NCBI GenBank assembly: GCA_902791625.1
Contig: CADAWN010000001.1
Location: forward strand, 35,333 to 99,332
Source: an uncultured Erysipelotrichaceae bacterium
GTDB lineage: Bacteria > Bacillota_I > Bacilli_A > RF39 > UBA660
Direction of reading: 5' to 3'
DNA: 64,000 nt
In this document: piece after piece, positions 1 to 64,000 of the stretch
How the letters are laid out: every line of letters begins with the position of its first letter
Numbering within the stretch: the stretch's first letter is position 1
Translations under genes and position numbers: made by a program
The notes under the pieces: model-generated
Databases searched by the model: none
What the model saw: the letters and a program-made list of their open reading frames with translations, nothing else
Told to the model about the DNA's origin: nothing

Positions 1-1463
1 GATAAAGTTGTTAATACATTTTCATTATTTTCATCAATATTATCAAGAGTCTGTTTCATATGGCTCCAACCATTAGTATCAGTAATATTTGAACCATTTG
101 CCACAATATTTCTAGCAAGAGTTGGTAAAATAATTCTTGTATCTATTTTTGACAATAATCTATATTCTCCCTATGGTACATCATTATCTACTAATAAATT
201 CTAATACTCTTCTCTTGGAGTATTATAAACTTCTACAAAAATATCATCATATAAATTTAACTCTGTTCTGTTAGCAATATTAATTCTTCTTGCCTTAGTA
301 ACAGGTTTATTATCAACAGCAGTTAAAAAACCATCATAATATACTGGTTTCCAATTTATACTATTAATAGAATACTTATTTCTTCCAAATTCTTTTGTTG
401 CACCAGTATCATCTACATAGTAAACTTTTTCTTGACTTTGGTTCTACTTATCCCAACTTTCAACTGTTAAAATATAAGTATAGTTATAATTTGTTAATAC
501 ACTACTTTCATCAATAATAGCTGGTTTTTGATTATTAATATAAATAAACTATATTATATCTTTTGGATTAGTTGAGGCTGGCTATAAAGCATAATATTTT
601 AAATTATTATCATAATAAGTATTTGAACTTTGCGCCGCGGCTTCAAGATTTTCATATAAGTAGGCATTGATATATTGTAAATCTGACATAGGAACATAGA
701 TATAATCTCCAGTTATAGTAACTTCATTTGTTAATAATTTAGTACTATCATTTCCTTTTTCATTCCAAAAAATATCATTTTTGCCAGCTAAATCATCTCC
801 ATATTCTAATGGACGCTTTTCATTGGTATTAGCATTAGTAATTTTTAAATCACTTCGTGCCTGCGGCACAGCAAGTTCTAATTTATAAGCTTTTATTGAA
901 CCGCCAAAAATACTTAAAGGAATTTTATAAAAACGTTCTTCTCTATACTCTGTAAAATCTCCCCAGTTCCATTCTGGACGATATTTCCAAAAACTATCTT
1001 CTAAAATTATATCCATAAAATCGTGAACTTCATTAACACTATTGTTTAATTCTGGGTCTAATTCTATATCATAACCAGTTCTTGATAATTCATCTATAAA
1101 ACCATCTGAGCAGACAAAATCTTTCATTATGGATTTATAATTTTTATTTTCGGTAATTGTTTTAATATTAAATTCATACCACTACTCTTTAAAGAATAGC
1201 TTTATCTTTTGTTCATTAAATAAATTCTAAATTAATTCATTTTGAACATATTTCCCTTTTTCAGAATCAAAGTATTTAGTTGGCATTGAAAAAGTTACAA
1301 CATGAGTTCCATTTAATAGTTTTTTAAAATGAACTTTAGTAGCTCGACCTAGGTGCGACATATCGTGCGCACCTATAATCTGCTATTTAAAATCTTGTTC
1401 TTGTCCATTTACCAACTTTTGATTCCATATGCTCAATTCATAATTATGCTTTTGAATTGCCAT
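1..1463 (-). CDS. Tail-tip structural protein (Tal / baseplate-hub-like N-terminus). The 3' end runs off the window start. In-frame TAGs are read as sense.
   Basis: ATG at 1461-1463 lies 8 nt after GGAG. The frame matches track ORF 582..1127. Only TAG (cta on the + strand, e.g. at 582, 1182, 1227) interrupts the frame down to position 1. The gene sits directly after the Dit-like gene, the usual Dit-Tal order. Confidence 0.5.
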
Positions 1464-1477
1464 ACGTTTCACTCCTT

Positions 1478-4027
1478 TTAATAATACTAAGGTATATACT
1501 CTATTTTTGCTTTATTAAGCAAATCAACAAAACCCCAATATAATGGCGGATAGTTAATCCACATATAATTATTAGAATTCCACCACCATTCATTTATATC
1601 TACTCCTAAGAAAGAAAAATATCTATCTAACAGCTTTAAAAACTAAATTTCATATTTTTCAACTCTATATTTTTTAAAACTATAATAAATCAACTTAGTT
1701 AACTCTGTCTAATCTAATTTTTCCTCTGAATACGACTATGGAAAATCAGGTTGTTCAAAATCCCCATCCCAAAGTCTAAATTTAATAAGTTCTTCTAATT
1801 TTGATAAATCATCTGTATCAGTTTGTTTTTCTTCAACAAGTCGATTATTTATTTCTTTAAGTTTTGTTGGATTTCTATTAGGATACTAATTTTCAATAAA
1901 ATCTTTTATAGTCTTTTTATATACTTCATTATAATTAGTTCTATTATTTTCATTAGTGCTTCCCCAGAAGAAAGGTCTAGCATCTAACCATCTTTTTCCA
2001 CCCCAAACGTCTTCATCTACTATTGGACTTATATCTATTAAAGACCAACCAGGTGGTAACTAAAACCAATGTCCTTTTTCAATATTATCAGTAAAACTAA
2101 TTTTTTCTTTATTAACTTTATAGAAATTATGCTGATTTAAAGGATTAACAATATTATCTTCTTCCCATTTTAATTCTCTTTCATTATACAACATTCTACT
2201 TTCAGAGTCAAGTATTAAGGATACAGAGTCGTTTATTTGAGATTCCATATTTTTATCGCAACCACAATCTATATTTAATATTTTATCGAAATTATTATTG
2301 TTAATATCTAGATAATCAAAAGTACAATACTATGGCAAATGAGTAATGTTAAAATTAAATTCACCATAATTTAAATCATTAGTTTGTCTAATATATTCCT
2401 ATGGATTATTTAAAAAATCATAAACAAACTCTTGATACTCACTATCATTTTTAAATATCTTTTTATCAGCATCTTCAATTGTATCATTATAATCTTTATA
2501 TCTATCTAAAATAGCTTCTTTTAATGTTTTCCAATATAATTCATTTCTTTCATCATCGGTAATACACTAATCTCTAAGTTCTTCATATCTTTCAGCATAT
2601 TGCTCACCTTGTAAATGATTAAGGAAATGAGTATTATCAGACATTAGTAAGTTTGATTGTTTATAAAATAAACGAATAAAATAACCAAGTTTTTTCTATG
2701 GTACTGGCTCGGCTATATAGCAATGCCGCGGCGCAGAGTAACCTAAATCAGTATATATTGTAGAATCTTTATGGTTATCTTTAATTAAGTTTATTAAATA
2801 TTTCTAAATTTCTGGGTCACCATTAATATCCATCTTAAAATCTTGTTGTTTTAATTGCCCTAAAACTTCCTATTGTTTACTTTCATCTAAATTGTCTAAG
2901 TGCAATTTAGTAGCTAATTTATCATCAGTTAAAGACTAAAGTTGCTCTGATAAATAATTACTAATTTTAAAGTAATGGGTTCCATATTTATATTGTTCTT
3001 CATCTTCTAATCTAAAAGTACGTAGACCAATCCAATCAACAGCCTAATCAATTGTTAATCTCTAAACATTATATCTACTTATTCTAAAAGTATAATTTGT
3101 ATTACCTCTAAAAGTATTAATTAGATTACTAAGATAAAGTTTAAAATCAATTGGTATATCACCAGGATTATAAATTAAAATTCTATTACCAATAGCAAAA
3201 TTCTTTTTACTTGGGCCTATATCCATATTATAATACTAGGCTTTATTGTATTGCGGCATATAAATTAGTTCCTAATCATAATCAAGAGTTGGAGTAGTTA
3301 ATAACTTTGCCGCGGTTTGCCAACGTGGAATATTATCCCAATAATTTCTTACATCAATTATAGTTTTAGTTCCATTTGGAGTATTAAAAAATAATTCTCC
3401 ATTCTAAACCTATTCTATTGTTGGATAGCCGCCCTTCCAAGGGGTTTCCATATTGTTAATAGTATTATAATGTTCTTTAATAGTTTTATTTAGCGGCGGC
3501 ACTGGGTTATTAATAGCATATGTATCTTCACTTGGTTTAATAATTGATTCTGGCGGAGTACATTTATAATAATCTGCCGCGCGCACTATATATTTATTAA
3601 AACAAAAAGCATAAGGATGATACATAACAAAATCAAAGTCACATTCACCTTTATAAACTCTTTGATTAGTTTCTTTATTTAAAAAACACACATAGTTAAA
3701 AGCAGGGGCACGACTTAATTTTGCACGATAAACTTTATATGGTTCTTCATCAAAAACTAAATCTTTTAATTTATCAGTTGCGAATATTTGACGAATTTTT
3801 CTTATTGTATATTCATCAAGATTATCAAAGGCTGTTTTTACTGATATTGTTCTGCTATTATATGTTTGTCCAAAATAATATTTTCCATTTCCACCTGGGA
3901 CATCCACCGAGTAATCCGTAGGCTCTGGTAATAAATTTTTATTAAATCTATCGCCAGAGGAAACTACGGTAAGGTGGAGGTCCTTAATATGAATGTTACC
4001 AAAGCGAAATCCTTTAAAATCACTCAT
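1478..4027 (-). CDS. Distal tail protein (Dit-like N-terminal domain) with a long C-terminal extension, about 849 codons, many sense TAGs
   Basis: Track ORFs 3410..4027 and 2060..2248 share one frame. I translated 2249-2745 and 3236-3410 by hand and saw only TAG interruptions. The true stop is TAA at 1478-1480. The N-terminus (MSDFKGFRFGNIHIKDLHLTVV..) resembles the siphophage Dit family, and the gene follows the TMP. Confidence 0.6.
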
Positions 4028-4048
4028 ATCTAAAACCTCCTTTTTATC

Positions 4049-7000
4049 TTATCGTTTCTTTAAAATTACATTGGAGCCAGTATATTTTGCGGCTTCAACT
4101 ATACGTTGTTCTACTTTATTCATTGCTTCATCGAGATCATAATCGTTTGCTATTGAATCAACATGAACATCAATTTGAATTGTTGTATCACCTATTGTTG
4201 TCGTAGGAAGTTGTTCTTGATTAACTGGTTGTGAAAGTATTGGTAGGTCTGCAAGTATACGTGCAGCCTCACCTATGCGGCGGGTATCTTCAGCACTTAA
4301 GAACGCTTCAGGACGAGAACGAGAGCCGTCAACCCAAGCAGGACCAGTAAAGTTTACAAGACCACCTTCTGCGAAAGCTAGGTGATTTTTAAGATATTTA
4401 TTTCGATTAATTGAATCAGTTGGTGAATTTACTTTTGGGGCATTGTCATTTATATATTTTTCAGCATCTTCTGGACTTCTAGTCATTTTTTCAACTATCC
4501 ACTTATTATCTTTTAAAAGTAATACTCCATGAACCCAATTATCAGCTTTTGTTCCTTTCTATGATTCAGGAACATATAATGTGTCACTAACCTAAGTATA
4601 TGCATTACTATAATTTGAAGTATTATGTCTTCTTAATTCTTCTGCACTAGTAAAAACTTTATACTAACCATTTCTTTCTCCTACTACAATATCTGGTTTA
4701 ATTTTAACTTCTTTATTTTGAGACGCCGCTGCTGCAGCATAATTAGAATAAGTTCCACCATCGGGAGTTTTATAAGTAGGTTGGGTAGTAGTATTACTTG
4801 AAGTACTATTAAGTTTTGTATTATTCATATGTCTACTAAGTTCTTCCATAGAGGTATAGGTACTTCCATCTGGTCCCTTATAAATCTAAGTAACAGTCTG
4901 CTATGGCTTACTCAATGCTTCTTTATATTTCGCAGCAATATCATCAAATGCTTTCTTAGATTCATTAGCAGCATCAAGGGCAGCCTATAAAGCTTCTTTC
5001 TATTTAGCAACTGCATCAACAGCATCTGCTAAAGCTTCTTTTGCTTTTTTAATTGCTTCTTTATATTCATTACCTGCTTCTTCTAAAGATTTACTAGCTA
5101 ATTCAGTAATACCTTCAGAGGTTGTTCTAACTATTTCTTCAGTTTTATCTGCAACATCTTTTAAATTCTTTTCAGAATTTTGAATACTTCTTAATACTGT
5201 ATCATCAACAGAGGCAACATATTCAGTCTTCTTTTTAAATAATTCTTTCCAATCCTCTTTTTCTTTAAGAAGCTTTTCGTCGCTCATTTTCTCCATATCG
5301 GCGACATTTTCTTTCCACCAGTTAACTAATTCATCACTAGTCTAAATTTTCTAAAGAGCTTCTGTTGCTTCTTTCATCAATGCAACATCATCAATTAATG
5401 TTTCTTGATAAGTTATTTCTAATTCTCTCTATTCTTTTTGTAATTCATAGAATTCTCTTAATTTTTCAATAATATCATCAACAGCACTATCTAAAATTGA
5501 TGTTCTATCATCTTGTACTTCTTTTTCTAAAGACTTAACTTCTACTGCATTGCCACGAGACGTATCACGACGTAATAAAGCTAATTTTCTTTCTTTATTC
5601 TCTAAATCATTCCAACTTCTTTCCTAGTCTCTTAATTTTCTTTGTTTATCAATATTTTTCTATAAAGCATTTAAATACTAATCATCAGCTTCATTCATTG
5701 CTTCATATTTAGTTCTTAAATCATCAATTTGCTTTTGATATTTTTCTCTTAAAACTTCAATCATTTTATCTTGAAGTTCTACATATCCATCCAAAGCTTG
5801 TCTCTGATGCTCTATAAATTCTTCATTTAACTATTTAACTTTATCATCATTATCCCATATTTTTGTTAAATATTCATTAGCTTTTTGTCCCTAAGTTTCA
5901 ATCCATTTTTTCAATGCTTCGGGCATTTTTGCTTTTTGCAAAGCATTCATATTAATTTTAGTACCAGTTTTTTCATCAAATACTAAATAATCGGCAAGAT
6001 TAAATTTCATTTGCCCACTATCTTCAAAGCTTTTGATTAACTTAGCAACATCATTATTATAAACTCTACCAATATTGTTATATGCAGTACGATAAACCTA
6101 ATTTTGTGCTTGAAGTTGAGCTTTTTGGTCTAATAATCCTTGTCCATATACCGCAAAATTTCTCTTTGCAGCATCTATTGTACTAGCTTTTTCTAAGTCC
6201 TTTTTGGCTCTTTCAGTTTGTTTTGTTAAGAAGTCAAGTGCGGTATTATAATTATACATACCATCAAGAGAACTTTTCCAATTAGTACCTTCTATTGTTG
6301 CTTTAAGCTCTTTTTGTTTTTCAGCAACAGTTTCAATTGCTTTTGCTAGAGATTTTTGAGCATCTGCTACTGCTCTAGTTTTGTCTTGCCAGTCTTTATA
6401 AGCTTTATCTCTTTCTTTTTTAAAATCTTCAAGAGTTTTTGTATATGTTTTATAAACTTGGTCTATTTTATTTTCGGCGCCTTTAGCCATATTAGCTAAA
6501 GATTGAATATAATCTTTATTATCTAAACTTTTTTGTAATTCTGCTCGTTGAGTTTGAATTTGTTTTAATCCAGCATTTAAATCATTTAAAGTACCAGAAT
6601 TTATTAAAGCAGTACCATTATCTTTCCAATCTATATCATACTGTGCTGATATATCTTTCCAATCTGCATTATTACGTAAAGCATTCTATTTTGCATATTC
6701 TTTGGTTAACTATTTCTATATTCTATAATTTTCTTGTTCTCCTTGACACTAATTAATAATACTTCGAATTAAGGATTCTTTTTGGTTTAATTGTTCAATA
6801 CCATTTTTAATTTGAGCTTCGATTTCTTTTGTTATTTCACTTTCATTAGTGGCTTGTTTTTTTACATCTTCATTTAATGCTTCAACATTGACCTAATAAT
6901 TTCCTTTTTCATCTGTATAAATATAGTCAGCGGGGTCAAGTTTTAATTCTTTTATTGCATCTTCAATTTTATCTTTATCAAGATAGTCAATAAAACCATT

Positions 7001-10000
7001 AGTAATATTTGAATTAATCGTATCTATTGCTGTTTTATAATTAGTAATTATTTTATTATATTTTTCTTTTATTTCTCCTTCTATTTTAGTTAAGGCACTT
7101 GTACTTAATACAGAAAAATCCCCTAAATTAGAATTTTCTAATTCATTCAAATAATTATTTACAGTCTTTTTTGCTGCTTCTTCTCCAATCTTTCCATCAT
7201 CAATAGCACTCTAGAATAATTGCATTAAAGTGTCTCTAGCTTCATTTTTTGTCATACCATCAAGCTATGATGGATCAAACTATAATAATTTATTTTGTAA
7301 TTCTGGAGTTAAATTAAAACTTTTTATTGTTTTTACAAAACCTTCATATACTTTTCCTAAATCGCCACTTTCTCCAAATTTATTTATTAAATTCTAAAAA
7401 ATTTGTCCTTGTGACTCTATAACTTCAATAGGAAGATTTTTAAAGGTTTTTGAGTTTGTTAAATATAACTTATTTAATAATTCCTCATACTATTTTACTT
7501 CTTCTATTGGAAAAGTTGCATTTAAAGTAAAATCAGTTACACCTAATTTTTTTAATTCTTCAATTTTATTTTTAAAATCTTCTATGTTGTCTTTTGAATA
7601 TTTCTTCTAATAAGTTTCTAATGCTTCATTCGATTTTCTTTCTTTTTCAGTTTGTCCCTCATTAGCCAATTCTTTATAAACATTAGATTTATATAAAGCT
7701 TCAAATTTTTCATTCAAGAATTTTTCTAATCTATCATAATCATTTTCTTCTTCATATTTATCATATTCTTCTTTAGTAACTCCAGCTTCCTCTAAAATAT
7801 TTTTTGTATTAGTACTTAAATTCTTCCAACTAGTAAGCCCCCCAATAAACTGCGCCCAATCTCCTATCCAAGCCTTACTAAAAGCACCAGTTTCTCCATT
7901 ATAATACTTTTCTCCATAATCAGCATCAAAAAGAACTCTATTTAATTTGTTTTTTTCAGAAGAACCTTCATAATGCTAAGTATCTGCTTGTTGCATTATT
8001 CTTTCTGCACGTATTCTTAATTGAGTATCACTTAACTACTTATTCTTTTCTAAACTTTCATTATTTTTTCGTAATTCTGCTAATACAGTTTCATAAGTAT
8101 CTCTATCCTCATTATGAGAATTACTCATATAACTAGCTTCAAAATCTTGTAATGTTGTATGAATCTACTATAATGTTTCTTCAGAAGCTTCATTCTTTCT
8201 AGCTAAATCTTCAACAGATTTTTTAAAATCTTCAATATTAGAACTATTTACATTTGCAATATCTATACTTAAATTTTTCTAATCGCTAGAAGATAAACTT
8301 AAAGAATTTTTTAAATCTGAATAATATTTATTTTTTATATCAAGTTCAGATTTTTTATTTACTAAAGTATTATTATAGAACTACTCTTGTAATGCTGCGG
8401 CACTCTACTATTTTTCTAATTCGGTTAAAGTCTTTTTTCTCTATTCTAATAACTAATTATTTAATTTTATTTTTCCTGTCTCTTCATCGTAAGCGGCAAT
8501 TAAAGAAGGATAATTCTCCTTCAAATTGCTAACTAAATCGCTATATTTCTTCTATTCATCCTCGGTTAAAACAACTTTATTTTTTAATTCATCATACTAT
8601 TTCTTTATATTTTCTAAATCTTTTATTGTATTTTGAGTACTTCTAGCTTCACTCTATTTCTGCTCCAATTTAGAAGTAGATTCATCCAAAGCTTTTTGAG
8701 CATTTTTTACTTGCTATTCGATAGTTTTATTTAACTCTTTTGCAGCATTTGTTTTGATAAAATTAGTTATTCCAGCTATAAAAGCAGAACCAAGAGTCGC
8801 CCCAACAGCAAGTATTGCACCATGTGGGCCGCCCATCTAGATTCCTGCCATAATATTTGGAATCAAAGAGGTACCTATTGATGCAATAACAGCACCACTA
8901 GTTGTATTAGATGCTAAACCAGATGTAATTCCAGCGGCTATACTTGTAGATATTGCAGTGCCTATAGCTTGCCCTTTTAATATGCCTTTTGCTCTAGCGT
9001 CCTCGTAAGCACGATCTATATCTTCTTCAGATGCATTTTCATTATTATTTTTATATTCTGTTGCAAAATCAGTTTTACTTTTAGGTGCAAACTTAGAACT
9101 TATAAAATTAGAACCCATAGTAAGAGTTCCACTAATAGCTTTTCTACCAAGAGTCAACCATGTTGCACCAAGTGCTACTAATCCACCAGTTGACAAATCA
9201 TTTAATTTTTCTAAAAAACCTTTAAAATTATCAAGAGTATCTTTATAAAAATCACTAGTTAATAAGTTAGTCTTAAACTATTCCCAAGTATTAGAAATCT
9301 ATTTCATTCTATATTCAACAGTATCCTAATACTTAGCAAACTGTTGACTACTTCTACCTGCTGAATTCTACGCAACATCAACCAATTGCATTGTTCTCTC
9401 ATAGTTTTCCATAAGAGCGATAAATCTAGATTGTTGTCTTGAACCTGCAGCAATGGTTGCAATATATCTCTAACTATTTCTATCAAGAGTCTTCCATTTG
9501 CCAGATAATTCAAGTAATACATCATCCATATTTCTGAACTAGCCAGCGGTATCTTTTAATGAAACTCCAACACTTTTCAGTGCTTTATCAACTTTATTAT
9601 AATCTAAATCATCAAATTCACTATCAGCAGTTCCAGCAACATTATTTTTCAATTCTGTAAATCTTGCAAGAATTGTCTTCATTGCAGTACCAAGATTTTT
9701 CGGAGCTTCCTGTGTTGCTTCTACCATAGTTGCAAGCATTGCGGTAGTTTTTTCAAAACTCATACCTGCAGAGTTTGCGATTGCGGCAGTAGCACTCATA
9801 GCTTCAGAAAGACCTTGTACGTCAACAGCAGCATGTGCTGCAACTTCTGCATATACATCAGTTACGTGTGCACCTTCGCTCATATCCATATGGAAAGCAC
9901 GAAGTGCCGCGGTCATTTGGGATGTAGCGTCCTTAAAATCCAATCCTGCTAATGTAGCAAGTTTCATTGTCTCTTCAGTTAACTACATAACCTCATTAGT

Positions 10001-11467
10001 TTTTAAACCTTGTTGATAATAAAGTGCAGATGCTTCAACAACACTCTTAGTACTTTGTCCGAGTTTATTAGCCATAGCAGCATATTGGTCATATTGTGCC
10101 CACATATCTTTAACACTATAGCTTGTAACCATTGCAATAGAACCAAAGGCTTTATCTAAATCTTTAATATCATTAAAAGTAGACTTAACTACATTTCTTA
10201 ATGCTCTCCAAGAAGTAGTAACAGAAAGTACTTGTCTTGCTCCTTGACCAATCCTGTTAAATCCACTTTCTATAGATTGCTAAACGCTTACATATCTCTA
10301 GGCTTCTGCTATAATCTATTTTCTTTTATTAATTTCAGAATTACCAGCTTGTTCTGCCGCAGTTCTTTCTTTATTTATATTATCGGTTGTTGTTTTTAAC
10401 TGGTCTCCGTATTTTTTTTCAGCATCAGCTTGCTAATTAATAAGTTCTATTCTTCTCTATTCTCCACTCTAATATGCCTAAACATCTGTATCATTAACAA
10501 GACTATTACTAATATTATTAATTGCATCTCTACGTCTAGTAAAATCTCCCTTCTTATTTGGGTCTATACCACCTTTTCCACTCTTTCCACCAGGCGTATT
10601 TAAACCTGCGTTAGCAATTTTTTCCATGTCCTAAGCAAACTATTCCTAAACCTCATCTGCATTAGTAACTTCAAGTTTATACTTTCTCATTACTTCTGTA
10701 AATGCCTTTAGAGCATCTTCAGCAGAACCAGTTTTCTCCATAGTTTTCTAAAGAACTTGCTAATATTCTTTTTGTGCCGCAGTCTATGCTGCAGCAGTAT
10801 CTATTACTCCTTTTTTGGCTAAATTTTCTCTATTGGCATCTCTACCTTTTTTCGTAGCAACTCCAAACTCAAAGTTACCTGTACCAGTAGTTGCTAAAAC
10901 TTTCTATCCTGCATCAGAACCTATTGCAGCTTTACTTATATCCTACTATAATGCTTTGGCTTTTGCTACTGTAATATCATCAACTATTTTCTTATAAGCC
11001 TCGGCATTGCCAAGTGCTTTCTTTAGCTAATTAGTTTCTTCTTTATCAAGTTTTAGTTTACTAGCTTTTGCAGTAATCTAACTAGTAGCAATTTTTCTTA
11101 ATTCATCCTATTTTTTAACTAACTAATCTAACTAAGAAGCATATTTTTTTATTTCGGCATTTTGTTTAGCATAATTATTAGCATCAGCAAAACTTGTAGC
11201 TTTTACATTTAAAATGCCATAGGTCTTTTCAAGTTGATTAACTGTTCTTGTAAAATCTCTTATATCAGCAGCGTTATTTAATCCTTTACTTAACTATGCT
11301 AACATTTGAGTTGTTAATTTTTCTGCCTTTTCAAGTTCTTTGTCATAACCTAAAAGCATTTTATCTCCGATACCGCCCTTCGCAGCCTCATCACGAATTT
11401 TCTTAAATGAGGCAAGTATGCCATTGGCATCAAATTCGCCTCGTATTTTTATTGTTTTATCTGCCAA
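4049..11467 (-). CDS. Tail tape measure protein, about 2472 codons with TAG read as sense
   Basis: Seven track ORFs (4049..4486, 4664..4849, 5000..5296, 6098..6490, 6893..7150, 8837..9196, 9539..9967) share one frame. The start is TTG at 11467 after GAGGTGAG, with an in-frame TGA just upstream. There is a TP901-type TMP core (KLATLAGLDFKDATSQMTAALRAF..AMKTILARF), long coiled-coil stretches and a C-terminal GGLVNFTGPAWVDG motif. Confidence 0.85.
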
Positions 11468-11481
11468 ATTAACTCACCTCT

Positions 11482-13317
11482 TTATAATTTTTCATTTAAT
11501 AAACTTTTAAGTTTATTTAGACTTAAAGTAATACGTAATTTAAAAGACATTTTATTATACATATCATGTCCAGCAACTGCTCCATATTCAAGTAATTGTT
11601 GAGGATACCTATATTCTCCATACATATTATCATTATATTTCATTTTCTAAATAATTCTATGCTTCTAATTCTAAAATTGTATTTCATTTAAACTATTTTG
11701 AGAACTAGAAAAAATTTCATTACTAACATTTGTATATGATGGCAAACTTAATCCGCCAATACCACTATTTCGGAAATCTGCACTATTTGTCTATAATTTA
11801 TATAATAATTCATATGCACTAGCAAAATACATTGCAACAGGAATTAAAAATTTTCCCTAAAAAATATAAGCAATGTTTCCTACCTCTTGTACTTCAGCTT
11901 CATTTACTTTAGTCATATAATCAGTTCCTAAAATAAATTTATATCCTGTTTCTAGTAATAATGTAATATAATCTTTAATTTCAGGAACATCTTTTTCAGA
12001 AAGATGGTTAGGCTAGCCTTCTTTATCTAAGCCATATTTTTTTAAAAAACCAAAATTTATTAAAAGATAGCTTAAAGTATTTCTTGTATTTTCATCTTTT
12101 ATTGCATTAGGTAAAAAAGTACTAATTTTAATTTCAGGTTGTGCCCTAAAACTTAAAAATTCTTTATCTAATAAATTATTTTTTAACTATAAACGATATT
12201 CCTATTTATCATTATAAAAAACTATATCTGAAGCACTTTGAGAAGTAAAAATCTTCTTTTCTCCTTCAATTTCATTAGTAACTTTTCCATTAGACATATC
12301 TTTTTGCGTATTTTTATAAACTCTTTTTTCTAAATCCTATCCCAATATTTTAATTCCTCGCTATATCTTTTTTTTACCTAATTTATAATCTGCATAAAAA
12401 CCAAATTCTAATAAAAAACCTTTTAAATTACTTGTTGACCCATTTTTTTCAAAATCAATAGAAGTATATCCCTTTAAAGTGTCAACAAATTCTTTTATAA
12501 AAACTTCTCTTTTAATTTTTATAAAATCACTATTATCTTTAAAATAATAGAGAAATCTATCAGAGATAAAATCATAATACTTATCTCCTAAAATTTTATA
12601 ATAGTTTTTTCTAAATAACTAAGTCTTTATTGCAGACTTTAATTTTAAAACATCTTCTTTATGATTTAAATTAAGACCATATAATTTTAGTTTATTCATT
12701 AATTCATCTAAATCTTCCTATTTACTATTTTTAGTTTTATGTATTCTTATTCTACCGTTTTTTGTATCAAATAATCTATCAATAAAATTATCTACAAGAG
12801 TACCAGTAGTATTTTCTATATTCTTCATCCACTTACCTGTTATTTTTTGAAGAAGACTTAGTAAAATTTTTTCTTCATCATCTATACTGATCATATCCGC
12901 ACTGTTTATACTAAAATTTCTTTGTAAAAAATCTAAAGATTCTTGAGAATTAATAATAGTTAAAAGTTTCTATCCAAAAGATAATCGTCCTTTACTTTCT
13001 TTTCCTAAAAATTCCTTAATCAAAAATTTTCTTTTAAATTCTGATGCCCCTGCAGAGTTATATCCTCCACTTGGAGTCCAGTCATCTCGTCCTTTTATTC
13101 CTAAAAATTTATACATATCATTAACTCGAACTAAACATTCGTCAATAATTGATGATAACTCTTTCATTAAATCGTCAAAATTATCTACCTATTGCTACTA
13201 TTTAAAATTTATTAGGTTCCGAGTATTTTCTATAAAATTATCTGTGTTGGAATGTAAATAGTCATTTTGCATTAATTTATTTATAACACTTTGTTCAGCT
13301 ATTAAATTCTTACTCAT
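11482..13317 (-). CDS. Hypothetical late protein upstream of the TMP (chaperone position), about 611 codons, TAG-rich
   Basis: ATG at 13315-13317 follows GGTGAGAGGA. The frame matches track ORF 12970..13167. Manual translation is open to TAA at 11482, and I checked the TAG-only interruptions at 11647, 11665, 11671, 12337 and 12361. Confidence 0.5.
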
Positions 13318-13344
13318 TCCTCTCACCTTCTCTTTCAAAAACTA

Positions 13345-13368
13345 AAGGCGACATTAATCTGCCGCCTT
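13345..13368 (-). terminator. Intrinsic-terminator-like hairpin after the 13367..14263 gene
   Basis: On the minus strand, AAGGCG-N12-CGCCTT is followed by a T-rich run. The hairpin overlaps the TAA stop. Confidence 0.45.
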
Positions 13369-14263
13369 AAATATAATCTTCAGTTAATTCTCTATCAAGG
13401 AAGGTAATCTTAAAAGTAGTATCCTTTTTATCGTCAACTTCTGGATACCCAGTAAAATAAAAATCACTTACAGTAGAGTAATCATAACTTTTACCTAACT
13501 TCATAGCTAAGTTAGAAGATAATTTAATTTTCGGCATCTCCAATATCGCAGTGGTTACTTCTCCACTTTTATCATCCTTTACACTCATTTTCCCATCTAA
13601 CCTGAGAAAACCATTTATAAGTCTATCTCCGACTTCTATTACCTTTACTTTATCCTCATAGGTAAAAGTATAATCAACCGATACTTTCCTATAACTTTTA
13701 TTAAAAAATAATTTATTACCATATATCTAATAATCTAATATAGGTAATCCCGTTTCAATATCATATACATAAATCCAACGAATTCTTGACGGCGGCACAG
13801 GTTTAAGTGCAAGTTCCTATCGTCTACCCATTGGCATAGGTTCTAAATTAGGATTTTCCTAAGCACCATACTAAATATTTGCAGTGTTTGGACAAAACTT
13901 TAATTCAGCATAGCAAAATTGTTCATCCTCAATTGTATGAACCTCCTCCTAAAATGGAACTGATTTTCTTTCTATATTTTTTAATTTAGAATTGCTTAAA
14001 ACTGCCCAACTTTTCTAAGATAATACTCCATTAGTTATTGCAAAATTGGCACTTTTGTCAATCTACCAATCTAACTATAACTATCCATGTCTACCACCAA
14101 TAGCCTAATATTCTTTTGTTCTTTGCTAAACCTAAGCAATTTCAGCACTTTTAAAATTTAAAATACTTTCATTTATCTAATATTCTCTATCACCAATAGT
14201 AACTGGTCGATTAAGTCTTATATTAACATCATAAAGCTCCTTTATCCCGTAGAAATCTTCCAC
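13367..14263 (-). CDS. Tail structural protein (function unresolved), 298 codons, TAG-rich
   Basis: GTG start at 14261-14263 follows AGGTGGTGA. The frame matches track ORF 13367..13588. Manual translation shows about a dozen TAGs and no TAA or TGA. Hairpin terminators flank the gene. Confidence 0.45.
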
Positions 14264-14315
14264 AATAATCACCACCTATTCTCTACAATAAAGTAAATAT
14301 TACTGTTCTTATCTC

Positions 14316-14345
14316 TAAAAAAATAAGCGGTAGTAACTACCGCTT
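14316..14345 (-). terminator. Strong intrinsic terminator after paralog P4
   Basis: On the minus strand, AAGCGGTAGTTACTACCGCTT is followed by TATTTTTTT. Confidence 0.7.
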
Positions 14346-15684
14346 AATAAATCTCATTATTACTATAATCATCTTCTACTTCATTATCATTATCAACAAA
14401 AATTTTAGTTCGAGTATACTAAGTTTTCTATGGTACAACTTTTGTTCCACCATTTTTTTCATCTTCTTTAACATTGAACTATCGTAACTCGATAGGCGAT
14501 TCCTCATCTTTTACTAGAACTTCTAAATTCATTGAAAAAACTGAAGCGCCGCCGTCAGCTCTAAGTTCAATTTTCTAATCTACTGGTATCGTAGCATGAT
14601 TAATTACAAACTAATATCTCTAATCTTTTGTACTATTTCTTTCTCTTATATAGGTTTCTCCAACAACTTTATATTCTCCAGGAAAAATATTCCCATCTAA
14701 AACTAATGATTTTCCAATAAAGCTTTCATCATTTAAAACTGGCTGAATAGTTCTGCTCCATTTGTAATAAACAGTACCTTTTTTTAAATAAAATAATTTT
14801 GTACGTTTTGTTCCATCTTCATCAACATCAAAATCTTCAGTTTTATATTTAATCTAGCCCCCTTCTAAAGTCCTAAACCATTCTTTATCAAATAGCCCTA
14901 AAGGTTGCATAGTCTTTTCATCATAAAAAATAAAATAATTAGAACTTTTATCATTATTATAATATTTATACAAGTTTTTTATTTGTTGTTCTATATCAAT
15001 GAATAATCCTTCATCTTCAGTTACACAACTTTTTTCCATTATATCTATTGTCTAGATATTATAATGTTCGTTTTTAAAAGAGTAGAAATCATCAACTTCA
15101 TTAATTTTTTCAAAAATTGCTTTTATTAACTCTTCTGAAAATTTCTCTGTTCTATTATAATATTTATCTAAAATTATTTTTCGATTTTCGGCAACATAAG
15201 GCTAATTAATATTTGCTTTTTGCAATGGTAGTGATTCTTTATATTTTAAGCTCTCTTTTTCTTTTTCATAAACTATATTAAAAAGTAACTCTTGCTCTTT
15301 TTCATTTAATTTAGGTGACTAAAAAGCATATTTAGAATAGTTATTATCATAATAACTATTAACTATATTAAGTTTTTTTATGAGCGAAATATATTTGGTA
15401 ATTTTAGTTCGTGTCCAACCAAAAGACATTTCTAAAGATGCCGGACTAAATAATGCATCTTCAATTTTTACATTATATTTTTTACTATGCTCCCAATACT
15501 ATATCTACTAGTTTCCATATCCACCATTATGGCTAGTTTTATTTGCAGATTGAGTTATATCAGAAACCTTTAAAGTATCTAGAAATAAAACGGGTATATA
15601 TAGTTCTTCATCCCCTATTTTTATTATATCATAGAAAGTAACATCAGCAACTTCTTTTATTCCATATTTCTAAAATAAATTCAT
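14344..15684 (-). CDS. Major-tail-protein-like paralog P4, 446 codons, TAG-containing
   Basis: ATG at 15682-15684 overlaps the P3 stop (ATGA). The N-terminus MNLF*KYGIKEVADVTFYDI..PVLFLDTLKVS..EDALFSPAS is shared with P1-P3. The frame matches track ORF 14854..15039, and the stop is TAA at 14344. Confidence 0.6.
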
Positions 15685-17666
15685 GTTGTTACCTCCTCAT
15701 CTATATTAATAAATTCATAGTTCGCTAATTCGCTCTCATTAACGAAGCCTTTAATTATATTAGAATTATTAACTTTAGCTATAATTAAATCTTCTTTTTC
15801 TAATTTTCCAATAATTTCTTTATAATACTAGTCTACAGTTTTTCCAATATAGTCATCATTTTCTGGTGTAACAAGACGAAGATAAGACCACTGTTGCTAA
15901 TCAATTATAGGTATAGCGCAATCCAATGGTAAACAAAAGACTTGATTCGATGTGGGGTGCATAATTACTATATTATATTTATCATTAATAGGTAAATCTT
16001 CTATTCTTTCTAAATAATCCATTGGTGAATATTTATTTTGCTAATTATTTGCCAAATCTTTTTCTAAATTATCTTTATAAATAGTTAAACGTCCTATATC
16101 ACCAGTTTCACTAGTTAAAGCTTTCATCCTTATATTAACTGTTGTTGCTTCGCCAGCAGCCTATAAACTTAAATTAATATTATCTAATAAAGCACAATTA
16201 TATAATTCAATCTAATAGTGCATATCTTCACCATATCTATCTCTTATATAAGTTTCTCCTATTAGTTTAAAATTATAAGGGAAATTCTTTTTATTTATAG
16301 TTACGCTTTGTCCAATAATTGTCCCCTTATCTGCTATTTCTCTAGTCCATTTGTAATAAGGTTCTCCTTTTTCAATAACGGCATAATTACCTGTAATAAC
16401 TGTACCATCTTTTTTTGTATAACTGTATTCATTAGGTTCATATGGCTTCATTGTATTAGGATTGTAAAAAACAGTTAATTTTTTCTTATTATATTCTGGC
16501 AAAAGACTAAAATTATAATTTTTAAGATTTTTATCAACATCAATAGCAAACCTTTGCTCTGCTATTTTATCATCAAACTAATCTAGTATTTTTCTATCTT
16601 CAATTCCACTATTAATAGGATTTATAAAATTAGAAACTGTGTTTATATTATAATTAAAATCTTCTACTATATAAAAAGTGCCTAAAAGAACCTTTGCTTT
16701 TAAAGTTTTTTCTTCCTCGTGTATATCAGTTATTTTACAAGAAACAGTAGTATATAAATCTACATAGGATAGCCATTTTTCCTTCTATTCTTCTTTCTAT
16801 TCAAATAAAATTCTTTTGTTGCTATTATTATCAAGAGTATGATAACATATGGTCACATCATCATCTGCCGCGATATTATCAAAATCAGCAGACTCTGGAA
16901 TTAAAGAAACATTACAAGATAGCCATTTATATTCATGAATATTATCAATAATTATTTTTTTATTACCATTGTTATCATAACTAGCGTTAAGAAGATTGGT
17001 TTCAAAATTCTCAAAATCATTTATTTGTAATTCCGCATTAACTAAATTATTTCCTACTTTATCTAAATCACTAAAATATAATCTATCATAAATATTTATA
17101 GTCTAATCTTTTACCTTAATAGGTGAATTATTTTTAGTAACGGTTACTCCCTTAAAATGTTTAAGTTTATCACCAACAATATATTCTTCCTAATTTTCTG
17201 CTTTATATTTAAAATCTCCATTAGAAACTTTTATATAAGCATACATAACTTTTTCTTCACAAGGAACATATACCTAAACCCAATCTACTCCTTCTGGCTA
17301 TTGCTCTGTTCTTTCTATTGTGTAAATATTTTTATCTTCATATATATAAGGATTCCACTTACCTCTTATTTTAATCTTAGATAATCCATATAAACCACCC
17401 CACATTAAACTCTAACTTGCGGGAGTATATAAAGCATCTTCTAAATTAAAGGTAACTGTTTTTCCATAATTCCAAATAACCTGTTCTGCATTACCTAGAC
17501 CGCCGCGAGCAGATGTCTGCTCGCTAGTCTAGTCTAATGATGATATTTTTAATGTATCAAAATGTAATACAGGTATATATATATCATCATCATATTTATT
17601 TTTTGCTATACCGTAAAGAGTTACATTTGCAACTTCTCTAATACCATACTATTCAAAAATATTCAC
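15681..17666 (-). CDS. Major-tail-protein-like paralog P3, 661 codons, TAG-containing
   Basis: GTG start at 17664-17666 follows GGAGGCG. The N-terminus reads NIFE*YGIREVANVTLYGI. The frame matches track ORF 16212..16502, and the stop is TGA at 15681. Confidence 0.6.
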
Positions 17667-17682
17667 TCTTTACGCCTCCTTA

Positions 17683-19641
17683 TTACATTACTATTATTTC
17701 TGAACTACCATCTATTGGAGTAAAACAACCATTTTCTTCTTGAATCATTTTTTGTCTTGTCTTATAAGTATTAATTTCCATTAAAACTTTAGATTTAGGT
17801 TGTGCAACTTCCATATTTAAATTAAATACTGTAGGTTCACCATCTGTCTATAAAGTTAATGTCTGTTCTGATTTAATTTTTGCCTATGGAATTACAATCT
17901 ACATATGCTCATCTTCAGATGTATCCCTATTTCTAATATAAGTTTCTCCAACCATCATATACATACCAGGCCATACATCACTTTTAACAGTAATCTTTCT
18001 AGCATCTAACTATTGATTATCATCGACAATAGTAAGAGATTTTATATAATAAGGTTCACCGCTATGGAACCAATAATCATCTAAAAATGGCTTCATAGTT
18101 CTTGGATTTACATAAGCCCATAATTTACCATCAAAACTTCTTTCACTATTTTTATCATCATAAATATTCATTATAGTAGTATCTTCATTTACTTTAGCAG
18201 TAACTTCTGATACTGTGAAAGTAGGCTCTTCTTCTATATCAGAAATCTTCTGTTCTTGTTTATTTTTATCTTTATAAGTAATAGTATAAGTTGTTGTAAT
18301 GATAGGCTCGCCGCCTTCTTCTGGTTCCTCTTCATGAGTAATTTTTTCTATAATTGGAACAGTAATACTTTCTATTGTTTCCTCTGTACCAGCATTAACA
18401 TATTTTATAATATAAACAGGAGTAATAGGCTGTTCCATATAAGAAGTTTTAATACTAATAATATCCTATTCATACTTTGTGATTAAGAAATAAATCAATT
18501 CATTAATACCATCAAATTTAATCCACATATCAAGACCTTTAAATTGATTTACATTAACTCCTTCTTTTGGTTTATACCAAATCGCTTCTACAACTTCTTT
18601 ACCTTCTTTTGTTACTGTAGTTTGTACTCCAACAAAAGCGTGATAATTATTATTATTATCTACTACAATAGCAAGATAGTCACAATCCTTTATTGACCTT
18701 TCATCATCTTTATTTTGAGCAGGTATATTATAAGCATTTTTTTTATCTTCGCCAGTTCCTGCAACCAAAACTGTATCACCTATAGTAGGAGATACATTAG
18801 GTTCATACCGTGTTAAATAATTTTTTAAGCTATTAATTTCTTCATTCTCTTCCTATTCTTTATCAACCGTATAAGCATCAAAAATAATATACGGTTTTAA
18901 ATTATTTGGCTCTTTTGCAGGTCCAATCTTATAAATAATAGCATCTTTAAAGTTTGAGTATGCAGGTGCCTCTCCATTAAATACTGAAACTTTACTATTC
19001 CAATCTATAGGATAGCTTCTGCCCTAAATATCAAAAAATCTATCAGGAACCTAAGCAATAGAACGTACTCTAGATTCAATAATAAGTCTCCAACGGTAAC
19101 TTCTATCTAAAGTCTATCCTACACCCTAAACTCTAGTGCCGTCAACAACATCTGAATTGATTAAATAATCATTATCTTTTGTCATTATTTTATTTTTATT
19201 ACTTTGTGGTAATAACTTACAAACTAAATTATCATTAGGGTCATTACTACTTCTAGGATAGATTGCACTATACATTCTTGACATTTTTCTTACTGGATTA
19301 GAACAAGTTTTAGATTCAGAGTTTATATCTATATGTCCATTTTTCCAATCAGAACTTAATATTCCTCCCCAACATAATCCTAAAGAAGCTGGAGTGCATA
19401 AAGCATCTTGTAAATTTATATTTAAAGTTTTGTTATAGTCCCAACTTATTAATCTAGCATTACCCTGGCCACCCTATGCCCAAGTACTTTCACCAGTCTA
19501 TTCTGTTGTAGAAATCTTTAAAGTATCTAAATACAATGCTGGAACATAATAAACGTCACCACTACCATCTGTTTTTTTATGTATACTATATATGGTTACA
19601 TCAGCAACCTCTTTTATACCATATTGCTCGAATATATTCAA
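17683..19641 (-). CDS. Major-tail-protein-like paralog P2, 652 codons, TAG-containing
   Basis: TTG start at 19639-19641 follows GAGGTGAAAGGA. Track ORFs 18010..18438 and 18466..18768 are in frame. I checked every codon in 17683-18010 and 18769-19641 and found only TAG interruptions. The stop is TAA at 17683. Confidence 0.75.
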
Positions 19642-19733
19642 ATCCTTTCACCTCACAATATATCAACCTTTATTTAATAGGAAAGGCTATTGAAAATAGT
19701 CTTTCAATAGCCAATCCAATTAATACTTATATA

Positions 19734-22082
19734 TTAATATTCAGTTGCGCCGATTGCATCCTTGTCAACTACACCATCAAGTGAAGTCTTAAAGAGTTCA
19801 GCATCGTCAAGAATATCAAGATTTTCAGTATCCTTAACCATTGTAGAACCGTCATTCTGCTCTTCATTGTCAACCATATTATACTTAATAAGTCTAACCA
19901 TTACTTTATCATCTGGACGAAGAACTTTAAGTTCCATATCAAATACAGAAGGATCTCCATCTGCTTCCATTGTAATTGTTTGCTCTCCGCCAATTTTAGC
20001 TTCTGGAATATTAATCTGGAATCTCTCTTCCTCTCCAGTTGATTTAGACTTAATAAATGTATCTCCAACAACCTTATATGTTCCAGGGAACTTATCTGCA
20101 GAGATTTCAATCATATCACCAAGGCTTTCTCCATCATAAGCGACAGAACGAGTAAACTTAATGAACTCTTCACCTTCAGCGATTGGAGTACCATCTGCAT
20201 AAGGTTCCATTGTTGCTGGGTCAATAAATACAGTACAAGCAAACATATCAGCCTCAGAAGGATAACCATTAGCATTTCCACCAGGTACAATAAAGCTTCT
20301 TGCAGCAGTAAATTTCTTTGTTACATCAAGCTTCTTAACTGGCTTAGTAGCTTTAGAAAGTTCATTTCCATCGGCACCAAACATTACAGCCATAGAAGCT
20401 GGTGAGAACAGTGCATCTTGAAGTGTAAGAGTAATCTCCTTACCGAAGTCCCAACCCATCAACTGACCATTTCCATGTCCACCAGTAGCAAATACTTCTT
20501 CAGCAGTTGCATTTAATGTAGAAACTTTTAATGTATCAAGGAAAAGAACTGGTTTATATCTCTTAACTTTCTTAAGGGTTTTATGAATTTTAATTCCCTT
20601 TACAGTACAAGTTGCTTCAAAAGTTTCATTATTAACAGTAACTTCTGTTGTATGGATAAGACCACTAGCAACAAGTTGTTTTGCCTGATTATCATTTACA
20701 AAATTACCTTCTGTAATCATCCAAGCAACCTTAGTTAAATCTTTCTTACCATTTCTATTAGCAACAAAGATAAGTCCAGAAGTTCCAATAATTACAAGTG
20801 CAAGGAATTCAGTTCCAGCAAAAATCTTATCTTGGTAATAAAGTCTGTTACCTGCTTTATCTAAGAATTCAAAGATACCATCTTCATCAAGAGCAAGTTT
20901 CTTTGCGTTCTTATTCTTTAACAGATAAATATATGCACCAGCGGCAGTATCTACTGAACCGTCAACCTTAACATAAATTGCTCTATTAGATATTTCAGAA
21001 CCAGTAGTTAACTCTACATCTAAAGTCTTTCCAGTTGCACTACCTGTTGCAGCAATTTCAGCAACGGCTTCTTTTACAGCCTTTAAGTTGTACTTAGCAT
21101 GAATATCGCCAACTTGTGTTCCATCTACTGAGAATTGATAACTATTGCCGTCAACTAAATCAGTATCTCCAGGATTAGGCTTATCATCGCTAACTTTATA
21201 TCCGCCTTGAATTGCATCTATACCAGAAGCGGCATTAATCTCACCATAATCAAGTACTAATTTCTTCTGTTTTAATGCATCAATAGCATCATTAATAGAG
21301 TTATGAACACCATCGTCCCACATTACTGCATTTGCAATAGCTTTATCTAACTTATCAGCAAACATAGTAGCATAACTTTTTGCGCCAGTTGCAGTAAAGA
21401 AATCTACAGTACCTACGCCATTGTTTCTACTATACTTATAACCAAGATATTTAGGATTATAATAACCCATTTCATCTTCAACTACAAGCTCAGCATAATC
21501 ATCATATGTAATATCATATGCTTTTGCTACTTTATAAGTTTTTAATTTAATTATTTCTTCATTGATTTCCTTTAAATCATAAGTGTCTTCTGTAAATTTA
21601 TTAGCTAAACCTACAACAACAACCTTCTCTTTTGAATAAGGGTCTGCGGCAAAATTATCATTAAAAGTAAGATTACCAAATTTTGTTGCAGAATCTTCAA
21701 AAGCATATCTTACACCAGTTTTAGCAATTATATTCTGTCTTTTTGCAAATAATTGACATACTTGCTCTGGATAAGTAAATTCATGAGATACAGCAGTTTC
21801 ATCTATATCTGTTTCTGGATCATCGTCATCTTCGTGTTTATAAGTAACACCAGTAATAATATCAGCGTCAACAAAAACATAAGCTTTAAAGCCATCTTCT
21901 GTTCCAACACCATTATCATCTAAAGGATAAACATTTTTTAATTCAAGGCAGCTTCTTAAAATTGAACCATCAGTAATTTTTCTTTGAGATTCATAAGCTT
22001 CTTCTTTCTGTTCAATCTTGTAAAAAGTAACGTCACAAACGTCCTTAATACCATATTTCTCAAAAAGGTTTTGACTAGCCAT
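19734..22082 (-). CDS. Putative major tail protein P1 (782 aa), free of TAG
   Basis: This is an intact track ORF with AAGGAGG upstream. It shares N-terminal (NLFEKYGIKDVCDVTFY), central (PVLFLDTLKVS..GGHGNGQLMGWDFGKEITLTLQDALFSPAS) and C-terminal (FPGTYKVVGDTFIK..MEADGDPSVFDMELKVL) blocks with P2-P4. It lies between the connector genes and the TMP and is visibly more GC-rich than P2-P4. Confidence 0.6.
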   Translation of the reverse strand: MASQNLFEKYGIKDVCDVTFYKIEQKEEAYESQRKITDGSILRSCLELKNVYPLDDNGVGTEDGFKAYVFVDADIITGVTYKHEDDDDPETDIDETAVSHEFTYPEQVCQLFAKRQNIIAKTGVRYAFEDSATKFGNLTFNDNFAADPYSKEKVVVVGLANKFTEDTYDLKEINEEIIKLKTYKVAKAYDITYDDYAELVVEDEMGYYNPKYLGYKYSRNNGVGTVDFFTATGAKSYATMFADKLDKAIANAVMWDDGVHNSINDAIDALKQKKLVLDYGEINAASGIDAIQGGYKVSDDKPNPGDTDLVDGNSYQFSVDGTQVGDIHAKYNLKAVKEAVAEIAATGSATGKTLDVELTTGSEISNRAIYVKVDGSVDTAAGAYIYLLKNKNAKKLALDEDGIFEFLDKAGNRLYYQDKIFAGTEFLALVIIGTSGLIFVANRNGKKDLTKVAWMITEGNFVNDNQAKQLVASGLIHTTEVTVNNETFEATCTVKGIKIHKTLKKVKRYKPVLFLDTLKVSTLNATAEEVFATGGHGNGQLMGWDFGKEITLTLQDALFSPASMAVMFGADGNELSKATKPVKKLDVTKKFTAARSFIVPGGNANGYPSEADMFACTVFIDPATMEPYADGTPIAEGEEFIKFTRSVAYDGESLGDMIEISADKFPGTYKVVGDTFIKSKSTGEEERFQINIPEAKIGGEQTITMEADGDPSVFDMELKVLRPDDKVMVRLIKYNMVDNEEQNDGSTMVKDTENLDILDDAELFKTSLDGVVDKDAIGATEY

Positions 22083-22097
22083 AAATTCTTAACCTCC

Positions 22098-22847
22098 TTA
22101 CTTAGTAAGCGACGCATCGCCCCAATATTTAGTCTTTAATTTGTCTGCTTCGGCACCAGCACAAAGCATTTGAATGTCCTATTCCCACTTTTCTTTTGCC
22201 TAATATCTTGCAATTCGTTTATAAAAAGCATAAACAGTACATTTCTCTAGGTTAATTCCGAAAACTTCAGCTATTTCAAGATATACTGAAAATGGCATCC
22301 CCTCAGTGTCTTTTTCAGCTTTTTTCTTTTTTGCAGCTTCCACTTTCTCTCTTAACAAACGCATTTTTCGTTCACCAGGTGTTTCATTTTTTGGTGGTGG
22401 CGGCTTAATTGCCTAACCATTCTAAATCCTTAAAATTTCCTAGAAATCTTTAAAATTATCATTGTTAATTATACGTCTTTCTATAGGATTACCAATAACA
22501 ACTGATGATATTTCTGGAAGAATTATTGTTTTCTCCTTGATAAAAGTATTAAACATATCCTAAACCTCTAATAAAAAACTATCATTTTGTTCTGCACTTG
22601 ATAAAAGATAATCAAGAGGTTTAATTTTATCGGGAGATATATCTTCTCCAGTTTTTTCTTTTATATGCTAAGATATGGCTATTTCATCAAGCAATAAGGT
22701 AGATAAATAAGTTTTATATTTAGAATAATCCATTTCTATTATTTCTTTAATAGTTAATGGATAAACCTTACATACTTTTGATAATGAACTTCCACAACCC
22801 ACATATGCCTAAGCTTTAATATCTTCAATTTGATTAATTGAAAGCAT
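22098..22847 (-). CDS. Hypothetical head-tail joining module protein, 249 codons, TAG-containing
   Basis: I translated every codon by hand. ATG is at 22845-22847 and TAA at 22098. Seven in-frame TAGs lie at 22179, 22200, 22413, 22422, 22440, 22560 and 22668, plus one at 22809. Confidence 0.65.
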
Positions 22848-23349
22848 TAATTTCAAAATCCATTACATAAGAACCCATTTGTTTACTTAGAGAACCCAAA
22901 CTAAAACCATTATATGTAATCTCTCCTAACCCATTAATACGCTTGCCCTAAATACTTCGTCTAATTTCACTCATAATAGCAAATGGTCGTAAAGTATCTC
23001 CAGTAATTAACCACTCACTAAAAGGACAATATACGATTATCTAAAGTGTTAAATTTTCATTATCTATATTAGAATCATTCGTCTATCCTAAAGTATATAA
23101 AAGTACAATCTTAGATTTAGTATTTTGTTCTTCTGGAGTTAAGAGTGGAACTACTCTTATTAATTTATTTAATAACGATAATCCATCAATAGTATTAGGA
23201 TGTTTTTCTTTATTTAAAGGGTCTAAATCTGTGTTTTCTAACAACATTAAAAGGTTCTAATTTTTTGTTAAGGTTTTAGCAACCTTTATAAGATTTACGC
23301 CAAGCTCCTGGCCATACCGTACTTGTGATTCCATATCATCACCTACCAT
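22834..23349 (-). CDS. Hypothetical head-tail joining module protein, 171 codons
   Basis: I translated every codon by hand. ATG is at 23347-23349 and TAA at 22834. In-frame TAGs lie at 22948, 23041, 23083 and 23257. The gene overlaps its neighbours, as expected in an operon. Confidence 0.65.
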
Positions 23350-24064
23350 TTAGGAAGAAGTTTTTATCTTCTCCTACCATTATATCTTCCGAAGAGCGCG
23401 GCTCTTCTTCCTGTATTAGTTTCTCTTCTATTGAAATATAAGAAACCCCCTCTATACTCATATCGTCTATACCAGCAATTTCCCAGCCTTTATTATTATA
23501 TTCAAAATACTGTCCCTTTTGAATTAAATCATTGGTAGCGGTAATAAAACCTCTATGTGTATTTGGCTCTCTATATTGAGAACGTTTTATAAAAAATTCG
23601 TCAATAATATAAGAGGTAGAAGCATTTATTACTTTTGAAGGAGCAGTAATTATAGTATCTCCATATTCATTTGTTAAATTTATTTCAGTATCTAAACAAA
23701 TTACTACAAATAACTAATATCCTTTTGTTATATTATTTTCAACAAAAAGTACTAACCAAATTTTATCTACTTTTCTCTTATCTATTATTTGTTTTATATT
23801 AAGTATATCACCAGTATGTAGTGCGGCGGCACTAACTGGTAATAAAAGATTACTAATTAACTTACTCTCATTCCATTTATTAGGCTATAAAGAACAAGTT
23901 ATATTAGTATTCTCATTGTTTATTTTATATATATCAGCTTTATAAGCACTGTTCTCTAAAAAAAGATTATTAAACTCATTAATTTTCCTAGTATTTATCC
24001 TTTCCTATCTTGTCCTGCCGCCCAGATTCATTCTTTTTAAATATACTTCATCAAGATAACTCAT
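23339..24064 (-). CDS. Hypothetical virion or connector module protein, 241 codons
   Basis: ATG at 24062-24064 overlaps the upstream stop (ATGA). The stop is TGA at 23339. Manual translation shows only a few TAGs. Confidence 0.5.
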
Positions 24065-24333
24065 ATTACACCTATTTTGTCAAACAAATTCATACACTCG
24101 AATATTGTTTTTCGATAATATTTAAAAGATAAATAGCGGCAAGATGCAAGTTTAGAATAAAGGGTATAATATTCAATTGTTTTGCTATTGTCATTATACC
24201 CCATTAACTCAATTAAAATAGTGTCTAAATATTTTTCCCATTCTCCATCTTTTTCTCGTTCACGAAGTAGGCCAAAAAGTCTATTCTTCATTTTATCTTT
24301 GTAAGCTTCAATAATAGCGTCCTGTCGTTCCAC
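24061..24333 (-). CDS. Hypothetical small connector-module protein (90 aa)
   Basis: Track ORF with a GTG start about 10 nt after GGAGG. It contains no TAG. Confidence 0.55.
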   Translation of the reverse strand: MERQDAIIEAYKDKMKNRLFGLLREREKDGEWEKYLDTILIELMGYNDNSKTIEYYTLYSKLASCRYLSFKYYRKTIFECMNLFDKIGVI

Positions 24334-24790
24334 TATGTTTTAAACCTCCACCAGCTAATTTTCTAAAATTAAAAGGTTTTTTATTTGGAGAACGATAATA
24401 AAGTCTTTCAACTTTCTTTGCTTCTTCTAAAACCTAGTCTTTCAAAGCAATAAAACTTTTTAATAAGTTAGCCTATGAAAAATCTTTTTCATCATACTAA
24501 GTTTTTACATTTTCCCAAGAATCTATAGTTCGTTTTAACCACTCATATTTCATATAAGTGGCTAAAACTTGTATTTCTGGCTAACCCATTTTATTATCCG
24601 TAAAACACTATCTATTTTCGTCTATATAAAGACTACATCTAGGAAATTTAAAATAAGGAATTGCCGAGTTTAAGAAAGCCCGCCAGTCTTTCAAAAACAT
24701 CTCTAAATCTTCTTCAGAACAATACTAAGCCCAATCATCTTCATTAACTTTACTAAGAAAGGCATCATACACATCCATTAAATTTACCAT
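24308..24790 (-). CDS. Possible head-tail connector/adaptor (gp6/gp15-like), 160 codons
   Basis: ATG at 24788-24790 follows GGGAGG. The N-terminus MVNLMDVYDAFLSKVNEDDW resembles head-tail adaptor N-termini; this is a weak match made from memory. TAGs are in frame and the stop is TGA at 24308. Confidence 0.4.
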
Positions 24791-24814
24791 TATCTTTGCC
24801 TCCCTAAAATTATA

Positions 24815-25294
24815 TTATTCCTCTTCCATCTAATGTTTACGAGAAATTCCAATTAAAATATCTTTTCCAGTTAAATCCTTTAAAAATTTACATTTTTCAG
24901 TATTAACAATTTCTTTTTCAATTGCATATATAATCAAATTATCAACCTAAGTCCTAGGAACTGTTGTCATTATTTTTATAAACTCTTCCATTGGAGTTGT
25001 AGTTAATAATTCTGTCATTTTCTTTTCATCAAAAGCGATAATATTTTTTGCCTCTGTTGCATCTGCGTCTTCTATACCTAAATCTATTTTATCCTGTAAG
25101 TCAGGGATATATAAAATACCAGAATAAATTATATTTTTAAATCCAGTATCCCACATTAATTCTCTTACAGTATCAAAAGGAATTCCAAAAGTCTATCCTC
25201 TTGTTTTCCAAGTTCTATTAACACCATATTCTGGCTTTCTAACTGTTACTGTATTGTTTACCATACTAGTAATCTTAACCATTCTATTCTCCAT
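24815..25294 (-). CDS. Hypothetical head-module protein, 159 codons
   Basis: ATG at 25292-25294 follows AAAGGAGGAA. I hand-checked the codons on both flanks of track ORF 24947..25156 (24815-24949 and 25154-25294). TAGs lie at 24830, 24947 and 25193, and the stop is TAA at 24815. Confidence 0.65.
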
Positions 25295-25385
25295 ATTTAA
25301 TTCCTCCTTTTAACTCAAAATGGTGAGTGAGTTTAATACCCACTCACCACTTCCGATATATAAATTCTTTCTTTTGTTTTTATGA

Positions 25386-26531
25386 TTATGGATTTGGCTT
25401 ATAACCGTTTGTAGTCTTACCAGTCCAGTTTGCTACAAATTTAGTAGGATACTGTGTAGGATAAGCTTGTGTATCCTGAAGGTCTGTATTTACATATACA
25501 CCCCAATCATTATTGGTAAGAATAGCTACACCAACTTTCTTATAAGCTTCTACTTCCATTGTTCTATCTCTACCCTTGAAATCATCAACAATAGTATCGC
25601 CTTCGAAAACAATCTTAACTGGCTTACTCTTACCATTAGGGAATACATAAGCAAGAGCAGGATTTACTACAGTAGTAGTATTGTTATCGTCAGTAAATGA
25701 CTGTGGAATTTCAACAATAGGGTTGCCACGGAAAGTCTTAATTCTACCATACTGAGCAATCTCTTCAATGTTTCTAGGATTATATACAGGTGTTGCAACA
25801 CCAGTAGCACCAGAATTTCTTGCCCAAGCCATTGGCATACCAATTGCCTCAGGTCCCATAGCCTGTACGAATTCAGGAGCAGCGAAAATTGTAACTCCGC
25901 CATCACCATAAGTACCAGCAATGGTTACAAGTTGCTGCATACCATCTGGATCAAAGCCGGCACTAATAACCTTATTTCTTGCAGGACGATCATCAGCATT
26001 AACTGCGGCAATAAGAGCTTGCTGAATTAAACCATAAATTGCCTCAACCATACCCTCAAGAAGAATTTCAGCAACTTCTGCAACATCCTCTTGACCACAA
26101 ATATATCTTTCAAAGTCAATAATACCAGTACCACCAATTGCGCTAGCACTTACTTCAAAAGTATCGCTATCAAGTCTGAAAGCCTCATATACACCAGAAG
26201 GTGCAACTGCTGTTACAAACTGCTTAGCTCTACGTCTACCTCTCTTAACTACAAACTGTGCTTTTTCATTATTTGCAACCTGCTTAATTTCAGCAAACAT
26301 TGACATAAATTCTTCTACAGTCTTAGGAAGAACTTCATCAAAAGCCTCTTGCATAATTTCAAAAATATCTAATCTATTTCTACGATAAGAATTAAAATCA
26401 TAAGCAAGCTCATGTAAAGCATTAGAGGTTGCCTTCTTTATATCTTCAACTTGATATTTAGTAGGATTTGGAGTTGTTCCTCTGAATGAATGAACAATTA
26501 AATCCTTAATCATTTGCTTTTTATTCTCCAT
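25386..26531 (-). CDS. Major capsid protein (HK97-fold type), 381 aa, TAG-free
   Basis: Intact track ORF with AAAGGAGGT upstream. It follows the scaffold gene. The sequence has MCP character (..AVAPSGVYEAFRLD..GGVTIFAAPEFVQAMG..). Its GC content is elevated and its codon usage looks optimised. Confidence 0.75.
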   Translation of the reverse strand: MENKKQMIKDLIVHSFRGTTPNPTKYQVEDIKKATSNALHELAYDFNSYRRNRLDIFEIMQEAFDEVLPKTVEEFMSMFAEIKQVANNEKAQFVVKRGRRRAKQFVTAVAPSGVYEAFRLDSDTFEVSASAIGGTGIIDFERYICGQEDVAEVAEILLEGMVEAIYGLIQQALIAAVNADDRPARNKVISAGFDPDGMQQLVTIAGTYGDGGVTIFAAPEFVQAMGPEAIGMPMAWARNSGATGVATPVYNPRNIEEIAQYGRIKTFRGNPIVEIPQSFTDDNNTTTVVNPALAYVFPNGKSKPVKIVFEGDTIVDDFKGRDRTMEVEAYKKVGVAILTNNDWGVYVNTDLQDTQAYPTQYPTKFVANWTGKTTNGYKPNP

Positions 26532-26626
26532 TCTATCTCAACCTCCTTTTATTATGCTGTAGGCTTATTGATAAATTGAATCTTAAATGACAGAGTATTG
26601 TCTGCATTATAATAAGGTTCAACTAT

Positions 26627-27205
26627 CTAAGCGTATACATTACCAATTGCATCTGCAACAGGAGCACCAATTACTAATTTACCATTAGATGCATTAGTTA
26701 CATAAGCATAAACTGTAGTACCTGCTGCAATATCTTCTTGAACTTTCTTCCATAATTGTACAGAAGGAGTGTCATCTTCTTCAGCGTCTGCCTCAAAATA
26801 TGCCTCATCCCAGGCAACTGTGTTAGTACAAATTCTCATACCAGGATCCATATATCCAATTTTTGGTAAGAACTCTCCAGTAATCATAGCAAAATTTCTA
26901 CGACCAGGAGTATACTGATTATAAATCTTTTCTGTTGAATAATTAATTCCCATTGGGAAGCCCTTATCACTTAAAGCTTTTGTAGGAACTGTAGCAGTCT
27001 TATTAGCCTTATCAACCATTAAGAACGCTCCAACTTCTGCATAAATTTTGTTATCATTTGCTTCAGCGGGGGTCATAGGGAAATGAGCAGCGAACTTCTC
27101 TGGGTCAAGCTTGCACTGTGCTTCAACTTGTCCAGCACGATAAGCCCAAGACTGGCTCATTTCAAGTTGTCCAAAACCTTTGCAATCAAAAAATTGAATA
27201 GCCAT
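26627..27205 (-). CDS. Capsid-associated protein (decoration or auxiliary role), 192 aa, TAG-free
   Basis: Intact track ORF between scaffold and MCP. Its start overlaps the scaffold stop (TAATG). Confidence 0.45.
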   Translation of the reverse strand: MAIQFFDCKGFGQLEMSQSWAYRAGQVEAQCKLDPEKFAAHFPMTPAEANDNKIYAEVGAFLMVDKANKTATVPTKALSDKGFPMGINYSTEKIYNQYTPGRRNFAMITGEFLPKIGYMDPGMRICTNTVAWDEAYFEADAEEDDTPSVQLWKKVQEDIAAGTTVYAYVTNASNGKLVIGAPVADAIGNVYA

Positions 27206-28035
27206 TACTTATTACCTCCTAATGTTTTATCAATATAATCCTCCAACGCAGAGTTGCCTTTTTCAACATCATCTGCATTTCCTGTGTAAATAAGAGTCTG
27301 GCTCTGTTCTTGTTTACTAAAGATTGTTGGAGTATTTTTTACAGCAGCAACACATACTTCTTTCTCAAAATCTTCTACTGAATAATTAGCAACATCATTC
27401 TCTAAAGTAGAATATTTTTCTGAAGAAATGTATTCTGAATATTTTTCGAGAATAGATTTCTTTTGCTCTGTTTCGATATTAGCCTTAAATTGAGCAAGTT
27501 CTTCCTTCTCTTTATTTAAGTCAGAATTTAAAGTTTCAAGGCTAGCTTTTTCAGCCTTAATAGCTTCTAATTCTTTCTTAGTTTCTTCTAAACTATTATT
27601 TAATGTTTCAATTTCAGTTACTTTTTCTTCAACTGTCTTATTAGCTTCTGTTAATTGAGAATTAATTTCCTCTTTTTCTGCTGTTAAGTTCTCAATTGCT
27701 TTTACATTAGCATCATAAGTTTCTTTAACTTCGCTTAAGTTATTATTAATTGCCTTTAATGCTTCAAGTGCTAACATTTCATCTTTTGTTACATCAGTAA
27801 TTTCAACTTCCATCTTTTCACCAACAGTAACACTTTCATCAGCATTTACAGTATAATAAGCTCTAATATACTTATCTTCATCTACACTAGCGGCAACTGC
27901 ATAATCAGCATAAACATCCATTAAATAATACTCAAATTTCCATCCGCCTTCTTCATTGAAATTAGGATTAAGAGCAGAAGCAATCTTACGAGCTTTATCA
28001 TTATCAGATAATCTAAATAAGAGTTCCTTTTCCAT
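27205..28035 (-). CDS. Scaffolding protein, 276 aa, TAG-free
   Basis: Intact track ORF with a long acidic coiled-coil centre (..LTAEKEEINSQLTEANKTVEEKVTEIETLNNSLEETKKELEAIKAEK..). It lies between the portal/protease-like genes and the MCP. Confidence 0.7.
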   Translation of the reverse strand: MEKELLFRLSDNDKARKIASALNPNFNEEGGWKFEYYLMDVYADYAVAASVDEDKYIRAYYTVNADESVTVGEKMEVEITDVTKDEMLALEALKAINNNLSEVKETYDANVKAIENLTAEKEEINSQLTEANKTVEEKVTEIETLNNSLEETKKELEAIKAEKASLETLNSDLNKEKEELAQFKANIETEQKKSILEKYSEYISSEKYSTLENDVANYSVEDFEKEVCVAAVKNTPTIFSKQEQSQTLIYTGNADDVEKGNSALEDYIDKTLGGNK

Positions 28036-28098
28036 GTGCTTATCTTCCTCCTTTTTATTGTTATTTGAATCAATATTCTTTATGTAAGAAATTAACTC

Positions 28099-28830
28099 CT
28101 AAACATCCTTTGCTAGACTATAGAACGCCGCACCTTCGAAGCATGGCTCAACTGCTGTACCAAGTGCTTGAAGTCCAAATAAACTACCATCAGTAAAATG
28201 GAAATAAGGTAAACCATCAGCTTCCCATATTCTCCATTCACCTTTATATGTATAAGGATTAATTTCCATTGATTGTGAAGAACCAGGTATTAACTTTGCC
28301 TCTTGATAAAGAGAAGTATATAAAAGTACATCTGCACAAGCGTATGTTCTTATAACACCATCATTATCCATGTGGTCTTCCCAAGCAAAGTTAGGTTCTG
28401 CCATTACAATACCATAAATGCGGCCGTCAGAATTTTTCTCACCATGATCTTCGAAATCGACATCATCTTGATTAAAAATACCTTTAATTGGTGCATATGG
28501 TAAAGATGCTATTAATTTATTTGCAAAATCCTCTGATATATAAGTACGATTTCTATTTAAACCTCTATAGAAAATTCGTACTCTGCACTTGGATTTGCTA
28601 TCATCGAATTTCTCAACATTACCATATAAACTAACATCGAACTTCAGATTTACTTCCTTACCTAAAACCGCATCTTTACCGTATGTTTGAGGAATATACG
28701 CTAAGTTTGTAGTCGCGGCACCGGGTAAGGAGATGGGTAATGGAGTTCCAATGCCAGTAATTTCATATGGAGCAGTTCCAGTTCCAGTACTAGTAATCTA
28801 TAAAGAATTACTTGTTATTAACTCTCCCAT
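28099..28830 (-). CDS. Prohead-protease-like or head-maturation protein, 243 codons
   Basis: ATG at 28828-28830 follows GGAGGAGGG. The frame matches track ORF 28099..28404, with one TAG near the N-terminus. The gene lies between portal and scaffold. The family assignment rests on position plus weak resemblance. Confidence 0.4.
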
Positions 28831-30374
28831 TATTTACCCTCCTCCTTCTCTTCTTTATTTTCTGGCTCTTCTTTTTCTTTATTTTCTGCTTGCTATTCTT
28901 TTTCTTTATCTCTACCTTCTGAACTTTGCCCCTTAGTATCGCCCATTGGTTCTCCAGAAGCTTTTCCAGACTATGTATATGAGGATTGTAAAGGTTTAAG
29001 TATTTCATCAAGTTCAAGCAAATCATTTTCAAGAGCCTTAAGATTAGCTAAATTAGTCTAATCTAATCCAGTAACAGCAATAGGAGTAAGGAAGCTATAT
29101 CCAAATGATGCCTATTTTTCTGCTCTTTCGCTATATTCTTTAGCATTATATCTTGTAACTGGAAGAATAATTAATCTAAACTTAACTTTATCATTAGCAA
29201 ATTTATAATTTAATAAAGTTGTAAAGAAGTGAGCAAATCTATCTCCTAATACCATCATCATAGATAAATCGTTATTTGTTGAATATTGTAAACCAGCTTC
29301 AGTTGTAGAGAAAAAGAACTCTTTAGATAAACCAGCAGACTCATAAATTAAATTTAATACATTATTAACTTCTGTCTTTTGGTCATCTTTACTACTTAAA
29401 TCTAATAAATCAATTTTTCCATAAGTTGTAATAACATCAACATCTTCATTATTTTTAAGCATTTCACAAGTTCCCCTGTGCATTTCATATGCTTCATCTG
29501 GTTCAAAAATTAACTCTCCGTTATTATCAATAGGCATTATCTAAGCAATAATTCTTTTTAAAGCCTATTTATTTCTTTGCTTATCTAATTCCTTATAATC
29601 ATCTAAATCAACAAGTAAAGGAATTAAGTCTAAGAAAAATGGTCTTTCTTCAAAAAATGAAAAATAAATTCCCATTTCCGCAGGTAAGAAAATCCACTTA
29701 CTTTTTTTATCTTTTGTATTTTTATTATTTTTATATTTCTTATACTCCTTTTGGATGAGTTTAGGATAAGTTCTTAATATTTCTGTTCTTAGTGTATTGT
29801 CTCTAATACTATCAAAAAACTCTAAATTAAATTCAACTATATCAATATCATCCTAGTTTTTAAACCTTGTTCTACAATAATTAAAAGGCAAATCCTAAAT
29901 TACAACCTTATCTCCATTATCGTGTAATAAGCCATAATAAGCTCCCGTTACTAAAATATCTTTAGCAAAAATAGCACATTTTCTCTAAATTTGGAAAGTA
30001 GTACAAAAATCAGTAGCATCATAATAAGCTTTTTTAATAGCTTTATCCGTAATCTATACGGGTTTAGTTCGTCCAGTGTCGTGTTTAAGATAAGGAACAA
30101 CTATCCAAGCATAAGATAAAAAAGTTGCATAGTGAATAATGGCTCTTTTATAAATACCACTAATTGTAAAAAAGTATTTAGATAATTCAGCTCTTTCAGT
30201 ACTTGTTCCACCTTCAACTATTTGCATTATATCTTCTTTTTTATATTTTTTAAACTTAACTTTCTAATCTTTTTTATCGCTTTTAATATATGCACTATCA
30301 GAGGTTGCTATCATTTCACTTATAGCTTTTTTAAACTACGTTACTCTATTATCTGTCGCAGGTGTGCTATCCAT
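28830..30374 (-). CDS. Portal protein, about 514 codons, TAG-containing
   Basis: ATG is at 30372-30374, with an alternative TTG at 30383 nearer to GGAGGTGA. The frame matches track ORF 29112..29537. The stop TAA at 28830 overlaps the next ATG. Size and position directly after TerL fit a portal, as does the acidic C-terminal tail. Confidence 0.65.
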
Positions 30375-30385
30375 ACTTATCAATA

Positions 30386-32182
30386 TTACTCACCTCCACG
30401 TCTAAAGAAAACTAACTATCTTTTTAGTCCTCTATTTTTCTTCTTAGCGTTTTCTTGTCTTTCATAATCGCAAACTCTAGATACACCCATTTCAAAAGCT
30501 GAAAATTTATCTTTTGTCATACGAGTATTTATTTGTTCAACAGCAAGTTTATTACTTGTTGCAGTTTGTTTAATCCTTAAGTTAACAATTTCATTAAATA
30601 AAGAGGTTGTTAATTCGTGTGGAAGTAAACGAGCAGCACGTTCCTCAATAGACATTTTTTTACTTAATGCTTTACTTAATAGTTTTTCTCTAGCCTTCTT
30701 TTCAGAAATCAAAAAATTGATACAACCACTATTGATTTTTGAAATTAAATCTGAGTGGAAACGACTGTTATCATCTGGCGTAGCTTTAACACCATATAAA
30801 ATTTTTGCACAATTTTTAGGCTAGATAGCTTTATATTCATCTCTATTTGAAAAGCCGTAAGCAGGAAAGATTTCTCCTGTTCTTGGGTCCTATGTAGGTT
30901 TAATCATCTCGTCAGCTAAACCAACACCTAAACCATTTATATCTATTACACATTCTTTAGGATTAAAATTCTTAATTAGCCTTTTTAAATCCGCAGCCTA
31001 ATAGGTAAACTATTTTTCTGTTTCAGTTAATCCTAAAACATAAATATTTACCAAATTTATTCGATAAGGCTCTCCTGGAAATACTTTTAAAACTGTTACA
31101 ACAGTCTAACAAAGTCGTCTCGCAACATCCACTGCTAATAAGTAAAAAGCTTTAGAATCTTCTCTAATTTTTTCCTTGACTTCTGGGTTATTAAGTTTTC
31201 TATGAATTTCCAATTTACTATATTTAATCCAAGCTTCTTCTGTAGAACCTACAAATCTACTCATATACTCTTTTGCAAAGCCAGCTTCACTAAAAGTTGA
31301 AGACATTCTCATTTCATTCAAGAAGTCTTTAGAAAGTAACCCAGTCTTTACTGGAATACGATAATCAAAGCCCCAAACAAAAACGTTATGTGGCTAAAGT
31401 ATTGAAAGTTCAAATAATTCAACAGTTTTATCATAAGCAAAAGTGTTACGTTCTGCGGCAGAAGAAATCCACATTTGAACTTGTTGCGGCTCATATGGAT
31501 TTTTATCCTAGTTTGCCATTGGCCTATCAACGTTCAATAGCGGAAGAATAATCTCGGATATATCATCTGGTAAATGGTCCCTGAACTCGTCAAGGATGCC
31601 CGCAGTAGCACGATTACCACGCGTTGAGTTCAAAGGTGACATGATGTCCATTATAGAGCCATTTCTAAAGGTTAATTTAACATAATCAGGACCAAAGTTA
31701 CCATCACCAACAATCTCTTCTTTAAGCAGCGGCATTAAATCCCATAACTAGTGAATCTTTTGATTAGCAATTTTAGAACCCTATGCTTTACCAGGAGCGC
31801 ACTAGAAGACGTGACTTCCTGGTCTAAATATACAGATTAAATATAAAGCTAATATACAAATAAAAGACTTACCTGCGGCACGAGGTGCAATTGTCAATAT
31901 ACGCCCATGTCGTAAACAAACTCTTAAAAATAAAATCTAAAAAAACTTTAGTTTAAATTTAGATGTAGATGGTGTAATTTGTTTTAAATATAAATCTGGA
32001 TATGTACTCCATAACCAACAGTAATGTTTATATAAATCAAAATTCCTATCAATTCTATCTTTTGTTATAACAGCACCTTTTTCTAATTCTATACCATCTT
32101 TAACAAAAGTCTATGCTGTTCTAGCAAGAGTGTAATGAATTGTATTTAATATAGCGGAGGGCTATTCAATATTTATATCCAT
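30386..32182 (-). CDS. terL: Terminase large subunit, about 598 codons, TAG-containing
   Basis: ATG at 32180-32182 follows ACGGAGGT. Track ORFs 30416..30712, 31106..31321 and 31508..31735 share its frame. There is a Walker A-like APRAAGKS motif, a GILDEFRD (Walker B-like) motif and a nuclease-half-like C-terminus. The stop is TAA at 30386. Confidence 0.8.
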
Positions 32183-32196
32183 TTTATTTACCTCCG

Positions 32197-33126
32197 TTAA
32201 ATTTCTACTTCAAATTCATCATCAACTAATTTTTCTCCGCCTTGCTCTTTAAGATATTCTCTAAACTCTTTTTCGTTGAAGGTTTCTCCACTAAGTTTGG
32301 CACTAGTTTTTAAATTTTCAATTCTTGCTTCAATTTCTTCAGGAATATTAGTATCGCTAACATATAAATACTAATTCCACAATTTTATATCTTTTATTGA
32401 AAAATCAACTTCATCTCTTACAACATCATCATAATATTCATTAACCCAACCTTTTTTCTCTAAGTATGCGAAAATTTCACCAACAGAACTAAATTCATTA
32501 GCATCCTAAATAATTTTAGGAGTAAAATTAGCAAGTTTTGATAACTAATCATAAGATTTTAATTCTTTTGAAAAATCAGAACCTTCTCTAATTTTTTGTT
32601 CAATCAAAAGTGAAATCTTACATAGTTTTAATGCCTGGTCTTCATTTAATGCTCCAACAATATTCTAACTATCTAACATACCTTTATGAAGATTTTCAAG
32701 GTACTCTAATTCTTCATCATCGTAACTCTATCCCCATTTCATAGCTAATTTTCTTTTTTTATTCTCTCTTACACTAGGCATTGCATCAGTAACTCTTTGT
32801 TCCTCTTGAAGCTGTAAATAAACCTCATTATACATTTTCCAATCAAGAGTATCATAAGGAGCAGAACGAAAAATACTTGCATAAATACCAAAAGCATCTT
32901 TGCCCTATCCCTAATAAATTTTTTCCCATTGCTCTGGAACAAAAGGAATATCAGCCCATTGACATATTTTATCAACAGTATTCCACTTATTCTCAGATTC
33001 TTCAATCATTTTTGCTAAGCAGTCGCGGCATATTGGTAAACTTCCATTATGAATAGGAGAATTAACTGCAATATAATTGGCAGTTGTTTTTTCTTGCTAG
33101 CATTTTAGACATTTTTTTAATGCCAT
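32197..33126 (-). CDS. Putative small terminase / packaging accessory protein with an N-terminal zinc ribbon, 309 codons
   Basis: ATG at 33124-33126 follows AGAGGTGA. Manual translation gives MALKKCLKC*QEKT..LPICRDCLAKMIEESE.., open to TAA at 32197 with about 9 TAGs. The gene lies immediately upstream of terL. Confidence 0.4.
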
Positions 33127-33158
33127 TTATATCACCTCTTCGATTATTCTTATAAAAC

Positions 33159-33255
33159 ACTTTGTGCCGCGACTGCATAAAATTTTGAATATGTCTAGAC
33201 AAAAACTATGCCTATGTTAATCACTATTCAAAACTTTTTGTAGTCGCGGCACAAA
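33159..33255. repeat. Long GC-clamped inverted repeat between the 33275..33583 gene and the terS-like gene
   Basis: TTTGTGCCGCGACTGCATAAAATTTTGAATA (33161-33191) is nearly the reverse complement of TATTCAAAACTTTTTGTAGTCGCGGCACAAA (33225-33255). The loop is about 33 bp. Confidence 0.8.
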
Positions 33256-33274
33256 ATAAGTAATAATTTAATTT

Positions 33275-33583
33275 TTATTCTCCAATTTTTTCTTCTTTTG
33301 TTTTTATCTCGCTTTTTTCTCTAAACTTTTTTCTTAATTCAGTATTAAAATTCTCTCCTCTCATTGCAAACGACTAAGCAGCAGTTAAAAATTTTTTCTA
33401 TTCTCTTTTAGGAAGTTCAGTATATTTTGTAACCATATCGGTCAAATACTCTTCAAAGTCATCTTGTTCTTCTACTTTTAATAGTTTGCCAAAAGTAAGT
33501 AAATCAGTTATCTAGAAATACTATAAATAACTAATGAACTATAAAGCATCTTTAGCTACTTTATCTTTTCTTTTAAATTTCAT
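33275..33583 (-). CDS. Hypothetical small late protein, 102 codons, TAG-containing
   Basis: ATG at 33581-33583 follows GGAGGATT. Manual translation is open to TAA at 33275 with 5 TAGs. Confidence 0.45.
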
Positions 33584-33668
33584 TTTTAATCCTCCATTAA
33601 TGTAAGCTTCTTATGTAGGTGGATTTTCTAATAATTTTGTAGTCGCGGCACCGAGTCCACAATAAGCT

Positions 33669-34856
33669 TTACTTATTATTCTACCTTAGCTCTCGATCGC
33701 ATTGCTTACATCTACCTGTAAGCCCGTCTAAAGCTTTTGCCTTTCTAACAAAATTCCTAGGGTCTCTCAACAAAACCTTTCCACATCTGCTACATTTCTT
33801 CCAAGCTTTTTCATAATCTTTACTTAAAAATTCATCATAATTTAATTCAACTGCATTACTAATCAATTCTAAGCTTTTGTTCCAAATTGTACTAATATAA
33901 TTATCTTTATGGTCAATACCTAATTCTTTATTAAGTTTTTCTCTAATTTCTTTAATCTAAAGTTTCTATTTCTTTCCTTCAACAATTAATTTCTACTAAG
34001 GACTTAAATTAGCTTTTTCAATATAAAAATCAAGTGTCCAAAGTATATTGTGAATTAAACTATCTGGCTAATTTCTAACCTAATCTTCTAAATCTAAATA
34101 AAACTAAATTAAAAAATATAAATGGTCAATATTCCTAAAATCTAAATAAGGTTTTCCACTCTAAATAATTTCTTCTTCGTTTTCAACTGCTTTAGCAACC
34201 CTCTCATTATCATAATAAGGATTCTCAAATTTAAAATCATTAATAGAATTTTTTAATCCTCTTGGTAAAATAGGGAAATTAACCTATTTGTCTGTACTAT
34301 TTCCATGAAATTCTGCCTTGTTCTTTTTTGCCCTAAAGGTAGGGTAAAAAGCGTCAAGCAAATCATACTATTGCTAATACTATTCAATTAACTAGTGTCT
34401 TAAATAATAAAGCTAAGTCTAGTTTAAAGTTGGGGTATCACTTGTCTTTTCTATTTTTCCTGTATTCTCATCATAAACCCTTTTTAATCTATCAATGGTT
34501 TCCCATAGTTGCTAAAATTCTGATAAATGTTCAACTTTATCTCTATAATCCTTAATATCGGGTTTAACTTTTTTATAAATATTCTTTTCTTTTAAGAAAA
34601 TATTTTCGTCAAAAGTTGGACTTTCAAGTAAAGCTTCTAAACTAACAGTTCTATTTTTTTGGAAAGAACTAAACTTTGCTTTAATCTAAACTTCTTTTCT
34701 ATCAACTATGGAGGTGCCATCTTCGTCCTTTCCATAGAGTACATAATTGGTAACGGTTTCTAATTCGGTTTTTGTTAGTGTAGATAAATCAATTGATTTA
34801 ATTGCTTCAAGTCTATCTTTTGCTGAAACTATATTAAAGTCTAGTTTAAACTTCAA
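33669..34856 (-). CDS. Putative late transcription regulator (sigma-70 region-4-like HTH plus C-terminal CxxC..CxxC zinc ribbon), 395 codons, about 18 TAGs
   Basis: TTG start at 34854-34856 lies 5 nt after GGAGGTGAG. The frame matches track ORF 33681..33866. The segment ANLSP**KLIVEGKK*KL*IKEIREKLNKELGIDHKDNYISTIWNKSLELIS looks like an HTH, followed by CSRCGK..CKQCD. It is the first gene of the late operon. Confidence 0.4.
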
Positions 34857-34876
34857 CTTTTCTCACCTCCAATTAT

Positions 34877-34905
34877 ATTATACTCGAAAATTTTTGGAAA
34901 GTCAA
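34877..34905 (-). promoter_or_regulatory. Sigma-70/sigmaA-type promoter for the late-regulator gene
   Basis: The minus strand reads TTGACT (34905-34900), a 17-nt spacer, then TATAAT (34882-34877). The RBS and TTG start lie about 15-25 nt downstream. Confidence 0.65.
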
Positions 34906-35071
34906 GAGATTAGGTTTAGACTAAGAATTTAGATCTAAGTTGGAATTTTGGGGGGATAGATCTAAATTGAAAATTTTAAGGATATGATTTTTGTTCTAGG
35001 GGATAGGGGTTCAGAAAAAATGAACAAATTGTTAAAAATTTGTAGCCCCCGTATGAATTAGTTAAGTAAAA

Positions 35072-35108
35072 TGCTACAAAAAAAAATAGGCGGTCAAACT
35101 TGACCGCC
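35072..35108 (-). terminator. Intrinsic terminator after gene 35115..35618
   Basis: On the minus strand, GGCGGTCAAGTTTGACCGCC is followed by a T9 run. Confidence 0.75.
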
Positions 35109-35114
35109 ATATTA

Positions 35115-35618
35115 TTATGTGTGTGCTTTTTTGTTTGTCGTTCCTGCGCTTCCGTGACTGTTTGGTTTAACTATACTACATTTGACTTGATACAGTTTAT
35201 TGTTGTTTGTTCCTATTAGGTCAACGCATTTTCTGTCATATTTTGCGGAGGCTTTTTTGAAAAGTCCGGTATTTACAAGAGCTTTTTCGATAGCGTAACC
35301 TAAGTTACAATTATTTTCCGTTGCTATCTCTTGCAAATTGTCAACGGTAGTTGCAAAATCAATTAAATAATTAGAGTAAAAGCGGTTAAGGTTTATTATA
35401 CACATTTTATCCGCTTTAAAGGCGTTGTTTGTGCACTCTCTACCAAAAAGCATTGACTTTAAGTTATTATCGCTTTTAAGTGCTTTATATGGTATTGCAT
35501 AAACTACCACAAAATCACTTTTCCATGTACTATTTGTTACAACTAAAAGTGTGCTTGCAAGTCCATAGATATTAGCGTGAATACTATCGTTTGTGTAATT
35601 GTCGTTTCTGTTTGTCAT
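35115..35618 (-). CDS. Hypothetical protein (167 aa), standard code
   Basis: Track ORF, with a likely start at the internal ATG (MTNRNDN..) after GGAAGGA. A terminator lies downstream. Confidence 0.6.
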   Translation of the reverse strand: MTNRNDNYTNDSIHANIYGLASTLLVVTNSTWKSDFVVVYAIPYKALKSDNNLKSMLFGRECTNNAFKADKMCIINLNRFYSNYLIDFATTVDNLQEIATENNCNLGYAIEKALVNTGLFKKASAKYDRKCVDLIGTNNNKLYQVKCSIVKPNSHGSAGTTNKKAHT

Positions 35619-36027
35619 AAAAAACACGTCCTTCCAAAAATATAAATATTTGTTATTGTAAAGCCGTTTGCTTTACTAAATATTATTATACTCATTTTTG
35701 CGTATTTGTCAATAGAAAATGCAAAATTTTTTTATTGTAATATTGCACAAACTTTTTTATCTTTTTTTGTGCATTTTTAAACTGTCCAAAAAATCGTACA
35801 CAGTCCAAAAAATTGTACACTTTATATTTTTACAAATATATCCATTTTATACATTTACAATTATTTACAATAAACATACTAAAATAATATACTTTAAAAC
35901 TTTAAGATAATAAACATACTAAAATAGTATACTTTAATACTTTAATATACTAAAATATACTAAAATAATATATTTTAATTTGCTAAAGTGCTAAAATATT
36001 AACAAATTGTAAACTTTGCGTTAGTCC

Positions 36028-36056
36028 TTTACATTTTACCTCAAAAGTGGTATAAT
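36028..36056 (+). promoter_or_regulatory. Promoter driving an apparently non-coding ~350-nt region
   Basis: TTTACA, a 17-nt spacer, then TG-extended TATAAT (gtggTATAAT). No RBS-led ORF occurs before the terminator at 36390-36411. Confidence 0.5.
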
Positions 36057-36093
36057 AACATTGTATTAAAGAGAAATACACAAAACATTCATA

Positions 36094-36114
36094 ATTTGTG
36101 CAGTTTGCACAAAT
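36094..36114. repeat. Perfect 9-3-9 palindrome ATTTGTGCA-GTT-TGCACAAAT (operator-like)
   Basis: Read directly from the sequence. TTTGTGCA half-sites recur at about 35745, 35772, 37682, 45945 and 50085. Confidence 0.8.
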
Positions 36115-36184
36115 ATTAAGAGAAAAGAGATGAAATGTTAATGAATTGTAAAATTTTAATGAATTTGTTTAATTCAATAATCAA

Positions 36185-36261
36185 TTCACACAATATTCAC
36201 ACAAATGTAACAATTTGTTCACATTTAACTTTATTCACAGATTGTTCACATATTGTTCACA
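36185..36261 (+). repeat. Array of six (T/A)TTCACA boxes
   Basis: TTCACA starts at 36185, 36196, 36218, 36234, 36245 and 36256. The spacings are 11, 22, 16, 11 and 11 bp. Confidence 0.8.
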
Positions 36262-36318
36262 ACTCAAACACATTTCATTTATAACTATTATATACTATAT
36301 ATTATAAACTATAAGCTA

Positions 36319-36352
36319 CGAGCTAAGCGAGCTATCAAATTATGAACGAGCT
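36319..36352 (+). repeat. Three CGAGCTA repeats
   Basis: CGAGCT occurs at 36319, 36328 and 36347. The same core is repeated six times at 52277-52397. Confidence 0.75.
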
Positions 36353-36389
36353 ATTAACAGTGCGACAGAACATAGGCGGCAAAAAGAAA

Positions 36390-36411
36390 AGAGGGAATAT
36401 TCCCTCTTTTT
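36390..36411. terminator. Bidirectional hairpin terminator
   Basis: AGAGGGAATATTCCCTCT is flanked by A- and T-runs and abuts the stop of 36410..36649. Confidence 0.65.
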
Positions 36412-36649
36412 AATCTTCAAAAGGTTCTTGTTTATGGATAAAGAAATAATCTATTTTATCCCAGTCAATGTCATAACCTCTCTCATCTTTTTCAGGCTTT
36501 TCTCTGTTAAGGCGTTCTGCCTCAGCTTTTGCAATCTCGTCATCATAAGAGGCATAATAGGAGAGAAAAGTATCACAACTTGATTCATATTCTGTTCCTT
36601 TGTTGTAGTAAACAGGTTCCTTTGTTTTGTAGCACATTGCGTTAATCAT
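36410..36649 (-). CDS. Hypothetical early protein (79 aa)
   Basis: Track ORF with an RBS. Its own promoter reads TTGACAAACTTAAAAAAATATGTTATTAT on the minus strand near 36700. Confidence 0.65.
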   Translation of the reverse strand: MINAMCYKTKEPVYYNKGTEYESSCDTFLSYYASYDDEIAKAEAERLNREKPEKDERGYDIDWDKIDYFFIHKQEPFED

Positions 36650-36941
36650 AGTAACAACTCCTTTTATTTTTTTAAGGTTTTTCGTTTTCCTTGATTATAT
36701 AATAACATATTTTTTTAAGTTTGTCAAGTAGTTTTTAAAAATTTTTTTGTAAATAATTTATAAATAAGTTTTTATTTTTAACTAAATCAAAAGTAGAGTT
36801 ATTAAGAGATTATTAACATTGCGATACATTACGTTGTGCCGCACAGCATAAAAATATTGAATAGTATATTAATAATACGATAGAGTTAAATATAGATTAA
36901 TTATTAATAATGCGATAGTTAGAAAAAGAAAAAGGTTGACA

Positions 36942-37367
36942 TTAATCAACCTTTTCATTTAATTCAATAAAATCAATTATTTCATCATCTGTTATTATTT
37001 CGGTATCACGATTATCAAAAGTAAGTTGATACTTTTTACCTTTTTCGATGTTAATATTTTTCATTCTCCACATATTACCATCTTCTGTTATAAAAGTGTT
37101 TTCATTTACTGCGGTTGCGGTCATTTGATAATAAAACGTTTGTTCTGTTGAATAATCACTTGAACTTGAACTGCTTTCCTCTTTTGTTGATGATGTTATA
37201 CCATATATCATTACTATTATAACAATAATAATTCCATAGATTATATTTATTAAACAGATAATTGCCGCATAAGTTGGCATAGTTTCCTTATGAGCATTTT
37301 TAAAATAGCATAACGTATTGACAATAGTAAGAATAATGAGAATAACTAACATAATCTCGATTACCAT
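36942..37367 (-). CDS. Small membrane protein (141 aa, two N-terminal TM helices, Ser-rich linker)
   Basis: Track ORF with AAGGAG upstream. Its own promoter is near 37420, and the GGTTGAC..TCAACC terminator overlaps the stop. Confidence 0.65.
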   Translation of the reverse strand: MVIEIMLVILIILTIVNTLCYFKNAHKETMPTYAAIICLINIIYGIIIVIIVMIYGITSSTKEESSSSSSDYSTEQTFYYQMTATAVNENTFITEDGNMWRMKNINIEKGKKYQLTFDNRDTEIITDDEIIDFIELNEKVD

Positions 37368-37761
37368 AATTAAACATCTCCTTAAAGGTTTTAGGTTTGT
37401 CTTACTGTACTTATATAATACTATATTTTAGTAAATTTGTCAATGAATAATTTGTAAATACTTTATAAATATTTTATGAATAGAATATGAATATTGCGAT
37501 AGATTAAAATAAATCTAAAATATGAATAATTCGACAGTTTAAAAAAAATCTTAAAAATGGTTTTTGAATATTTTAATTCTTAAAAATATCCAACCCCTTA
37601 AAAGTTTATAACCCCTTAAAATAAATATGAATAAAGTTTGAATAATCCGACCCCTATTTTTTACCAAAAGAATAGAAATAAATTTGTGCAAATTGTTAAT
37701 TGACAGTACCCCTTTTTTATATTATAATATCAATAGAAAATAAAAAAGGAGTTGAGTAATT

Positions 37762-37932
37762 TTGAAAAAGACAAGTGTAACAGAACGCCGTTTTAAATGT
37801 CCTACTTGTAATTTTATTATGACTGCATACAAAAAATCAAGTCGCAGAACATCAAAAGGGCATTTAAAAAATATGTGGTGTCCAATTTGCAAAGAGGAAC
37901 ACAATTTTATTCAGTTGTCAAAGTATGAATAG
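37762..37932 (+). CDS. Zinc-ribbon protein (56 aa) that ends in TAG
   Basis: The promoter is TTGACA-17-TATAAT at about 37701-37730. The start is TTG after AAAGGAG. The protein reads KCPTC..CPIC. The TAG stop is followed by an AGAGGAAC..GTTCCCCTCT terminator. It is below the 60-aa threshold of the ORF track. Confidence 0.5.
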   Translation: MKKTSVTERRFKCPTCNFIMTAYKKSSRRTSKGHLKNMWCPICKEEHNFIQLSKYE

Positions 37933-38047
37933 AGAGGAACACTCGTTCCCCTCTATTTTATTAACTTAATATGAACATTGCGATAGAATTGAATATGAAT
38001 AAAATATTAACAATGCGATATATCAAAAGAAAAAGAAAAGAGAGTTT

Positions 38048-38272
38048 TTAACTCTCTTTTACAGTTACAATAAATGGAATTTTTCCATTCTCTCTCAAAA
38101 GCTTTTTTGCTCTTTTGATAACAGGATATGCGTGCTTTCCGTGAGTCTGTTCATATCTGCGTGACATATACCATTCAGCCATTTCAAAAGCGGCTTCTTT
38201 GTTGGTGTATGTTCTCTCAGCGACAACATCAGTAAAATTCTCGTACATAATAACAACATAATTCTTATTCAT
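38048..38272 (-). CDS. Hypothetical early protein (74 aa)
   Basis: Track ORF trimmed to the ATG (MNKNYVV..) after GAAAGGTAG. Confidence 0.6.
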   Translation of the reverse strand: MNKNYVVIMYENFTDVVAERTYTNKEAAFEMAEWYMSRRYEQTHGKHAYPVIKRAKKLLRENGKIPFIVTVKES

Positions 38273-38571
38273 AGTAAACACTACCTTTCTGGTTTATTGG
38301 GTTTTCCTTCCCTTATCTTGATTATAGTATAACATATCTTAATCAATTTGTCAATGAATATTTTATAAACTATTTGTGAACTTTTTATGAACAAAAGTAT
38401 GAATGATATGTGAACGTTGCGCCGCACACCAAATGTTACAAGAATATTAACATTGCGATAGTTACGATATTTCTTTTGATTAAAAGTTTTAATTTATTTA
38501 TAAAATATTTTCTTGACAAAATAGGATTTATGTGTTATACTATATATAGAATAATAAAGGAGGTTGTTATT

Positions 38572-38766
38572 ATGACTTTGAATGAAAAGGAAAATTTATT
38601 TTGGGATTGCACACATTACGGGAAAATTATTTTTGTAAATGATTATGATTTTAAAGCAGAAGGGATTTATGTTTCGACGTACTGTATCGAATACGAAGGC
38701 AAAAGACATTTTTTTATCAAAGCAAATGGCGCAGTTGTTCATTATGAAGAGGTTAAAGAGGATTAA
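38572..38766 (+). CDS. Hypothetical early protein (64 aa)
   Basis: ATG follows AAAGGAGGT. The upstream part of the track ORF covers the promoter (TTGACAAAATAGGATTTATGTGTTATACT). Confidence 0.65.
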   Translation: MTLNEKENLFWDCTHYGKIIFVNDYDFKAEGIYVSTYCIEYEGKRHFFIKANGAVVHYEEVKED

Positions 38767-38893
38767 ATCCTCTTTAATTTTTTATGAATATTGCGATAGT
38801 TTTCTACTAAAATTTGCAGTGCGGCACAAGGTAATTTATTGTAAAACTATTAACATTGCGATAGAACAAAAGCGAAAAAAATAAAGGTTGAAA

Positions 38894-39124
38894 TTAATCA
38901 ACCTTTATATTAAACTTATAAAAAGTATTTGAAATAGCGTCAATAATTCTTGCCATTTCAGACTTTGAAACTCTCTCGGAAATTTCAGTTAAACCGCCAT
39001 TCTCGTTAAAAATCTTGCAAAGTCTAACACCGCCATAAGCGTAGTTAAGTACAAACTGATTTGTGTTGAATTGTCTGTTGAGATTTTCAAGTTTCTTATC
39101 AAGTATTGTTTTTGTGATTGTCAT
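38894..39124 (-). CDS. Hypothetical early protein (76 aa)
   Basis: Track ORF with GGAGGT upstream. The hairpin terminator overlaps the stop. Confidence 0.65.
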   Translation of the reverse strand: MTITKTILDKKLENLNRQFNTNQFVLNYAYGGVRLCKIFNENGGLTEISERVSKSEMARIIDAISNTFYKFNIKVD

Positions 39125-39404
39125 AATAACGACCTCCTAAATTGTTTTATTGTTGTTCTTTACTGTACTTATAATATAACACATTTTCGCCAATTTGTCA
39201 ATGAATATTTTGTATTTATTTTGTAAATAAAATATGAATGACTATTAAAAAATTATGAACGTTGCGCCGCACAACAAATGTTACAAGATTGTTAATAATG
39301 CGATAGATATAGATGTATTCTTGTTCATAAAATATTTACAAAAAATCTATTGACAAAATACTATATATATGTTATACTGTATATAGTAAAAGGAGGTTGA
39401 TACT

Positions 39405-39590
39405 ATGACAACGAAAACACTTGCAAAAATGATAATAAATTCATTTACTGAAACAGACAAAGAAAAACTCAATCGTCAAATTAAATACCTTCAGACTTGT
39501 TATTTTCATAGCAATAACGTTAATCTTCAGGATGATATACAACAAACAATTTATTTTTTAATGGATAAAGTTGAAAAAATAAAAGGGTAG
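39405..39590 (+). CDS. Hypothetical early protein (61 aa) that ends in TAG
   Basis: Track ORF with AAAGGAGGT upstream. The TAG stop lies inside the terminator stem AAAGGGTAgaaaTACCCTTT. Confidence 0.65.
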   Translation: MTTKTLAKMIINSFTETDKEKLNRQIKYLQTCYFHSNNVNLQDDIQQTIYFLMDKVEKIKG

Positions 39591-39786
39591 AAATACCCTT
39601 TTTATTTATTAATTTTCTTTAAAAATGCGACTGCGGCAAAACGTAATTTATTACAAGAATATTAACAATGCGATAGTATAATAGTTTTCACATTTTAAAG
39701 CATTAAAACTTTTTGTAATTAAATTGTAATCTTTTGTAATCAAAATGTAATTGACTTTTACTCTATTTTATGTTATATTATATATA

Positions 39787-40051
39787 GGGATAAGGAAGGG
39801 AGAACAAATACTGGATGCACCCTTCCTGAGTAATGCCTACGAAGTTACTACTAACAAAGGCAAGGGGAAGTAGCGCAGTTACCATTTCTGCGATAGTGAA
39901 TTTGGGGCTTACAACCAACTGTAACGAAGGCGGTTATTCGGCAAGTGAGTAGTGTACATATCTCACAAACCGCAAAAGATATATACCTATCGGGTCAAGT
40001 CTATGGACTTGACAGGAACCTACCCGCAAAAACGGTAGGTATATTTCTTTT
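39787..40051 (+). ncRNA. Candidate structured ncRNA (~265 nt), class unknown
   Basis: The promoter is TTGACT (39751) -17- TATATT. No ORF or RBS follows. Several strong helices are visible (GGAAGGG/CCCTTCC, GTCAAGTC-tatg-GACTTGAC, GCGGTT../AACCGC). The unit ends in the terminator CCTACCCGcaaaaaCGGTAGGTATATTTCTTTTT. Confidence 0.55.
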
Positions 40052-40291
40052 TAAATTGATTAAAATTTTTAATTATTACTAAGTTATGAACAATGCGATA
40101 GTTACAAGTATAAATAAACTATTAACAATGCGACCGCACTATCGTATTCTTAACATAGTCTTAATAATTGCGCAATCGCAACGTTCATATTCTATTCACA
40201 AATCAATTCACAGAAATTTAATTTTTCAACTCTTGATTTTTAATATTTATTGTGGTATAATAATATTAGAAATTTAAAAGGAGGTCATAAT

Positions 40292-40600
40292 ATGACAAAA
40301 AATAACAATCTTAATTCTAAATACTGTGAGCCAATACTGCACCTTGCTAACTTGTGTTCTGCCGAGGGTATTCCTTTTGTTGTACGTCCAGCGTTTGAGG
40401 GGCTACAGCTTGTATGTCCGAGCTTAGAGAAATGGGAGTTTGATGTTATCTGCCATAGAGGTAGCTATGGACACGAGCAGGGGCTACTTGAAATTATGGG
40501 AGCTATTTGCAATGCTTGTGATGATGATGTAGAGGGCTACTTAGAAGTTGAAGAGGTTTTCGAGAGAATTAAAAAGTATTATAAAAAAAGGAGCTTATGA
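40292..40600 (+). CDS. Hypothetical early protein (102 aa), Cys/His-rich
   Basis: ATG follows AAAGGAGGT. The upstream part of the track ORF covers promoter DNA. Confidence 0.65.
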   Translation: MTKNNNLNSKYCEPILHLANLCSAEGIPFVVRPAFEGLQLVCPSLEKWEFDVICHRGSYGHEQGLLEIMGAICNACDDDVEGYLEVEEVFERIKKYYKKRSL

Positions 40601-40788
40601 TAATATAAAGGACTACTCAACTGTTGAGGAAATTTTTGAAGATATTAGAAAATGTTATAAAAAGGGAGAATAATCTCCCTTTTTCTTTTTTTAATAAAAT
40701 ATGAACAATGCGATAGACAAATTAGTTAAAATTTTTAATTAAATAAATAAAGAAAAAGGTTGATATTAATATCAACCTTTTAGTTTTC

Positions 40789-40992
40789 TTATTCTCTAAA
40801 GTCATCATAAATTTCAATTTCAATATCTGGCTTTATTCCCTCTGTGGAAGCAATTGCACCGATATAAATAACAAATTGATTCCATTCACATTCTTTTGAT
40901 AATTTTTCAAAATAAGCAAATACCTCATCAGGTACATTTACCATTTTACAAAAATCATCATCACTTGTTTTTATAAGTCTACCAATTTTCAT
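40789..40992 (-). CDS. Hypothetical early protein (67 aa)
   Basis: Track ORF with GGAGGT upstream. It has its own promoter (TTGACTTTTAGTTGGGAAAGTGTTATTAT on the minus strand). Confidence 0.65.
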   Translation of the reverse strand: MKIGRLIKTSDDDFCKMVNVPDEVFAYFEKLSKECEWNQFVIYIGAIASTEGIKPDIEIEIYDDFRE

Positions 40993-41223
40993 TTCTTTAC
41001 CTCCTAAAGTTAATCTTACTGTTGTTTTTTACTGTAACTATATAATAACACTTTCCCAACTAAAAGTCAATTACTTTTTTATTACAAAAGGTTACAATTC
41101 GGTTACAATTAAATATTAATAAATAATGTATAGTGCGGCATACTATATTATGAAAATGTAAACAGTACGATAGAGGTTTTAGTTAAAAGTTTTAATTAAT
41201 TAAATAAAAGAAAAAGGTTGACA

Positions 41224-41448
41224 TTAGTCAACCTCAATCTCGTCTATAATGAATATATCATCTAAATACTCAAAATCATTTTCAGCAAAATCATGAAATG
41301 CCTCATTTTCTCTATTGGCATCAAAGCCACAATTCTTATCAATAAAATTCCTTGCGCCAATTATTGCCTCATACATAGTATTATAAAATTTGTGTATATG
41401 AGTTCTACCGCACCAAGAACCTTCAATAATAAGAGCATATTTTTTCAT
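41224..41448 (-). CDS. Hypothetical early protein (74 aa)
   Basis: Track ORF with an RBS. The GGTTGACATTAGTCAACC terminator overlaps the stop. Confidence 0.65.
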   Translation of the reverse strand: MKKYALIIEGSWCGRTHIHKFYNTMYEAIIGARNFIDKNCGFDANRENEAFHDFAENDFEYLDDIFIIDEIEVD

Positions 41449-41613
41449 AGTATCAAATCCTTCCTCGTTTTAAAGAGTTTCGTTCTCTTATCTTGATTAT
41501 ATTATACTATATCCCAATTAAAAAATCAATAGACAAAATACACAAAGTTTCTACTTAAAAATTAGTAAAAATTTATCTTGACAAATTGAGATAAATATGT
41601 TATATTATATATA

Positions 41614-41707
41614 AAGAAAGGCAAATACAAAGTCGACCGAGGGTGCAATAGTGCCATAGGTCAAAATCTAAAACCTTAAAAAGGCGGTTTTCTATAACCG
41701 CCTTTTA
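41614..41707 (+). ncRNA. Candidate small RNA (~95 nt)
   Basis: The promoter is TTGACA (41578) -17- TATATT. No ORF follows. The body contains GACC..GGTC helices and ends in AAAAGGCGGTTttctatAACCGCCTTTT. Confidence 0.5.
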
Positions 41708-41951
41708 ACTTTTTATGAATATTCCGACCCCTTTTAAAAATTAAATTTATGTTAAATATCCGACTGACTATCGTACTGTTCATAAAATATTCAACCCCTT
41801 TTACAGTCGCCTTGTTCATAATTCCGTAATAGTTAAAAATTTTAATTAAAATGAAAATTAAAAGAGGTGCAGACGCATCCACACCCCTTAAGCATAGTCC
41901 GCAGACGTTTGCCGTTTTATTCTGTATCTGTTACCTCACAAAGTTTAACCT

Positions 41952-42131
41952 TTATCTCATAATCAGATAAATAACTCCTATTGCAATAAGACCAATAATA
42001 AAAGTTATCCATATTGGTGAAAGTACCCATACCCACGACCATTTAATTACTCCGCAAAGTTTAAGTACAATAAAAACCAATGCCAATACACTTGGAAAAC
42101 TCATTCCACCACTTACATTCTTCTTTTCCAT
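41952..42131 (-). CDS. Small membrane protein (59 aa)
   Basis: ATG at 42129-42131 follows GAGAAAGG. The protein MEKKNVSGGMSFPSVLALVFIVLKLCGVIKWSWVWVLSPIWITFIIGLIAIGVIYLIMR has two TM helices. It is below the ORF-track threshold. Confidence 0.5.
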   Translation of the reverse strand: MEKKNVSGGMSFPSVLALVFIVLKLCGVIKWSWVWVLSPIWITFIIGLIAIGVIYLIMR

Positions 42132-42232
42132 AATATCAAAACCTTTCTCGTTTTAAAGAGTTTCCGTTCTCTTATCTTGATTATATTATATCATATAATC
42201 TTGTTTTTGTCAATCGTCAAATTATACAAATC

Positions 42233-42469
42233 TTATGCTTCTATTTCATGCCTTTCTGTCCATATTACCCCTTCAATTCCAAAACTTATACGACTATCAG
42301 AGTATGAATGTGCTAATTTTGCAAAATAATCACTGTAAAAACTTTCCTTTTCATATTGTTTCAAAAACTGTCTACAATAATTATATGCACAAAGTGGATG
42401 TGAAAAAATATGAATCTTAATCTTAGAAGTTGACAAATCAAAATAATGAACCAACCAAACAAATCTCAT
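42233..42469 (-). CDS. Hypothetical early protein (78 aa)
   Basis: Track ORF with AAAGGAGGT upstream. Confidence 0.65.
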   Translation of the reverse strand: MRFVWLVHYFDLSTSKIKIHIFSHPLCAYNYCRQFLKQYEKESFYSDYFAKLAHSYSDSRISFGIEGVIWTERHEIEA

Positions 42470-42644
42470 AATAATACCTCCTTTTCTTTTCTATAATTAT
42501 TATACCATAAAATTTTTTAAAAATCAATAGATAAAATGTTAAATGTTTGTGAATTTTGCGCCGCCCTTGTTAAGAAAATATAAACGTTACGATAGGTGAT
42601 TTGATTAAAAATTTTAATTAAATAGAAAAAGAAAAAGGTTGATT

Positions 42645-43016
42645 TTACTCAACCTTTAACATAGTCATACCCATATCAAGCATTTGCTGTACAGTAAGAT
42701 TTTCAATACACCATTTTACAGACTTTTCGCTTGCTTTATCTGTATCAACAGAAAAGTTTAAAGTTCTCTCTTTAATCGTGTATTTATTTTCGTATTGTGA
42801 TAAGTATTCGTCAAAACTATTATAATAGTCTTGTTTATATTGTTCAATTGTTTTGTCTACCATATCAGGTGTGACTACTTTTTCATAATATCCGTGTAAA
42901 TTAAGCGGTCTACCAAAATAATCGAAACTTTCATATTTTTCTTTACCGTTTTTCTTTTTAATTAGAGTAAAATCTCCTGACGAAACACATACTTCAACTC
43001 TTACATAATCTTTCAT
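42645..43016 (-). CDS. Hypothetical early protein (123 aa)
   Basis: Track ORF with GGAGGT upstream. The hairpin terminator overlaps the stop. Confidence 0.65.
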   Translation of the reverse strand: MKDYVRVEVCVSSGDFTLIKKKNGKEKYESFDYFGRPLNLHGYYEKVVTPDMVDKTIEQYKQDYYNSFDEYLSQYENKYTIKERTLNFSVDTDKASEKSVKWCIENLTVQQMLDMGMTMLKVE

Positions 43017-43348
43017 TTAGATTACCTCCTAAATTATTTTCTATATATAATATAACATATATTAAAGCAAAAGTCAATTACAGAGTGATTACAAATAGTT
43101 ACAAAGTGGTTACAGGTTATGTCCAAACTATGAACGTAGCGGCGGCACAAAATGTTTCTTAAATGTAAACGATACGATAGTCAATCGCAATGTTAATATT
43201 ATCTTAACAACTTAACTGCCGCCGTATTAACATAATCTTAATAATTAAAAAATAAAACAAATTCATAAAAACTTTAAAAAATAACTATTGACTTTTAATA
43301 AAATTTATGGTATACTAATTATAGAAAAGAATAAAGGAGGTCAAAATA

Positions 43349-43450
43349 ATGTTTGACAAAATAATGACAAAAATTGGTGGAATATTTGCAGGTCTTTTGG
43401 TAACAATAGGTTTGTATGCAGTTTGCGTACTCTTTGCACTAATGTTTTAA
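43349..43450 (+). CDS. Membrane micropeptide (33 aa), first gene of a 3-gene operon
   Basis: AAAGGAGGT lies 8 nt upstream of the ATG. The peptide is MFDKIMTKIGGIFAGLLVTIGLYAVCVLFALMF. The next gene's RBS follows immediately. Confidence 0.45.
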   Translation: MFDKIMTKIGGIFAGLLVTIGLYAVCVLFALMF

Positions 43451-43463
43451 AGGAGGTTTAAAA

Positions 43464-43670
43464 ATGAGTGAAATTTACGCAAAAACGGTTTATGTCGTAG
43501 TGCAGGATGAAAGAGCTATTCATGTTTTTTATGATTATGAAAAAGCAATAGATTACATTTTTATGATTTGTATGACCAATAAAGAAGAAATTTCAAGAAA
43601 TATTCGTGATTATAATCAACATAATTCAGATTATGGAATTTTTAAAGTTGAAAGAGCTTTTATAGATTAA
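43464..43670 (+). CDS. Hypothetical early protein (68 aa)
   Basis: Track ORF with AAGGAGGT upstream. Confidence 0.65.
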   Translation: MSEIYAKTVYVVVQDERAIHVFYDYEKAIDYIFMICMTNKEEISRNIRDYNQHNSDYGIFKVERAFID

Positions 43671-43682
43671 GGAGGTTTAAAA

Positions 43683-43898
43683 ATGATGTATACAACGGAA
43701 GAAGGAAAAAGATTTCAAGCGTATGACCTTTATGATTTTCATGAGTTGCTTTGTGAAAGCGATAATCTTACAGATTGTTACAATGCTGTTTTGCAGAGAT
43801 TTGAGGATACAGACGGCGAATGTGCTTGTGAAATAAGAGATATGGAAACTATTGGTAGTTTTTCTGTTACTATTGATGGTTGGAGTGATGAAGAGTAA
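43683..43898 (+). CDS. Hypothetical acidic early protein (71 aa)
   Basis: Track ORF with AAGGAGGT upstream. The terminator GAGTTGACaaaaGTCAACTC follows. Confidence 0.65.
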   Translation: MMYTTEEGKRFQAYDLYDFHELLCESDNLTDCYNAVLQRFEDTDGECACEIRDMETIGSFSVTIDGWSDEE

Positions 43899-44129
43899 GA
43901 GTTGACAAAAGTCAACTCTTTTCTTTTGTTTGTTTAATTAATTTTTTTAACTATTACGAAATTATGAATACCACGACACTATATAATATTAAGGAATTAT
44001 GTATCTTAATTAAAAATCAATATACAAAATAACCAAAAATCTACCTTAAAATTTGTCTAAAAATCTACTTGACAATTCCCCTTTTCTATGCTATACTATA
44101 TACAAGATAAGATTTAGGAGGTAGATTAA

Positions 44130-44360
44130 ATGAAATCTGATAAATTTTTTGAAAATCTTAATTATGTTGTGCTTATGGGTTTAATAATCGCACAATGTAT
44201 AATTGGTAAATGGTATTTAATAGGTCAAGGAATTTACTTGATTTGCAATACAATTTCAGTTACAAGAGATTTTGTACTGAAAAGACCAAAAGCAGATAAA
44301 ATAAAAGATTTGTCTTGTACTGCAATAACAATAGGTTTGATATTGTTAGCAATAAGGTAG
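44130..44360 (+). CDS. Small membrane protein (76 aa) that ends in TAG
   Basis: Track ORF with TAGGAGGT upstream. The TAG stop lies inside the terminator stem AATAAGGTAgaaatTACCTTATT. Confidence 0.65.
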   Translation: MKSDKFFENLNYVVLMGLIIAQCIIGKWYLIGQGIYLICNTISVTRDFVLKRPKADKIKDLSCTAITIGLILLAIR

Positions 44361-44504
44361 AAATTACCTTATTGCTTTTTTGTTAATAATGCGATAGAAT
44401 GCCCGCTAAAATATTACAAAACTATGAATAATGCGATAGAGATTTAGTTAAAATTTTTAATTAAATAGAAAAAAGAAAAGGTTGACATTAGTCAACCATT
44501 TTCC

Positions 44505-44858
44505 TTATACCATAGTTAAATCAAAAGTCAACTGATTATCAGTTTCATATTTAACCTCAAATTCCGTAAAATGTCCGTCAGCATAAACAATTCTACTTGT
44601 ATATTCAAGAGGAAAAGTCAAACGCTTATCTATATAATCAATAAAATTGCTCATAACTTTTCTTTTAGCTTCCAAATACTCAGGTTCAATAAACTGGTCA
44701 AGTATTGATTTACCCCTGACGTATTTATCTTTCATATCCCAGAAAAAATACCTCCAACTATTAGAATCTGCAAAACCTCTTAATTCACCCCATTGTCTGT
44801 CATCATTACATTCTTCAACAAAATAATAGGCTAATTCATAACTGTTATTAAATCTCAT
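44505..44858 (-). CDS. Hypothetical early protein (117 aa)
   Basis: Track ORF trimmed to the ATG (MRFNNSYEL..) after AAAGGTGG. Confidence 0.6.
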   Translation of the reverse strand: MRFNNSYELAYYFVEECNDDRQWGELRGFADSNSWRYFFWDMKDKYVRGKSILDQFIEPEYLEAKRKVMSNFIDYIDKRLTFPLEYTSRIVYADGHFTEFEVKYETDNQLTFDLTMV

Positions 44859-45052
44859 AAATAATACCACCTTTTAAAGTTTCGTTGTTGTTCTTTACTA
44901 TATATAATATAACATATTTCAAGCAGTTTGTCAATGAATATTTTGTAAACAATAGGTAAACAATTTATTAACGTTGCGCCGCCCTTCATTATGAACAGAT
45001 TATGAACATCACGACGGAGCGCGGCACAGAAAAAGAGGAACAAATGTTCCTC

Positions 45053-45340
45053 TTAATCTTCCTCTTCAACTATTTCGTTAATCTGCAAAATATCTCCCCA
45101 CTCGTCATTTACTTTGCACTTACAATAAAGTATAGCACAAAACTGCCAAAAATCCAATTCGCAAGAGTTTTCGTTAATTTCAATAAATTTACCATTAACC
45201 TCTGCCGTTATTTCTTCTCCTTCAAAACAACCAATACAAAAATCAAAAACTGCCTGACGTGCAAATTTTTCAAACTCTATTGTTTTGGTATCTTCAAAGA
45301 ATTTAATTTCATTTGTTGTCATATTAGTTGCAAATAACAT
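45053..45340 (-). CDS. Hypothetical acidic early protein (95 aa)
   Basis: Track ORF with AAAGGAGGT upstream. It is the second gene of a 2-gene operon. Confidence 0.65.
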   Translation of the reverse strand: MLFATNMTTNEIKFFEDTKTIEFEKFARQAVFDFCIGCFEGEEITAEVNGKFIEINENSCELDFWQFCAILYCKCKVNDEWGDILQINEIVEEED

Positions 45341-45354
45341 TTATAAAACCTCCT

Positions 45355-45537
45355 TTATTCAAAAACATCAATTTCTCTTATTGCATAAAAATCATCAACA
45401 GCACCATAATCTTCTATTTGCTTTTCAACAGAATCTTTGTCATATTCTGTCATTGATGCAATATCTTCTATCGCCCTTGATTTTTTAAGATAAGCATAAT
45501 CTATAATGCCGTTTATTTCTACTGCATATACTGTCAT
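45355..45537 (-). CDS. Hypothetical early protein (60 aa)
   Basis: Track ORF. The promoter TTGACATTTAATAATTTTTATGGTATAAT lies on the minus strand near 45560-45600. Confidence 0.6.
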   Translation of the reverse strand: MTVYAVEINGIIDYAYLKKSRAIEDIASMTEYDKDSVEKQIEDYGAVDDFYAIREIDVFE

Positions 45538-46098
45538 TTTAAATTCAACTCCTTTTCTTTTACTATAATCATTATACCATAAAAATTATTAAATGTCAAT
45601 AGAAATAAAATTAAACTTTTATTAATTAGTTAAAAGATTTAATTATTACAGAATTATGAACACTGCGATAGTACTACATTATGAACATACTATAAATATT
45701 ACGACCGCACTGCCGCACTGTTAATATCTTCTTAACAAACTCAACTGCCGCACCGTTCACAATTTCGCAATAATTAAAAATTCTAACCAATTAACAAAAA
45801 CTTAATAAAAAAAATTTTCAAAACCTATTGACAAACAACTTGAAATATGCTATACTATATATAGTGAAAGAGAGAAAAACAAAAAACTCTCAAAAGTAAC
45901 TTGACTTTCCCCAATAGTCAAAACGCACAAAAGTAAACAATAAAGTTTGTGCAAAATGCCAGTTGACTTTCCTTGAAAAGTATGCTATAATGTATACAGA
46001 ACAAAGGAAAGAGAGGCAAAGAAAATCCCAAAATCATACGTCCCCAATAACAAATCAATGTCAGCCGATAGACGTTAAAACGGAGAAAGAGGTAAATT

Positions 46099-46449
46099 AT
46101 GACACAGAGAGATTTTTACAACGCAATCGCTAACAACACAGAGCTTGCACCTGAGCTTACAGATTTTGCAAAGGAAGCTATCAAGGCACTCAACAAGAAG
46201 AATGAGGCACGCAATAGCAAGGCAAACGCAAAGAAGGCAGAGGTCAATGCACCTATTATTGCCGCTATCCGTGAGGTACTTGCAGACGGCAAGCCGCATT
46301 TTGCAGGTGATGTTGCCACAGCAGTAGAGCAGTCACTCCCAAAGGTTGCCGCACTTGTTAAGACTATGGCAGATGTAGCCGTATCAAAGGCAAAGCCGGA
46401 GGGCGCAAAGGCAAAGAAAACTGTTTACACTCTTGTTGTTGAGCAGTAG
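46099..46449 (+). CDS. Small Lys/Ala-rich protein with a winged-helix-like C-terminus, paralog 1 of 4; ends in TAG
   Basis: Track ORF MTQRDFYNAIANN... The leader contains GGAGAAAGAGG. Tandem promoters lie at about 45826 and 45962. GC content is higher and the codons look optimised (AAG/GCA-rich). Confidence 0.7.
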   Translation: MTQRDFYNAIANNTELAPELTDFAKEAIKALNKKNEARNSKANAKKAEVNAPIIAAIREVLADGKPHFAGDVATAVEQSLPKVAALVKTMADVAVSKAKPEGAKAKKTVYTLVVEQ

Positions 46450-46777
46450 TCAATAAATGGAAACGGTGAACAAAAGTTCGCCGTTTCTTTTTTTCTAATT
46501 AGTTAAAAATTTTAACTATTACGAAATTATGAACATTGCGATAGTTCTATTTATAACAAAAGTATGAACAATACGATAGGTTAATGTCGTATTATTAACA
46601 TAATCTTAACATTTTGTACTGCCGCACTGTTCATATTTTCGCAACATTTTAGCACTTTAAACTACTAAAGTGTTCGTAACCACTTTGTAACCTTTTGTAA
46701 TAATTCTGTAATTGACTTTTATAGTTATATGTTGTATAATACGTATAGAAACTTAAAGAAAGACAGGTGTTCAAAAA

Positions 46778-47440
46778 TTGAATAAGCGTTTGTATATTGT
46801 ACTTGACACGGAAACTACAAACAACATGGATTTTCCTTTTGTTTATGATTTAGGTTTTTCCGTTGTTGACAAAACAGGCAAGGTATATTACAAAAGGTCA
46901 TTTGTAATTTATGATATTTATGTGCTTTGCAAAGACTTAATGAGAACAGCGTACTATGCAAATAAACTCCCACAATATGAAATTGACTTGAAATCTAAAA
47001 AGCGTGAACTTGTTAGATTTTCCACGGCAAGAAAAATTATACTCCAAACAATGAAAAAGTATAATATATATGCAATTATGGCACACAATATGCGTTTTGA
47101 CCTTAATGCACTTAATACCACTTTAAGATATATAACAACATCACAACAGAGGTATTTTTTCCCACAAGGCACAAGACTTTGGTGCACTTTGGCAATGTCA
47201 AGGTCAATTTTCAAAAACAAACCTACATACAAGAGGTATTGTGAAGAAAACGGATACTTGACAAGAAACAAGCAAATAAAACTCACAGCGGAAATTATTT
47301 ACAGGTTTATTACTGGAAATAATGACTTTGTTGAAAATCACACGGGACTTGAAGATGTAATGATAGAAAAGGAAATTTTTTCCTACTTGAAAAGACAGCA
47401 TAAAAAAATGCAGTTGACTTACTGGAAAGAAACGGCATAA
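46778..47440 (+). CDS. DEDDh (DnaQ-like) 3'-5' exonuclease, copy 1
   Basis: The track ORF contains the motifs VLDTETTN, AHNMRFDLNALN and HTGLEDVMIEKEIF (H-x4-D). Confidence 0.75.
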   Translation: MNKRLYIVLDTETTNNMDFPFVYDLGFSVVDKTGKVYYKRSFVIYDIYVLCKDLMRTAYYANKLPQYEIDLKSKKRELVRFSTARKIILQTMKKYNIYAIMAHNMRFDLNALNTTLRYITTSQQRYFFPQGTRLWCTLAMSRSIFKNKPTYKRYCEENGYLTRNKQIKLTAEIIYRFITGNNDFVENHTGLEDVMIEKEIFSYLKRQHKKMQLTYWKETA

Positions 47441-47599
47441 GCCGTTTTTTTCTACCCCTATTTAGTTAAAAGATTTAACCTTTGCCGCAAGTCGCAACGT
47501 TCACAATTTATTCACACTATCGCATTATACATACCCCGTTAATAATTAAAAAATAAAACTAATTCACAAAAACTTAATAAAAAAATTTTCAAAAACCTA

Positions 47600-47628
47600 T
47601 TGACAAATAAATATATATGTACTATAAT
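47600..47628 (+). promoter_or_regulatory. Consensus early promoter, given as an example of the family
   Basis: TTGACA, a 17-nt spacer, TATAAT, then TATATACAGAAAAG. The same layout sits in front of nearly every gene between 36 and 61 kb. Confidence 0.7.
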
Positions 47629-47660
47629 ATATACAGAAAAGAAAAAAGGAGGTTGTCAAT

Positions 47661-48113
47661 ATGGCAATAGAAAAAACAATTAACTTTGATTTAGATGGGA
47701 CTTTAGCAGACCTTTACGGCGTGGAAAATTGGCTTGCATATTTGCAGGCAGGTGATAGTACACCTTATGAAACAGCAAAGCCCCTTGTAAAGATGCAGGT
47801 GCTTGCAAGAATGTTGAATAACAAAAAAAGACAGGGTTTTACAATAAATGTTATATCATGGCTTGCTAAAAATTCAAACCCTGAATATGATGAAAAGGTA
47901 AAAAATGCTAAATTAAATTGGCTGAAAAAACATCTCAAAAGCGTTGAATTTGATAATATATTTATTGTAGAATATGGTACTCCCAAGCAAAATTTGGCAA
48001 AAGGTTTTTTATTCGATGACGAGGTAAATAATAGAATAAACTGGAAGGGTATTGCTTTTGATGTGAATAATATAATAAATGATTTAAAGACATTAACTAA
48101 TTACACCTCCTAA
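47661..48113 (+). CDS. HAD-superfamily phosphatase (5'-nucleotidase-like)
   Basis: The track ORF has N-terminal FDLDGTLAD (the DxDxT motif I) and a late FDDE. Confidence 0.65.
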   Translation: MAIEKTINFDLDGTLADLYGVENWLAYLQAGDSTPYETAKPLVKMQVLARMLNNKKRQGFTINVISWLAKNSNPEYDEKVKNAKLNWLKKHLKSVEFDNIFIVEYGTPKQNLAKGFLFDDEVNNRINWKGIAFDVNNIINDLKTLTNYTS

Positions 48114-48343
48114 ATTATGGAAATGGCGAACAAGTGTTCGTCATTTCTATTTTGTTATTTAGTTAAAAATTTTAACTGCGGCACAGGGTATCGCAATGTT
48201 CACATTTCCGTAACATTTTAACGCTTTAAAGTATTAAAGTAAAACTGTAACTACTTTGTAACTATTCGTAACTAAATTGTAATTGACAAATCAAAAGATA
48301 TATGCTATAATGTATACAGAAAAGAAAAAAGGAGGTTGCTAAT

Positions 48344-48715
48344 ATGGCAAAGTCAGTAAAAACAATGAAAACTGAAAAGAAAAATGAGTACATTGAAAAA
48401 ATTACCAAATTCCTTCTTGAAAATGAGGAGGACGTGGTAAGAACTGGAAGCGGTGAACTTGCTTTTCCTATTGTCCTTGAAAATGGAGATGAATGCTTTA
48501 TTACTCTCAAAGTATCAATACCCACAGGGACAAGAGATGGTGAAGATTATAACGGTTATGCAGTAGCAAACAGTTATAAAATTGACTGCGAAAAATCCGC
48601 AGTAAAAGCGGAAAATGCAAGGAAAGCAAAAGAAAAGAAAATTGCCGCAGACAAAAAACGCCGTGAAAACTCCGCAAAAATTAAAGCGGAGAGAGAAAAG
48701 AGAAAAGAGGGATAA
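48344..48715 (+). CDS. Hypothetical protein with a basic KKIAADKKRRE tail (paralogous to 59353..59772)
   Basis: Track ORF with AAAGGAGGT upstream. It shares its C-terminal motif and overall layout with the minus-strand genes at 59.0-59.8 kb. Confidence 0.65.
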   Translation: MAKSVKTMKTEKKNEYIEKITKFLLENEEDVVRTGSGELAFPIVLENGDECFITLKVSIPTGTRDGEDYNGYAVANSYKIDCEKSAVKAENARKAKEKKIAADKKRRENSAKIKAEREKRKEG

Positions 48716-48880
48716 CCTCTTTTCTTTTTATTTAATTAGTTAAAAATTTTAACTATTGCCGCAAGTCGTATTGTTAATAGTTTCTTAACATTTTTGTACT
48801 GCCGCACTGTTCATACTTTGGTAATAATTAAATCTTTTAATCAATTCACAAAAAGTTAATAAAAAAATTTTCAAAACCTA

Positions 48881-48909
48881 TTGACAAATCGGAAAATCTA
48901 TGTTATACT
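48881..48909 (+). promoter_or_regulatory. Consensus early promoter for paralog 2
   Basis: TTGACA, a 17-nt spacer, then TATACT with a TG extension. Confidence 0.65.
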
Positions 48910-48990
48910 ATATACAGAGTTAAGGGAAAAGCCCTTAAACAATAAAGTAAAGAGAGCCGAACTCAATAAAACGGAGAAAGTAGGTAAATT

Positions 48991-49332
48991 ATGACACAGA
49001 GAGATTTTTACAATGCAATCGTTAAGGCAGATGTAGCACAGGAGTTGAAGGACTATGCAAGCGCACAGGTTCAGGCACTTAACAACAAGAACTCCGCAAG
49101 AAATGTCAAGGCAAGGGCAAAAAAGGCAGATGAAAACAAACCCCTTGTAGCACAGATTAAGACAATCCTTGCAGACGGTCAGGCACATACTTGCTCTGAA
49201 ATTTCCGCAAGCACTGGCGCAAATATTCCTAAGGTATCCTCCCTTATAACCACATATTTCAAGGATACTGTTATAAGAGAAACTGTTAAGGTAGACAAGA
49301 AGAGGGCAGTTGCATATCGCCTTGCACAGTAG
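48991..49332 (+). CDS. Small winged-helix-like protein, paralog 2 of 4; ends in TAG-TAA
   Basis: Track ORF MTQRDFYNAIVKAD... Its leader AGAGAGCCGAACTCAATAAAACGGAGAAAG is conserved. Confidence 0.7.
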   Translation: MTQRDFYNAIVKADVAQELKDYASAQVQALNNKNSARNVKARAKKADENKPLVAQIKTILADGQAHTCSEISASTGANIPKVSSLITTYFKDTVIRETVKVDKKRAVAYRLAQ

Positions 49333-49540
49333 TAAAAATTGGAAAACGGCAGAAATGCCGTTTTTCTTTTCACTTAATTAGTTAAAAATTTTAACTATTG
49401 CCGCGGGTCGTAATGTTCATAATTCCATAATATTTAAAATAAATAACAAATTCACAAAACTTTAATAAAATAACTATTGACTTTTAATATTTTTTATGTT
49501 ATACTGTATATAGAAAATAAAAAGAAAGGTGGTTGCTAAT

Positions 49541-49972
49541 ATGGCAAATATGTATTTTAATGATGATTTTGAGGTATGTTCAATAAGTAAAGACCCTGCG
49601 TATCTTTACATTGATGACGTAGACAAGTTCCTTTATGATTGCGGTGATGGTTACGTTTCTGATGGTGTAGATAAGTCAGGCGTTTATCTATGGAATAACT
49701 ACTATTGTGTATGGGATTTAGCCGACCCTGAAATTGATAAGAAAATTAGAGCATTAGTTGAGGAGATTAACACTCTCCGTCAAGAAAAATCACACCAGGA
49801 TAATAATAAAGTTACTGGGTGGAATATTTCAGTTACTCTTGACTCAGGTTTGTGTGTTAAAATCAATAATGAACCTATTTCAATGGATAAAGTCCCTGAG
49901 ATAATAAATACTCTTCTTAAACCATACTTTTTCGGTAAGAGAATTATAGAATTTGAGATAGTTGCGGAGTAA
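49541..49972 (+). CDS. Hypothetical early protein (143 aa)
   Basis: Track ORF trimmed to the ATG after AAAGGTGGT. Confidence 0.65.
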   Translation: MANMYFNDDFEVCSISKDPAYLYIDDVDKFLYDCGDGYVSDGVDKSGVYLWNNYYCVWDLADPEIDKKIRALVEEINTLRQEKSHQDNNKVTGWNISVTLDSGLCVKINNEPISMDKVPEIINTLLKPYFFGKRIIEFEIVAE

Positions 49973-50158
49973 TCCGCAACTTTTTTATTTTAGAGTTAGT
50001 CATTCCTAACCGACCGTCGCATCATTCACACTTTCGTAACATTTTATAGCGGCGGCACAAAATAACCAAAAATTACTCCTAAACTTTGTGCATTTTGCCA
50101 ATAGACAACCTCTTTAATCTATGCTATAATAAAAATAGAAATTAAGGAGGTTGAACCA

Positions 50159-50790
50159 ATGGCAAAAAAGAAATTCTATATGGTACTTGATACCGAAACG
50201 GCAAACGGACTTGATGACCCTCTTGTTTATGATATAGGTTTTGCAATCATAGACAAAAAAGGTCAAGTCTATCTTGAAAAATCCTTTGTTATTTACGATA
50301 CTTTTGTTTTGATGAAGGACTTAATGCAGACGGCATATTATTCCGAAAAAATCCCACAGTATGAGGATGACTTAAAAAACGGTAAAAGAAAACTTGTTAC
50401 CCTTGCAACCGCACAATCAATAATTGCATATAACCTTAAAAAGTTTAATGTTAGTGCGGTAATTGCCCACAATATGAGATTTGACTATAACGCCCTTAAT
50501 ACAACCCTCCGTTATTTAACTAAATCTCAAAAGCGTTATTTTCTCCCCTATAATACTACAATTTGGTGCAGTCTTGCGATGGCACGAACAACAATAGGCA
50601 AACAAAAAACGTATCAACTTTGGTGTAAAGACTTACTGCCGAAATTCTCTACCGATATATAACAGATAATAACGATTTTATCGAAAGCCATACAGGACTG
50701 GAGGACGTTCTTATCGAAAAGGAAATTTTTGCACATTGTATTCGTCAACACAAGAAAATGCAACGCACATACTGGAAGGAAACGGCATAA
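50159..50790 (+). pseudogene. DEDDh exonuclease copy 2, disrupted by a frame-shifting internal deletion
   Basis: Residues 1-160 align with copy 1. After LWCK the frame breaks (stop at 50660-50662). The rest (RLTAEILYRYITDNNDFIESHTGLEDVLIEKEIF..WKETA) continues in another frame to TAA at 50788-50790. About 34 nt are missing relative to copy 1. Confidence 0.6.
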
Positions 50791-50975
50791 GCCGTTTTCT
50801 TTTTTATTTAATTAGTTAAATTTTTTAACTGCGGCACAAGGTGTCGCATTGTTCACAGTTCAGTAATAATTAAATCTTTTTACTAATTAACAAAAACTTT
50901 AAAAAATAACTGTTGACATTTAATAAAATCTATGCTATACTGTATATAGAAAATAAAAAGAAAGAAGGTTTTAAA

Positions 50976-51167
50976 ATGGCAACTTTTACAGTACGTTTTA
51001 TCCAGGAGTATACCTACGAGGTGGAGGCAAATGATGTTGATGAGGCAATAGATAACGCCGAGGAAGAGTTTAGTTTTGATATGTGTTCACCAATAGCCAA
51101 TACTACATGGGACGAAATGATAGTAGAAGATGAAGATGGAGAAGAAGTCGCACATGGATATATGTAA
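50976..51167 (+). CDS. Hypothetical acidic protein (63 aa)
   Basis: ATG follows AAGAAGGT. The upstream part of the track ORF is promoter DNA. Confidence 0.6.
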   Translation: MATFTVRFIQEYTYEVEANDVDEAIDNAEEEFSFDMCSPIANTTWDEMIVEDEDGEEVAHGYM

Positions 51168-51182
51168 AGGAGGTTAAAAATA

Positions 51183-51416
51183 ATGAATATTATTACTGCA
51201 CCAAGATACCAAGATTTTAGCGGACATATCCATAAAACAAAAGAGGATTGTGTAAATGCAGAAAAGAATTTTAAAGAAAATATTATTCAGACATTTAAAG
51301 AATTGGCAAAAGGTTGTAGAAATCAAAAAAATTGTAAAGATTGTCCTTTTCAACATGAAATTAAATGTTTTTTTGGTGAAACAACAGGTGAACTTCCAAT
51401 ACACTGGGATATTTAA
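51183..51416 (+). CDS. Cys-rich small protein (77 aa), paralog of 51810..52064
   Basis: Track ORF with AAAGGAGGT upstream. It shares the blocks PRYxDFxGxIxxTxxxCxNAExNF..FxELAKGC. Confidence 0.65.
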   Translation: MNIITAPRYQDFSGHIHKTKEDCVNAEKNFKENIIQTFKELAKGCRNQKNCKDCPFQHEIKCFFGETTGELPIHWDI

Positions 51417-51609
51417 GAAGGGGATACCCCTTCTTTTTTTTATTTTAATTAGTTAAAAAATTTAACTGCGGCGCAAGGTGTCGCGGCATTCATATTCTCT
51501 TAATAATTAAAACAACTAACTAATTAATAAAAATTTAATTTTATTTCTATTGACTTTTAATAAAAACTATGTTATAATAAATATAGAAAATAAAGAGGAG
51601 GTAGTCCAA

Positions 51610-51804
51610 ATGCTAACTATTAGAGATTTAATCTGTCAAGGTGCCGACCTTGATATGCCAATCTGTGTATTGGCACGAACTCATGATGAAAAAGGTAACT
51701 GCACAGGCGTATACTATTCTTATGCTGAAATACCATCGGACAATTTCACAATTGTAGATGGTATACTCACTATAATGACAGATGTTAATGATGTAGGAGG
51801 TTAA
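51610..51804 (+). CDS. Hypothetical protein (64 aa)
   Basis: ATG follows GAGGAGGT. The upstream part of the track ORF is promoter DNA. Confidence 0.6.
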   Translation: MLTIRDLICQGADLDMPICVLARTHDEKGNCTGVYYSYAEIPSDNFTIVDGILTIMTDVNDVGG

Positions 51805-51809
51805 AAACA

Positions 51810-52064
51810 ATGAGAGTAATCAATGAACCAAGATACGAAGATTTTAAAGGAAAAATCTACAGGACACAAAAAGAGTGTATAAACGCAGAAAACAACTTTG
51901 TAGAAGATGTTTTCCAGTTGTTTGAAGAATTGGCAAAAGGTTGCGGAAAATATGGAGCCGAGTGCAATGGTTGTCCCTTTTATGATAATAACTTAGATTA
52001 TTGTTCTATTCAAGCAACAACAGGCGATGCACCAGCAAATTGGATATTTAAAGAAGGGGAATAA
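51810..52064 (+). CDS. Cys-rich small protein (84 aa), paralog of 51183..51416
   Basis: Track ORF with GGAGGT upstream. Confidence 0.65.
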   Translation: MRVINEPRYEDFKGKIYRTQKECINAENNFVEDVFQLFEELAKGCGKYGAECNGCPFYDNNLDYCSIQATTGDAPANWIFKEGE

Positions 52065-52276
52065 TCCCCTTTTTTATTTATTTAATTAGTTAAAAATTTT
52101 AACTTTCTTGCTCTGTCGCAACGTTCACAAATCCTTAACATATTACAAAACTATGAACATAGCGTCCGTCCATTTGGTTAAAACATTTAACTAATTAACA
52201 AATCCTTAACATCTCCCATGATCGAACATACGTTCGCCTCCACCATTGCATAATCTATCTATCCCCCTTCCATAAT

Positions 52277-52397
52277 CGAGCTGCAGCTGTCGAGCTACAA
52301 TCGAGCTACAGTTCCATGCGAGCTGCAAGCTGCGGCAATCAACGAGCTGGGGCGGCACTTTAGTTAAAATTTTTAACTAATTCTCCAGAATCGAGCT
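52277..52397 (+). repeat. Six CGAGCT(R)CA repeats where the two transcription blocks converge
   Basis: CGAGCT occurs at 52277, 52291, 52302, 52319, 52343 and 52392. Confidence 0.8.
52360..52380. repeat. Perfect copy of the 21-bp palindrome TTAGTTAAAATTTTTAACTAA
   Basis: Read directly from the sequence. At least 17 further near-copies lie between 40.7 and 54.5 kb and are listed in the findings. Confidence 0.85.
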
Positions 52398-52408
52398 GCA
52401 ATAAAAAA

Positions 52409-52435
52409 GATTGACTTTATAAAATAAAGCCAATC
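52409..52435. terminator. Bidirectional hairpin terminator between the convergent blocks
   Basis: GATTGaCTTTAT-aaa-ATAAAGcCAATC, flanked by A/T runs. Confidence 0.55.
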
Positions 52436-52465
52436 ATTAATATTTTACTCAAAAAATTCTACTAT

Positions 52466-53224
52466 CTAATTATTTAACAAATCATTCTTTAAGTCCTCAG
52501 AAATCTTTTGTCCCTCTGTATTCAAATACTTAACCGCTTCTCCGCCATTGGTATAATAATTAACTGACTTTAATTCAAATACACTTACTTTTGTACCCAA
52601 ATTAGTCGTTTCAATTGTAATTGTATAGTCTATTAAATCAAGTTTTTTAAGCCATATTAGCCCATTAATAATAGCTCTATTATTATCTCTATCTTTACTA
52701 AGTTTTAAAAGACCCCTTAAGTCTGCAATTGTAAATACCCTATCACAAGAACTCATATAACAAAAACGTTCTTGCATTTCTGCTAATAATAAATATAGTT
52801 TCAATTCCTACTCAGAAACGGCATAGTCATACTAAATTCTATTTAGTGTTTCTCGCGGCATAATACGATAAGGAGTTGCCTTTGGAATACTGTAGTAAGT
52901 CGCACCATCTTTCTTACGTAACATAAATTCTTTATCCCAAGTTAGGTCTAAGTGCCGCGGCCCTTCGTATTTTATTAAACCATGTTGTTCCAATAGATTC
53001 CAGTACTTTTTAATAGTATTTGGATGCATATGTAATATTTCTTTTATTTTATTAACAGTAAAGTCTTTATGTGAGAATACTCTAGGTTTATTCTTTCCAT
53101 TAAAAGTTGAAATTGAAACCAAGTATACATATAATCGCATTGAATTCCTTTGTACTTCAACTTCATCTGAAACAATCGGTAAGTTTTCTCCTGTGGCTTT
53201 TAACTGTTTTTCATTATTACGCAT
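52466..53224 (-). CDS. Replication-initiator-like protein (two winged-helix-like halves) joined across two in-frame TAGs
   Basis: Track ORFs 52832..53233 and 52466..52804 are in the same frame. They are separated only by TAG-YDYAVSE-TAG (TAGs at 52832-52834 and 52808-52810). The second half has no usable RBS. ATG at 53224 follows AGGAGGTGA, and iterons lie immediately upstream. Confidence 0.5.
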
Positions 53225-53323
53225 AAATATCACCTCCTATTATATAAGTAGGATTGAAAGACTTTTTCTCTAAAAAAATCTACACCGATTAAGATTTTAC
53301 TATAATGTTTTATTCATCTTCAT

Positions 53324-53421
53324 TTTTCCTTACTGAATCTTCACTTTTCCTTACTAATTTATCAGTTTTCCTTACTGAGTTTATCAATTTTCCTTACTGA
53401 ATCTTCACTTTTCCTTACTGA
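53324..53421. repeat. Five iterons TTTTCCTTACTGA at 21-22 bp spacing
   Basis: Copies start at 53324, 53345, 53366, 53388 and 53409. Confidence 0.85.
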
Positions 53422-53589
53422 AATCGGCTTACATATAATAGATTACTCTTTTACGAAAGAGTAAGCAGAAAAGTTGTCCTTTGTCGGCCTAAAGGACCAA
53501 AGGCCGCTCGCCACTTCGTGGCTCACTTCAAATCAAAAGATAGAATAACTAGGATTAAGGATAGGGGTATTTATTTTATTTAAAAAGTT

Positions 53590-53697
53590 AGAACCCCTAT
53601 TTATTATACCCCGTTTTATTATAACCCCTATTTATTAGAACCCCTATTTACTTTGAGGTAACTAAAATTTACTATGGGTAACTAAAATTTACTATGG
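53590..53697. repeat. Additional origin-region repeats: (A/G)ACCCCTATTTA x3-4 and GGTAACTAAAATTTACTATGG x2
   Basis: Read directly from the sequence. The tandem 21-mers are at 53657-53677 and 53677-53697. Confidence 0.8.
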
Positions 53698-53903
53698 ACT
53701 TAACTAATTTTTACTTTGTGCCGCCCTCCATAAGTCAAAACCAAGCGACCCCTTATTCCTAACAACCCCTATGTTTTGTCTGGGATAATGGGCCGCGGCG
53801 CAGCGTAATTCCAAAGCGGGGCGGCAAATTAGTTAAAATTTTTAACAAAATACCCTCCCCTATTACAAAACCTCTTTAGTTAAAAATTTTAACAAATTCA
53901 GTA

Positions 53904-53933
53904 ATAAAAAAAAGAGATACCTTTCGGTATCCC
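53904..53933 (-). terminator. Intrinsic terminator after paralog 3
   Basis: On the minus strand, GGGATACCGAAAGGTATC is followed by TCTTTTTTTT. Confidence 0.7.
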
Positions 53934-53966
53934 TTTCTTCGTTACTCTTAGTCATTATCCTTTGCC

Positions 53967-54230
53967 TTATAGAGCAATAACTGCTACCTTAGCAATCTTA
54001 ACACCAAGAGCCTCAGCAAGCTCAGCAGTACCATGAACCTTGCCGTCTCCAAGAATAGTATTGAACTGCTCAACAAGAGGTCCGTTAATCTCTGCTTTCT
54101 TCTCTGCTGCCTTAGCTGCTCTCTTGCTATTTACCTTATCAAGATTAGCAAGTCCAGCCTTAGCAAACTCCTTAACCTCAGCCTCAACGTTAGCATTAAC
54201 AATAGCCTCAAAAAACTCTCTCTTAGTCAT
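53967..54230 (-). CDS. Small winged-helix-like protein, paralog 3 of 4 (87 aa, shorter)
   Basis: Track ORF trimmed to the ATG (MTKREFFEAIVNAN..) after GAGAAAGAGGT. Confidence 0.65.
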   Translation of the reverse strand: MTKREFFEAIVNANVEAEVKEFAKAGLANLDKVNSKRAAKAAEKKAEINGPLVEQFNTILGDGKVHGTAELAEALGVKIAKVAVIAL

Positions 54231-54839
54231 AATGTACCTCTTTCTCCTAGTCATTACTAGGTAATTAAAATGTTGATATAACTTATTAGACTTTCAATCG
54301 AAAGGAAGTAAAGAGAAGAAACGAACCCATTTTGCGCAATATTTATGCGTTTTTATTACTTTTTAGTGGCTTTTTTCTCTTTTTTCTTCCTTTCTCTCTC
54401 TTTTCTATATATATTATAGCAAAAATTTTAGAAAAAATCAACCATTTAACTTTAAAAATTATTTAAAATTAAAGTTAATTAGTTAAAAATTTTAATTAAT
54501 TCGTTTTTTAGACGAGAAAAGTTTATTTTATAGGAAAATTTAACGCCTTACGGCTATTGATTACACTTATATGCCGCGGACAGGTATTGGATGGGATTAG
54601 GGAAAGATTAGGATTGGAAGAGAAATACTCCTTTATTAATATATTAATATATTATATTAAAATATTGACTTTTAGTGTTTGTTTGCGCACACACAAAATT
54701 ATAGTATTGTACACTATTCTATACTATTGTTAACTATCCCTATTTTTGACACTATGGAGAGCTCCTCCAGGGGATAGGCATTAGTCTTACTTAGTAGTAT
54801 AGATGCCCTCTTAGATTATTGTTTACACTTTTTATTTAC

Positions 54840-55030
54840 GTTTTCCTTTTACTACTTTCCTTTTCTTTTCTTTTTTTTCTTCTTCCTTCCCCTTCCTTTC
54901 TTTTCTTTCTTCTTTTATTATTATATTATTATTATATTATTATATTATTATTATATTATTATATTTATATATTATATTATATTATCTTCCTTTCCTTCTT
55001 CCCTTTCTTCTTCCCTTCCCTTTCTATAAT
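54840..55030. repeat. Homopyrimidine (CT-rich) tract, then (TTA/TAT)n, then a second CT-rich tract
   Basis: Read directly from the sequence. The track ORF 54819..55136 over it is a low-complexity artefact. Confidence 0.8.
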
Positions 55031-55074
55031 AATAAAAGAGTTTAGATTAAATCTAAACTCCTTATTAATTAATA

Positions 55075-55854
55075 TTAATTATTTAAATACTCTTGATATA
55101 ATTCTTCCAATAACTCTTTATATAATATTGAATTAATAGAGATAGAAATAGAATTTAATTTTAAAATTGAATTAGTTTTAGTAGTACCTTTTATTTCTTT
55201 AGTATCTATAATTCCTTCTTTATTTATTTTATATCTATATATCTTCTTTAAACTAGGATAATAAGAATTTAATACTGATATAAAAGTAGAGTAGTTAATT
55301 AAATTATTCTTAATATAGTAATAATAAATATTTAAACAATAATATCTTAAACAAATATTATATATATATCGTTTAGTTTTTTCTTCTTCTTTCTCTACTT
55401 TATTCTTAAAATCCTTAGAAATAACTAAATTCCTTATTAAAGTCTTTTTATAATCTTCTTTTTCTTTTTCTTCTTCCTTAATTAAATTAGGACGTTTTTT
55501 ATTTATATTAGTTAAAGGACGATAAGAATTAACTCTATTAGAATTTATATCTATATTATGGGAACTTAATTCTAATCCTCTTTTACTCTCTGGTTCTTTA
55601 GGGAAGAGTTCTTTTCCTTTATAAAGAAGTTTTGTTTTAAGAACTTTATCTACATAAAGTTTTAATTCAGCATTAGTAGAAAAATCTACTACTCCTACAA
55701 ATTCAGTATAAAGAGTATCTTTATTTGGGTAACGCTTAAAACTAGAAAACTCTTTTAAATTTTCTTTTGGATTAAAGTCTTCTATTTCATAAGTAGTAGT
55801 TTTTTGTTTTGTCGTAAAAGACCAATAATCTTTACGATAGAGATTATATTTCAT
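55075..55854 (-). CDS. Hypothetical protein (259 aa), extremely AT-rich and Lys/Asn/Tyr-rich
   Basis: Track ORF with AAAGGAGGT upstream. Its composition differs clearly from its neighbours. The hairpin AAAGAGTTTAGATTAAATCTAAACTC lies downstream. Confidence 0.55.
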   Translation of the reverse strand: MKYNLYRKDYWSFTTKQKTTTYEIEDFNPKENLKEFSSFKRYPNKDTLYTEFVGVVDFSTNAELKLYVDKVLKTKLLYKGKELFPKEPESKRGLELSSHNIDINSNRVNSYRPLTNINKKRPNLIKEEEKEKEDYKKTLIRNLVISKDFKNKVEKEEEKTKRYIYNICLRYYCLNIYYYYIKNNLINYSTFISVLNSYYPSLKKIYRYKINKEGIIDTKEIKGTTKTNSILKLNSISISINSILYKELLEELYQEYLNN

Positions 55855-56006
55855 TTTAATTTTACCTCCTTTTAGAGAGCCTATTTAATCCCTAAGTTAA
55901 CCTTTCGGATTTTACCTGCTCTCTTTAACTTTCATATATTAAGTATCTTCTATCCCAACTTTTTCTAAAATTTTCATAACTTTTAATAAAACCTGAAACT
56001 TTAGGT

Positions 56007-56414
56007 CTACTTTTTTATATCGTGATTATAGTATTCTGTAAAAACATTCTGTGCCGCGAGTTGTAAATAATTTGCATATGCCTCTTCATAAACATCAGGT
56101 TCGGTATAGACAATTTTTATTGATAAATCCCTAAAATCTTTCATAAGACCTTTATTCTCTTCTTTTGCTTTCTCAATCCACTTCTGCCGCGGCTTATTAT
56201 TCCAAAAGAGTTGAGCAAAGATTTCTTTTAATCTATACCCCATACATTTTGAACGACCTATAAAGACTTTAGCATTAGGAAAGGTTATAATAAAAACTCC
56301 TTGTCTTTTATATCCTACCTTTATAAATAGATATTCATGCTGTAAATCTCTAACATATTGTTCTAACTTCTTTTGTTCCTCAACAGTTAATTTTATTTCT
56401 TTAAAATTATCCAT
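56007..56414 (-). CDS. GIY-YIG-like nuclease-domain protein (135 aa)
   Basis: GVFIITFPNAKVFIGRSKCMGYRLKEIF matches the GIY-(x9)-YIG-x8-R spacing of GIY-YIG nucleases, with GVF and FIG as the variant forms. Confidence 0.45.
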   Translation of the reverse strand: MDNFKEIKLTVEEQKKLEQYVRDLQHEYLFIKVGYKRQGVFIITFPNAKVFIGRSKCMGYRLKEIFAQLFWNNKPRQKWIEKAKEENKGLMKDFRDLSIKIVYTEPDVYEEAYANYLQLAAQNVFTEYYNHDIKK

Positions 56415-56664
56415 TATATAAATCTCCTAATTCCTCATCTCTTGGTAGTATTGACCAAGTTACTCTATCATAGATATACTCTACCATTTCATCATAATTC
56501 AATATAGATTGAGTAGCTAGAACTTTAATTAGTAAATCAACAGCGTCAGAATTTGGATAGTCATTTATATCACTATATTTATATAATATCTTTAAAACTT
56601 CACAATTACGCTTAACGATATGGATTGTTTGGCGCAGATAAATTATAAATTCTTCTTTTGTCAT
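56407..56664 (-). CDS. Hypothetical protein (85 aa)
   Basis: Track ORF with AAGGAGGT upstream. It overlaps the next gene by 8 nt. Confidence 0.6.
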   Translation of the reverse strand: MTKEEFIIYLRQTIHIVKRNCEVLKILYKYSDINDYPNSDAVDLLIKVLATQSILNYDEMVEYIYDRVTWSILPRDEELGDLYNG

Positions 56665-56738
56665 TATATTACCTCCTTATATTACTCGGTGCCGCGCTCC
56701 AATATTTAAAGCAAAACTTGAAGGGCGGCACATTGTTA

Positions 56739-57221
56739 TTATTCATCATCATAGTGAGTATTTTTCTTAATACCTTTTGGAGTTACTAAGTCAATTTTAG
56801 CCAAATCTTCAGTAATTCTTTTATACTCCTTATCAATTAAATACTTATCAAACCCTCTAACGAGTTTTTCCACTGGTATGCCATGATAAGTTAAAACATA
56901 ATCTTTCTCATTCTCTAATACTGTAATAGGAATAGTATTAATTGTTTCAAGAGCTTTAAGAACTTCCTTTTTTCTAATAAAGATTGACCTCCAATTGCGA
57001 TATTCCTTGGATGGTATTTCACATATATACTCCTTTTGTTTTAAACAGTAGGCAATATAATCTAATATATCCTGAACATCAGCTATATCTTTTGTTGGTA
57101 CAACGTGACGATAATTTCCGTGTTCGAAGCCGAGTTCTCCATTTACATTCTGAAAACACGCACATACATCAGTATTAATCATTTTAAATAGTTCATTATC
57201 TTTCTTAAGTATTATCCACAT
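56739..57221 (-). CDS. Hypothetical protein (160 aa), paralog of 57285..57683
   Basis: Track ORF. The shared blocks are LDYIxxC..C, LTYxGxPVExL and LxDK. Confidence 0.6.
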   Translation of the reverse strand: MWIILKKDNELFKMINTDVCACFQNVNGELGFEHGNYRHVVPTKDIADVQDILDYIAYCLKQKEYICEIPSKEYRNWRSIFIRKKEVLKALETINTIPITVLENEKDYVLTYHGIPVEKLVRGFDKYLIDKEYKRITEDLAKIDLVTPKGIKKNTHYDDE

Positions 57222-57284
57222 ATTTTATTCCTCCTTATTCAGTGCCGCGACTACAAAATTTACTGCAAATTACTAAGCGCGGCA

Positions 57285-57683
57285 TTACGTATCTTTAAAA
57301 ATTTCTTTTTTAAAATTATTTAAAGCTTCTTCATCTATATCATCAAAAGTATCAAGACCTTTAATATATTCTTGACAAATCTTATCTAAAAGTTGTTTAT
57401 TACATTCCTTATAGAGTTCTTCTACTGGTACTCCCCTATAAGTTAAAATATCATTGTGGTATCTAGTATATCGTTTATTATCAAAATCACAAACTTTATA
57501 ATCATTCTCCATACAAAAATCAATATAATCTAAAAAATCTTTATAATCTGAGCCTTTTAAGTCTACTTCAACAGAATGTCCTGAAGTAAAAATAATTTCA
57601 AGAATATTATAATCACTATCTTTTTGTTTTATAAAATCAACATTATCCATATTTATTATACCTTTTAAATTTCTAATTATCAT
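57285..57683 (-). CDS. Hypothetical protein (132 aa), paralog of 56739..57221
   Basis: Track ORF trimmed to the ATG (MIIRNLKG..) after AAGGGGGAAG. Confidence 0.6.
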   Translation of the reverse strand: MIIRNLKGIINMDNVDFIKQKDSDYNILEIIFTSGHSVEVDLKGSDYKDFLDYIDFCMENDYKVCDFDNKRYTRYHNDILTYRGVPVEELYKECNKQLLDKICQEYIKGLDTFDDIDEEALNNFKKEIFKDT

Positions 57684-57700
57684 TATTCTTCCCCCTTTTA

Positions 57701-58420
57701 TTAACCTTTCCAATAACAATATAAACAACCAGAAGGGCATCTCTTTTTATTATTCAGTAACTCAGTTTTTCCTGCACAGCAAGCACAAGACTTTCTTTGG
57801 AAACCACCTTTTTGAATAGTAGAAGTATCAAGACCAAGAATTTTATAATCCTTTTCACTAATACAACCAACTTTATCTGGCAAATCTTCCGCACAGGCTT
57901 CAAAAGTATAATACTTTCGATAAGGTTCTATTGCTTCTAAAACATCATCTATCATGTATTGTGGAGCTTTAAAGGTTTCAAAAGGAACTCTTTTATAAAC
58001 TTTATAAATGCGTTCTTTAACATAACTATACATATCTATAATAGAATATCGACATCTATTAATTCCTAAATCTTCAAAAAGTGTCCAGGGTGCTATAACG
58101 TGTTCAATTCCTATTCTTGTTGGAATAATAGGATCGGTTCTAAGGACTATATGATCTACTGGAAAACCTGCATCTATAAGTTCTCTTGCTCCTTGATATA
58201 CATCATATGTTTTAGGAACATTAGGTTCCATCTCTGTATGACCATAACCAGTACAAGTAACATGAAGTATAATTTTATCTTTATTTTCTATTAAAGCTTG
58301 AATAAGCTTAGAATTTGAACAAGTAAGTTGTTTAGTAATAATAATATTACCTTTTAATAATTTATCTTTCCAAGATAAATCCAAGCCAGCATCTCCAGCC
58401 TCAGTTATTCCAAAATTCAT
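57701..58420 (-). CDS. DUF1848-like protein with a Cys-rich C-terminus (possibly Fe-S)
   Basis: The C-terminal ..QRKSCACCAGKTELLNNKKRCPSGCLYCYW matches my recollection of the DUF1848 (PF08902) Cys motif. The gene appears translationally coupled to the upstream gene (TAATG). Confidence 0.5.
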   Translation of the reverse strand: MNFGITEAGDAGLDLSWKDKLLKGNIIITKQLTCSNSKLIQALIENKDKIILHVTCTGYGHTEMEPNVPKTYDVYQGARELIDAGFPVDHIVLRTDPIIPTRIGIEHVIAPWTLFEDLGINRCRYSIIDMYSYVKERIYKVYKRVPFETFKAPQYMIDDVLEAIEPYRKYYTFEACAEDLPDKVGCISEKDYKILGLDTSTIQKGGFQRKSCACCAGKTELLNNKKRCPSGCLYCYWKG

Positions 58421-58734
58421 TATTCTTCCTCCTTAGATAATTTATTCCAATACCTATCAATAATAGCCTGCATATTTTCACGTCCAACCACATTTTGAGT
58501 ATGGAGTCTAATAGGATAATGTCTTTCAGTTTCTGCAAGCCAAAGAACTAATTTTATTCCGTCTCCACCATCATAAGCATAGTCGCCAAGGTCGTGATCA
58601 AGGTCAAGAACTTCAATCTCTATCCCACGTTCTTCACACTCTTGAATGTAGTATTTTGCATCATTTACAGACGTACACCAATAGTATCCATCAGGTGCTA
58701 CTCTTATATCATCAAGCCATATTTTAGCAAGCAT
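58420..58734 (-). CDS. Cyclic-phosphate-processing receiver-like (cREC) domain protein
   Basis: IWLDDIRVAP..VLDLDHDLG..IRLHTQNVVGRENM matches the cREC/REC-like pattern (WLDD.R.P...LDHDLG...H..NP.G) as I recall it. Its own promoter TTGACTTTTTAAACTTTTTATGATATAAT lies near 58770-58800. Confidence 0.5.
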   Translation of the reverse strand: MLAKIWLDDIRVAPDGYYWCTSVNDAKYYIQECEERGIEIEVLDLDHDLGDYAYDGGDGIKLVLWLAETERHYPIRLHTQNVVGRENMQAIIDRYWNKLSKEEE

Positions 58735-58976
58735 ACTATTTTCCTCCTTTTTTATCTTTCTATAATAATTATATCATAAAAAGTTTAAAAAGTCAAATTA
58801 TTTTATCAAAAGTAAGTACAATAGATAATCTGGTATTGTGAACAGTGCCGCAAAGTTAAGAATTTGTTTACAATTTTCTGCCGCCGGCAGCAGGTAGTGT
58901 CAGGGAGATACCTGTAGTCGCGGCAAAGCATAAAAAAATAGCCACCCTTTTGAGTGGCTATCTTACTTCTTATTTT

Positions 58977-59330
58977 TTACTTCTTTGGTGCGTCCTTAGC
59001 TTTATTATCCAAATTATACCTTTCGACTTCTTCATCAAAGATATAACGAGAAACTGGTCTTTCCAACTTAACTCCCTTAGAGTTAATCTCTCTGTCATAC
59101 CAGGGTTTAGTAGTTGCATTAAGGACAACAACTACATCCTGACTATAACCATCATCATCGCAGGCTACTCCAACAACAAGAGCTACTTGATTAGACTCAA
59201 CTTTACCAACTCTTTCATATCTCTCTTTCAAAAAATCATAGAGGTCATTAAGTACAGCCTGCCTTGCCTGATTTTTTATAACAGAAACCTTTTTCTCATT
59301 AGTAAAATCTATTACATTTCTTTCAGCCAT
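58977..59330 (-). CDS. Hypothetical protein (117 aa), distant paralog of 59353..59772
   Basis: Track ORF with GGAGGT upstream. Confidence 0.6.
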   Translation of the reverse strand: MAERNVIDFTNEKKVSVIKNQARQAVLNDLYDFLKERYERVGKVESNQVALVVGVACDDDGYSQDVVVVLNATTKPWYDREINSKGVKLERPVSRYIFDEEVERYNLDNKAKDAPKK

Positions 59331-59352
59331 TGTTTACCTCCAAAATCAAAAC

Positions 59353-59772
59353 TTAATCTTCTGACTTCTCTCTCCGAGCCTTATCTGCCGCAATCTTCTT
59401 ATCTTTAAGTTCCTTTTTTACAGCATCCTTTTCAGCTTTTTCATTAAGATAATCAATGTATCTCTGTGTATCTTCGGCAATATCATAAGCCTTAAAGACC
59501 TTCTTTACTGTACGTCTATCAACGGGATCCTTCACTGAAATAGAAACCGTTGCACAAAGCGGAACAACTGTTCCATCTTTAAGTTCAATATCACCAAGAT
59601 ATATTCCTATATCATTACTTGGATGTTCACCGCCAGACCTTACCATTCTCGCATCAAACTCAGAGAGCAACTCAATTACTCTTTGATTGACATCAACTCT
59701 TGCTTGTGCCTTTATTTTATTAACTGTCATATCCTGTGTTTCTGTATAATTCATATTATTTTTTCCTTTCAT
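59353..59772 (-). CDS. Hypothetical protein with a KKIAADKARRE tail (paralog of 48344..48715)
   Basis: Track ORF. The true start may be the internal ATG at 59754. Confidence 0.6.
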   Translation of the reverse strand: MKGKNNMNYTETQDMTVNKIKAQARVDVNQRVIELLSEFDARMVRSGGEHPSNDIGIYLGDIELKDGTVVPLCATVSISVKDPVDRRTVKKVFKAYDIAEDTQRYIDYLNEKAEKDAVKKELKDKKIAADKARREKSED

Positions 59773-59841
59773 ATAAATGGGGTTGCGGGACGGTACTAAG
59801 ACCGCCCCTTTATAAATAGTTTTAGAAAACTAATTATCTAA

Positions 59842-60201
59842 TTACTGCTTAGTGTAGCAGTTTACCTTGCCCTTGCCCTTAATCTTGGTTTCACCCTTTA
59901 CAAAAGTACCATTCTCAACAAGTGCCTTCATAACAGTTGCAACCTTCTGGAAGTTAGTACCATCTGCAAGAACCTCAGCGATTGCCTTTGCAGTATAGTT
60001 AACTCCTACCTCAGTTACCTCGATAATTCTCTGGCGAAGAGCCTCATCAGCCTCAGCCTTTGCCTTAGCAGCAGGTGTCTCCTTGTTCTTTCTTGCTTCA
60101 TTTCTTGCATTGAGCTTCTCAACCTGTACCTTAGCAAACTCCTTAACCTCGTCTGTTACATTTCCCTCTGTTACTGCGTTAAAAAATTCTCTCTGTGTCA
60201 T
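59842..60201 (-). CDS. Small winged-helix-like protein, paralog 4 of 4
   Basis: Track ORF MTQREFFNAVTEGN... Its leader AGAGAGCCGAACTCGTAAAAACGGAGAAAG is conserved. Confidence 0.7.
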   Translation of the reverse strand: MTQREFFNAVTEGNVTDEVKEFAKVQVEKLNARNEARKNKETPAAKAKAEADEALRQRIIEVTEVGVNYTAKAIAEVLADGTNFQKVATVMKALVENGTFVKGETKIKGKGKVNCYTKQ

Positions 60202-60356
60202 AATAAATTCTCTCTTTCTCCGTTTTTACGAGTTCGGCTCTCTTATTAAAAGTTTATTTATTTTAAGAGAGTTTCTTCTTTTCTCTCTCTTTTCTATATA
60301 TATTATATCAAAAATTTTTTAAAAAGTCAATTATTTTACTGACTTTGTTATTTATT

Positions 60357-60809
60357 TTAAATTTCTATATCCTTAACAGTAGGATTATCTCCTGTTTCTA
60401 AACCAACATAATAAGATATTTTCTTATTACAATATTTTCCATTGTTAATCATATCACAAAGGACTTCATAAAATTTTCTTGCCGCTTTTAATTCTTTTAA
60501 TTCTTTCTTAAAATCGCTTAATTGACCTAAAGCATCAGAGTAAGTAGCGGAAATATCATCATTATCATAAGGATTAAAAGAAATCTTCTTTACAAACTTT
60601 TTACCATCTTTAATAGCTTTTTTTACAGTTGCTATCTCTGTATTTATATTAGTTATTACATTATCAATTTCTCCTTCAGAAAGGATTTTGATATTTCCAT
60701 ATTGAGGTTTATTCAAAAAGAGTTGAAAGTGTTTAGAATTCCTACTAAAACAATCAAGTTCTATAAAAGTATTATCTTTTCTCGCATAAAATTCCAAATA
60801 CTCACTCAT
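60357..60809 (-). CDS. Hypothetical protein (150 aa)
   Basis: Track ORF with GGAGGATT upstream. Confidence 0.6.
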   Translation of the reverse strand: MSEYLEFYARKDNTFIELDCFSRNSKHFQLFLNKPQYGNIKILSEGEIDNVITNINTEIATVKKAIKDGKKFVKKISFNPYDNDDISATYSDALGQLSDFKKELKELKAARKFYEVLCDMINNGKYCNKKISYYVGLETGDNPTVKDIEI

Positions 60810-60820
60810 AGTAATCCTCC

Positions 60821-61099
60821 TTACTTATCTTTAAAATCAACTTCATCAACGAAAACTTCTTCTTTATCTTTACCTACTTGATACCACACATTATCATCAC
60901 CGCTATCGTCATGAATAACAATAGTTTCAAGAAACTCTTTTGCTGCCTCGATACCATCATCCTCAAAAATATCGAAGATATATCCTCCAATCCAATCATG
61001 GATTTCTCTTTCTGCATCTTCTTTGTTAGCAAAACCTTTACGTTCATCGCCATATTCAGATGTCCAAGTTGCAAGATAAATTTTATTAATATTTTCCAT
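60821..61099 (-). CDS. Hypothetical acidic protein (92 aa)
   Basis: Track ORF with AAAGGAG upstream. Confidence 0.6.
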   Translation of the reverse strand: MENINKIYLATWTSEYGDERKGFANKEDAEREIHDWIGGYIFDIFEDDGIEAAKEFLETIVIHDDSGDDNVWYQVGKDKEEVFVDEVDFKDK

Positions 61100-61175
61100 T
61101 CTTATATCTCCTTTTTATTTTCTATAAATATTATAGCAATTTTTTTTTAAAAAGTCAAGAATTTTAAATTAAAAT

Positions 61176-62051
61176 TTATTTTAATATTAGCTATTTTAAA
61201 TAATCTTCATTTATTTTATTAAAATCCCAATAAGGAATTTCAATTAACTTAATATTGTTTTCTTTACACCACTATCTTTTTATATTATCCCTATTCTTTT
61301 GTTCTTCAAACTATTTTTCTCCACCAAAATACTATATTGCTTTATAATGCTATTCACCCTGATACTCTATGCAACAATTATAATTTGGTAAAAAGAAATC
61401 AAATCTTAAATTAGATTTATATTTTAAATCTCTAAAAGTCTTTTGCTGAACAAAACTAATTTTCAAAGAAGATAAAATACTATTTATTTTATCTTCTCCC
61501 TTAGAAGCTTTATAACAACCACAAGAAATAGTTGCCCCTGTTTTAAGATGATTTCCTCTAACAGAGACAATATTTCCGCAATCACATTGACATATCCAGT
61601 AAATTTCTCTATTTATTTTTGAATTATCTCTTTTTAAAACTGTTAAATAGCCAAATTTTTGTCCCGTTAAATCTATAAGTGTTTGTTTTGAAACTATTTC
61701 TTTTTGTAAGCAACCACAACTTTTAGTGTTATGACTTTTAAGACTACTACCTTTAACAGAAATAATATTTCCACAATCACATTGACATATCCAATATATT
61801 GTTCTATTTTTCTTTGAAAAATCTTGTCTTAAAACCATTAAGCGATCAAATTTCTAACCTGTCAAATCATTTATTTTTGAACAACCGCAAGTTTTTGTAT
61901 ATCCTTTTTTAAGACTATCTCCTCTAACAGAAATTGTGTTTCCACAATCACACTAACATAACCAATAAACCTTACCTTTTTTTGAAAAATCTCTTTCTAA
62001 AACAGTTAAATGACCAAATTTCTAACCTGTTAAATCAATAAATTTTCCCAT
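61176..62051 (-). CDS. Homing-endonuclease-like protein: three zinc-ribbon repeats plus a PD-(D/E)XK-like C-terminus, 291 codons, at least 8 sense TAGs
   Basis: ATG at 62049-62051 follows AAGGAGGAA. I hand-checked the codons for 61938-62051. The frame matches track ORF 61350..61838. The C-terminus [19 protein letters not shown].. resembles the endonuclease fold. The stop is TAA at 61176. Confidence 0.6.
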
Positions 62052-62073
62052 ATTTAATTCCTCCTTAAAATTT

Positions 62074-62283
62074 TTAACCCAAAACATTTTTGCAGATAGG
62101 GCAGATAGGATAGCCTACCCTATTGCTTTTAAAATATGGGAATTCATCTTTGTAAAGCGGCTCTTCACATTCTGGACAATAGAAGCAAGGAAAGTCATTA
62201 AAGTCTCCATCCAGATGATTACCAAACTTATTTAAAATAAACTGTCTTACTTCACTCCATTTATACTCAAAGCCTGCTTTCAT
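62074..62283 (-). CDS. Zinc-ribbon protein (69 aa)
   Basis: The track ORF contains CPEC..CPIC. Confidence 0.6.
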   Translation of the reverse strand: MKAGFEYKWSEVRQFILNKFGNHLDGDFNDFPCFYCPECEEPLYKDEFPYFKSNRVGYPICPICKNVLG

Positions 62284-62531
62284 TAATATTCTCCTTTCTT
62301 AAAAAACGAAATATCTCTAACATAGAAGACATCTTCTACGCAAAAATCTGCATTATCAGAATAGTTATAAGACTCTTCAAGTTCATTAAGACACTCCTGC
62401 ATTTCATCAGAAGTTGAGTCTTTATATTCAGTTAGGATATAATTCTTACAAAATTTATAAGCATCTTCTCTTGACTCAAAAGCCCACTGCTCAAATTCAT
62501 TTACTATACTAACCATCCATATTGAACTCAT
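62283..62531 (-). CDS. Hypothetical acidic protein (82 aa)
   Basis: Track ORF whose stop overlaps the next start. Confidence 0.6.
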   Translation of the reverse strand: MSSIWMVSIVNEFEQWAFESREDAYKFCKNYILTEYKDSTSDEMQECLNELEESYNYSDNADFCVEDVFYVRDISFFKKGEY

Positions 62532-62587
62532 TTTTTAACCTCTCTTTCATTTTTCTATAATTATTATAACAAAAATTTTAAGAAAAG

Positions 62588-62905
62588 TCAATTATTTTTT
62601 TTGGTAATAAAATCATAAAGGTCGCCAAAATCCTTAACATTAGGATGTTCGTCTCCTACTGTAATATTATCACTAAATTTATCAAAGTCACACTCGCACT
62701 CCCATACAAAATAGCCAAGCCAATCGCTTTTATCATCAATAGCTTCACTTACAGTACGAATAAAAAGAACTTCATAAGAAACTTCATCAAACAATTCATA
62801 AACTCCAAAACCAAAAAGGTCATAAAGTTTACTCATTGTTTCGTTAGCCTTTTCTCTATTATGCATAAACTCTTGCATAGCATTTTTAAATATATATTTA
62901 TCCAT
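62588..62905 (-). CDS. Hypothetical acidic protein (105 aa)
   Basis: Track ORF. Confidence 0.6.
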   Translation of the reverse strand: MDKYIFKNAMQEFMHNREKANETMSKLYDLFGFGVYELFDEVSYEVLFIRTVSEAIDDKSDWLGYFVWECECDFDKFSDNITVGDEHPNVKDFGDLYDFITKKNN

Positions 62906-62927
62906 TTTACTATCTTCTTATCTTGTT

Positions 62928-63173
62928 TTAATATTCAACATAATTAGTTTCTCTCATAAATTCGTCAAACGTCATACTATATGATTTAAGAAATGTAGGT
63001 TCTGAATATTCTATCATAAATTTTGCAACTACTTGATCTTGTTCATCTAAGACAATATCAAAGCTGTAAAGTACAAGATCGTCATTTTCAAAATCATATT
63101 TCTTTTTGATATACTTCTTCATATCATTCTTAAGATTATTATAGTTTTTAACTACTTCGTAAATATTCATCAT
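62928..63173 (-). CDS. Hypothetical protein (81 aa)
   Basis: Track ORF 62928..63365 trimmed to ATGATG (MMNIYEVV..) after AAAGGAAGT. The upstream part is the tRNA gene. Confidence 0.55.
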   Translation of the reverse strand: MMNIYEVVKNYNNLKNDMKKYIKKKYDFENDDLVLYSFDIVLDEQDQVVAKFMIEYSEPTFLKSYSMTFDEFMRETNYVEY

Positions 63174-63200
63174 TCTATTACTTCCTTTACTTTTATTCAA

Positions 63201-63274
63201 CACCCTTAGAAGGACTCGAACCTTCACTCTTGACATTCGTAGTGTCCTGACTTCTCCAGTTAGTCGATAAGGGT
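63201..63274 (-). tRNA. tRNA-Arg (anticodon ACG)
   Basis: The minus strand reads ACCCTTA-TC-GACT-AACTGGAGA-AGTC-A-GGACA-CTACGAA-TGTCA-AGAGT-GAAGG-TTCGAGT-CCTTC-TAAGGGT-G. It has a perfect 7-bp acceptor stem, a 4-bp D stem, a 5-bp T stem with a TTCGAGT loop and a 7-nt anticodon loop whose centre is ACG. There is one G-A mismatch at the top of the anticodon stem, and no CCA is encoded. Confidence 0.75.
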
Positions 63275-63342
63275 ATATTTGCTCGTCTTTCCGAGCCGTC
63301 AACAGTTTTACAAGACTGAAACTACTGTCGCAGTCAATGCTG

Positions 63343-63612
63343 TCACTTGATGTCGATATAATCAATGTACCATTCTACATCGTTGTCATAACAAATTGGA
63401 AGTAAGTTTCCAAATTCATTTTTATCTTTAAGATAATCAAAAGTAAGATTTCTCACACTCTCTTCTGGCTTAAGACCTTCATCTTCAATATCAGCAGTAA
63501 TATATTCTCCAAGATACTCATTGAACTTACCAAGAGCATCAAGATACTTTTCATATAGAAGAATATCAGGCGCACTTTCTTTGAAAGTTCTTACCACAAC
63601 ATAAACTTTCAC
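63343..63612 (-). CDS. Hypothetical acidic protein (89 aa)
   Basis: Track ORF. Confidence 0.6.
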   Translation of the reverse strand: MKVYVVVRTFKESAPDILLYEKYLDALGKFNEYLGEYITADIEDEGLKPEESVRNLTFDYLKDKNEFGNLLPICYDNDVEWYIDYIDIK

Positions 63613-63753
63613 AGCAATTCTCCTTTCAATAGAAATATTTTTTTTTCTTTTCTATATATATTATAACAAAATTTTATGAAGATTTCAATAATTTTATTTA
63701 AAAAATTTTTTAATAGAATGTAAACTTTATGTTAATTTGTTATAAATTTTAAT

Positions 63754-63912
63754 TTATTCCCAATAATCATCATAATCTTTTTTGTGTTTATAACGTTTCT
63801 TATTTTCTCGTCTTTTCTTTCTTTTGTTTCCTTCCTTTTGTTCAACCTCAAGATTTTGTAGAAATTGCTCTACTGGGTCTATGTTTCTTTTCTTTTGCTT
63901 ATAATTACCCAT
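63754..63912 (-). CDS. Highly basic small protein (52 aa)
   Basis: ATG at 63910-63912 follows AAGGAGGAG. The protein is MGNYKQKKRNIDPVEQFLQNLEVEQKEGNKRKKRRENKKRYKHKKDYDDYWE. It is below the ORF-track threshold. Confidence 0.45.
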   Translation of the reverse strand: MGNYKQKKRNIDPVEQFLQNLEVEQKEGNKRKKRRENKKRYKHKKDYDDYWE

Positions 63913-64000
63913 TAGAATTTTAACTCCTCCTTAACGAAATATTGTTTCTGCTTCTATATAATTATAACTATCAAAGATAGTATTGATTGTTGGGAACATT

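Follow-up and report, generated by a model that had tools for sequence, protein, structure and literature searches.

A probable structured non-coding RNA gene in an optional early-region cassette of a TAG-recoded siphophage

The RNA unit and its genomic setting

The window, by which we mean the whole 64-kb stretch of DNA that was analysed, carries long genes on the minus strand (1.4–35 kb) that open only when TAG is read as a sense codon. With TAG as sense, the longest ORF runs to 2474 codons, and summing all stop-free ORFs of ≥100 codons gives about one window length, as against 54% under the standard code. The 18 predicted late genes (1.4–28 kb plus 29–33 kb) contain 0–71 in-frame TAG codons each and most of the small genes at 35–50 kb contain none. 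The latter stretch is a stereotyped early region made up of tiny genes, which have near-consensus sigma-70 promoters and hairpin terminators of their own and are divided by repeat-rich spacers; it holds 33 promoter-like sites where 18.7 are expected, and eight terminator-like sites where 0.8 are expected. A virion protein shares ∼35% identity with the tail proteins of large siphophages of Bacillus and Lactococcus, and relatives of the gene immediately downstream of the RNA lie in metagenome-assembled genomes (MAGs) of Lachnospiraceae, Clostridia and Eubacteriales; the window therefore derives from a TAG-recoded siphophage of a Firmicute. The location of the predicted RNA gene within the standard-code early region of such a phage is directly supported by the sequence. 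To judge from contig names, the source samples look like rumen or gut assemblies. At gathering thresholds, the sole Rfam match in the whole window is a tRNA at 63201–63274.

Within the early region, a sigma-70-type promoter occupies positions 39751–39779 of the plus strand, where TTGACT (39751–39756) and TATATT (39774–39779) are separated by a 17-nt spacer. This is the promoter originally proposed, and it additionally has an extended −10 element, with TG at 39771–39772; in the promoter scan it scored 10 of 12 matches with the TG present. Its −10 block, ATGTTATAYTRTATAT, belongs to an early-promoter family (D13) with five copies at 37–42 kb, and the promoter is conserved across all homologues of the unit. 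Immediately upstream of the −35 element, sequence reading reveals four TGTAAT repeats (39714–39751, plus strand) with spacings of 11, 10 and 11 nt, which could be an UP-like element or sites for a regulator. The same TGTAAY array precedes the promoter of two ORF-carrying sister cassettes (L143 and L137), as well as promoters in a further related locus (L001).

A transcript starting 7 nt past the −10 element and ending in the U-tract would be a non-coding RNA of ∼267 nt (39786–40052, plus strand), close to the ∼265 nt first estimated. The predicted intrinsic terminator (40018–40052, plus strand) reads ACCTACCCG-CAAAAA-CGGTAGGT followed by ATATTTCTTTTT. Its hairpin, ACCTACC(CG)/(CG)GGTAGGT (40018–40026/40033–40040), folds with −9.6 kcal/mol and is followed by the U-rich tail TATATTTCTTTTT, with the T-tract at 40044–40052; among the homologues it shows one C to U change, which keeps a G:U pair. 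The automatic terminator scan has no entry for 40018–40052 because of the 9-nt loop (or bulged stem), although the hairpin and U-tract of the proposed canonical terminator are both in place. That the unit is richer in GC than its surroundings also proved correct, with a GC fraction of 0.44 at 39800–39999 compared to 0.21–0.31 in the flanks and 30% in the whole window; GC-rich islands in AT-rich DNA are typical of structural RNA genes. Compared to shuffled sequence, fold stability gives z = −3.1 for the plus strand and −3.9 for the minus strand, and since both strands fold well the assignment of strand rests on the orientation of promoter and terminator. The sequence directly supports an RNA unit in which a strong sigma-70 promoter with an extended −10 and an intrinsic terminator both belong to the unit itself.

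The unit had been described as having neither a ribosome-binding site nor an ORF. The latter part stands, in that no short ORF is conserved among the homologues, while the former needs qualifying, as an ATG at 39815 is preceded, at a distance of 12 nt, by a Shine–Dalgarno (SD)-like stretch, AAGGAAGGGAG. In four homologues this ATG opens ORFs of 4, 17, 27 or 43 codons, and the SD-like stretch is itself one strand of helix P1 (see below). The first four homologues compared differ by indels of +2, +1 and −1 nt, which break every reading frame of the unit. Where the frames do coincide, over 20 codons in an alignment read by eye, four of the five changes are first-position replacements, two of which are one side of an RNA compensatory pair; in locus L141, replacement of helix P4 alters five of seven residues in the longest stop-free frame while the hairpin stays. 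A search with this longest frame against 1.84 billion representative proteins gave no credible relative and only large repeat proteins, the best match (∼30% to an adhesin repeat) having E = 2e-20 when summed over 11 copies, each of which is insignificant. With no ORF conserved in frame or length, frame-breaking indels and no genuine protein relatives, we rejected a small protein-coding gene, and on these sequence comparisons the RNA unit is not coding.

Homologues and structure of the RNA

Related loci were gathered via protein searches with two flanking small proteins and subsequent contig look-ups, giving ∼30 related early-region loci from ENA and Logan assemblies, of which one (L004) is a copy of window stretch 30292–50600 and not a separate homologue. 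Using nhmmer, the RNA was found in nine contigs (the window, L136, L140, L141, L159, L160, L162, L163 and L165), which comprise six distinct RNA sequences that are 94–99% identical. Profile searches with nhmmer over the related loci returned only these nine near-identical copies, and a covariance model of the 5′ domain run over 325 kb of related loci gave no further or more distant ones. The RNA persists almost unchanged in samples from several studies, and as far as the searches reach its distribution is narrow: one clade of uncultured phages, recurrent across independent samples.

Scanning the whole window with Rfam 15 (4227 covariance models) at gathering thresholds gave nothing at the RNA unit, and at E ≤ 10 no plausible match covers the RNA body. 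Two sub-threshold matches overlap the unit, STnc300 (21 bits versus 80) and AbsR25 (15 versus 47), both on the minus strand and driven by the terminator; Rfam searches of 10 related loci (103 kb) returned no matches. ARAGORN detected no tRNA or tmRNA at default settings, nor with introns allowed at default or at -ps80, and at -ps70 produced junk models only. The original prediction had found by eye no likeness to tRNA, tmRNA, 6S, SRP or RNase P RNA, and these searches bear it out. The RNA is similar in size range and multi-helix fold to housekeeping RNAs such as the large SRP RNA of Firmicutes, 6S RNA, tmRNA, RNase P RNA and T-box leaders, but none of their Rfam models matched at E ≤ 10 and ARAGORN found no tmRNA. 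Several likenesses were considered and set aside as too weak or contradicted by the Rfam results, namely RNase P CR-like strings (GGCUUAC and ACAGGAAC), the count of CsrA-type GGA motifs, a 6S-like bubble in the 3′ domain and a CUACGAA heptamer in common with a phage tRNA-Arg anticodon loop.

Wider searches were similarly negative. There was no real match by blastn to GenBank phages or PLSDB plasmids, and exact-pattern scans of JGI metagenomes found none. In IMG/VR, exact patterns drawn from segments that later proved variable gave nothing or chance 17-mers only, patterns drawn from the invariant blocks gave no relevant match, and a scan for two copies of the motif AACAATGCGA gave at least 120 chance loci, the motif pair being too unspecific. 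One 21-base pattern found no similar sequence in GTDB genomes, and in the literature we found no description of this RNA. By every test available the RNA constitutes a new family; the general category to which it belongs, stand-alone phage non-coding RNA genes and mobile early-gene cassettes, is known. Orphan though it is, the RNA is a clean new-family candidate.

All helices named in the original prediction were found where it had placed them, on the plus strand. The P1 hairpin (39794–39826) pairs GGAAGGG (39794–39800) with CCCTTCC (39820–39826) across a 19-nt loop, and in the predicted fold masks the purine-rich SD-like run together with the region of the ATG; since all six sequences are identical here, variation neither supports nor refutes it. 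Helix P2 (39848–39873) is CTACT/AGTAG in the window and CCATT/AATGG in the other five sequences, which amounts to two compensatory pairs, U:A to C:G and C:G to U:A (CUACU/AGUAG and CCAUU/AAUGG in the RNA). Helix P3 (39930–39973), GCGGTT/AACCGC (39930–39935/39968–39973), encloses P3a, GTGAG/CTCAC (39945–39949/39962–39966), the internal loop being of 9 nt and the apical loop of 12 nt. Two compensatory pairs occur in P3, U:A to C:G and G:C to A:U, the variants of this helix being GCGGUU/AACCGC, GCGGUC/GACCGC and GCAGUC/GACUGC; variation in P3a comprises one G:C to G:U change and one terminal A·C. The P4 hairpin (39994–40013), GTCAAGTC-TATG-GACTTGAC, has three compensatory pairs, and in L141 its entire stem is resequenced as GTTACCC-TTTG-GGCGTAAC with the hairpin retained.

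At the 3′ end, a long stem of 12 bp (39981–40044), ATATACCTATCG/CGGTAGGTATAT (39981–39992/40033–40044), is predicted on thermodynamic grounds and is invariant. As it overlaps the terminator hairpin, the two are alternative pairings; the long stem leaves ACAGGAACCTACCCGCAAAAA unpaired and P4 as a branch. The 3′ domain folds with −31.1 kcal/mol with the long stem, compared to −25.3 kcal/mol with the local terminator hairpin enforced, and in the preferred 3′ fold an invariant strand of ∼21 nt, ACAGGAACCUACCCGCAAAAA, is predicted to be single-stranded. In the 5′ domain, the long-range pairings GUAAUGCCU/GGGGCUUAC, UGCCU/AGGCA, GUUAC/GUAAC and UUACA/UGUAA compete with one another and none varies. 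A further CGCAG/CTGCG hairpin (39874–39891) is disrupted in two variants, L136 and L141, and is unlikely to be genuine.

An RNAalifold consensus of four sequences predicted 71 pairs, seven of them with compensatory double changes, and a conservative six-helix core was then put to the test. In this core, 97.4% of cells are paired, versus 31–48% when the 3′ partners are slid by 1–3 columns, and seven pairs are changed on both sides and still paired (two in P2, two in P3 and three in P4), versus 0–2 in the slid controls; none of 500 column shuffles matched the observed compensatory count or covariation score. The six-sequence alignment has 54 variable columns, 22 of which are among the 76 paired columns: 14 of these make up the seven compensatory pairs, three change to G:U, two are terminal A·C mismatches and the rest belong to the re-registered hairpin of L141. 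The two A·C mismatches would be G:U on the opposite strand, so that covariation does not fix the strand. P1, the core of P3a, the 12-bp 3′ stem and the long-range pairings are invariant, as is the terminator save for its one change; with only six sequences, 94–99% identical and with most helices invariant, most of the fold has no covariation support. Conservation alone is uninformative, since the promoter DNA beside the RNA is conserved to the same degree. The compensatory changes strongly support selection for pairing in P2, P3 and P4, and helices kept by compensatory substitutions are what would be expected of a structured non-coding RNA. The core of the original reading, a dedicated structured non-coding RNA of no known class running from its own promoter to its own terminator, is thus supported by the family searches, covariation and ORF tests alike.

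An exchangeable cassette

Alignment with related contigs in which the flanking genes are adjacent identifies the stretch from ∼39641 to 40069 as an insertion, the left boundary at ∼39641 being placed by alignment with L147, a contig whose slot is empty. The left direct repeat of the cassette, AATTTATTACAAGAATATTAACAATGCGATAG (39645–39676, plus strand), ends in the early-region motif AAYANTGCGAYAG; the right direct repeat, TAATTATTACTAAGTTATGAACAATGCGATAG, lies at 40070–40101 (plus strand), and the empty-slot contigs have a single copy compared to two in the window. The two ∼32-nt repeats match at 24 of 32 positions and both end in AACAATGCGATAG. The window contains 33 copies of the motif AAYANTGCGAYAG, against an expectation of 0.8, and only one of them lies outside 36–52 kb. 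Six loci have an empty slot (L147, L148, L161, L164, L167 and L168), and in L161 the deletion junction fuses two AACAATGCGA motifs. Elsewhere the same slot holds other cargo, either a 54-aa ORF (L143) or a 56-aa ORF (L137), both behind the same promoter module, or a small RNA of ∼100 nt (L139, L142 and L001). These comparisons directly support an optional cassette of promoter, cargo and terminator, with repeated intergenic motifs ending in AACAATGCGAYAG as the sites of the recombination that inserts and removes it. Across 13 loci, none of the window ORFs at 33–52 kb, all of which were entered in a presence/absence matrix, tracks the RNA, and PHROGs and Pfam searches with the neighbouring and sister-cassette proteins returned no informative match.

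This organisation resembles the PeSL cassettes of T4-type phages, in which each of the small accessory early genes lies between a conserved early promoter and a terminator stem-loop, and the genes are exchanged, inserted or deleted between close relatives via recombination at repeated regulatory motifs (PMC2839356, PMC4122927). The promoter–terminator framing and the swapping are the same here, and the unit behaves as a PeSL-like mobile cassette would, being present, absent or replaced at one site with motifs at the junctions. The likeness is an analogy of architecture and not homology: the host clade is another one, the motifs (AAYANTGCGAYAG and the TGTAAY arrays) are unrelated and the cargo appears to be a structured RNA instead of a small ORF.

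Possible function of the RNA

From the promoter, terminator, compensatory changes and absence of a conserved ORF, we consider it likely that 39786–40052 is a functional structured non-coding RNA gene. The fuller statement, that the product acts in trans on a host factor, is one we favour only tentatively, and it has to be weighed against several other readings of the same sequence.

The reading with the next best claim, though unlikely, is a trans-acting base-pairing small RNA, in which a conserved single-stranded segment would pair early in infection with a host mRNA or a phage mRNA from outside the window and so change how the target is translated or how stable it is. Stand-alone small RNAs of phages and prophages are well known, and the independent unit with a Rho-independent terminator and U-tail, together with ∼20 nt that are invariant and unpaired in the 3′ domain, would suit such a role. 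At 267 nt and with at least five helices, however, the RNA is far larger and more structured than typical seed-type small RNAs. No complement to the P1 loop or to the 3′ loop occurs in the 64-kb window at up to three mismatches, and the best complementary stretches at 30.3–50.6 kb (L004) are 12 nt; the lack of an extended antisense target for the two conserved loops in the 64-kb window weakly disfavours base pairing with phage mRNA. A cis-acting leader of riboswitch or attenuator type, in which read-through into the next gene (40292–40597) would depend on alternative 3′ folds, seems very unlikely to us. It would account for the ability of the 3′ strand CGGTAGGTAT to pair with three upstream CCTAY segments, at 39833–39840 (AUGCCUAC), 39981–39992 and 40018–40026, and for the SD-like stretch and mini-ORF at the 5′ end, but this mini-ORF is not conserved in length or sequence, and neither of the 3′ folds is an anti-terminator, as both place a helix beside the U-tract. 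Moreover, the gene at 40292–40597 keeps a promoter and a ribosome-binding site of its own, is found unchanged in relatives with an empty slot and is separated from the RNA by ∼240 nt, two repeat motifs and that separate promoter. As no riboswitch or T-box model in Rfam matched either, and the downstream gene occurs without the RNA, we rejected a riboswitch, T-box or attenuator leader.

The remaining readings fare worse. A role in TAG recoding or translation, for example in modulating release factor 1 or the use of suppressor tRNAs, is suggested by the recoded late genes and by the occurrence in gut phages of recoding-tied RNA elements, the theta ribozymes beside suppressor tRNAs (PMC10879173), yet it is highly improbable given that the RNA is optional among near-identical relatives, that no tRNA lies within or beside the unit, that no HDV-like or other ribozyme matched, and that the promoter is of early type whereas the recoded genes are late. 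Being dispensable in close relatives argues against a core role in recoded translation and fits an accessory interaction with the host better. A decayed or cryptic gene for a small protein, which would make the unit a pseudogenised sister of those cassettes that carry ORFs, with an incidental RNA structure, is largely refuted. The first ∼30 nt (ATAAGGAAGGGAG...ATG) do look like the 5′ UTR plus start codon found in the ORF cassettes of L143 and L137, which use the same promoter module, but helices are maintained by compensatory changes, the L141 hairpin is replaced in sequence with its structure kept, the frames are broken differently in each variant, no protein homologue was found, and the element is almost unchanged in samples of several studies. 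Least credible is an element acting as DNA, with hairpins formed in the DNA itself, for instance an origin or a site of packaging or recombination. Both strands fold equally well and the two mismatches become wobble pairs on the minus strand, as such an element would allow; nonetheless, a promoter and a terminator in the same orientation bracket the unit exactly, three one-sided changes produce G:U pairs on the plus strand, and a cassette that close relatives can dispense with is not a core ori or pac site.

Among characterised systems, the phi29 pRNA (RF00044) invites comparison, as it is also phage-encoded, stand-alone, highly structured and without an ORF, with a strong early promoter and conserved loops, and in five of the six variants here a 6-nt loop–loop complementarity (UGGAUG/CAUCCA) is possible. 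In the window's own copy, however, this pairing is mismatched, and with the cutoff relaxed to E ≤ 10 RF00044 still gave no match. The RNA here is optional among close relatives and belongs to a siphophage of ∼84 kb, whereas the packaging motor of a ∼20-kb phi29-like podophage cannot do without its pRNA. With no RF00044 match, the cassette missing from close relatives and a virion protein of large-siphophage type, a phi29-type pRNA was rejected. Theta ribozymes, which are minimal HDV-like ribozymes, are small, enriched in stop-codon-recoded phages and directly abut tRNA genes (PMC10879173). The RNA described here is likewise a structured element in a stop-codon-recoded phage but differs in its 267-nt length, in having no tRNA and in giving no HDV-like match. 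The RNA decoys of phages, which include RNA anti-CRISPRs (solitary repeat units) and pseudo-ToxI antitoxin mimics, are small RNA genes with their own promoters whose products occupy a protein of host defence. Like the present unit, they are accessory and have a patchy distribution. Each can be recognised as a copy of a host RNA, be it a CRISPR repeat or ToxI repeats, whereas in the present RNA we see no host template, repeat unit or tandem array, nor any similarity in the databases searched.

If the RNA does act in trans on a host factor, we would expect it to be transcribed at a high level by host RNA polymerase right after infection and to be stabilised by the 5′ hairpin and the 3′ terminator stem. 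It would act alone, with no dedicated phage partner, since no phage gene co-occurs with it. The early regions of phages are packed with tiny orphan genes, and these genes are the main reservoir of takeover and anti-defence functions. Because the RNA alternates with small orphan early proteins, the usual carriers of these functions, binding or titration of a host protein or complex would seem its most likely activity, serving host takeover or as a counter-defence decoy; this proposal draws on context, namely that the unit is early and accessory, alternates with small orphan proteins and has no phage gene co-occurring with it. The contact surface would be provided by the nearly invariant single-stranded P1 loop, GAGUAAUGCCUACGA and ACAGGAACCUACCCGCAAAAA. 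More speculatively, and with little confidence, we raise the idea of a new counter-defence class, in which a protein-free decoy or sponge is made in bulk in the first minutes and traded interchangeably with small anti-host proteins, either occupying a host immune or RNA-surveillance protein or, as an aptamer, soaking up an immune signalling nucleotide.

To our knowledge, almost all early accessory cargo of phages is protein, while the slot described here holds, in phages that rewrite their code, a large structured RNA with covariation support in exchange for small proteins. Should this RNA act on a host factor, the accessory arsenal of phages would extend to sizeable folded RNAs, and its compact and self-contained form (promoter, 267 nt and terminator) would make it easy to synthesise and test. 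The locus also suggests that ORF-free gaps in the genomes of recoded phages should not be dismissed as annotation artefacts.

The promoter module and repeats of the cassette slot

Four TGTAAT repeats (39714-39751), spaced by 11, 10 and 11 nt and thus in helical phase, adjoin the -35 element of the promoter of the 265-nt RNA, the structured non-coding RNA under study. The same array lies upstream of the promoters of sister cassettes, which carry other cargo in the same slot, in the related early-region loci L143, L137 and L001. This arrangement suggests that these promoters form a subclass of their own, equipped with an UP-like element or with sites for an activator. In L137 the cargo is an ORF of ∼56 residues (MCEVERIGYDTYYLVSVEEH..., L137:1008-1190), which is markedly GC-rich and stands behind the same, AT-rich promoter module; this shows that the slot takes cargo of foreign composition.

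Between 36356 and 52125 of the window there are 33 copies of the intergenic motif AAYANTGCGAYAG (e.g. at 39664-39676, 40089-40101 and 40124-40136), compared with an expectation of 0.8. Copies are frequently paired within intergenic spacers, at a spacing of 35 nt, and 23 of the 33 are on the + strand, independent of the orientation of the neighbouring gene. Because the junctions of both cassette insertion and cassette deletion coincide with copies of AAYANTGCGAYAG, these copies may act as hot spots for recombination, as binding sites for a regulator, or in both roles.

A second ORF-free unit

A second unit lacking an ORF, in which an early promoter is followed by a ∼100-nt RNA and the terminator AAAAGGCGGTTTTCTATAACCGCCTTTT, lies at 41579-41720 and is present in nearly all relatives (e.g. 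L139:5340-5470, L001:4140-4285 and 2540-2620, and L142:4790-4880). Its RNA has a conserved hairpin, SCCGAG-[5-bp stem]-ARUA loop-...-RUAGGS, the stem of which covaries among phages (GGUGC/GUGCC, AACGC/GUGUU, GACGC/GCGUC), and the unit has no match in Rfam. In some relatives the ∼100-nt RNA occupies the slot that holds the 265-nt RNA in the window, and in one case it is found inside a 5' UTR.

Split code usage

Two code usages coexist within a single genome. In the - strand region 1478-35000, each of the 18 genes predicted to be late (1.4-28 kb plus 29-33 kb) contains 0-71 in-frame TAG codons, whereas the majority of the small early genes (35000-50000) have none. No CUA suppressor tRNA was found within the 64-kb window, in which tRNA-Arg(ACG) at 63200-63275 is the sole tRNA; a suppressor is either encoded elsewhere in the ∼84-kb genome or supplied by other means.

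A chance peptide and the downstream gene

Translation of 39987-40028 (within 39900-40079), inside the 265-nt RNA, gives the accidental peptide SGQVYGLDRNLPAK, similar to TGQ(V/L)YALDKNLDKK, a motif repeated at least 11 times in a 2783-residue adhesin-like protein. The similarity is due to chance, the HMMER E-value of 2e-20 deriving from a score summed over repeats.

The product of the small gene downstream of the cassette (40292-40673) belongs to a family of small proteins that is widespread and carries the motifs DVICHRGSYG, LLEIMG and VEGYLT. It is unmatched in Pfam and PHROG, and has relatives in MAGs of Clostridia and Lachnospiraceae. Many homologues end in a C-terminal repeat, ∼25 residues long, of the preceding segment. 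This extension corresponds to the DNA repeat 40521-40587/40597-40663, which in the window copy is out of frame, the ORF halting at the TAG at 40598.

Follow-up and report, generated by a model that had tools for sequence, protein, structure and literature searches.

The analysed window is a 64-kb stretch of DNA of a TAG-recoded phage; the phage terminase shares ~38% identity with terminases of Geobacillus, Enterococcus and Bacillus phages. The early gene cassettes are separated by an intergenic module of ~150–250 bp, which comprises in order an intrinsic terminator, a 21-base palindrome (TTAGTTAAAAWTTTTAACTAA), a 17-bp box, a promoter-tethered half-palindrome, an AT-rich stretch and a near-consensus sigma-A promoter (Table 1). 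Searches with up to three mismatches gave 17 palindrome matches compared with 0.10 expected (a maximum of 1 in 100 shuffles), all located inside 40722–54499. Allowing up to five mismatches added five copies (38476, 40056, 43934, 45626 and 47462, with those at 45626 and 47462 weak at 4–5 mismatches) and no further convincing match in the rest of the 64 kb, bringing the total to 22. The cluster including the degenerate copies extends over 38.4–54.5 kb, that is, within 16 kb. The preliminary description had counted at least 18 copies and singled out 52360 as perfect; both statements agree with the present search, in which 52360 is the sole perfect copy. Its coordinates were mostly right, except that 53874 and 54469 should read 53876 and 54479, and the copy placed near 41825 does exist, at 41829, but is a good rather than a degenerate one.

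Table 1. Coordinates of the palindromes and associated features in the window
Feature	Position	Strand	Remarks
Palindrome, degenerate, 5 mismatches	38476..38496	.	between divergent promoters; -35 at 38513 starts 17 nt downstream
Palindrome, degenerate	40056..40076	.	immediately past + strand terminator 40016-40046
Palindrome	40722..40742	.	past - strand terminator 40754-40781; convergent junction, no promoter downstream
Palindrome	41179..41199	.	past - strand terminator 41214-41235
Palindrome, 2 mismatches	41829..41849	.	past - strand terminator 41862-41889
Palindrome	42601..42621	.	past - strand terminator 42634-42657
Palindrome, degenerate	43934..43954	.	past + strand terminator 43897-43920; orthologous site in L031 is a good copy
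Palindrome	44444..44464	.	past - strand terminator 44480-44497; convergent junction
Palindrome, 4 mismatches	45626..45646	.	between divergent promoters; 27 nt upstream of - strand -35 at 45599
Palindrome	46499..46519	.	past + strand terminator 46459-46488
Palindrome, 5 mismatches	47462..47482	.	past + strand terminator ~47430-47450
Palindrome	48159..48179	.	past + strand terminator 48117-48150
Palindrome	48736..48756	.	past + strand terminator 48697-48729
Palindrome	49378..49398	.	past + strand terminator 49341-49366
Palindrome	50812..50832	.	past + strand terminator 50774-50803
Palindrome	51449..51469	.	past + strand terminator 51415-51435
Palindrome	52086..52106	.	past + strand terminator 52049-52076; start of repeat-rich, origin-like stretch
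Palindrome	52174..52194	.	within origin-like stretch; no adjoining terminator
Palindrome, perfect	52360..52380	.	28 nt from - strand terminator 52409-52435; preceded by GGGGCGGCACT and CGAGCTGC repeats
Palindrome, first of pair (47 bp apart)	53829..53849	.	preceded by GGGGCGGCAAA
Palindrome, second of pair	53876..53896	.	past - strand terminator 53916-53931; left edge bounds 1.47-kb indel
Palindrome, last in cluster	54479..54499	.	38 nt upstream of - strand -35 at 54441
17-bp box TATGAACAATGCGATAG	36352..50857 (span)	both	30 copies at up to 3 mismatches vs 0.32 expected
Half-palindrome TAATAATTAAA	43239..43249	+	-35 at 43288, 49 nt on
Half-palindrome, 1 mismatch	45768..45778	+	-35 at 45828, 60 nt on
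Half-palindrome	47540..47550	+	-35 at 47600, 60 nt on
Half-palindrome	48822..48832	+	-35 at 48881, 59 nt on
Half-palindrome, 1 mismatch	49428..49438	+	-35 at 49477, 49 nt on
Half-palindrome	50864..50874	+	-35 at 50913, 49 nt on
Half-palindrome	51501..51511	+	-35 at 51550, 49 nt on
Complete module (example)	48697..48909	+	terminator 48697-48729, palindrome 48736-48756, reverse boxes ~48768 and 48799-48815, half-palindrome 48822-48832, AT-rich stretch, promoter
Winged-helix paralog, 116 aa	46099..46449	+	candidate binding protein
Winged-helix paralog, 113 aa	48991..49332	+	candidate binding protein
Winged-helix paralog, truncated, 87 aa	53967..54230	-	full length (118 aa) in L033 and L010
Fourth winged-helix paralog	59842..60201	-	outside palindrome cluster; closest to versions of other palindrome-bearing lineages

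Seventeen of the 22 copies closely follow a strong intrinsic terminator hairpin (-12 to -20 kcal/mol), beginning a few bases beyond it on the downstream side of the gene. Three copies (38476, 45626 and 54479) lie instead 17–38 nt upstream of a -35 element, and two (52174 and 53829) are located in a repeat-rich, origin-like stretch. Of the 23 terminators at 38.8–54 kb, approximately 17 have a palindrome after them, whereas the four cassettes at 36–39.7 kb have only the 17-bp box despite similar promoters. Thus, the claim that the palindrome marks almost every early cassette boundary is fair for 40–54.5 kb only. The distance from the palindrome to the next -35 element ranges from 17 to ~200 nt, and it is the terminator rather than the promoter to which the strong copies are anchored. 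Two copies, 40722 and 44444, are flanked by convergent terminators and have no downstream promoter. All 22 copies fall in predicted untranscribed gaps.

Whether relatives have the motif had been raised as a check in the preliminary description. The consensus is kept in many related phage contigs, including those of 41–48% GC, one of which (L065) has 23 matches in 14.9 kb compared with 0.01 expected. Across the window and the loci of 14 relatives, the terminator stem, strictly defined, ends 6–16 nt upstream of the palindrome in 75 of 122 copies. The hairpin sequences differ between lineages, but the spacing from terminator to palindrome does not vary. This spacing, the copies in promoter-less convergent junctions and the untranscribed location of every window copy would fit a terminator-coupled boundary element, in which a bound protein acts only at the 3' end of the cassette and has no direct effect on promoters. 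Such a protein would stop polymerase that has read through the terminator or diffuses onward once termination has occurred, or would serve as a barrier to supercoiling, and would keep dense, strongly transcribed cassettes in both orientations from interfering. However, three window copies and many in the relatives adjoin promoters without a nearby terminator, and an analogous palindrome in another phage (L099, described below) is fixed to the -35 element. Judging from polymerase footprint sizes, a block 8–15 nt past the stem would moreover stall polymerase before the U-tract, with no obvious benefit for termination. A pure boundary function is unlikely.

Where both are present, the 17-bp box usually lies 4–8 nt past the palindrome; at 36–39.7 kb it comes after terminators that have no palindrome. 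The box is lineage-variable and is where cassette insertions and deletions most often have their junctions. Half-palindromes precede seven -35 elements by either 49 or 59–60 nt, a difference of one helical turn. In the complete module at 48697..48909, the promoter is TTGACA-17-TATACT at 48881–48909.

Comparisons of orthologous sites with three relatives showed palindrome identities of 0.92, 0.91 and 0.90, compared with 0.87, 0.80 and 0.72 for the spacers and 0.96, 0.95 and 0.93 for the -35/-10 hexamers. A chi-square on these identity counts, calculated by hand, gave p values of ~0.007, 0.016 and 0.0003, respectively. The palindrome is under purifying selection, comparable to that on the -35/-10 hexamers. 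Three lineages share one consensus with 1.6–1.8 bits per position, and the flanks are low in information and lineage-specific. Positions 4 and 18 vary independently, with the compensated A-T pair found 4 times (5.0 expected) and the A-C mismatch 17 times. As RNA, the palindrome has a weak fold (-4.2 kcal/mol), which copies with an A at position 4 lack. The independent variation of the half-sites indicates that the palindrome is read as duplex DNA rather than as a hairpin, and together with the weak RNA fold it fits two half-sites read on duplex DNA. The palindrome always accompanies other repeated blocks, and modules have clearly been duplicated within genomes, as would be expected of a passenger without a function of its own that is spread with the module by duplication and recombination. 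Nevertheless, palindrome identity holds at 0.90 or above where that of the spacer falls to 0.72, and the consensus is constant across lineages and in the 41–48% GC genomes, whose other module blocks differ. A passenger role is already disfavoured, as is an RNA or DNA hairpin, whose arms show no compensatory change and whose fold is weak; either is very improbable.

The palindrome is restricted to this phage family. A recurrent motif was found in none of the 185,579 bacterial species genomes scanned, and a host regulon motif was ruled out: only eight solitary exact matches occur in these genomes, one of them in a mis-binned phage of this family. Matches outside the family in IMG/VR are coincidental and lie within coding sequence. 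Other phages of the same cassette layout have different palindromes at the equivalent place, between terminator and promoter, and encode distant members of the same winged-helix family. In L099, the palindrome TTATACGTAnTACGTATAA occurs in 16 copies and lies 8–9 nt upstream of 13 of the 14 -35 elements. In L098, TTAGACGnnnnnCGTCTAA occurs in 12 copies, together with a related half-site adjoining the -35 element.

The palindromes are densest around the putative origin, with 5 copies in 1.8 kb in the window and 11 in 1.2 kb in L065. This stretch holds CGAGCTGC repeats, iteron-like repeats and a weakly DnaD-like gene. The palindrome pair is similarly spaced in four genomes (47 bp in the window; 48 bp in L033, L010 and L023), and gene-free tandem arrays occur in the relatives L011 (5 units of 53 bp) and L019 (units of 35 bp). 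The density peak could point to a role in replication and was counted against an operator function. The peak, the conserved pair and the arrays would all suit sites that bind an origin-organising or centromere-binding protein in a parS-like cluster, for which the post-terminator position would merely shield the complexes from transcription. However, most copies occur one per cassette across 16 kb, paired with promoter modules; the Rep-like cassette is dispensable, missing from both L010 and L033; ParA or ParB-type proteins were not found among the window proteins scanned; and the analogues in L099 and L098 are promoter elements. A role in replication or segregation is improbable.

Cassettes have been gained, lost and replaced between close relatives, and cassette content and order differ strongly among relatives that are 75–90% identical. 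Of the mapped cassette junctions, four fall within the 17-bp box and two within the promoter block, and others coincide with gene borders. A single junction is flush with a palindrome, namely that of a 1.47-kb insertion/deletion (52402–53875) against the copy at 53876. Direct repeats of 17 to 110 nt flank the junctions, consistent with homologous recombination between repeated modules. By a rough hand count, a palindrome lies within 10 nt of ~6 of the 44 homology-block ends, compared with ~2 expected, and many blocks stop at gene borders within a conserved regulatory frame. The earlier suggestion of recombination joints, for which synteny breakpoints were to be compared with the palindrome, thus holds for the repeated module as a whole but not for the palindrome itself, which accounts for one junction while the rest fall mostly in box and promoter blocks. 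The palindrome can possibly be written in the 7-7-7 form of a recombination site, TTAGTTA/AAAWTTT/TAACTAA. A recombinase that cuts within the palindrome and moves or inverts cassettes in an integron-like manner would account for the differences in cassette content and order, the presence of both orientations, the flush indel and the block ends near palindromes. The base-level junctions in boxes and promoter blocks with their direct repeats, and the many block ends at gene borders, argue against such site-specific recombination; the palindrome lacks attC architecture, and the window proteins scanned included no recombinase. We regard recombination of this kind as highly unlikely.

The protein family most often beside the palindrome is that of the winged-helix paralogs. 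An AlphaFold2 model of the paralog at 48991..49332 (pLDDT 93) has a long helix at residues 17–60, followed by a winged helix-turn-helix domain. Small winged-helix paralogs had been put forward as binders of the palindrome. They are genuine winged-helix proteins and co-occur with it; however, their recognition helices do not track the palindrome. The helix differs between palindrome-bearing lineages (NIPKVSSL, SLPKVAAL and NFQKVATV compared with STQKASAL), and STQKASALLRQM is also found in L102, a 3.7-kb phage fragment without the palindrome, both of which were counted against an operator function. The paralogs are only candidates for the binding protein.

In this uncultured gut phage and its relatives, most small early genes have the palindrome just past their terminator, and its behaviour is that of a conserved site at which a putative phage DNA-binding protein docks. 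We favour, with modest confidence, a cis-acting operator-type site for a sequence-specific dimeric protein, most likely phage-encoded, that controls or insulates the early array. A dimeric regulator site for global early control, as first envisaged, is the reading best supported by the selection, consensus, half-sites, family restriction and analogues, although the strong copies are anchored to terminators. This anchoring, together with the variable distance to the -35 element, counts against an operator, as do the copies at 40722 and 44444 between convergent terminators and the palindrome-less cassettes at 36–39.7 kb. The palindrome belongs to the composite module found around each early cassette. 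Its strong copies always sit in short, predicted untranscribed gaps, behind a terminator or between divergent promoters, so that passing RNA polymerase would not displace a bound protein. One protein at ~20 sites could act on the entire early array simultaneously, most plausibly by shutting off or timing the strong early promoters. The terminator-side palindrome may cooperate with the half-site upstream of the -35 element, through a DNA loop or wrap that spans the box, and the sites could additionally insulate neighbouring cassettes.

The module was compared with known systems. Arrays of very small early genes are found in the host-takeover module of the Bacillus phage SPO1 and in the long-terminal-repeat early regions of related phages. 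As in the window, (nearly) every gene there is equipped with a strong sigma-A promoter, a strong ribosome-binding site and a terminator of its own; we know of no conserved post-terminator palindrome in these regions. A distant blastn search with the whole module as query returned no more than a generic, AT-rich similarity to promoters of Staphylococcus and Enterococcus phages; the palindrome is missing from the best-matching region. Like the palindrome, integron attC sites are inverted repeats that close each gene cassette at its 3' end, and the GTTAAAA and TTTTAAC of the palindrome resemble the core (GTTRRRY) and inverse core (RYYYAAC). However, the palindrome measures 21 bp rather than 57–141 bp and has no L boxes or extrahelical bases. 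The cassettes here have promoters and terminators of their own and occur in both orientations, an integrase was not found, and the junctions lie mostly outside the palindrome.

The C1 operators of phage P1 form a dispersed multi-operator regulon. Another is that of KorB/OB with KorA in plasmid RK2 (PMC11790492). In both, a mobile genome carries ~12–20 copies of one short operator, many of them at tens to hundreds of bp from the promoters under their influence, and a promoter-proximal second site cooperates with the distal one, comparable to the palindrome, box and half-palindrome here. The operator sequences are unrelated, terminator anchoring is seen only here, and regulation in the phage is our inference, and a ParB/CTPase-type or C1-type protein was not found in the window. 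The promoter-early stem-loop cassettes (PeSLs) of T4-type phages are described as an AT-rich stretch, a promoter and a stem-loop only (Arbiol et al. 2010, PMC2839356; Comeau et al. 2014, PMC4122927). Like the module, they are short repeated intergenic elements with a strong sigma-70-type early promoter and a terminator stem-loop, present in dozens of copies and concentrated in plastic regions rich in small genes without assigned function. In both systems, the module borders the indels and replacements that distinguish close relatives, a pattern that fits homologous recombination. The module here differs in its greater length, in its phage group and in two extra sequence-specific blocks, the lineage-constant palindrome and the lineage-variable box. 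This cassette grammar generalises to other phages, which have palindromes of their own between terminator and promoter.

The scan of the window with the 21-bp palindrome TTAGTTAAAAWTTTTAACTAA bore out the view that a repeated palindrome bounds the early gene cassettes, giving 17 matches at up to three mismatches against 0.10 expected and 22 copies when up to five mismatches are allowed. Most of the positions in the preliminary description were correct, and two were slightly off (53876 instead of 53874 and 54479 instead of 54469). The claim that every copy lies past a terminator and before a promoter holds for the terminator in 17 of the 22 copies, which begin a few bases beyond a strong terminator hairpin with its T-run, downstream in the direction of that gene's transcription. 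It does not hold for three copies located 17-38 nt upstream of a -35 element in divergent or boundary regions, nor for two copies within a repeat-rich stretch. All 22 copies fall in predicted untranscribed gaps, and the strong copies lie 17 to ~200 nt from the -35 element, showing that the spacing to the promoter is not fixed. A purely boundary role of the palindrome in these gaps is possible, at a lower probability than the operator role described below, and the same grading applies to a replication-associated role. A look-alike at 33381 was set aside as it lies inside a TAG-containing ORF. Neither the palindrome nor the 17-bp box TATGAACAATGCGATAG was found upstream of the late operons, so a phage sigma factor was rejected as the reader of these elements. 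Inspection also excluded both as sigma-A promoters because their hexamers and spacings misfit.

Coordinates of the repeats, genes and exchange events in the window
Feature	Position	Strand	Remarks
Palindrome, up to 3 mismatches	40722-54499		all matches within this span
Palindrome, up to 5 mismatches	38476-54499
Box TATGAACAATGCGATAG	36352-50857		30 matches, 0.32 expected
GTAAC/GTAAT repeats	41080-41110, 43080-43115, 46670-46715, 48240-48285		3-4 repeats, 10-11 bp spacing
Motif GTGCCGCGACTACAAAA	28705, 33164, 33236, 33635, 50042, 57242		6 matches, 0.00 expected
Late/structural genes	1478-34862	-
Sigma-like ORF	33669-34862	-	397 aa
Zinc-ribbon gene	37762-37932		56 aa, basic product
ORF-less unit	41578-41715		promoter 41578-41606, terminator 41679-41706
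Exonuclease-like gene, second copy	50159-50790		frameshifted
Basic-tail family genes	48344-48715, 58977-59330, 59353-59772
Two-cassette insertion	43978-44997		compared with L031
Insertion in L033	43144		flanked by a 110-nt promoter block
Cassette lost in L033	49541-49972		loss joins two promoter blocks
Event next to palindrome 53876	52402-53875		flush with the palindrome on one side
Origin-like stretch	52100-53900		also two GGTAACTAAAATTTACTATGG repeats
CGAGCTGCA/CGAGCTACA repeats	52260-52400
DnaD-like gene	52466-53224		weak likeness, in-frame TAGs
TTTTCCTTACTGA iterons	53290-53420		five
CCCCTATTTATT repeats	53570-53650		four
Low-complexity stretch	54819-55030		edge of early array
tRNA-Arg(ACG)	63200-63275

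The uncultured phage has a GC content of ~30%. The minus-strand genes of 1.5-34.9 kb form long ORFs only when TAG is read as sense, which raises the ORF coverage from 16.6 to 44.6 kb. This TAG-recoded block encodes a tape-measure-sized protein, a portal and a terminase that shares ~38% identity with its counterparts in Geobacillus virus E3 and in phages of Enterococcus and Bacillus. The tape-measure-sized ORF (2,474 aa) carries 71 in-frame TAGs, the maximum among the late/structural genes. The sigma-like ORF matches the phage sigma-factor family phrog_5767 (E = 5e-20) and contains 18 in-frame TAGs, so that TAG suppression would be needed to make it. The tRNA-Arg(ACG) is the only tRNA of the window, which has no suppressor tRNA. 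The region of 35-54.5 kb holds ~30 tiny standard-code genes on both strands, and nearly every gene or operon of two to three genes has a near-consensus sigma-A promoter, a strong RBS and an intrinsic terminator. About 30 promoters, each followed by a small gene, match TTGACA-17-TATAAT at 10-12 of the 12 positions, most with an extended -10, and there are 46 terminator-like sites (7.9 expected) with hairpins of -12 to -20 kcal/mol. From the promoter type and the genetic code we infer that this is the early region.

Several further features were observed in and beside the array. The zinc-ribbon gene, whose promoter is a perfect TTGACA-17-TATAAT, ranks with the best-kept early genes when lineages are compared (66-87% aa identity); its product has a match to phrog_1257 ('ribosome associated inhibitor A; zinc finger domain', E = 5e-11). 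The promoter and terminator of the ORF-less unit enclose ~100 nt; the unit is kept in the relatives L033 (92%) and L031 (75%), and a similar CGAGGGTGCA...GTGCC.TAGGT sequence forms a 5' leader in L031. The unit, which has no Rfam match, may encode a small RNA. In the region of the second exonuclease-like copy, the window is ~34 nt short at 50631 compared with the otherwise 100% identical contig L043 (ENA ERZ27280489 k141_497179). The low-complexity stretch consists of long polypyrimidine runs (ttccttttctttt...) around ATT/ATTATT-type simple repeats and may be a boundary, for example where a terminal repeat ends.

Scanning IMG/VR by exact pattern yielded multi-copy contigs of 66-170 kb. One of these (L009, L010, L031) is 75-83% identical to the window and the others have few genes in common with it, at 65-75% identity; L033 is a closer relative (80-92%). 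IMG/VR matches outside the phage family are chance occurrences within coding sequence. The metagenome scan gave 50 loci, ~33 of them with at least three palindrome copies at roughly one per kb, some on contigs of 41-48% GC; in one locus (L065), 14.9 kb hold 23 matches (0.01 expected). The palindrome follows terminators in all these relatives; for 75 of the 122 copies of the window and 14 relatives' loci, a terminator stem by a strict definition ends 6-16 nt upstream. Its consensus is identical in three lineages at 1.6-1.8 bits per position. The exact 21-mer has only eight solitary matches in 185,579 bacterial and archaeal species genomes, on which ground a host factor or host regulon motif was rejected. 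One of the eight is in a 172,193-bp contig (L039, CAKVIM010000004.1) deposited in a 'Candidatus Melainabacteria' MAG; it carries five copies with the family grammar and is most likely a mis-binned phage genome of the palindrome-bearing family. A full-text search found the 15-mer core in no paper of the library covered. With the region and one module as queries against 50,697 phage records, near BLAST gave no match, and distant BLAST gave generic AT-rich promoter similarity only, the best being a Staphylococcus phage locus without the palindrome. Gene-free tandem arrays of palindrome plus box were observed in two loci (L011 12059-12291, five 53-bp units; L019 6387-6500, 35-bp units), and a second palindrome, GTTAGCAnnnGCTAAC or GTTAGTAnATACTAAC, lies between terminator and box in L065 (4130-4150, 4950-4970), L019 and L024.

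The module has the order terminator, palindrome, box(es), half-palindrome, AT-rich stretch and promoter. The box usually lies 4-8 nt beyond the palindrome, occurs also as direct pairs 35 bp apart and as head-to-head pairs, and at 36-39.7 kb follows terminators without a palindrome. Its orientation is mainly plus to the left of ~46.6 kb and mainly minus to the right. The box sequence is lineage-specific, with the GTTCAYA core alone common to the lineages. Seven -35 elements have the half-palindrome TAATAATTAAA 49 or 59-60 nt upstream, the two distances differing by one helical turn, and the promoter-side element in relatives is often a good full palindrome, as at 2680 in L009, 16 nt before the -35. 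A second class of promoter-upstream sequence comprises GTAAC/GTAAT repeats reaching into the -35 (e.g. gtaaccactttgtaaccttttgtaataattctgtaattgac), which look like a phased binding array. Three of the GTGCCGCGACTACAAAA copies fall within the 540-bp stretch from the sigma-like gene to the first late operon. The motif is a candidate late/middle promoter or other regulatory site.

Identity at orthologous positions was scored between the window and three relatives.

Identity of module elements and genes to the window in three relatives
Element	L033	L031	L010
Palindrome	0.92	0.91	0.90
Spacer	0.87	0.80	0.72
Genes	0.87	0.81	0.74
Box	0.90	0.81	0.79
-35/-10 hexamers	0.96	0.95	0.93

The palindrome is under purifying selection relative to its flanks (0.90-0.92 vs. 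0.72-0.87 for the spacers), and its constraint is about as strong as that of the promoter hexamers. The layout is 10-1-10, with the GTTAA and TTAAC cores 10 bp apart. Positions 4 (G/A) and 18 (C/T) are the sole commonly variable paired positions and vary independently: the compensated A-T pair occurs 4 times (5.0 expected) and the A-C mismatch 17 times. As RNA, the palindrome folds with only -4.2 kcal/mol, and variants with A at position 4 have no fold at all. The weak fold and the arms without covariation stand against a hairpin, cruciform or terminator role, and an RNA or cruciform element was rejected on these grounds; a palindrome carried as a passenger or acting as a hairpin is disfavoured. 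An Rfam search over 34.8-56 kb gave nothing meaningful. The independence of the arms together with the weak RNA fold instead argues for recognition by a dimeric protein, which would read two half-sites one helical turn apart on duplex DNA.

Contigs encoding distant members of the winged-helix family found in the window have the same cassette grammar with different palindromes. The palindrome TTATACGTAnTACGTATAA, with 16 copies in L099 and 9 in L100, follows the terminator and precedes 13 of 14 -35 elements by 8-9 nt. A contig of 42% GC (L098) has 12 copies of TTAGACGnnnnnCGTCTAA, of the TTAGACGn5CGTCTAA type, after the terminator, and a related half-site, GAGGTCTAACTT, adjoins the -35. Another contig (L102) has a further repeated post-terminator motif. 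The outer TTAG...CTAA is common to the window palindrome, the L098 palindrome and the second palindrome GTTAGCAnnnGCTAAC of L065, L019 and L024. The compact arrays have a palindrome that is plainly a promoter element, in the UP-element position, and this is the strongest argument for the window palindrome as a regulatory operator; in the window, the box would have been inserted and so have shifted the strong copy towards the terminator. The small-gene arrays of these four contigs carry in each intergenic gap, between terminator and promoter, the lineage-specific TTAGACGn5CGTCTAA, TTATACGTAnTACGTATAA or TTTTCAGAATTGTCAGACAATTT, which suggests that lineage-specific palindromes at this position are general in such arrays.

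The cassette content differs greatly among relatives. Eight insertion, deletion or replacement events were mapped at base level, with junctions in the box, the promoter block or the palindrome-box unit. The two-cassette insertion has direct box copies on both flanks, two additional cassettes of L031 likewise have boxes on both flanks, and a 487-nt cassette of L033 lies between palindrome-box units with identical 17-nt boxes. The box was the commonest junction of cassette insertions and deletions. Many homology blocks end at gene borders, where one gene has taken another's place and the regulatory frame around it is conserved. A proposed recent junction with L045 at terminator 48140 was discarded, as unrelated coding sequence follows in this contig, which is probably chimeric. 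The earlier suggestion of recombination joints survives in that the repeated module bounds the exchanges; it does not extend to crossover at the palindrome itself, since the junctions are mostly in the box or promoter block. The mapped events fit homologous recombination between repeated modules and do not point specifically to a recombinase that acts on the palindrome. No recombinase was found in Pfam or PHROG scans of ~40 window proteins. Site-specific recombination, in which the palindrome would be the recombinase target, is a possible role of lower probability than the operator.

The small winged-helix paralogs proposed as binders are real, with four copies in the window that match winged-helix domains. 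Pfam has no model for the family, which comprises 1,487 clusters at 50% identity; matches of the C-terminal domain are to winged helices of the MarR, TrmB and Lrp types, and the predicted structure (pLDDT 93) has a 44-residue helix followed by the winged helix, with generic structural matches only. In unbiased ORF clustering it ranks first, with 38 members in 21 of 38 palindrome-rich contigs, followed by an exonuclease-like family (18), a basic-tail family (16) and a 5'-nucleotidase (16), and it is present in 16 of the 24 loci of at least 6 kb. The recognition helix, however, is not constant, either among the paralogs of the window or between lineages, and the lineage B helix STQKASALLRQM is found again in L102, a 3.7-kb fragment that lacks the palindrome and has another repeat. 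The recognition helices do not track the palindrome and so do not support the family as its specific binder; it is a candidate only. Members of the basic-tail family start with a helix, have a small beta-sheet and end in a long helix rich in lysine; their genes often adjoin a winged-helix paralog, a pairing seen also in the distant phage L098. The family was also considered as the binder; it has no Pfam or PHROG match, and its model (pLDDT 83) has no significant structural match.

The repeat sets of the origin-like stretch flank the DnaD-like gene. The gene and the iterons are missing from L010 and L033, and the CGAGCTGC repeats and the GGGGCGSC-palindrome unit are kept even in L065 (41% GC).

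Taken together, the palindrome is a real, selected and family-wide element, and we hold with moderate confidence that it is most likely a protein-binding operator for array-wide control or insulation of the early cassettes. A much bolder proposal, which we consider unlikely, is that TTAGTTAAAAWTTTTAACTAA, TTATACGTAnTACGTATAA and TTAGACGn5CGTCTAA form an undescribed class of terminator-anchored boundary elements, through which a phage protein would partition 20-30 autonomous mini-operons into insulated units and allow one-step shut-off of the array or hand-over to the TAG-recoded late programme, the same module driving cassette exchange between phages. Large, uncultured phages with TAG as a sense codon are common in the gut. 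The design of the window is very regular, with ~30 autonomous mini-genes, the same module for each and one strictly conserved palindrome in the module. If one protein alone reads this element, that protein would act as the master switch for host takeover in the early phase and offer a direct experimental handle. The module could also provide compact promoter, terminator and operator parts for synthetic biology in low-GC hosts.

Comparisons with known systems showed both differences and likeness. REP/BIME extragenic palindromes form stable hairpins at mRNA 3' ends with compensatory changes, whereas the window palindrome (-4.2 kcal/mol) is uncompensated and lies beyond the terminator; no HUH-type transposase of the REP/BIME-associated RAYT kind was found among the ~40 window proteins scanned (Pfam, PHROG). 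Integron attC sites have an R''-L''...L'-R' structure of 57-141 bp with extrahelical bases, in contrast to the 21-bp near-perfect palindrome. Integrons have an adjacent IntI tyrosine recombinase and promoterless cassettes in one orientation, whereas the cassettes of the window are found on both strands, each with a promoter of its own. Clamp-loading sites of the parS/KorB type need a ParB-family protein (HTH plus CTPase), and none was found among the ~40 proteins scanned in the 64-kb window of a probably ~160-kb genome. The likeness to the promoter/stem-loop (PeSL) cassettes of T4-type phages noted in the preliminary description covers the early promoter, the terminator and the module-bounded indels. 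Both place a sigma-70-type early promoter and a stem-loop terminator in a repeated intergenic motif, and in PeSL cassettes indels and replacements are bounded by the motif as mapped here (PMC2839356; PMC4122927). However, the PeSL motif consists of an AT-rich stretch, promoter and stem-loop only, to which the window module adds the invariant palindrome and the 17-bp box, and PeSL cassettes occur in T4-type myoviruses, whereas the nearest relatives of the window terminase are from phages of Geobacillus, Enterococcus and Bacillus. The idea of regulatory cassettes as shuffling substrates is thus extended from T4-type phages, which infect Gram-negative bacteria, to a distant phage group. By analogy, the palindrome module appears to combine two known themes, PeSL-like regulatory cassettes and a dispersed multi-operator regulon, of which KorB/OB on RK2 is an example (PMC11790492).

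Follow-up and report, generated by a model that had tools for sequence, protein, structure and literature searches.

Paralogous genes in large phages

What does a phage gain from keeping four diverged copies of one small gene? The question arises in a 64,000-nucleotide stretch of contig CADAWN010000001.1 (the window), where a large phage of the gut or rumen, in which TAG is read as glutamine, has one truncated and three full-length copies of a gene for a small winged-helix protein, here called W:

46099..46449, plus strand: p1, W-family protein of 116 aa, stop TAG
48991..49332, plus strand: p2, W-family protein of 113 aa, stop TAG with TAA directly after it
53967..54230, minus strand: p3, truncated W-family copy without the wing, 87 aa
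59842..60201, minus strand: p4, W-family protein of a deep separate lineage, 119 aa

The predicted proteins begin MTQRDFYNAI (p1 and p2), MTKREFFEAI (p3) and MTQREFFNAV (p4); extending the p3 reading frame to 54254 gains merely an in-frame ATG inside the ribosome-binding site. The original prediction, which took these four open reading frames for paralogs, was confirmed: p2, p3 and p4 are 34-42% identical to p1, 17 columns are invariant in the alignment of the four copies, and all four match a single 64-sequence family profile (E from 1e-33 to 4e-27). In BLASTP, p2 matched p3 at E=3e-21 and p1 matched p4 at E=9e-10. A profile search of the 1.53-Mb genome bin returned p1 to p4 as its sole W-family matches. 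For each of p1, p2 and p3 there is a 1:1 ortholog in one related phage, and dN/dS of the W genes is 0.20-0.30; the paralogs are under purifying selection and have been maintained as orthologous lineages of their own.

The third copy has lost its wing. Coverage of profile A5 extends over positions 1-112/113 in p1, p2 and p4 and, with stops in the final part of the match, over positions 1-102 in p3. The p3 protein itself ends one residue short of the end of the recognition helix. Downstream of the p3 stop the profile match continues to 53925, crossing one TGA and two TAA, and the wing has therefore decayed:

53925..53966, minus strand: decayed p3 wing remnant, in frame, with three stops, partly overlapping the terminator hairpin

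A full-length ortholog of p3 exists in the related phage L001.

Predicted fold

Structure prediction and a Foldseek search gave p1 a winged-helix fold, as had been anticipated. The AlphaFold2 model (pLDDT 86.6) consists of a short N-terminal helix, a long and partly basic helix, and a canonical winged helix of the MarR/TrmB type with a basic wing (H3-11, H18-63, strand 67-68, H69-76, H80-89, E93-98, wing, E107-112), and thus follows the topology of the winged helix-turn-helix superfamily, H1-S1-H2-H3-S2-wing-S3. Foldseek matched the model to MarR, ArsR, BirA, TFE and Z-alpha winged helices over 63-72 columns at 2.4-3.3 A, with probabilities of 0.97-1.0 and weak E-values (0.02-0.1). The assignment of the fold is based on topology, on these probability scores and on many consistent profile matches below threshold: MarR_2 was matched by 20 of the 64 W members (best 1.8e-5, all under the Pfam cut-off) and TrmB, again below threshold, by 15 of the 64. 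A Pfam search with p1 to p4 themselves gave no MarR match at E<=1. By its model, then, p1 is a winged-helix protein and, judged by alignment, so are p2 and p4. A C-terminal winged helix was thus upheld for these three copies, and p3 is the copy without a wing.

Distribution and relatives of W

W is a large, phage-restricted and so far unnamed family of proteins of about 115 aa, widespread in big phages. It comprises at least 1,893 clusters (50% identity, E<=1e-3), all of about 110-125 aa and matched over their full length, for which neither a Pfam model nor a named member was found. All 14 related phage contigs hold W genes, in 2-5 copies; no strong full-length match was found in 399 genomes of the bin's bacterial class. 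Members share a conserved two-helix N-terminal module (MTxREF...A...LDxRNxxR), a basic helical connector rich in Lys and Ala, and the winged helix with its basic wing, which in most of them has the form ..KVKGKGK.KGY. The best-conserved residues are N-terminal (M1, T2, R4, F6, A24 and N35); K82 of the recognition helix is nearly invariant, and Y110 is a further marker of the family. The window copies have a pI of 9.2-9.75, their charge lying in the middle helix and wing. Across the family, pI values span 5.0-9.75 (median 6.8 in related loci, 8.75 in a representative set), so that some members are unlike a classical DNA binder.

The best structural and profile neighbors of W are regulators of the MarR/TrmB group (MarR, MarR_2, TrmB and HTH_24), with which it shares the order helix-strand-helix-helix-strand-wing-strand, a basic wing, and an N-terminal helix resembling MarR alpha-1. 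However, no W member reaches the Pfam gathering score of MarR (PF01047 / PF12802). The W model and alignments also stop 3-6 residues past the last wing strand, and the C-terminal dimerization helices of MarR (alpha-5 and alpha-6, which pair with alpha-1) are consequently absent. Unlike the MarR/TrmB regulators, W has its own MTxREF motif and basic connector, lacks a ligand pocket, and is phage-only and multi-copy.

Among phage proteins of known role, TF1 comes from SPO1, a large Firmicute phage, in which it is a small DNA-binding protein of very high abundance; it has the HU fold, is encoded by a single gene and prefers hydroxymethyluracil DNA. The p1 model is a winged helix rather than an HU fold, and neither the 50 listed Foldseek matches nor the 54 PDB sequence matches included an HU or IHF chain. 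The early region of Bacillus phage SPO1 is made up of numerous small genes that each have their own strong sigma-A promoter and terminator (PMC13401047). W resembles this takeover module in its small early genes with promoter/terminator units of their own, and TF1 in its predicted abundance. A second comparison is T7 Gp5.7, a small protein whose fold resembles a winged helix. It is reported to bind both DNA and the RNA polymerase of the host, to repress those promoters of the phage genome that this polymerase uses, and to help finish the shut-off of the enzyme; it is not described as an abundant immediate-early product (PMC5569994). This activity is the function that we propose for W, a likeness at the level of function and fold class only. 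Unlike W, Gp5.7 is a 7-kDa, single-copy protein, and it was absent from the PDB sequence matches (E<=1) and from the 50 listed Foldseek matches.

Further matches were to proteins of unassigned role. Both p4 (E=7e-7) and 27 of the 64 W members match phrog_19455, of unknown function, to which p1, p2 and p3 gave no match at E<=0.1. Enterococcus phage EF1 encodes three hypothetical proteins (ASZ76733.1, ASZ76768.1 and ASZ76775.1) that match the W profile at 3e-9 to 1.5e-4; they have the W-type layout and likewise occur in three copies, but identity is only 17-23%.

Transcription units and family K

Promoters were located by a consensus scan (scored as matches out of 12) and by aligning the four upstream regions. 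The units also include genes of a second small family, K:

45828..45856, plus strand: second, upstream promoter-like site of p1, TTGACA-17-TATACT (scan, 11/12)
45963..45991, plus strand: p1 promoter, TTGACT-17-TATAAT with TG before the -10 (scan, 11/12; aligns with the p2, p3 and p4 promoters)
45998..46098, plus strand: p1 5' leader, purine-rich, 107 nt from -10 to ATG (alignment of upstream regions)
46459..46497, plus strand: p1 intrinsic terminator, 13-bp stem and T-run
46500..46518, no strand: boundary palindrome TAGTTAAAAATTTTAACTA behind the p1 terminator (exact match)
48283..48311, plus strand: K1 promoter, TTGACA-17-TATAAT (12/12)
48344..48715, plus strand: K1, K-family protein of 123 aa
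48881..48909, plus strand: p2 promoter, TTGACA-17-TATACT with TG (upstream alignment and scan)
49341..49397, plus strand: p2 terminator (49341-49366) and boundary palindrome (49379-49397)
54413..54441, minus strand: p3 promoter, TTGATT-17-TATAAT with TG (upstream alignment and scan)
58935..58964, minus strand: terminator ending the p4-K2-K3 unit, 13-bp stem and T-run
58977..59330, minus strand: K3, distant K-family relative of 117 aa
59353..59772, minus strand: K2, K-family protein by homology to K1
60302..60330, minus strand: p4-K2-K3 operon promoter, TTGACT-17-TATAAT with TG (upstream alignment and scan)

Upstream of each of the four W genes lies a promoter of sigma-70 type, close to consensus, together with a strong ribosome-binding site. 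The genes p1, p2 and p3 form single-gene units, composed of a near-consensus TTGACA-17-TATAAT promoter, a leader of 81-182 nt, the ribosome-binding site and a terminator. The p1 leader ends in CAGCCGA..AAAACGGAGAAAGAGG, which includes the ribosome-binding site, and no significant fold was found within it; the initial 30 transcribed nucleotides are nearly identical between p3 and p4. The same design was observed in 88 of 103 relatives from other phages (median leader 84 nt); in other early cassettes the -10 lies 26-66 nt from the start codon. A stand-alone unit was rejected for p4, the first gene of an operon with K2 and K3, and no promoter or terminator was found between the three genes.

The proposed link between W and a second small family was well founded. 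K1 and K2 are homologous (28% identity, E=3e-6) and pull in the same homologues from related phages. K3 is 29% identical to K2 (E=2e-4), and its homologues in locus L037 adjoin K2-like genes. The true start of K2 is probably at 59753, behind GAAAGGA. The AlphaFold2 model of K1 (pLDDT 90.9) has a helix, three strands and a 52-residue basic helix ending in KKIAADKKRRE; fold and Pfam searches with K1 returned no match. In 38 of 38 loci K genes were interleaved with W genes, at a median distance of 917 bp. No K-family gene was detectable in phage EF1.

Composition and codon usage

The W genes are GC-rich and unusual in their codons, and resemble the probable capsid gene in this respect, as first noticed. 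Their GC content is 42-48%, against 21-37% in neighboring genes, and W relatives are likewise 10-15 points richer in GC than their own loci. AAG makes up 0.85-1.00 of the Lys codons in p1 to p4, compared with 0.12-0.38 in most neighbors, 0.19-0.61 in family-K genes and 0.23 on average in the phage. The W signature (AAG 0.93, GAG 0.81, CAG 16/16, CTT 0.79) is shared by the gene at 25386..26531 (AAG 0.77, CAG 0.59, CTT 0.71), which is probably the capsid gene judging by gene order; no library or record checked names it as such. In the genome bin, genes for ribosomal proteins have the opposite bias (AAA 0.78, GAA 0.92, CAA 0.96). The description of the W genes as codon-optimized therefore stood as to the signature common to the probable capsid gene but not as to the bin, and would be true only if the real host is another organism. 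Likewise, an argument from codons to abundance requires either that the bin is not the host or that the bias acts at the level of mRNA. Together, the promoters, ribosome-binding sites and codons make very high expression of the W genes plausible.

Composition unlike the rest of the phage and the genome bin could also mark the W genes as recent foreign imports of ordinary expression level. We consider this very improbable: the same bias is found in W genes from dozens of diverged phages, it is present in paralogs older than the split between the window and L001 phages, and it is common to the probable capsid gene. The low dN/dS and the lack of cellular homologues among the 399 genomes searched also argue against importation.

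Proposed function

Our main reading, to which we assign a probability of about 45%, is that W proteins are nucleic-acid binders, abundant early in infection and directed at a conserved target, which probably act as global regulators of transcription or of host takeover; abundance, dimerization, DNA binding and regulatory role are all properties that we infer. The proposed order of events is as follows: directly upon infection, host RNA polymerase would transcribe the W genes from their near-consensus sigma-70-type promoters, with p1, p2 and p3 expressed as single-gene units and p4 co-transcribed with its two family K partners. The W proteins would then build up to high levels and, most likely as dimers, attach to nucleic acid. 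What they recognize would be conserved among phages, unlike the palindromes, which differ from phage to phage; it could be the consensus early promoters that these phages share, the RNA polymerase sitting on them, or simply DNA in general. Finally, binding would reprogram transcription of the host type during takeover, or shut it off.

The original prediction had offered W as a possible reader of the abundant intergenic motifs, and a specific version of this idea deserves scrutiny: that W dimers recognize the 19-21-bp palindrome TAGTTAAAAATTTTAACTA or the TGAAC..GCGATAG boxes, with paralog-specific motifs and control of each early cassette. The palindrome has 28 strand matches, or about 15 sites, where 0.09 are expected; these sites mark the borders of cassettes in the region from 40.7 to 54.5 kb of the window, and a winged-helix dimer would suit a 21-bp palindrome. 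Every examined W-carrying lineage with such repeats has its own abundant palindrome (TTAGACGT, TTAGACTT, TCGTACGT and TGGGACGT in related phages, as against AGTTAAAA in the window), present in up to 24 copies in 16-20 kb and mostly 5-20 bp upstream of the -35 element. In the window, however, the palindromes lie 3' of terminators, 80-190 nt from the next promoter, and loci L004, L008, L010 and L033 carry W and no repeated palindrome. The recognition helix also counts against the idea: within one subfamily, STQKASAL(L/V)(R/K) is nearly identical across phages with the half-sites TTAGACGG, TGGGACGT and TCGTACGT, and a helix so constant while palindromes differ argues against W as their specific reader, which we therefore regard as unlikely. 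In the window and L001 clade both the helix (xxPKVAAL) and the palindrome type are different, and W and palindromes may thus be linked at the level of clades.

Two further readings were weighed. As a histone-like bulk coat, W would compact or shield the incoming or replicating phage genome, or the host nucleoid, with no sequence preference, filling the role of TF1 with another fold. Signals of very high early expression, the basic middle helix and wing of the window copies, a conserved recognition helix and KGKGK wing suited to backbone contacts, and a gene dose that multiple copies could increase are all consistent with a coat. Yet family pI is heterogeneous, and strict conservation of the N-terminal module is suggestive of a specific partner. 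Paralogs 34-42% identical and held by purifying selection in separate orthologous lineages fit specialized roles better than bulk coating or dosage, and a coat seems to us improbable. The same N-terminal conservation could instead indicate a protein-binding adaptor, in which the winged helix and the invariant N-terminus would grip K or a host protein such as RNA polymerase, sigma-A or a defense protein, making little or no DNA contact and serving early takeover or counter-defense. Early takeover proteins are typically small and have a transcription unit of their own; the obligate W-K linkage, the acidic members and the restriction of the family to phages agree with such a role. We nevertheless hold it doubtful, for conservation extends to K82 of the recognition helix and to the basic wing, as expected of nucleic-acid contact.

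A bolder extension of the main reading, to which we give only slight credence, is that in large Firmicute-type phages, those with TAG as a glutamine codon among them, W and K make up a conserved early system of two proteins. Within minutes of infection, W and its long-helix partner K would flood the cell and either silence all consensus sigma-A promoters, those of the host as well as the phage's own early ones, or package DNA into a phage-specific chromatin. Recoding phages would turn the system off late: roughly half of the W genes that end in TAG lack a later in-frame stop ahead of the terminator, so that read-through would give non-stop products.

The four genes and their history

All four open reading frames of the original prediction are present in the window, and they are paralogs, aligning over their full length with 34–42% identity to the first and 17 invariant columns. 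They belong to a family denoted W here; genes of a second small family, denoted K, lie near them, and the probable capsid gene serves for comparison:

25386..26531: probable capsid gene
46099..46449, plus strand: W gene p1
48344..48715, plus strand: K gene K1
48991..49332, plus strand: W gene p2
53967..54230, minus strand: W gene p3
58977..59330, minus strand: K3, a weaker relative of the K family
59353..59772, minus strand: K gene K2
59842..60201, minus strand: W gene p4

In pairwise BLASTP, p2 matched p3 (E = 3e-21) and p1 matched p4 (E = 9e-10). A profile of 64 W sequences, searched against the entire 1.53-Mb genome bin that includes the phage contig, matched exactly the four loci (1e-33 to 4e-27). 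The GC-richness and AAG-type codon usage that had been claimed for these genes were also borne out, with 42–48% GC as compared to 21–37% in neighbouring genes and an AAG share of lysine codons of 0.85–1.00.

In a maximum likelihood tree, p1, p2, and p3 fell in a single clade (100/99), each paired with one gene of the closest related phage (99/88, 99/88, and 100/97, respectively); p4 formed a deep, long branch. Together with the dN/dS of these three ortholog pairs (0.30, 0.24, and 0.20), this pairing argues that the paralog set is old and has been maintained. The p3 protein ends in KVAVIAL, one residue before the end of the recognition helix, with a terminator directly after; its profile alignment extends 14 codons past the stop, across one TGA and two TAA, and its ortholog in the closest phage is full length (118 aa). 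The retained part has a dN/dS of 0.20 against this ortholog and has kept its promoter and codon bias, so either the wing was lost recently or the wingless protein is still in use.

The phage genome and its early region

The window (AT-rich, about 29% GC) comprises bases 35333–99332 of contig C1 (163,214 bp, 29.6% GC), and PHROG matches identify a portal, a large terminase, virion proteins, and a sigma-like factor in it. A second contig, C35 (12,260 bp, 29.4% GC), overlaps each end of C1 by exactly 99 nt, which gives a circular map of about 175.3 kb and thus a free phage genome, not a prophage. The portal and the protein of 25386..26531 have distant relatives in Phass-1 (‘Caudoviricetes code 15 clade’), in Enterococcus phages EF1 and VRE9, and in large Bacillus phages; megablast of the region against GenBank phage records returned no match.

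Under the standard code only seven ORFs of at least 200 aa were found in the window, as compared to 24 when TAG was read as glutamine, a reading that opens a run of late genes on the minus strand at 1–35 kb; reading TGA as tryptophan brought no improvement. In-frame TAG is abundant in the late genes (71 in the ORF at 4049..11467, for example), and its decoder is not visible in C1 or C35. ARAGORN located 19 tRNA genes on the two contigs, mostly for A-ending codons and none with the anticodon CUA.

The stretch from 35 to 64 kb is dense in near-consensus TTGACA-17-TATAAT promoters and intrinsic terminators, with 31 terminator-like sites observed versus 7.7 expected. Judged by these signals, the stretch is an early region built from many small cassettes that host RNA polymerase is predicted to transcribe.

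Predicted structure of the W protein

For p1, structure prediction and Foldseek upheld the suggestion of a winged helix. An AlphaFold2 model of p1, built from a 21-sequence alignment (mean pLDDT 86.6), places a canonical winged helix after a two-helix module: a short helix (3–11), a long helix (18–63), a short strand, helices at 69–76 and 80–89, and a beta hairpin (93–98/107–112). Confidence was lowest (78) in the Lys/Ala-rich stretch at 41–50, where homologues carry indels. Foldseek aligned the model with the winged helices of MarR, ArsR/SmtB, BirA, TFE-alpha, an RNA polymerase III subunit, and Z-alpha at 2.4–3.3 Å over 63–72 columns (probability 0.97–1.0, with weak E-values of 0.02–0.1); in its viral library the matches were uncharacterised phage proteins, the best at 9e-4. 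None of p1–p4 reached a Pfam threshold; sub-threshold matches among the 64 W relatives were to MarR_2 (20), TrmB (15), HTH_24 (11), and IclR (9). Unlike MarR, in which C-terminal helices form the dimer, W proteins end just past the wing and therefore lack those helices. The intact copies in the window are basic (pI 9.2–9.75), and it is the middle helix and the wing that carry the charge.

Distribution of the W family and its partner

A profile search of 1.84 billion representatives, clustered at 50% identity, returned at least 1,893 W clusters at a threshold of E ≤ 1e-3, of which 693 reach E ≤ 1e-10. The members listed are about 100–165 aa long, mostly 110–130, and in most of them the match covers the whole length from residue 1. 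Near-invariant positions are M1, T2, R4, F6, A24, N35, K82 in the recognition helix, and Y110 in the last strand, and the consensus wing is EVKVxxKGKxKxY. Every source consulted names these proteins only ‘hypothetical protein’, with no Pfam model and no studied member; among PHROGs the closest is phrog_19455, which has no function assigned. Searches of GenBank phage records by tblastn with p1, p4, and a central W member gave no match. Among 399 genomes of the bin's bacterial class we found no strong full-length W protein, only domain-level matches near 1e-6, which argues against a host origin of the family.

All 14 IMG/VR phage contigs reached via the family carry two to five W copies within about 10–15 kb. 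Across 38 loci, W genes exceed their own locus by 10–15 GC points and use AAG 1059 times versus 379 for AAA. Enterococcus phage EF1 (MF001358.1) has three remote members, the proteins ASZ76733, ASZ76768, and ASZ76775 (loci 43097–43489, 62308–62697, and 67088–67501; profile E 3e-9 to 1.5e-4, 17–23% identity), annotated as hypothetical, one of them inside the tRNA gene cluster. Such distant members in cultivable Enterococcus phages of the EF1 group offer an experimental entry point to the family.

The second small family is likewise real: K1 and K2 share 28% identity (E = 3e-6), and K homologues occur in 38 of 38 loci, interleaved with the W genes and separated from them by a median of 917 bp. 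At 90% identity the family forms at least 751 clusters, none of them named save for one evident misannotation, again with no Pfam match or model and no studied member. The AlphaFold model of K1 (pLDDT 90.9) predicts a helix (5–26), three strands, and a 52-residue basic helix; nothing convincing matched it among PDB folds. The AAG share of K genes is 0.42, a far weaker bias than that of W. No K member was found in EF1, Phass-1, or three Bacillus/Lactococcus phages. The W family of early phage winged-helix proteins is thus real, large, and unstudied, and K is its constant partner. W and K genes belong to the early genes with the strongest predicted signals in a widespread group of 100–180 kb gut and rumen phages.

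Transcription units and leaders

The regions upstream of p1–p4 can be aligned, each with a predicted TTGAyt-17-TGnTATAAT promoter followed by a purine-rich leader; AAAACGGAGAAAGAGG precedes the ATG in p1, p2, and p4. The −10 element lies 107, 81, 182, and 100 nt from the start codons of p1, p2, p3, and p4, respectively, as compared to 26–66 nt in other early cassettes, and another promoter-like site lies 135 nt upstream of the p1 promoter. Behind each of p1, p2, and p3 come a terminator and, after it, the palindrome TAGTTAAAAATTTTAACTA. The genes p4, K2, and K3 form one unit with no terminator or promoter in between and a closing terminator at 58964–58935. In the related loci, 88 of 103 distinct W genes have, no more than 200 nt away, a site that agrees with the promoter consensus at 10–12 of 12 positions; their leaders have a median length of 84 nt.

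A structured regulatory RNA leader was considered and dropped: Rfam returned no family for the W leaders, and only that of p3 folded better than shuffled sequences (z = −3.0). The motif AAACG precedes the ribosome-binding site in 23% of W genes versus 3% of other genes; it was rejected as a W-specific start-site motif because too few W genes carry it for it to characterise the family, and it has probably been inherited.

Among 105 distinct W genes, 25 have TAG as their stop codon, including p1, p2, and genes in related loci L004, L006–L010, and L032. For about 14 of them, the terminator comes before any further in-frame TAA or TGA (for p1, 46447–46506, this stop is at +57 nt and the hairpin ends at +40), such that late TAG suppression would yield non-stop products; the others have a backup stop 3–24 nt on (TAG TAA in p2, 49330–49335).

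Palindromes and the proposed role of W proteins

The original prediction allowed that W proteins might read the intergenic 21-bp palindrome and TGAACATTGCGATAG boxes. Between 40.7 and 54.5 kb the window palindrome is present at about 15 sites, and in equivalent regions most of the related phage lineages carry repeated palindromes of their own, about 21 bp long; none was seen in L004, L008, L010, or L033.

Half-sites of repeated palindromes in the window and in related phage loci (L numbers; L001 is the closest phage)
TTAGACGT: L016, 24 copies
TTAGACTT: L015, 23 copies
TTAGACTA: L020, L022, and L027, 18–20 copies
TTAGACGG: L002, 5 copies
TCGTACGT: L006, L007, L014, and L034, 7–13 copies
TGGGACGT: L017 group, 6–14 copies
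AGTTAAAA: window and L001, 5–6 copies

Most variants share ..AC-N7-GT.. or an outer TTAG. In related phages they usually lie a few bp upstream of a −35 element, between it and the preceding terminator, repeated up to 24 times per 16–20 kb (L002, L006, L007, L014–L017, L020, L022, L026, and L034). Repetition in this position makes a phage-encoded dimeric reader likely. For W proteins to be that reader, their recognition helix should change with the site. In the main W subfamily, however, the test for covariation between helix and half-site was negative: where the half-site is TTAGACGG, TGGGACGT, or TCGTACGT, the helix reads ISTQKASALLRQL, TSTQKASALLRAL, or ISTQKASALVKKV, respectively. This near-constancy across differing sites weakens the idea of W as a specific palindrome reader. 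On its side, the helix is more variable in other W paralogs, and the clade of the window and L001 differs in both helix (xxPKVAAL) and palindrome.

The most likely function proposed for W proteins is abundant early nucleic-acid binding at a target common to these phages, which would serve to reprogram host-type transcription. Such a function would resemble those of T7 Gp5.7 (PMC5569994) and of SPO1 TF1, although the fold of TF1 differs. A bulk DNA coat and a purely protein-binding role are its rivals, alongside the weakened palindrome reading. Knowing the targets of W and K would give insight into host takeover by these uncultured phages, among which several decode TAG as glutamine.

Codon usage and the host

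The four W genes pooled have AAG at 0.93, GAG at 0.81, CAG at 16 of 16, and CTT at 0.79, and TTA is absent; over the whole phage, AAG averages 0.23. The gene at 25386..26531 is TAG-free and follows the same trend (AAG 0.77, CAG 0.59, CTT 0.71). Its position after the portal and a scaffold-like gene makes it probably the major capsid gene; Pfam, PHROGs, and annotated relatives gave no confirmation. A signature common to W and this probable capsid gene speaks for high W expression but falls short of proof. In the bin, ribosomal-protein genes (contig C10, 11800–26000) show the reverse usage (AAA 0.78, GAA 0.92, CAA 0.96, TTA 0.67), so the argument from codon bias is limited: the bias marks a gene class but opposes the usage of the bin.

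This contradiction calls into question the use of binning to assign the host. The bin, at roughly 25% GC, may not be the host. A 22-mer search for CRISPR-like matches between the phage contig and the rest of the bin returned none. The simplest reading is that the true host is less AT-rich and that binning reflects low GC instead of infection. The W genes would then be fitted to the tRNA pool of the true host, presumably because they are translated before the phage tRNAs appear; selection on the mRNA itself would also fit the signature.

Other genes of the early region

The genes at 46778..47440 and 50159..50662 are paralogs, each with its own early promoter; both products (220 and 167 aa) open with M..K.YIVLDTET and have matches in phrog_20187 and in a ‘DNA polymerase exonuclease subunit’ family. 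Between p1 and K1 lies an early gene (47661..48113) for an NT5C-type 5'(3')-deoxyribonucleotidase (PF06941, 4.6e-6; phrog_2643), through which the pyrimidine nucleotide pool could be manipulated. With TAG read as glutamine, 52448..53233 (minus strand) encodes a single 262-aa protein with three in-frame TAG and weak matches to a DnaD-like helicase loader (phrog_186, 1.5e-6) and to ScpB. At 57701..58734 (minus strand), two genes overlap, one for a cREC-type receiver domain (PF20274, 4e-22) and one for DUF1848 (PF08902, 4e-14), and a single early promoter serves both.

Follow-up and report, generated by a model that had tools for sequence, protein, structure and literature searches.

In-frame TAG codons at the domain boundary of a replication-initiator-like phage gene are probably ordinary glutamine codons

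The gene analysed here lies on the minus strand at 52445–53224 of a 64-kb window, by which we mean the whole stretch of DNA that was analysed. It begins with an ATG behind a Shine-Dalgarno sequence, its reading frame passes through three TAG codons before it ends in TAA, and the DNA upstream of it contains direct repeats (iterons), an inverted repeat and a G+C-rich stretch. The features of the locus are as follows.

52445–53224, minus strand: complete coding sequence of 259 codons plus TAA, in which TAG encodes Gln at codons 131, 139 and 253.
53222–53224, minus strand: ATG start codon.
53231–53238, minus strand: Shine-Dalgarno sequence AGGAGGTG, 5′ of the ATG.
52832–52834, minus strand: first TAG, codon 131, at a column where the family conserves Gln and within helix 124–133 of the structural model.
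52808–52810, minus strand: second TAG, codon 139, at a variable column (Q/L/E/M/K/T/R/I/D in homologs) and in the first turn of model helix 138–156.
52466–52468, minus strand: third TAG, codon 253, a sense codon after which the reading frame runs on through IVEFFE into TAA.
52445–52447, minus strand: TAA, the true stop of the 259-codon frame.
52409–52435, minus strand: intrinsic-terminator-like hairpin and T-run, beginning 10 nt past the TAA.
53324–53419, minus strand: five iterons with 21–22-bp spacing, with exact TTTTCCTTACT cores on the plus strand.
53431–53439: conserved TATTATATG between the iterons and the inverted repeat.
53443–53464, no strand assigned: inverted repeat TTACTCTTT-TACG-AAAGAGTAA with perfectly matching 9-bp arms, close to the iterons on their upstream side and conserved across lineages.
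53470–53540, no strand assigned: G+C-rich stretch on the upstream side of the palindrome, with hairpin-forming potential (hairpin at 53497–53476).

An earlier sequence-only reading of this locus had proposed that two TAGs divide a replication-initiator-like protein at its hinge and thereby allow two isoforms. Its description of the coding sequence was largely correct. Codons 131 and 139 share one frame and are separated by the seven codons of YDYAVSE, the part of the gene before the first TAG encodes 130 aa, and a mechanical open reading frame (ORF) downstream of both TAGs, starting from TTG 52804, encodes 112 aa in that same frame. Iterons were said to lie directly upstream, and five exact copies are present there. 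The second half of the gene was said to have no start signal of its own, and we found no Shine-Dalgarno-like motif at a workable distance from either TTG 52804 or ATG 52777. Independent initiation at these two positions was rejected for that reason. At the real start, an 8-nt spacer separates AGGAGG from the ATG, and Shine-Dalgarno-like motifs are present at 34 of 50 window genes. Only the 3′ end had been misplaced, at 52466–52468, where the triplet taken for the stop is the third in-frame TAG; 113 codons separate it from the second TAG, and six more precede the TAA. The six-residue tail that follows codon 253 is kept in homologs that carry Q, S, N, D or E at this column.

Terminator-like hairpins flank the gene on both sides, and it is most likely monocistronic and transcribed alone. 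A scan for sigma-70 promoters found 12, compared to 9.2 expected from shuffling; because this result does not rise clear of the shuffled expectation, no promoter is claimed. The family HMM aligns end to end with the window protein (E = 1.6e-130), and a search with it across the window found no second copy of the gene.

The upstream DNA is arranged as a conserved module. Read on the gene strand, the iteron core is (C)AGTAAGGAAAA(G/T)TGA, which corresponds to TTTTCCTTACT on the plus strand, and the iterons and the inverted repeat have an AGTAA core in common. Direct repeats of 21–22 bp were present at the same position in all 10 homolog loci examined (3–6 copies reported), with the bases AGTA..AAA..TG invariant and the middle bases specific to each lineage. 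When seven upstream regions were aligned, invariant columns appeared around TTACT...AGTAA and TTATATG, and the order of elements was conserved, running from G+C-rich hairpins through the inverted repeat, the TATTATATG element and five iterons to the gene. Several relatives have a G+C-rich stretch similar to that of the window, each with a different sequence. The upstream module is the strongest evidence for an initiator-like function. GC skew over the window tracks the direction of transcription and marks no origin.

The window is DNA of a phage with a code-15-type amber reassignment, in which TAG is read as Gln. Under the standard code, ORFs ≥100 aa long cover 0.54 of the window; with TAG taken as a sense codon the coverage rose to 1.0 and the longest ORF reached 2474 aa instead of 784 aa. 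The gain in coverage was far smaller when TGA was taken as sense. With TAG as sense, 65 of the 66 tabulated window ORFs end in TAA or TGA, and the remaining one is clipped at the window edge. The minus-strand block at 1–33,600 contains large structural-type genes that are dense in TAG, and one late ORF of 2436 aa holds 71 of them; the small genes at 35–63 kb are mostly TAG-free. Expressed as TAG/(TAG+CAR), the TAG share is 0.46 in late genes, 0.126 in the other early genes and 3/8 in the initiator-like gene. The locus shows three features of an amber-recoded gene of a code-15-type phage: in-frame TAGs break long conserved ORFs whose density is restored by sense reading, late genes (structural and lysis) are richer in TAG than early genes, and TAG aligns with Gln in homologs. 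The gene is of this known kind, and its family is itself unannotated.

Gut phages of the crAss-like, Lak, Garnet and Amethyst clades use code 15 to translate TAG as Gln (Borges et al., bioRxiv 10.1101/2021.08.26.457843; Peters et al., PMC9523058; phAss-1, PMC10607447), and the recoding of their replication genes varies between clades (bioRxiv 10.1101/2021.08.26.457843). The window resembles these phages in its TAG-dense structural and late genes, its TAG-poor early genes, the alignment of TAG with Gln, the variable recoding of replication genes and the fragmentation of genes by standard-code calling. It differs from them in lacking DNA and protein matches in GenBank phage records, apart from one short hit: blastn of 50–56 kb against GenBank phages yielded only a 93-bp match to Enterococcus phages, located in a neighbouring gene, and tblastn of the window protein against the same records yielded no match. 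It also differs in that the 64 kb contain no suppressor tRNA. ARAGORN and Rfam detected a single tRNA gene in the window, tRNA-Arg(ACG), and none with a CUA anticodon. The only tRNA(CUA) found among the relatives is that of L012, which is located 2 kb from the L012 homolog and has a long variable arm, an unusual feature for tRNA-Gln. In a 161-kb relative, ~4.6 kb of further sequence along its tRNA array had no resolvable CUA anticodon. The suppressor tRNA(CUA) of the window's phage is presumably encoded outside the window.

We used the read-through protein as a search query and obtained 62 relatives with 39–98% identity, nearly all of them 259–272 aa long and covering the whole query. None is named and none has a Pfam domain; they are encoded on uncultured contigs of ~150–180 kb with ~30% G+C. 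We then compared the homologs' DNA at 41 loci in 23 lineages (<90% identity between lineages). Across the lineages, column 25 has 7 TAG and 9 CAA/CAG codons, column 131 has 6 and 10, and column 151 has 4 and 16. Because TAG and CAA/CAG interchange at these conserved Gln columns, TAG means Gln. Column 139 has 2 TAG and 4 CAR codons, and codons for different residues in the other lineages. TAG/CAA swaps are also present within the window's own cluster (>93% identity). L013 has TAG at codons 151 and 239, where the window gene has CAA, and the closest relatives, six independent contigs with 98% identity (L029–L034), carry an additional TAG at codon 80, again in place of CAA.

In three lineages (L006/L021, L035 and L036) the gene is free of TAG and is therefore one ORF under the standard code; for L035 and L036, the standard-code translation equals the database protein, and the ORF coverage of both contigs still rises when TAG is taken as sense. 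The sequence-only reading had proposed to check whether homologs are single polypeptides, and nearly all of them are, at ~260 aa. It had also named two observations that would count against a fused protein, homologs always encoded as two genes and initiation at 52804 or 52777, and neither was made. Codon differences between the window gene and L013 are mainly synonymous in both halves (30 synonymous and 10 non-synonymous in the N-terminal half, 40 and 4 in the C-terminal half), on which ground a pseudogene was rejected. By this comparison, the C-terminal half is under strong purifying selection in frame. A profile search of a 5.8-billion-protein set recovered only the same family and its split halves, with no distant or named relatives. 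The short database entries, at 110–139 aa, are the pieces into which a standard-code gene caller would cut such genes, and one of them, on a 161-kb contig, was labelled "transcription initiation factor IIE alpha subunit" by JGI. The comparisons support the view that the two halves are one polypeptide dependent on TAG decoding.

We examined the protein's predicted fold with an AlphaFold2 (AF2) model, calculated from an alignment of 54 sequences; P0001, the first of these, has 98% identity to the window protein (pLDDT 80.6, pTM 0.71 for the model). The model contains a first winged-helix domain (WH1, residues ~22–113), a helix at residues 124–133 and a second winged-helix domain (WH2, residues ~138–221) whose opening helix spans residues 138–156. 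Codon 131 is inside the helix 124–133, codon 139 is in the first turn of the helix 138–156, and residues 131–140 have a pLDDT of 89. The TAGs do sit at the domain boundary, but this "hinge" is no flexible linker; in the model, the boundary is predicted to be ordered. A product that ends at residue 130 would hold the complete first domain. Codon 80 falls within the recognition helix.

The PHROG family phrog_186, a DnaD-like helicase loader, matches residues 28–87 of the window protein (E = 1.6e-6) and 35 of the 54 family members (best E = 2.6e-10), with the match limited to profile positions 43–95 of 308. A second PHROG, phrog_3396, is matched by 14 of the 54 members and covers residues 3–199 of the window protein. 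Pfam searches with the window protein and the 54 members gave only sub-threshold, generic helix-turn-helix (HTH) matches, a PDB sequence-profile search gave nothing relevant, and Foldseek against the PDB gave only single-domain winged-HTH regulators and TFE/TFIIE, all at E ≥ 1e-3. Fold matches in BFVD were two-domain viral proteins with alignments longer than 220 columns, and the names of some are replication protein O, replication initiator and replisome organizer. In L026, the homolog has PhoH/AAA genes on one side and a gene for an HTH protein on the other; a DnaB-type helicase gene comes next, and gyrase and Pol III alpha genes are nearby. No sequence match to the curated initiator families reached threshold. 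Because no curated family is matched and the PDB folds are generic, the initiator function is drawn from context only, with "replication-initiator-like" as our best functional guess for the protein.

For function, two known systems are close comparisons. Iteron-binding plasmid initiators of the Rep_3 type include RepE of F, π of R6K and RepA of pPS10; in the plasmid layout, monomers initiate replication and dimers autorepress. Like these initiators, the window protein is predicted to have two tandem winged-helix domains in about 250–300 aa, and its gene adjoins ~22-bp direct repeats and an inverted repeat that contains the iteron core. The Pfam Rep_3 family (PF01051) was not matched at E ≤ 1 by the window protein or at E ≤ 0.01 by the 54 members, and the listed PDB fold matches include no Rep structure, bar a weak match to 4pql, an unnamed DNA-binding N-terminal domain (prob 0.63). 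The second comparison is with the helicase loaders and replisome organisers of PHROG 186 and with lambda O. Here the N-terminal winged helix is homologous, a DnaB-type helicase gene adjoins the homolog in L026, and the BFVD fold neighbours carry the replication protein O, initiator and organizer names. Unlike PHROG 186 proteins, the window protein matches the profile only at residues ~28–87, and Pfam detected generic HTH families and no DnaD/DnaB_2 C-terminal domain; unlike in L026, no helicase gene adjoins the initiator-like gene in the window. Because the family-level sequence match is missing, membership in the Rep_3 or lambda-O families is not established. By analogy, our best functional guess is that the protein may work like a Rep_3-type or lambda-O-type origin binder.

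Taken together, we consider it probable that the locus is one monocistronic gene for a 259-residue protein with two winged-helix domains, and that its TAGs are ordinary Gln codons of a TAG-decoding phage. The three in-frame TAGs interchange with CAA and CAG over evolutionary time, and two of them fall by happenstance on Gln-type sites at the domain boundary, where codon 131 corresponds to a conserved Gln. Ribosomes of a standard-code host that lacks the phage's decoder would stop at codon 131. Once amber decoding is active, they would produce the full 259-residue protein, which would be the functional product. This protein would bind the five iterons and the neighbouring inverted repeat 5′ of its own gene, and its role would be that of an origin-binding initiator or replisome organiser, of an autoregulator, or of both. 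A truncated early product is possible, and the 130-residue fragment translated before TAG decoding would then be a by-product, with no conserved second isoform. Because late ORFs hold up to 71 TAGs, late decoding must be nearly complete; therefore, the short and long forms would be sequential and would not coexist.

The dependence on a code switch could itself be functional. According to this alternative, which we regard as rather unlikely, TAGs anywhere in the gene are kept to delay the functional protein until the code switch, without any role for isoforms, and such gating would couple the firing of the iteron origin, or a change in replication mode, to the middle or late phase. It is consistent with the presence of at least one TAG in 20 of the 23 lineages (up to 10 in L040), with a TAG share in the window gene that is nearer to that of late genes than to that of early genes, and with a published model of recoding as a timer, which reports variably recoded replication genes (bioRxiv 10.1101/2021.08.26.457843). 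However, the gene's TAG rate is only nominally higher than the early-gene rate (P = 0.07, not significant), and three lineages have no TAG in this gene, two of them in contigs that still gain ORF coverage when TAG is taken as sense.

We next consider whether the two boundary TAGs are a selected device, as the sequence-only reading had supposed, whereby a 130-residue WH1 fragment is made before suppression and the full-length initiator after it, so that initiator activity changes. The fragment could, for instance, be an inhibitor that binds the iterons or dimerises. We judge this reading improbable. In its favour, the window's first TAG follows a complete WH1 (residues 22–113), which makes a folded fragment plausible, and most early window genes need no suppressor, which makes a decoding-free interval plausible. 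TAG is present at codon 131 in six lineages, and 10 of the 23 representatives of lineages, as well as one variant, have TAGs at columns 129–139.

The positions of the TAGs across lineages argue against it. The first TAG is at codon 7, 10, 20, 23, 25, 46, 52, 59, 80, 101, 131, 135, 180 or 254, depending on the lineage, and in 14 of the 20 TAG-bearing lineages it is within WH1 (codons 7–101); therefore, no folded N-terminal isoform is possible in those lineages. Likewise, the TAG at codon 80 in the 98%-identical relatives interrupts the recognition helix, and the proposed N-terminal isoform is therefore impossible there. In the three TAG-free lineages there is no stop to suppress.

The apparent concentration of TAGs at the boundary also weakens when the available sites are counted. 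The window gene has eight Gln-type sites (codons 7, 25, 80, 131, 139, 151, 239 and 253), three of which are TAG. A random choice of three would include both 131 and 139 with a probability of 6/56 = 0.11, so that their placement does not go beyond chance. Across lineages, the raw counts place 14 of 76 TAGs in 11 of ~260 columns (129–139). Because the boundary is rich in Gln sites, this enrichment loses significance when the counts are normalised: TAG occupies 14 of 27 Gln sites at the hinge (52%) and 62 of 176 elsewhere (35%), a nominally higher share (Fisher P = 0.13), and shuffling TAG among each sequence's Gln/TAG sites gives P = 0.09 for the hinge and 0.11 for a scan statistic. TAG is about as frequent at the conserved Gln columns 25 and 151 as at column 131. 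A weak trend persists in the 23 lineages, with 4 TAG codons versus 1 CAR at column 133, and weak selection for TAG may act at the boundary.

In programmed stop read-through, such as that of the Qβ A1 protein and retroviral gag-pol, both products are functional, the stop has a fixed and conserved position, and its decoding is inefficient, so that the two products coexist. The window gene is similar in that one ORF is interrupted by a stop whose decoding lengthens the product. Unlike in those systems, no stop is conserved at one position across the homologs, the TAG positions wander between lineages, and late decoding would have to be highly efficient to translate an ORF with 71 TAGs. The R6K π protein also has shorter isoforms with regulatory roles; these arise from internal starts, unlike the premature termination proposed here. 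From the sequence comparisons, selection of the two boundary TAGs as an isoform switch is not supported. What endures of the earlier claim that suppression yields a fusion is the single polypeptide produced via TAG decoding; the selected switch between two isoforms does not, given that the TAG positions vary.

A narrower version confines the device to the window's own lineage, where an early, folded WH1-only fragment would silence the origin and the code switch, by turning output over to the full two-domain initiator, would license its firing. The WH1 fragment may occupy or bridge the iterons, or poison dimers. We consider this version very improbable; if true, it would be a translational-recoding timer that acts on DNA replication and not on lysis. 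Finally, it is scarcely credible that the locus consists of two separate genes, one for an N-terminal DNA-binding protein and one, separately initiated, for a C-terminal protein, or of a decaying pseudogene: standard-code calling does give ORFs of 133 and 112 aa and databases do list the halves separately, one under the TFIIE alpha name, but the second half has no ribosome binding site or conserved start, the homologs are contiguous, including the TAG-free ones, both halves are under purifying selection in one frame, and the entire late region needs the same TAG read-through.

The reading that we prefer, a single gene whose TAGs are ordinary Gln codons, has its main value as a correction. Standard-code annotation splits the gene into two "proteins", public databases already hold such halves, including the one named TFIIE alpha, and the apparent design at the hinge vanishes once the homologs' DNA is compared. 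The analysis defines a small family of phage proteins that is unannotated; its members have two winged-helix domains, and a palindrome and five-iteron module is conserved upstream of the gene. This module is a good candidate for the replication origin of a clade of uncultured, amber-recoded phages of ~160 kb. Most lineages need amber decoding to produce the protein, which fits the published variable recoding of replication genes, and the gene lends itself to testing whether recoding sets the timing of replication.

The A+T-rich palindrome TTAGTTAAAAWTTTTAACTAA occurs at 17 sites in the window between 40722 and 54499, counting matches with up to three mismatches, compared with 0.1 sites expected by chance. 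All 17 copies lie in the early region, many of them in the gaps that separate its small genes.

Example sites of the TTAGTTAAAAWTTTTAACTAA palindrome in the window
52086-52106
52174-52194
52360-52380
53829-53849
53876-53896

Two further copies lie 5′ of the iterons of the L004 paralog, a homolog locus in a 161-kb relative. The palindrome probably serves the clade as a common promoter or operator element of early genes. Directly 3′ of the initiator-like gene (52445-53224, minus strand), we also observed a relatively G+C-rich stretch (52269-52401) with several copies of the repeat (AAT)CGAGCTRCA. Each repeat family is present in 3–4 copies, and the array, which could be a second protein-binding array, is bordered and broken up by further occurrences of the palindrome described above.

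Duplicated cassettes seem to make up the early region. Four paralogous small genes, dispersed across it, share the N-terminal start MT(Q/K)R(D/E)F(F/Y)(N/E)A(I/V).., and an exonuclease-like gene (phrog_20187) is present in two copies.

Duplicated genes of the early region
46099-46506, plus strand, small paralog
48991-49335, plus strand, small paralog
53967-54254, minus strand, small paralog
59842-60201, minus strand, small paralog
46826-47440, exonuclease-like gene (phrog_20187)
50159-50662, exonuclease-like gene (phrog_20187)

The initiator-like gene itself is present as a single copy in the window, whereas relatives of ~160 kb each carry two paralogs (74% and 45% identity to the window protein), each with a separate iteron array, the arrays differing from one another. 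This pairing is seen at homolog loci L001 and L004, which lie on the same contig (IMGVR_UViG_3300045988_166770), and at L002 and L005. In three homologs of 343-345 aa (P0023, P0042 and P0043), an N-terminal GIY-YIG nuclease domain of ~100 aa (Pfam PF01541) stands in place of the first ~40 residues. The added domain could reflect a homing-endonuclease insertion or fusion, or gene calling with read-through could have artificially joined two adjacent genes.

Three genes depart from the TAG content of their surroundings.

Genes with atypical TAG content
61176-62210, minus strand, 344-aa ORF with 9 TAGs despite its early-region position
19734-22082, minus strand, large TAG-free gene (782 aa) within the TAG-rich late block
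25386-26531, minus strand, large TAG-free gene (381 aa) within the TAG-rich late block

The TAG load of the 344-aa ORF is late-like. Its product contains three repeats ending in ..YWxCQCDCGN, and on visual inspection its C terminus resembles Vsr/PD-(D/E)XK proteins, which would mark it as a putative homing-endonuclease-like gene. An intron endonuclease within an early gene, recoded in a similar way, was described by Borges et al. (bioRxiv 10.1101/2021.08.26.457843). The two late genes have zero TAGs while their neighbours have 3–19. Their products may be structural proteins made at very high levels, for example capsid proteins, whose genes avoid the recoded codon.

The relatives' tRNA arrays offer candidates for the missing amber suppressor. 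Using the Rfam tRNA model, we found tRNA genes with a 48-51-nt anticodon-loop insert at two homolog loci (L042 1973-2091 and L012 12410-12532), both of which were missed by ARAGORN. Their inserts share the hairpin motif TTGGTGCAA(A/T)TCCAA, and one of these tRNAs could be the missing suppressor. L012 also encodes, 2 kb 3′ of its homolog, a tRNA of 94 nt (12742-12835). Its anticodon is CTA, and its variable arm is long (type II, as seen in Ser, Leu and Tyr tRNAs). Should this tRNA decode amber codons in L012, that distant lineage may insert an amino acid other than Gln at TAG.

Follow-up and report, generated by a model that had tools for sequence, protein, structure and literature searches.

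A homing-endonuclease-type gene with eight in-frame TAG codons in a code-15 phage

The gene at 61176..62051 on the minus strand of the window very probably encodes an intact, selected and free-standing protein of the homing-endonuclease type, with three Cys-rich repeats and a Vsr-like nuclease domain, in a phage that uses genetic code 15. It is carried by a cassette with a host-type promoter, and its TAG codons would confine the nuclease to the late, code-switched phase. (The window is the whole 64,000-nucleotide stretch that was analysed, positions 35333-99332 of contig C1; coordinates are those of the window unless C1 or another piece is named.) The gene's eight TAGs serve as ordinary Gln codons under code 15, a reading that comparison with homologous DNA and proteins supports for the phage as a whole.

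The TAG-interrupted frame and the residue at its TAG codons

Contig C1, 163,214 bp long and 29.6% GC, is a phage: it encodes a portal, the large terminase, virion proteins, an endolysin and a tail fibre. The best named match of its large terminase is that of Geobacillus virus E3 (38%), and large Bacillus, Enterococcus and Lactococcus phages of the YonF type are more distant. The other contigs of the bin are of ~25% GC and translate well with the standard code. Annotation with table 11 costs half of the coding capacity of C1, long-ORF coverage being 0.54 in contrast to 0.83 when TAG is taken as sense; the only other contig on which TAG as sense lengthens ORFs is the 12-kb C35 (0.59 to 0.94).

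The endonuclease gene has 291 codons, an ATG start with an AAGGAGG ribosome-binding site 8 nt 5′ of it, and a single TAA at the end. Its in-frame TAGs are codons 10, 33, 66, 234, 240, 247, 260 and 287, which appear on the plus strand as CTA at 62022-24, 61953-55, 61854-56, 61350-52, 61332-34, 61311-13, 61272-74 and 61191-93, respectively. A preliminary description, made from the sequence, had quoted such in-frame TAGs (YWLC*CDCGN), and re-reading of the sequence confirms them. With 10 CAA/CAG codons in the same gene, the TAG share of its Gln-type codons is 44%, equal to that of virion genes. The frame contains no internal TAA or TGA, compared with 20 and 31 in the other two frames; 5000 shuffles gave a mean of 23 for the endonuclease frame and never reached 0. 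Comparison with a 95%-identical ortholog on a relative's contig, L003, gives a dN/dS of 0.18: the gene is under purifying selection. Interruption by TAG only in a gene under purifying selection, one of the marks by which membership of code 15 was judged, is thus present. Table 11 calls the gene as a 162-aa fragment, and its recoding matters mainly for correct annotation.

A mobile endonuclease gene in decay, by now a pseudogene whose TAGs are true nonsense mutations, is a scarcely credible reading. Decay is common among homing endonuclease genes, and a search of the assembly turned up no suppressor tRNA. However, a decaying gene would not be expected to hold eight TAGs yet none of the 23 internal TAA or TGA codons predicted by chance, nor to show a dN/dS of 0.18, and one of the TAGs takes the place of a Gln that is almost invariant in the nuclease motif. 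The ortholog has seven of the eight as TAG and the remaining one as CAA, and on C1 itself more than 280 TAGs lie within essential virion genes.

The identification of the TAG-encoded residue as Gln had been put forward from internal repeats of this gene and from tail paralogs. Formal alignment bears out that there are three copies of one 55-aa repeat, pairwise 61–65% identical with z = 31–35 against shuffles, all on the minus strand: repeat 1 at 61875..62039 (residues 5-59; DLTG-TAG-KFG ... YWLC-TAG-CDCGN ... CGC), repeat 2 at 61707..61871 (residues 61-115; DLTG-TAG-KFD ... YWIC-CAA-CDCGN ... CGC) and repeat 3 at 61512..61676 (residues 126-180; DLTG-CAA-KFG ... YWIC-CAA-CDCGN ... CGC). TAG does face Gln codons of the sister repeats, as had been said, and it does so in two columns. 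From copy 1 to copy 3 the codons are TAG, TAG and CAA in the G-x-K column, and TAG, CAA and CAA in the C-x-C column. The latter takes K, Q, R or L in different members of the family, which leaves the G-x-K column as the one that is diagnostic for Gln. The caveat that had been attached, of a coincidence of only two sites, therefore holds in part: the repeats are real, while the evidence from them is limited to two columns. Taken alone, the internal repeats are thin evidence that TAG is Gln and would only suggest it. The tail-paralog comparison had been quoted correctly, with NIFEQYGIKEV in the gene at 17683..19641, whose N-terminus is LNIFEQYGIKEV, and NIFE(TAG)YGIREV in the gene at 15681..17666, which begins VNIFE(TAG)YGIREV.

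Support for Gln comes from ortholog DNA, from TAG-free homologs, from database homologs translated with table 11 and, for the late genes, from a standard-code relative. The ortholog in L003 shares seven of the eight TAGs; at codon 260 TAG here is CAA there, and at codon 203 CAA here is TAG there. Homologs of the endonuclease read at the DNA level comprise 63 distinct viral ORFs, 35 of them TAG-free and 28 TAG-bearing. In the TAG-free ORFs Gln stands opposite codon 234 in 30 of 35, codon 66 in 14 of 33, codon 260 in 16 of 35 and codon 10 in 7 of 16, and over all TAG cells of the 35 it accounts for 77 of 210, against 31 for Lys. When the residues opposite TAG are tabulated in homologs, as the preliminary description had proposed, Gln leads and no other residue predominates. 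The recoded homologs, 28 in number, have TAG and CAA in the same columns, codon 234 being CAA in 14 and TAG in 11, and CAA codon 90 of the present gene being TAG in 13 and CAA in 6. Database homologs of 376 aa, whose table-11 status was verified on their DNA, also have Gln at the conserved TAG sites. (The closest homologs of ~290 aa, P0001, P0006 and P0009, have Gln at all eight sites and were not counted, as their contigs show that these are translations with TAG taken as Gln.)

For late genes the comparison is with L027, a standard-code relative 50–70% identical, over 17 genes. Of its residues opposite 82 late-gene TAGs, 42 are Gln and 7 are Lys. The CAA/CAG positions of the phage face 40% Gln in L027, and those of each other residue class at most 5%. 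The likelihood against L027 is lnL −176 for Gln and −253 for Lys. Over 16 relatives the codons opposite TAG (n = 1099) are led by CAA (285) and CAG (137), with TAG itself at 123 and Lys codons at 102.

The reading of TAG as some other residue (Lys, Glu, Ser, Tyr, Trp or Leu), or as a mixture, is very improbable. Lys, Glu, Asp or Ser does occur opposite TAG in homologs at the variable codons 33, 240 and 247, and in one relative, G005, the body of the CUA tRNA is not Gln-like: its variable arm is long and it has G73. But ordinary CAA/CAG columns scatter to Lys, Glu and Arg likewise: in the TAG-free homologs 28% of the residues opposite CAA/CAG codons of the endonuclease gene are Gln, and Lys, Arg and Glu are scattered there as they are opposite its TAGs. 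Gln is the best residue for the endonuclease TAGs under both likelihood models and is ahead of Lys by 88 lnL units there and by 77 in the late genes. Relatives' own TAGs also have Gln as the top residue opposite in all five relatives tested. With Gln as the assignment, the gene is a clean DNA-level case of TAG/CAA interchange in a code-15 phage of a Firmicutes-type lineage.

The protein and its optional cassette

An AlphaFold model of the endonuclease (pLDDT 83) has three small beta modules followed by an alpha/beta C-terminal domain. That domain, encoded by 61179..61511 (−) and holding five of the TAGs, is Vsr-like, of the PD-(D/E)xK superfamily, on Foldseek and PHROG matches. For the C-terminal 110 residues, the best specific PDB matches in Foldseek are to Vsr, 1cw0_A with probability 1.00 (TMt 0.47) and 1vsr with 0.99 (TMt 0.45); sequence search gave no significant match of the endonuclease to any PDB chain. 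Within 27 homologs D218, E229, H235, D255 and K258 of the nuclease domain are invariant, and codon 234, a TAG, is the near-invariant Gln234 of the IEYQG-x-QH motif, conserved in at least 90%. In the same set the cysteines of the CxCxC...CGC pattern are invariant or near-invariant in every one of the three repeats; in repeat 1, C32, C34, C36 and C55, together with G56, are invariant and C57 is near-invariant.

Matches in PHROGs are to phrog_9084, ‘homing endonuclease’ (E 1e-32), and to phrog_374 and phrog_559, both labelled HNH endonuclease. Pfam gives a weak match to DUF2726 alone. No Pfam HNH family is matched, and six-frame searches of the genome with PF01844 and PF13392 miss the locus. An HNH identity was rejected on the lack of a match to an HNH model and on the Vsr-like fold, and the PHROG label probably misnames this architecture. 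On the model and the motifs the protein is a probable PD-(D/E)xK/Vsr-type nuclease with three probable zinc-ribbon repeats for DNA contact. Nuclease activity is predicted, the Cys-rich repeats would bind zinc, and the protein may be active in homing. The fold of its C-terminal domain matches that of the E. coli very-short-patch repair endonuclease (1cw0, 1vsr), with an acidic/His motif on the central sheet. However, identity is 16–17%, the phage protein has three extra N-terminal Cys-rich repeats, and Vsr is the product of a repair gene whereas here the gene is a mobile one of a phage. C1 has no paralog of it, and C35 has only a relative of the C-terminal domain.

On the sequence comparisons that follow, the gene is taken to be a free-standing homing-endonuclease-type gene on an optional cassette. 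The cassette is of ~1.4 kb (61166..62530, −) and holds an 82-aa gene (62283..62531, −), a 69-aa Cys4 gene (62074..62283, −), whose CxxC...CxxC protein is encoded directly 5′ of the endonuclease, and the endonuclease gene itself. (The 69-aa gene is co-inherited with the endonuclease in the relative L003.) Another relative, L043, is syntenic: homologs of the flanking genes are in the same order, without the 82-aa, 69-aa and endonuclease genes, and 63 bp separate its counterparts of the 105-aa and 92-aa genes, an empty site. The cassette is thus present in L003 and absent from L043 at a fixed site between conserved genes. In the relative L016 three tandem paralogs of the endonuclease (3922-4776, 5392-6075 and 7576-8259) lie within 4.4 kb, and all have in-frame TAGs.

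At the head of the cassette (62563..62591, −) is a sigma-70-type promoter, TTGACT-17-(TG)TATAAT, an 11/12 match with an extended −10. A second copy of the same element (61130..61158, −) is just 3′ of the endonuclease gene and drives the 92-aa gene. Two promoter copies therefore flank the optional cassette, and a single stretch of ~68 bp in L043 (3930-3997) aligns to both 62597-62530 and 61165-61098. A cassette bounded by repeated promoter elements could move via recombination between promoters and not by homing. As no terminator-like site was found between the head promoter and the endonuclease, the endonuclease is the last gene of a cassette under a host-type promoter.

Search for the decoder, and tRNA genes split in the anticodon loop

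More than 500 in-frame TAGs in the phage must be read, and the assembly has no CUA tRNA to do it. Neither C1, C35 nor the rest of the bin yielded a tRNA with a CUA anticodon, intact or split by a short insert, to ARAGORN, the Rfam tRNA model, custom scans or BLAST with the suppressors of relatives, and when a long intron within the suppressor gene was allowed for, a permissive scan yielded AT-rich noise alone. C1 has no terminal overlap and its assembly is not closed, so a CUA tRNA gene may sit in unassembled sequence. The bin has two class-I release factors, presumably including RF1, on host contigs and none in the phage. Endonuclease expression would depend on suppression of UAG.

C1 has 19–20 tRNA genes, of which only tRNA-Arg(ACG), at 63200-63275, is within the window. 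Two hits were set aside. A 94-nt ‘tRNA-Pyl(cta)’ that ARAGORN reported at low stringency inside a late gene, on the opposite strand, was rejected as a false positive. The Rfam tRNA match at L006 3399-3456 (−), equivalent to C1 102598-102655, is not a suppressor but what is left of a tRNA-Phe(GAA), whose acceptor stem does not pair; its D, anticodon and T arms are intact, and it is beside tRNA-Arg(UCU) and near a GIY-YIG gene. Two of the tRNA genes are odd. A real tRNA-Leu should carry a long variable arm; the tRNA at L007 6528-6600 (−), C1 125326-125400, has a 75-nt class-I body with the anticodon UAG, where relatives have a normal Leu(UAG) of 80–85 nt. The other, at L007 8508-8584 (−), C1 127305-127384, is an 80-nt tRNA-Gln(UUG) with an enlarged variable region. 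Non-coding RNAs are also found by the tRNA cluster: a full-length ROOL RNA (Rfam RF03087, 239 bits) at L007 758-1354 (−), C1 119557-120153, adjoins it, and a skipping-rope RNA (RF02924, 47 bits) at L006 15664-15778 (−), C1 114863-114977, is near it.

Among the relatives, G001-G003 have intact tRNA(CUA) genes, and in G004 and G005 the tRNA(CUA) gene is split by an insert. With the suppressor interrupted in this way, tRNA finders report none in either genome. The G004 suppressor aligns end to end with the tRNA(CUA) of G003, apart from a compensatory change in the anticodon stem and an insert of 45 nt that falls precisely between CUCU and AAA of the loop. In G005 (L042 451-590) removal of a 46-nt insert gives CUCUAAA. 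The body of this tRNA, with its long variable arm and G73, is Ser-like rather than Gln-like; despite this the TAGs of G005 face Gln most often (7 of 18). The U1-A72 pair of the relatives' suppressors was considered as a mark of Gln identity and dropped, as U is the first base of most tRNAs in this AT-rich phage.

Such splitting extends to other phage tRNA genes. The inserts, of 45–68 nt and inside the anticodon loop, are shaped like a tRNA acceptor/T-arm minihelix: they start with a 5′ G, continue with a helix of 6–8 bp and a hairpin of 5 bp closed by a 7-nt loop, and have ACCA or GCCA at the 3′ end. Excision of exactly G...NCCA restores the loops CUUUCAC for Glu in the phage itself, CUCUAAA for the amber suppressors of G004 and G005, and those of Leu(UAA), Lys (CUUUUAA) and Ile (CUUAUAA). 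The split Leu(UAA), Lys(UUU) and Ile(UAU) genes belong to relatives. The insert-bearing tRNA genes of relatives are at L041 3340-3461 and 4158-4291, L040 782-915, L042 451-590, L096 660-802 and L116 2567-2692. That of the phage itself is at L007 1518-1652 (−), C1 120316-120452; its exons join to CUUUCAC, a loop of the Glu(UUC) type and not CUA, and it was rejected as the suppressor on that account. A further tRNA-like gene of G005 (L042 1969-2036) has an anticodon arm that ends in a 3-nt loop, and so is without an anticodon. Literature searches found no paper on inserts of this kind in suppressor tRNAs.

It is conceivable, if rather unlikely, that the lineage switches to TAG as Gln with no conventional suppressor gene. 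The assembled ~175 kb is without a CUA tRNA, and in G004 and G005, the closest complete relatives, the split suppressors would gate the code switch by an undescribed step of tRNA excision and ligation. The decoder in the present phage would then be something else, with the 80-nt tRNA-Gln(UUG) and the 75-nt class-I tRNA with the anticodon UAG as candidates. If this is true, the excision-and-ligation step would unlock all late genes and endonuclease genes that bear TAG. Of the loose ends, the more interesting ones are the absence of a suppressor here and the splitting of suppressors by inserts in relatives.

Proposed timing of endonuclease synthesis in a recoded genome

Phages of code 15, in which TAG is Gln, are already published from the gut (Borges et al., bioRxiv 10.1101/2021.08.26.457843; Peters et al. 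2022, PMC9523058; the phAss-1 group of Babkin et al. 2023, PMC10607447), as is a recoded homing endonuclease in an early gene. The present phage is like them in having TAGs in virion, lysis and other late genes, TAG-free early genes and a host with the standard code, in the alignment of TAG with Gln of standard-code homologs, and in having relatives that carry tRNA(CUA). It is unlike those with a suppressor in that no CUA tRNA was found in the assembly, and recoded genomes without a suppressor tRNA gene are on record (Babkin et al. 2023, PMC10607447). Placement in Phassvirus failed, the large terminase being 29.4% identical to that of phAss-1; this identity, 29%, points to another lineage, that of large SPbeta/YonF-type phages.

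Within C1 the early genes are TAG-free and the late genes TAG-rich. The exceptions in the early block are the endonuclease gene and the DnaD-like initiator gene at 52445..53233 (−), which has 2–3 in-frame TAGs, at its hinge. The preliminary description had the endonuclease gene in an otherwise standard-code block, a statement that holds only in part, as the initiator gene lies in the same block. In the late block two large genes are TAG-free, a 381-aa probable major capsid protein (25386-26531, −; phrog_4088) and a 782-aa virion protein (19734-22082, −; phrog_2729), whose three paralogs hold 12–15 TAGs each. The most abundant phage products may avoid the recoded codon.

The setting of the endonuclease gene suggests how its synthesis could be timed. 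Its mRNA would be made early, from the host-type promoter. Before UAG is read through, translation would stop at codon 10, after nine residues, and full-length endonuclease would be made only once read-through occurs, which would limit the nuclease to the late phase. Early transcription coupled with late-only translation has a parallel in T4, whose intron and free-standing homing endonucleases (such as I-TevI) are transcribed with early genes and remain untranslated until late, the block being an RNA hairpin over the ribosome-binding site. In place of such a hairpin, the block for the C1 endonuclease would be in-frame amber codons. In Agate phages an early gene contains another counterpart, an intron endonuclease recoded with TGA, whose in-frame stops were argued to delay the enzyme until late (Borges et al., bioRxiv 10.1101/2021.08.26.457843). 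Both are homing endonuclease genes in an early-gene setting with in-frame recoded stops. They differ in that the Agate gene has TGA (Trp) and is intron-borne, whereas here it is TAG (Gln) in a free-standing gene within a promoter-flanked cassette. Unlike that single case, all ten endonuclease-like genes of the C1 phage are recoded.

These ten are seven GIY-YIG genes, with TAG inside the domain, two HNH-like genes and the gene in the window. The other nine are at C1 14098-14952, 18306-19175, 21770-22642, 103074-103922, 120476-121363, 123931-124311, 126406-127209, 139286-140317 and 140985-141743. (Several of the endonuclease-like genes abut or overlap tRNA genes.) All 10 have at least 2 TAGs (range 2–14), versus 44 of 178 other ORFs (Fisher p = 2e-6).

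A lesser but real possibility is that the TAGs have no regulatory role. They would then come from neutral CAG/CAA-to-TAG drift in an AT-rich code-15 phage, in genes that are dispensable before the code switch; on the same tentative footing, selfish endonucleases would either fall in that late-tolerated class or have come by transfer from other recoded phages. In favour of drift, TAG makes up 45% of the Gln-type codons of the ten endonuclease-like genes, equal to the 48% of late genes; the closest ~290-aa homologs are all in other TAG-recoded phages; orthologs gain and lose TAG freely; and the non-structural PhoH, methyltransferase and initiator genes also have TAGs. But drift is compatible with TAG as Gln and differs only on whether late-only translation is selected, and the contrast of 10 of 10 endonuclease-like genes with 44 of 178 other ORFs fits either view.

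Amber recoding of every homing-endonuclease-like gene in the genome, wherever it is placed, extends what had been a single published observation, and offers a single genome in which to test the idea that selfish nucleases are kept silent by recoding until the late phase.
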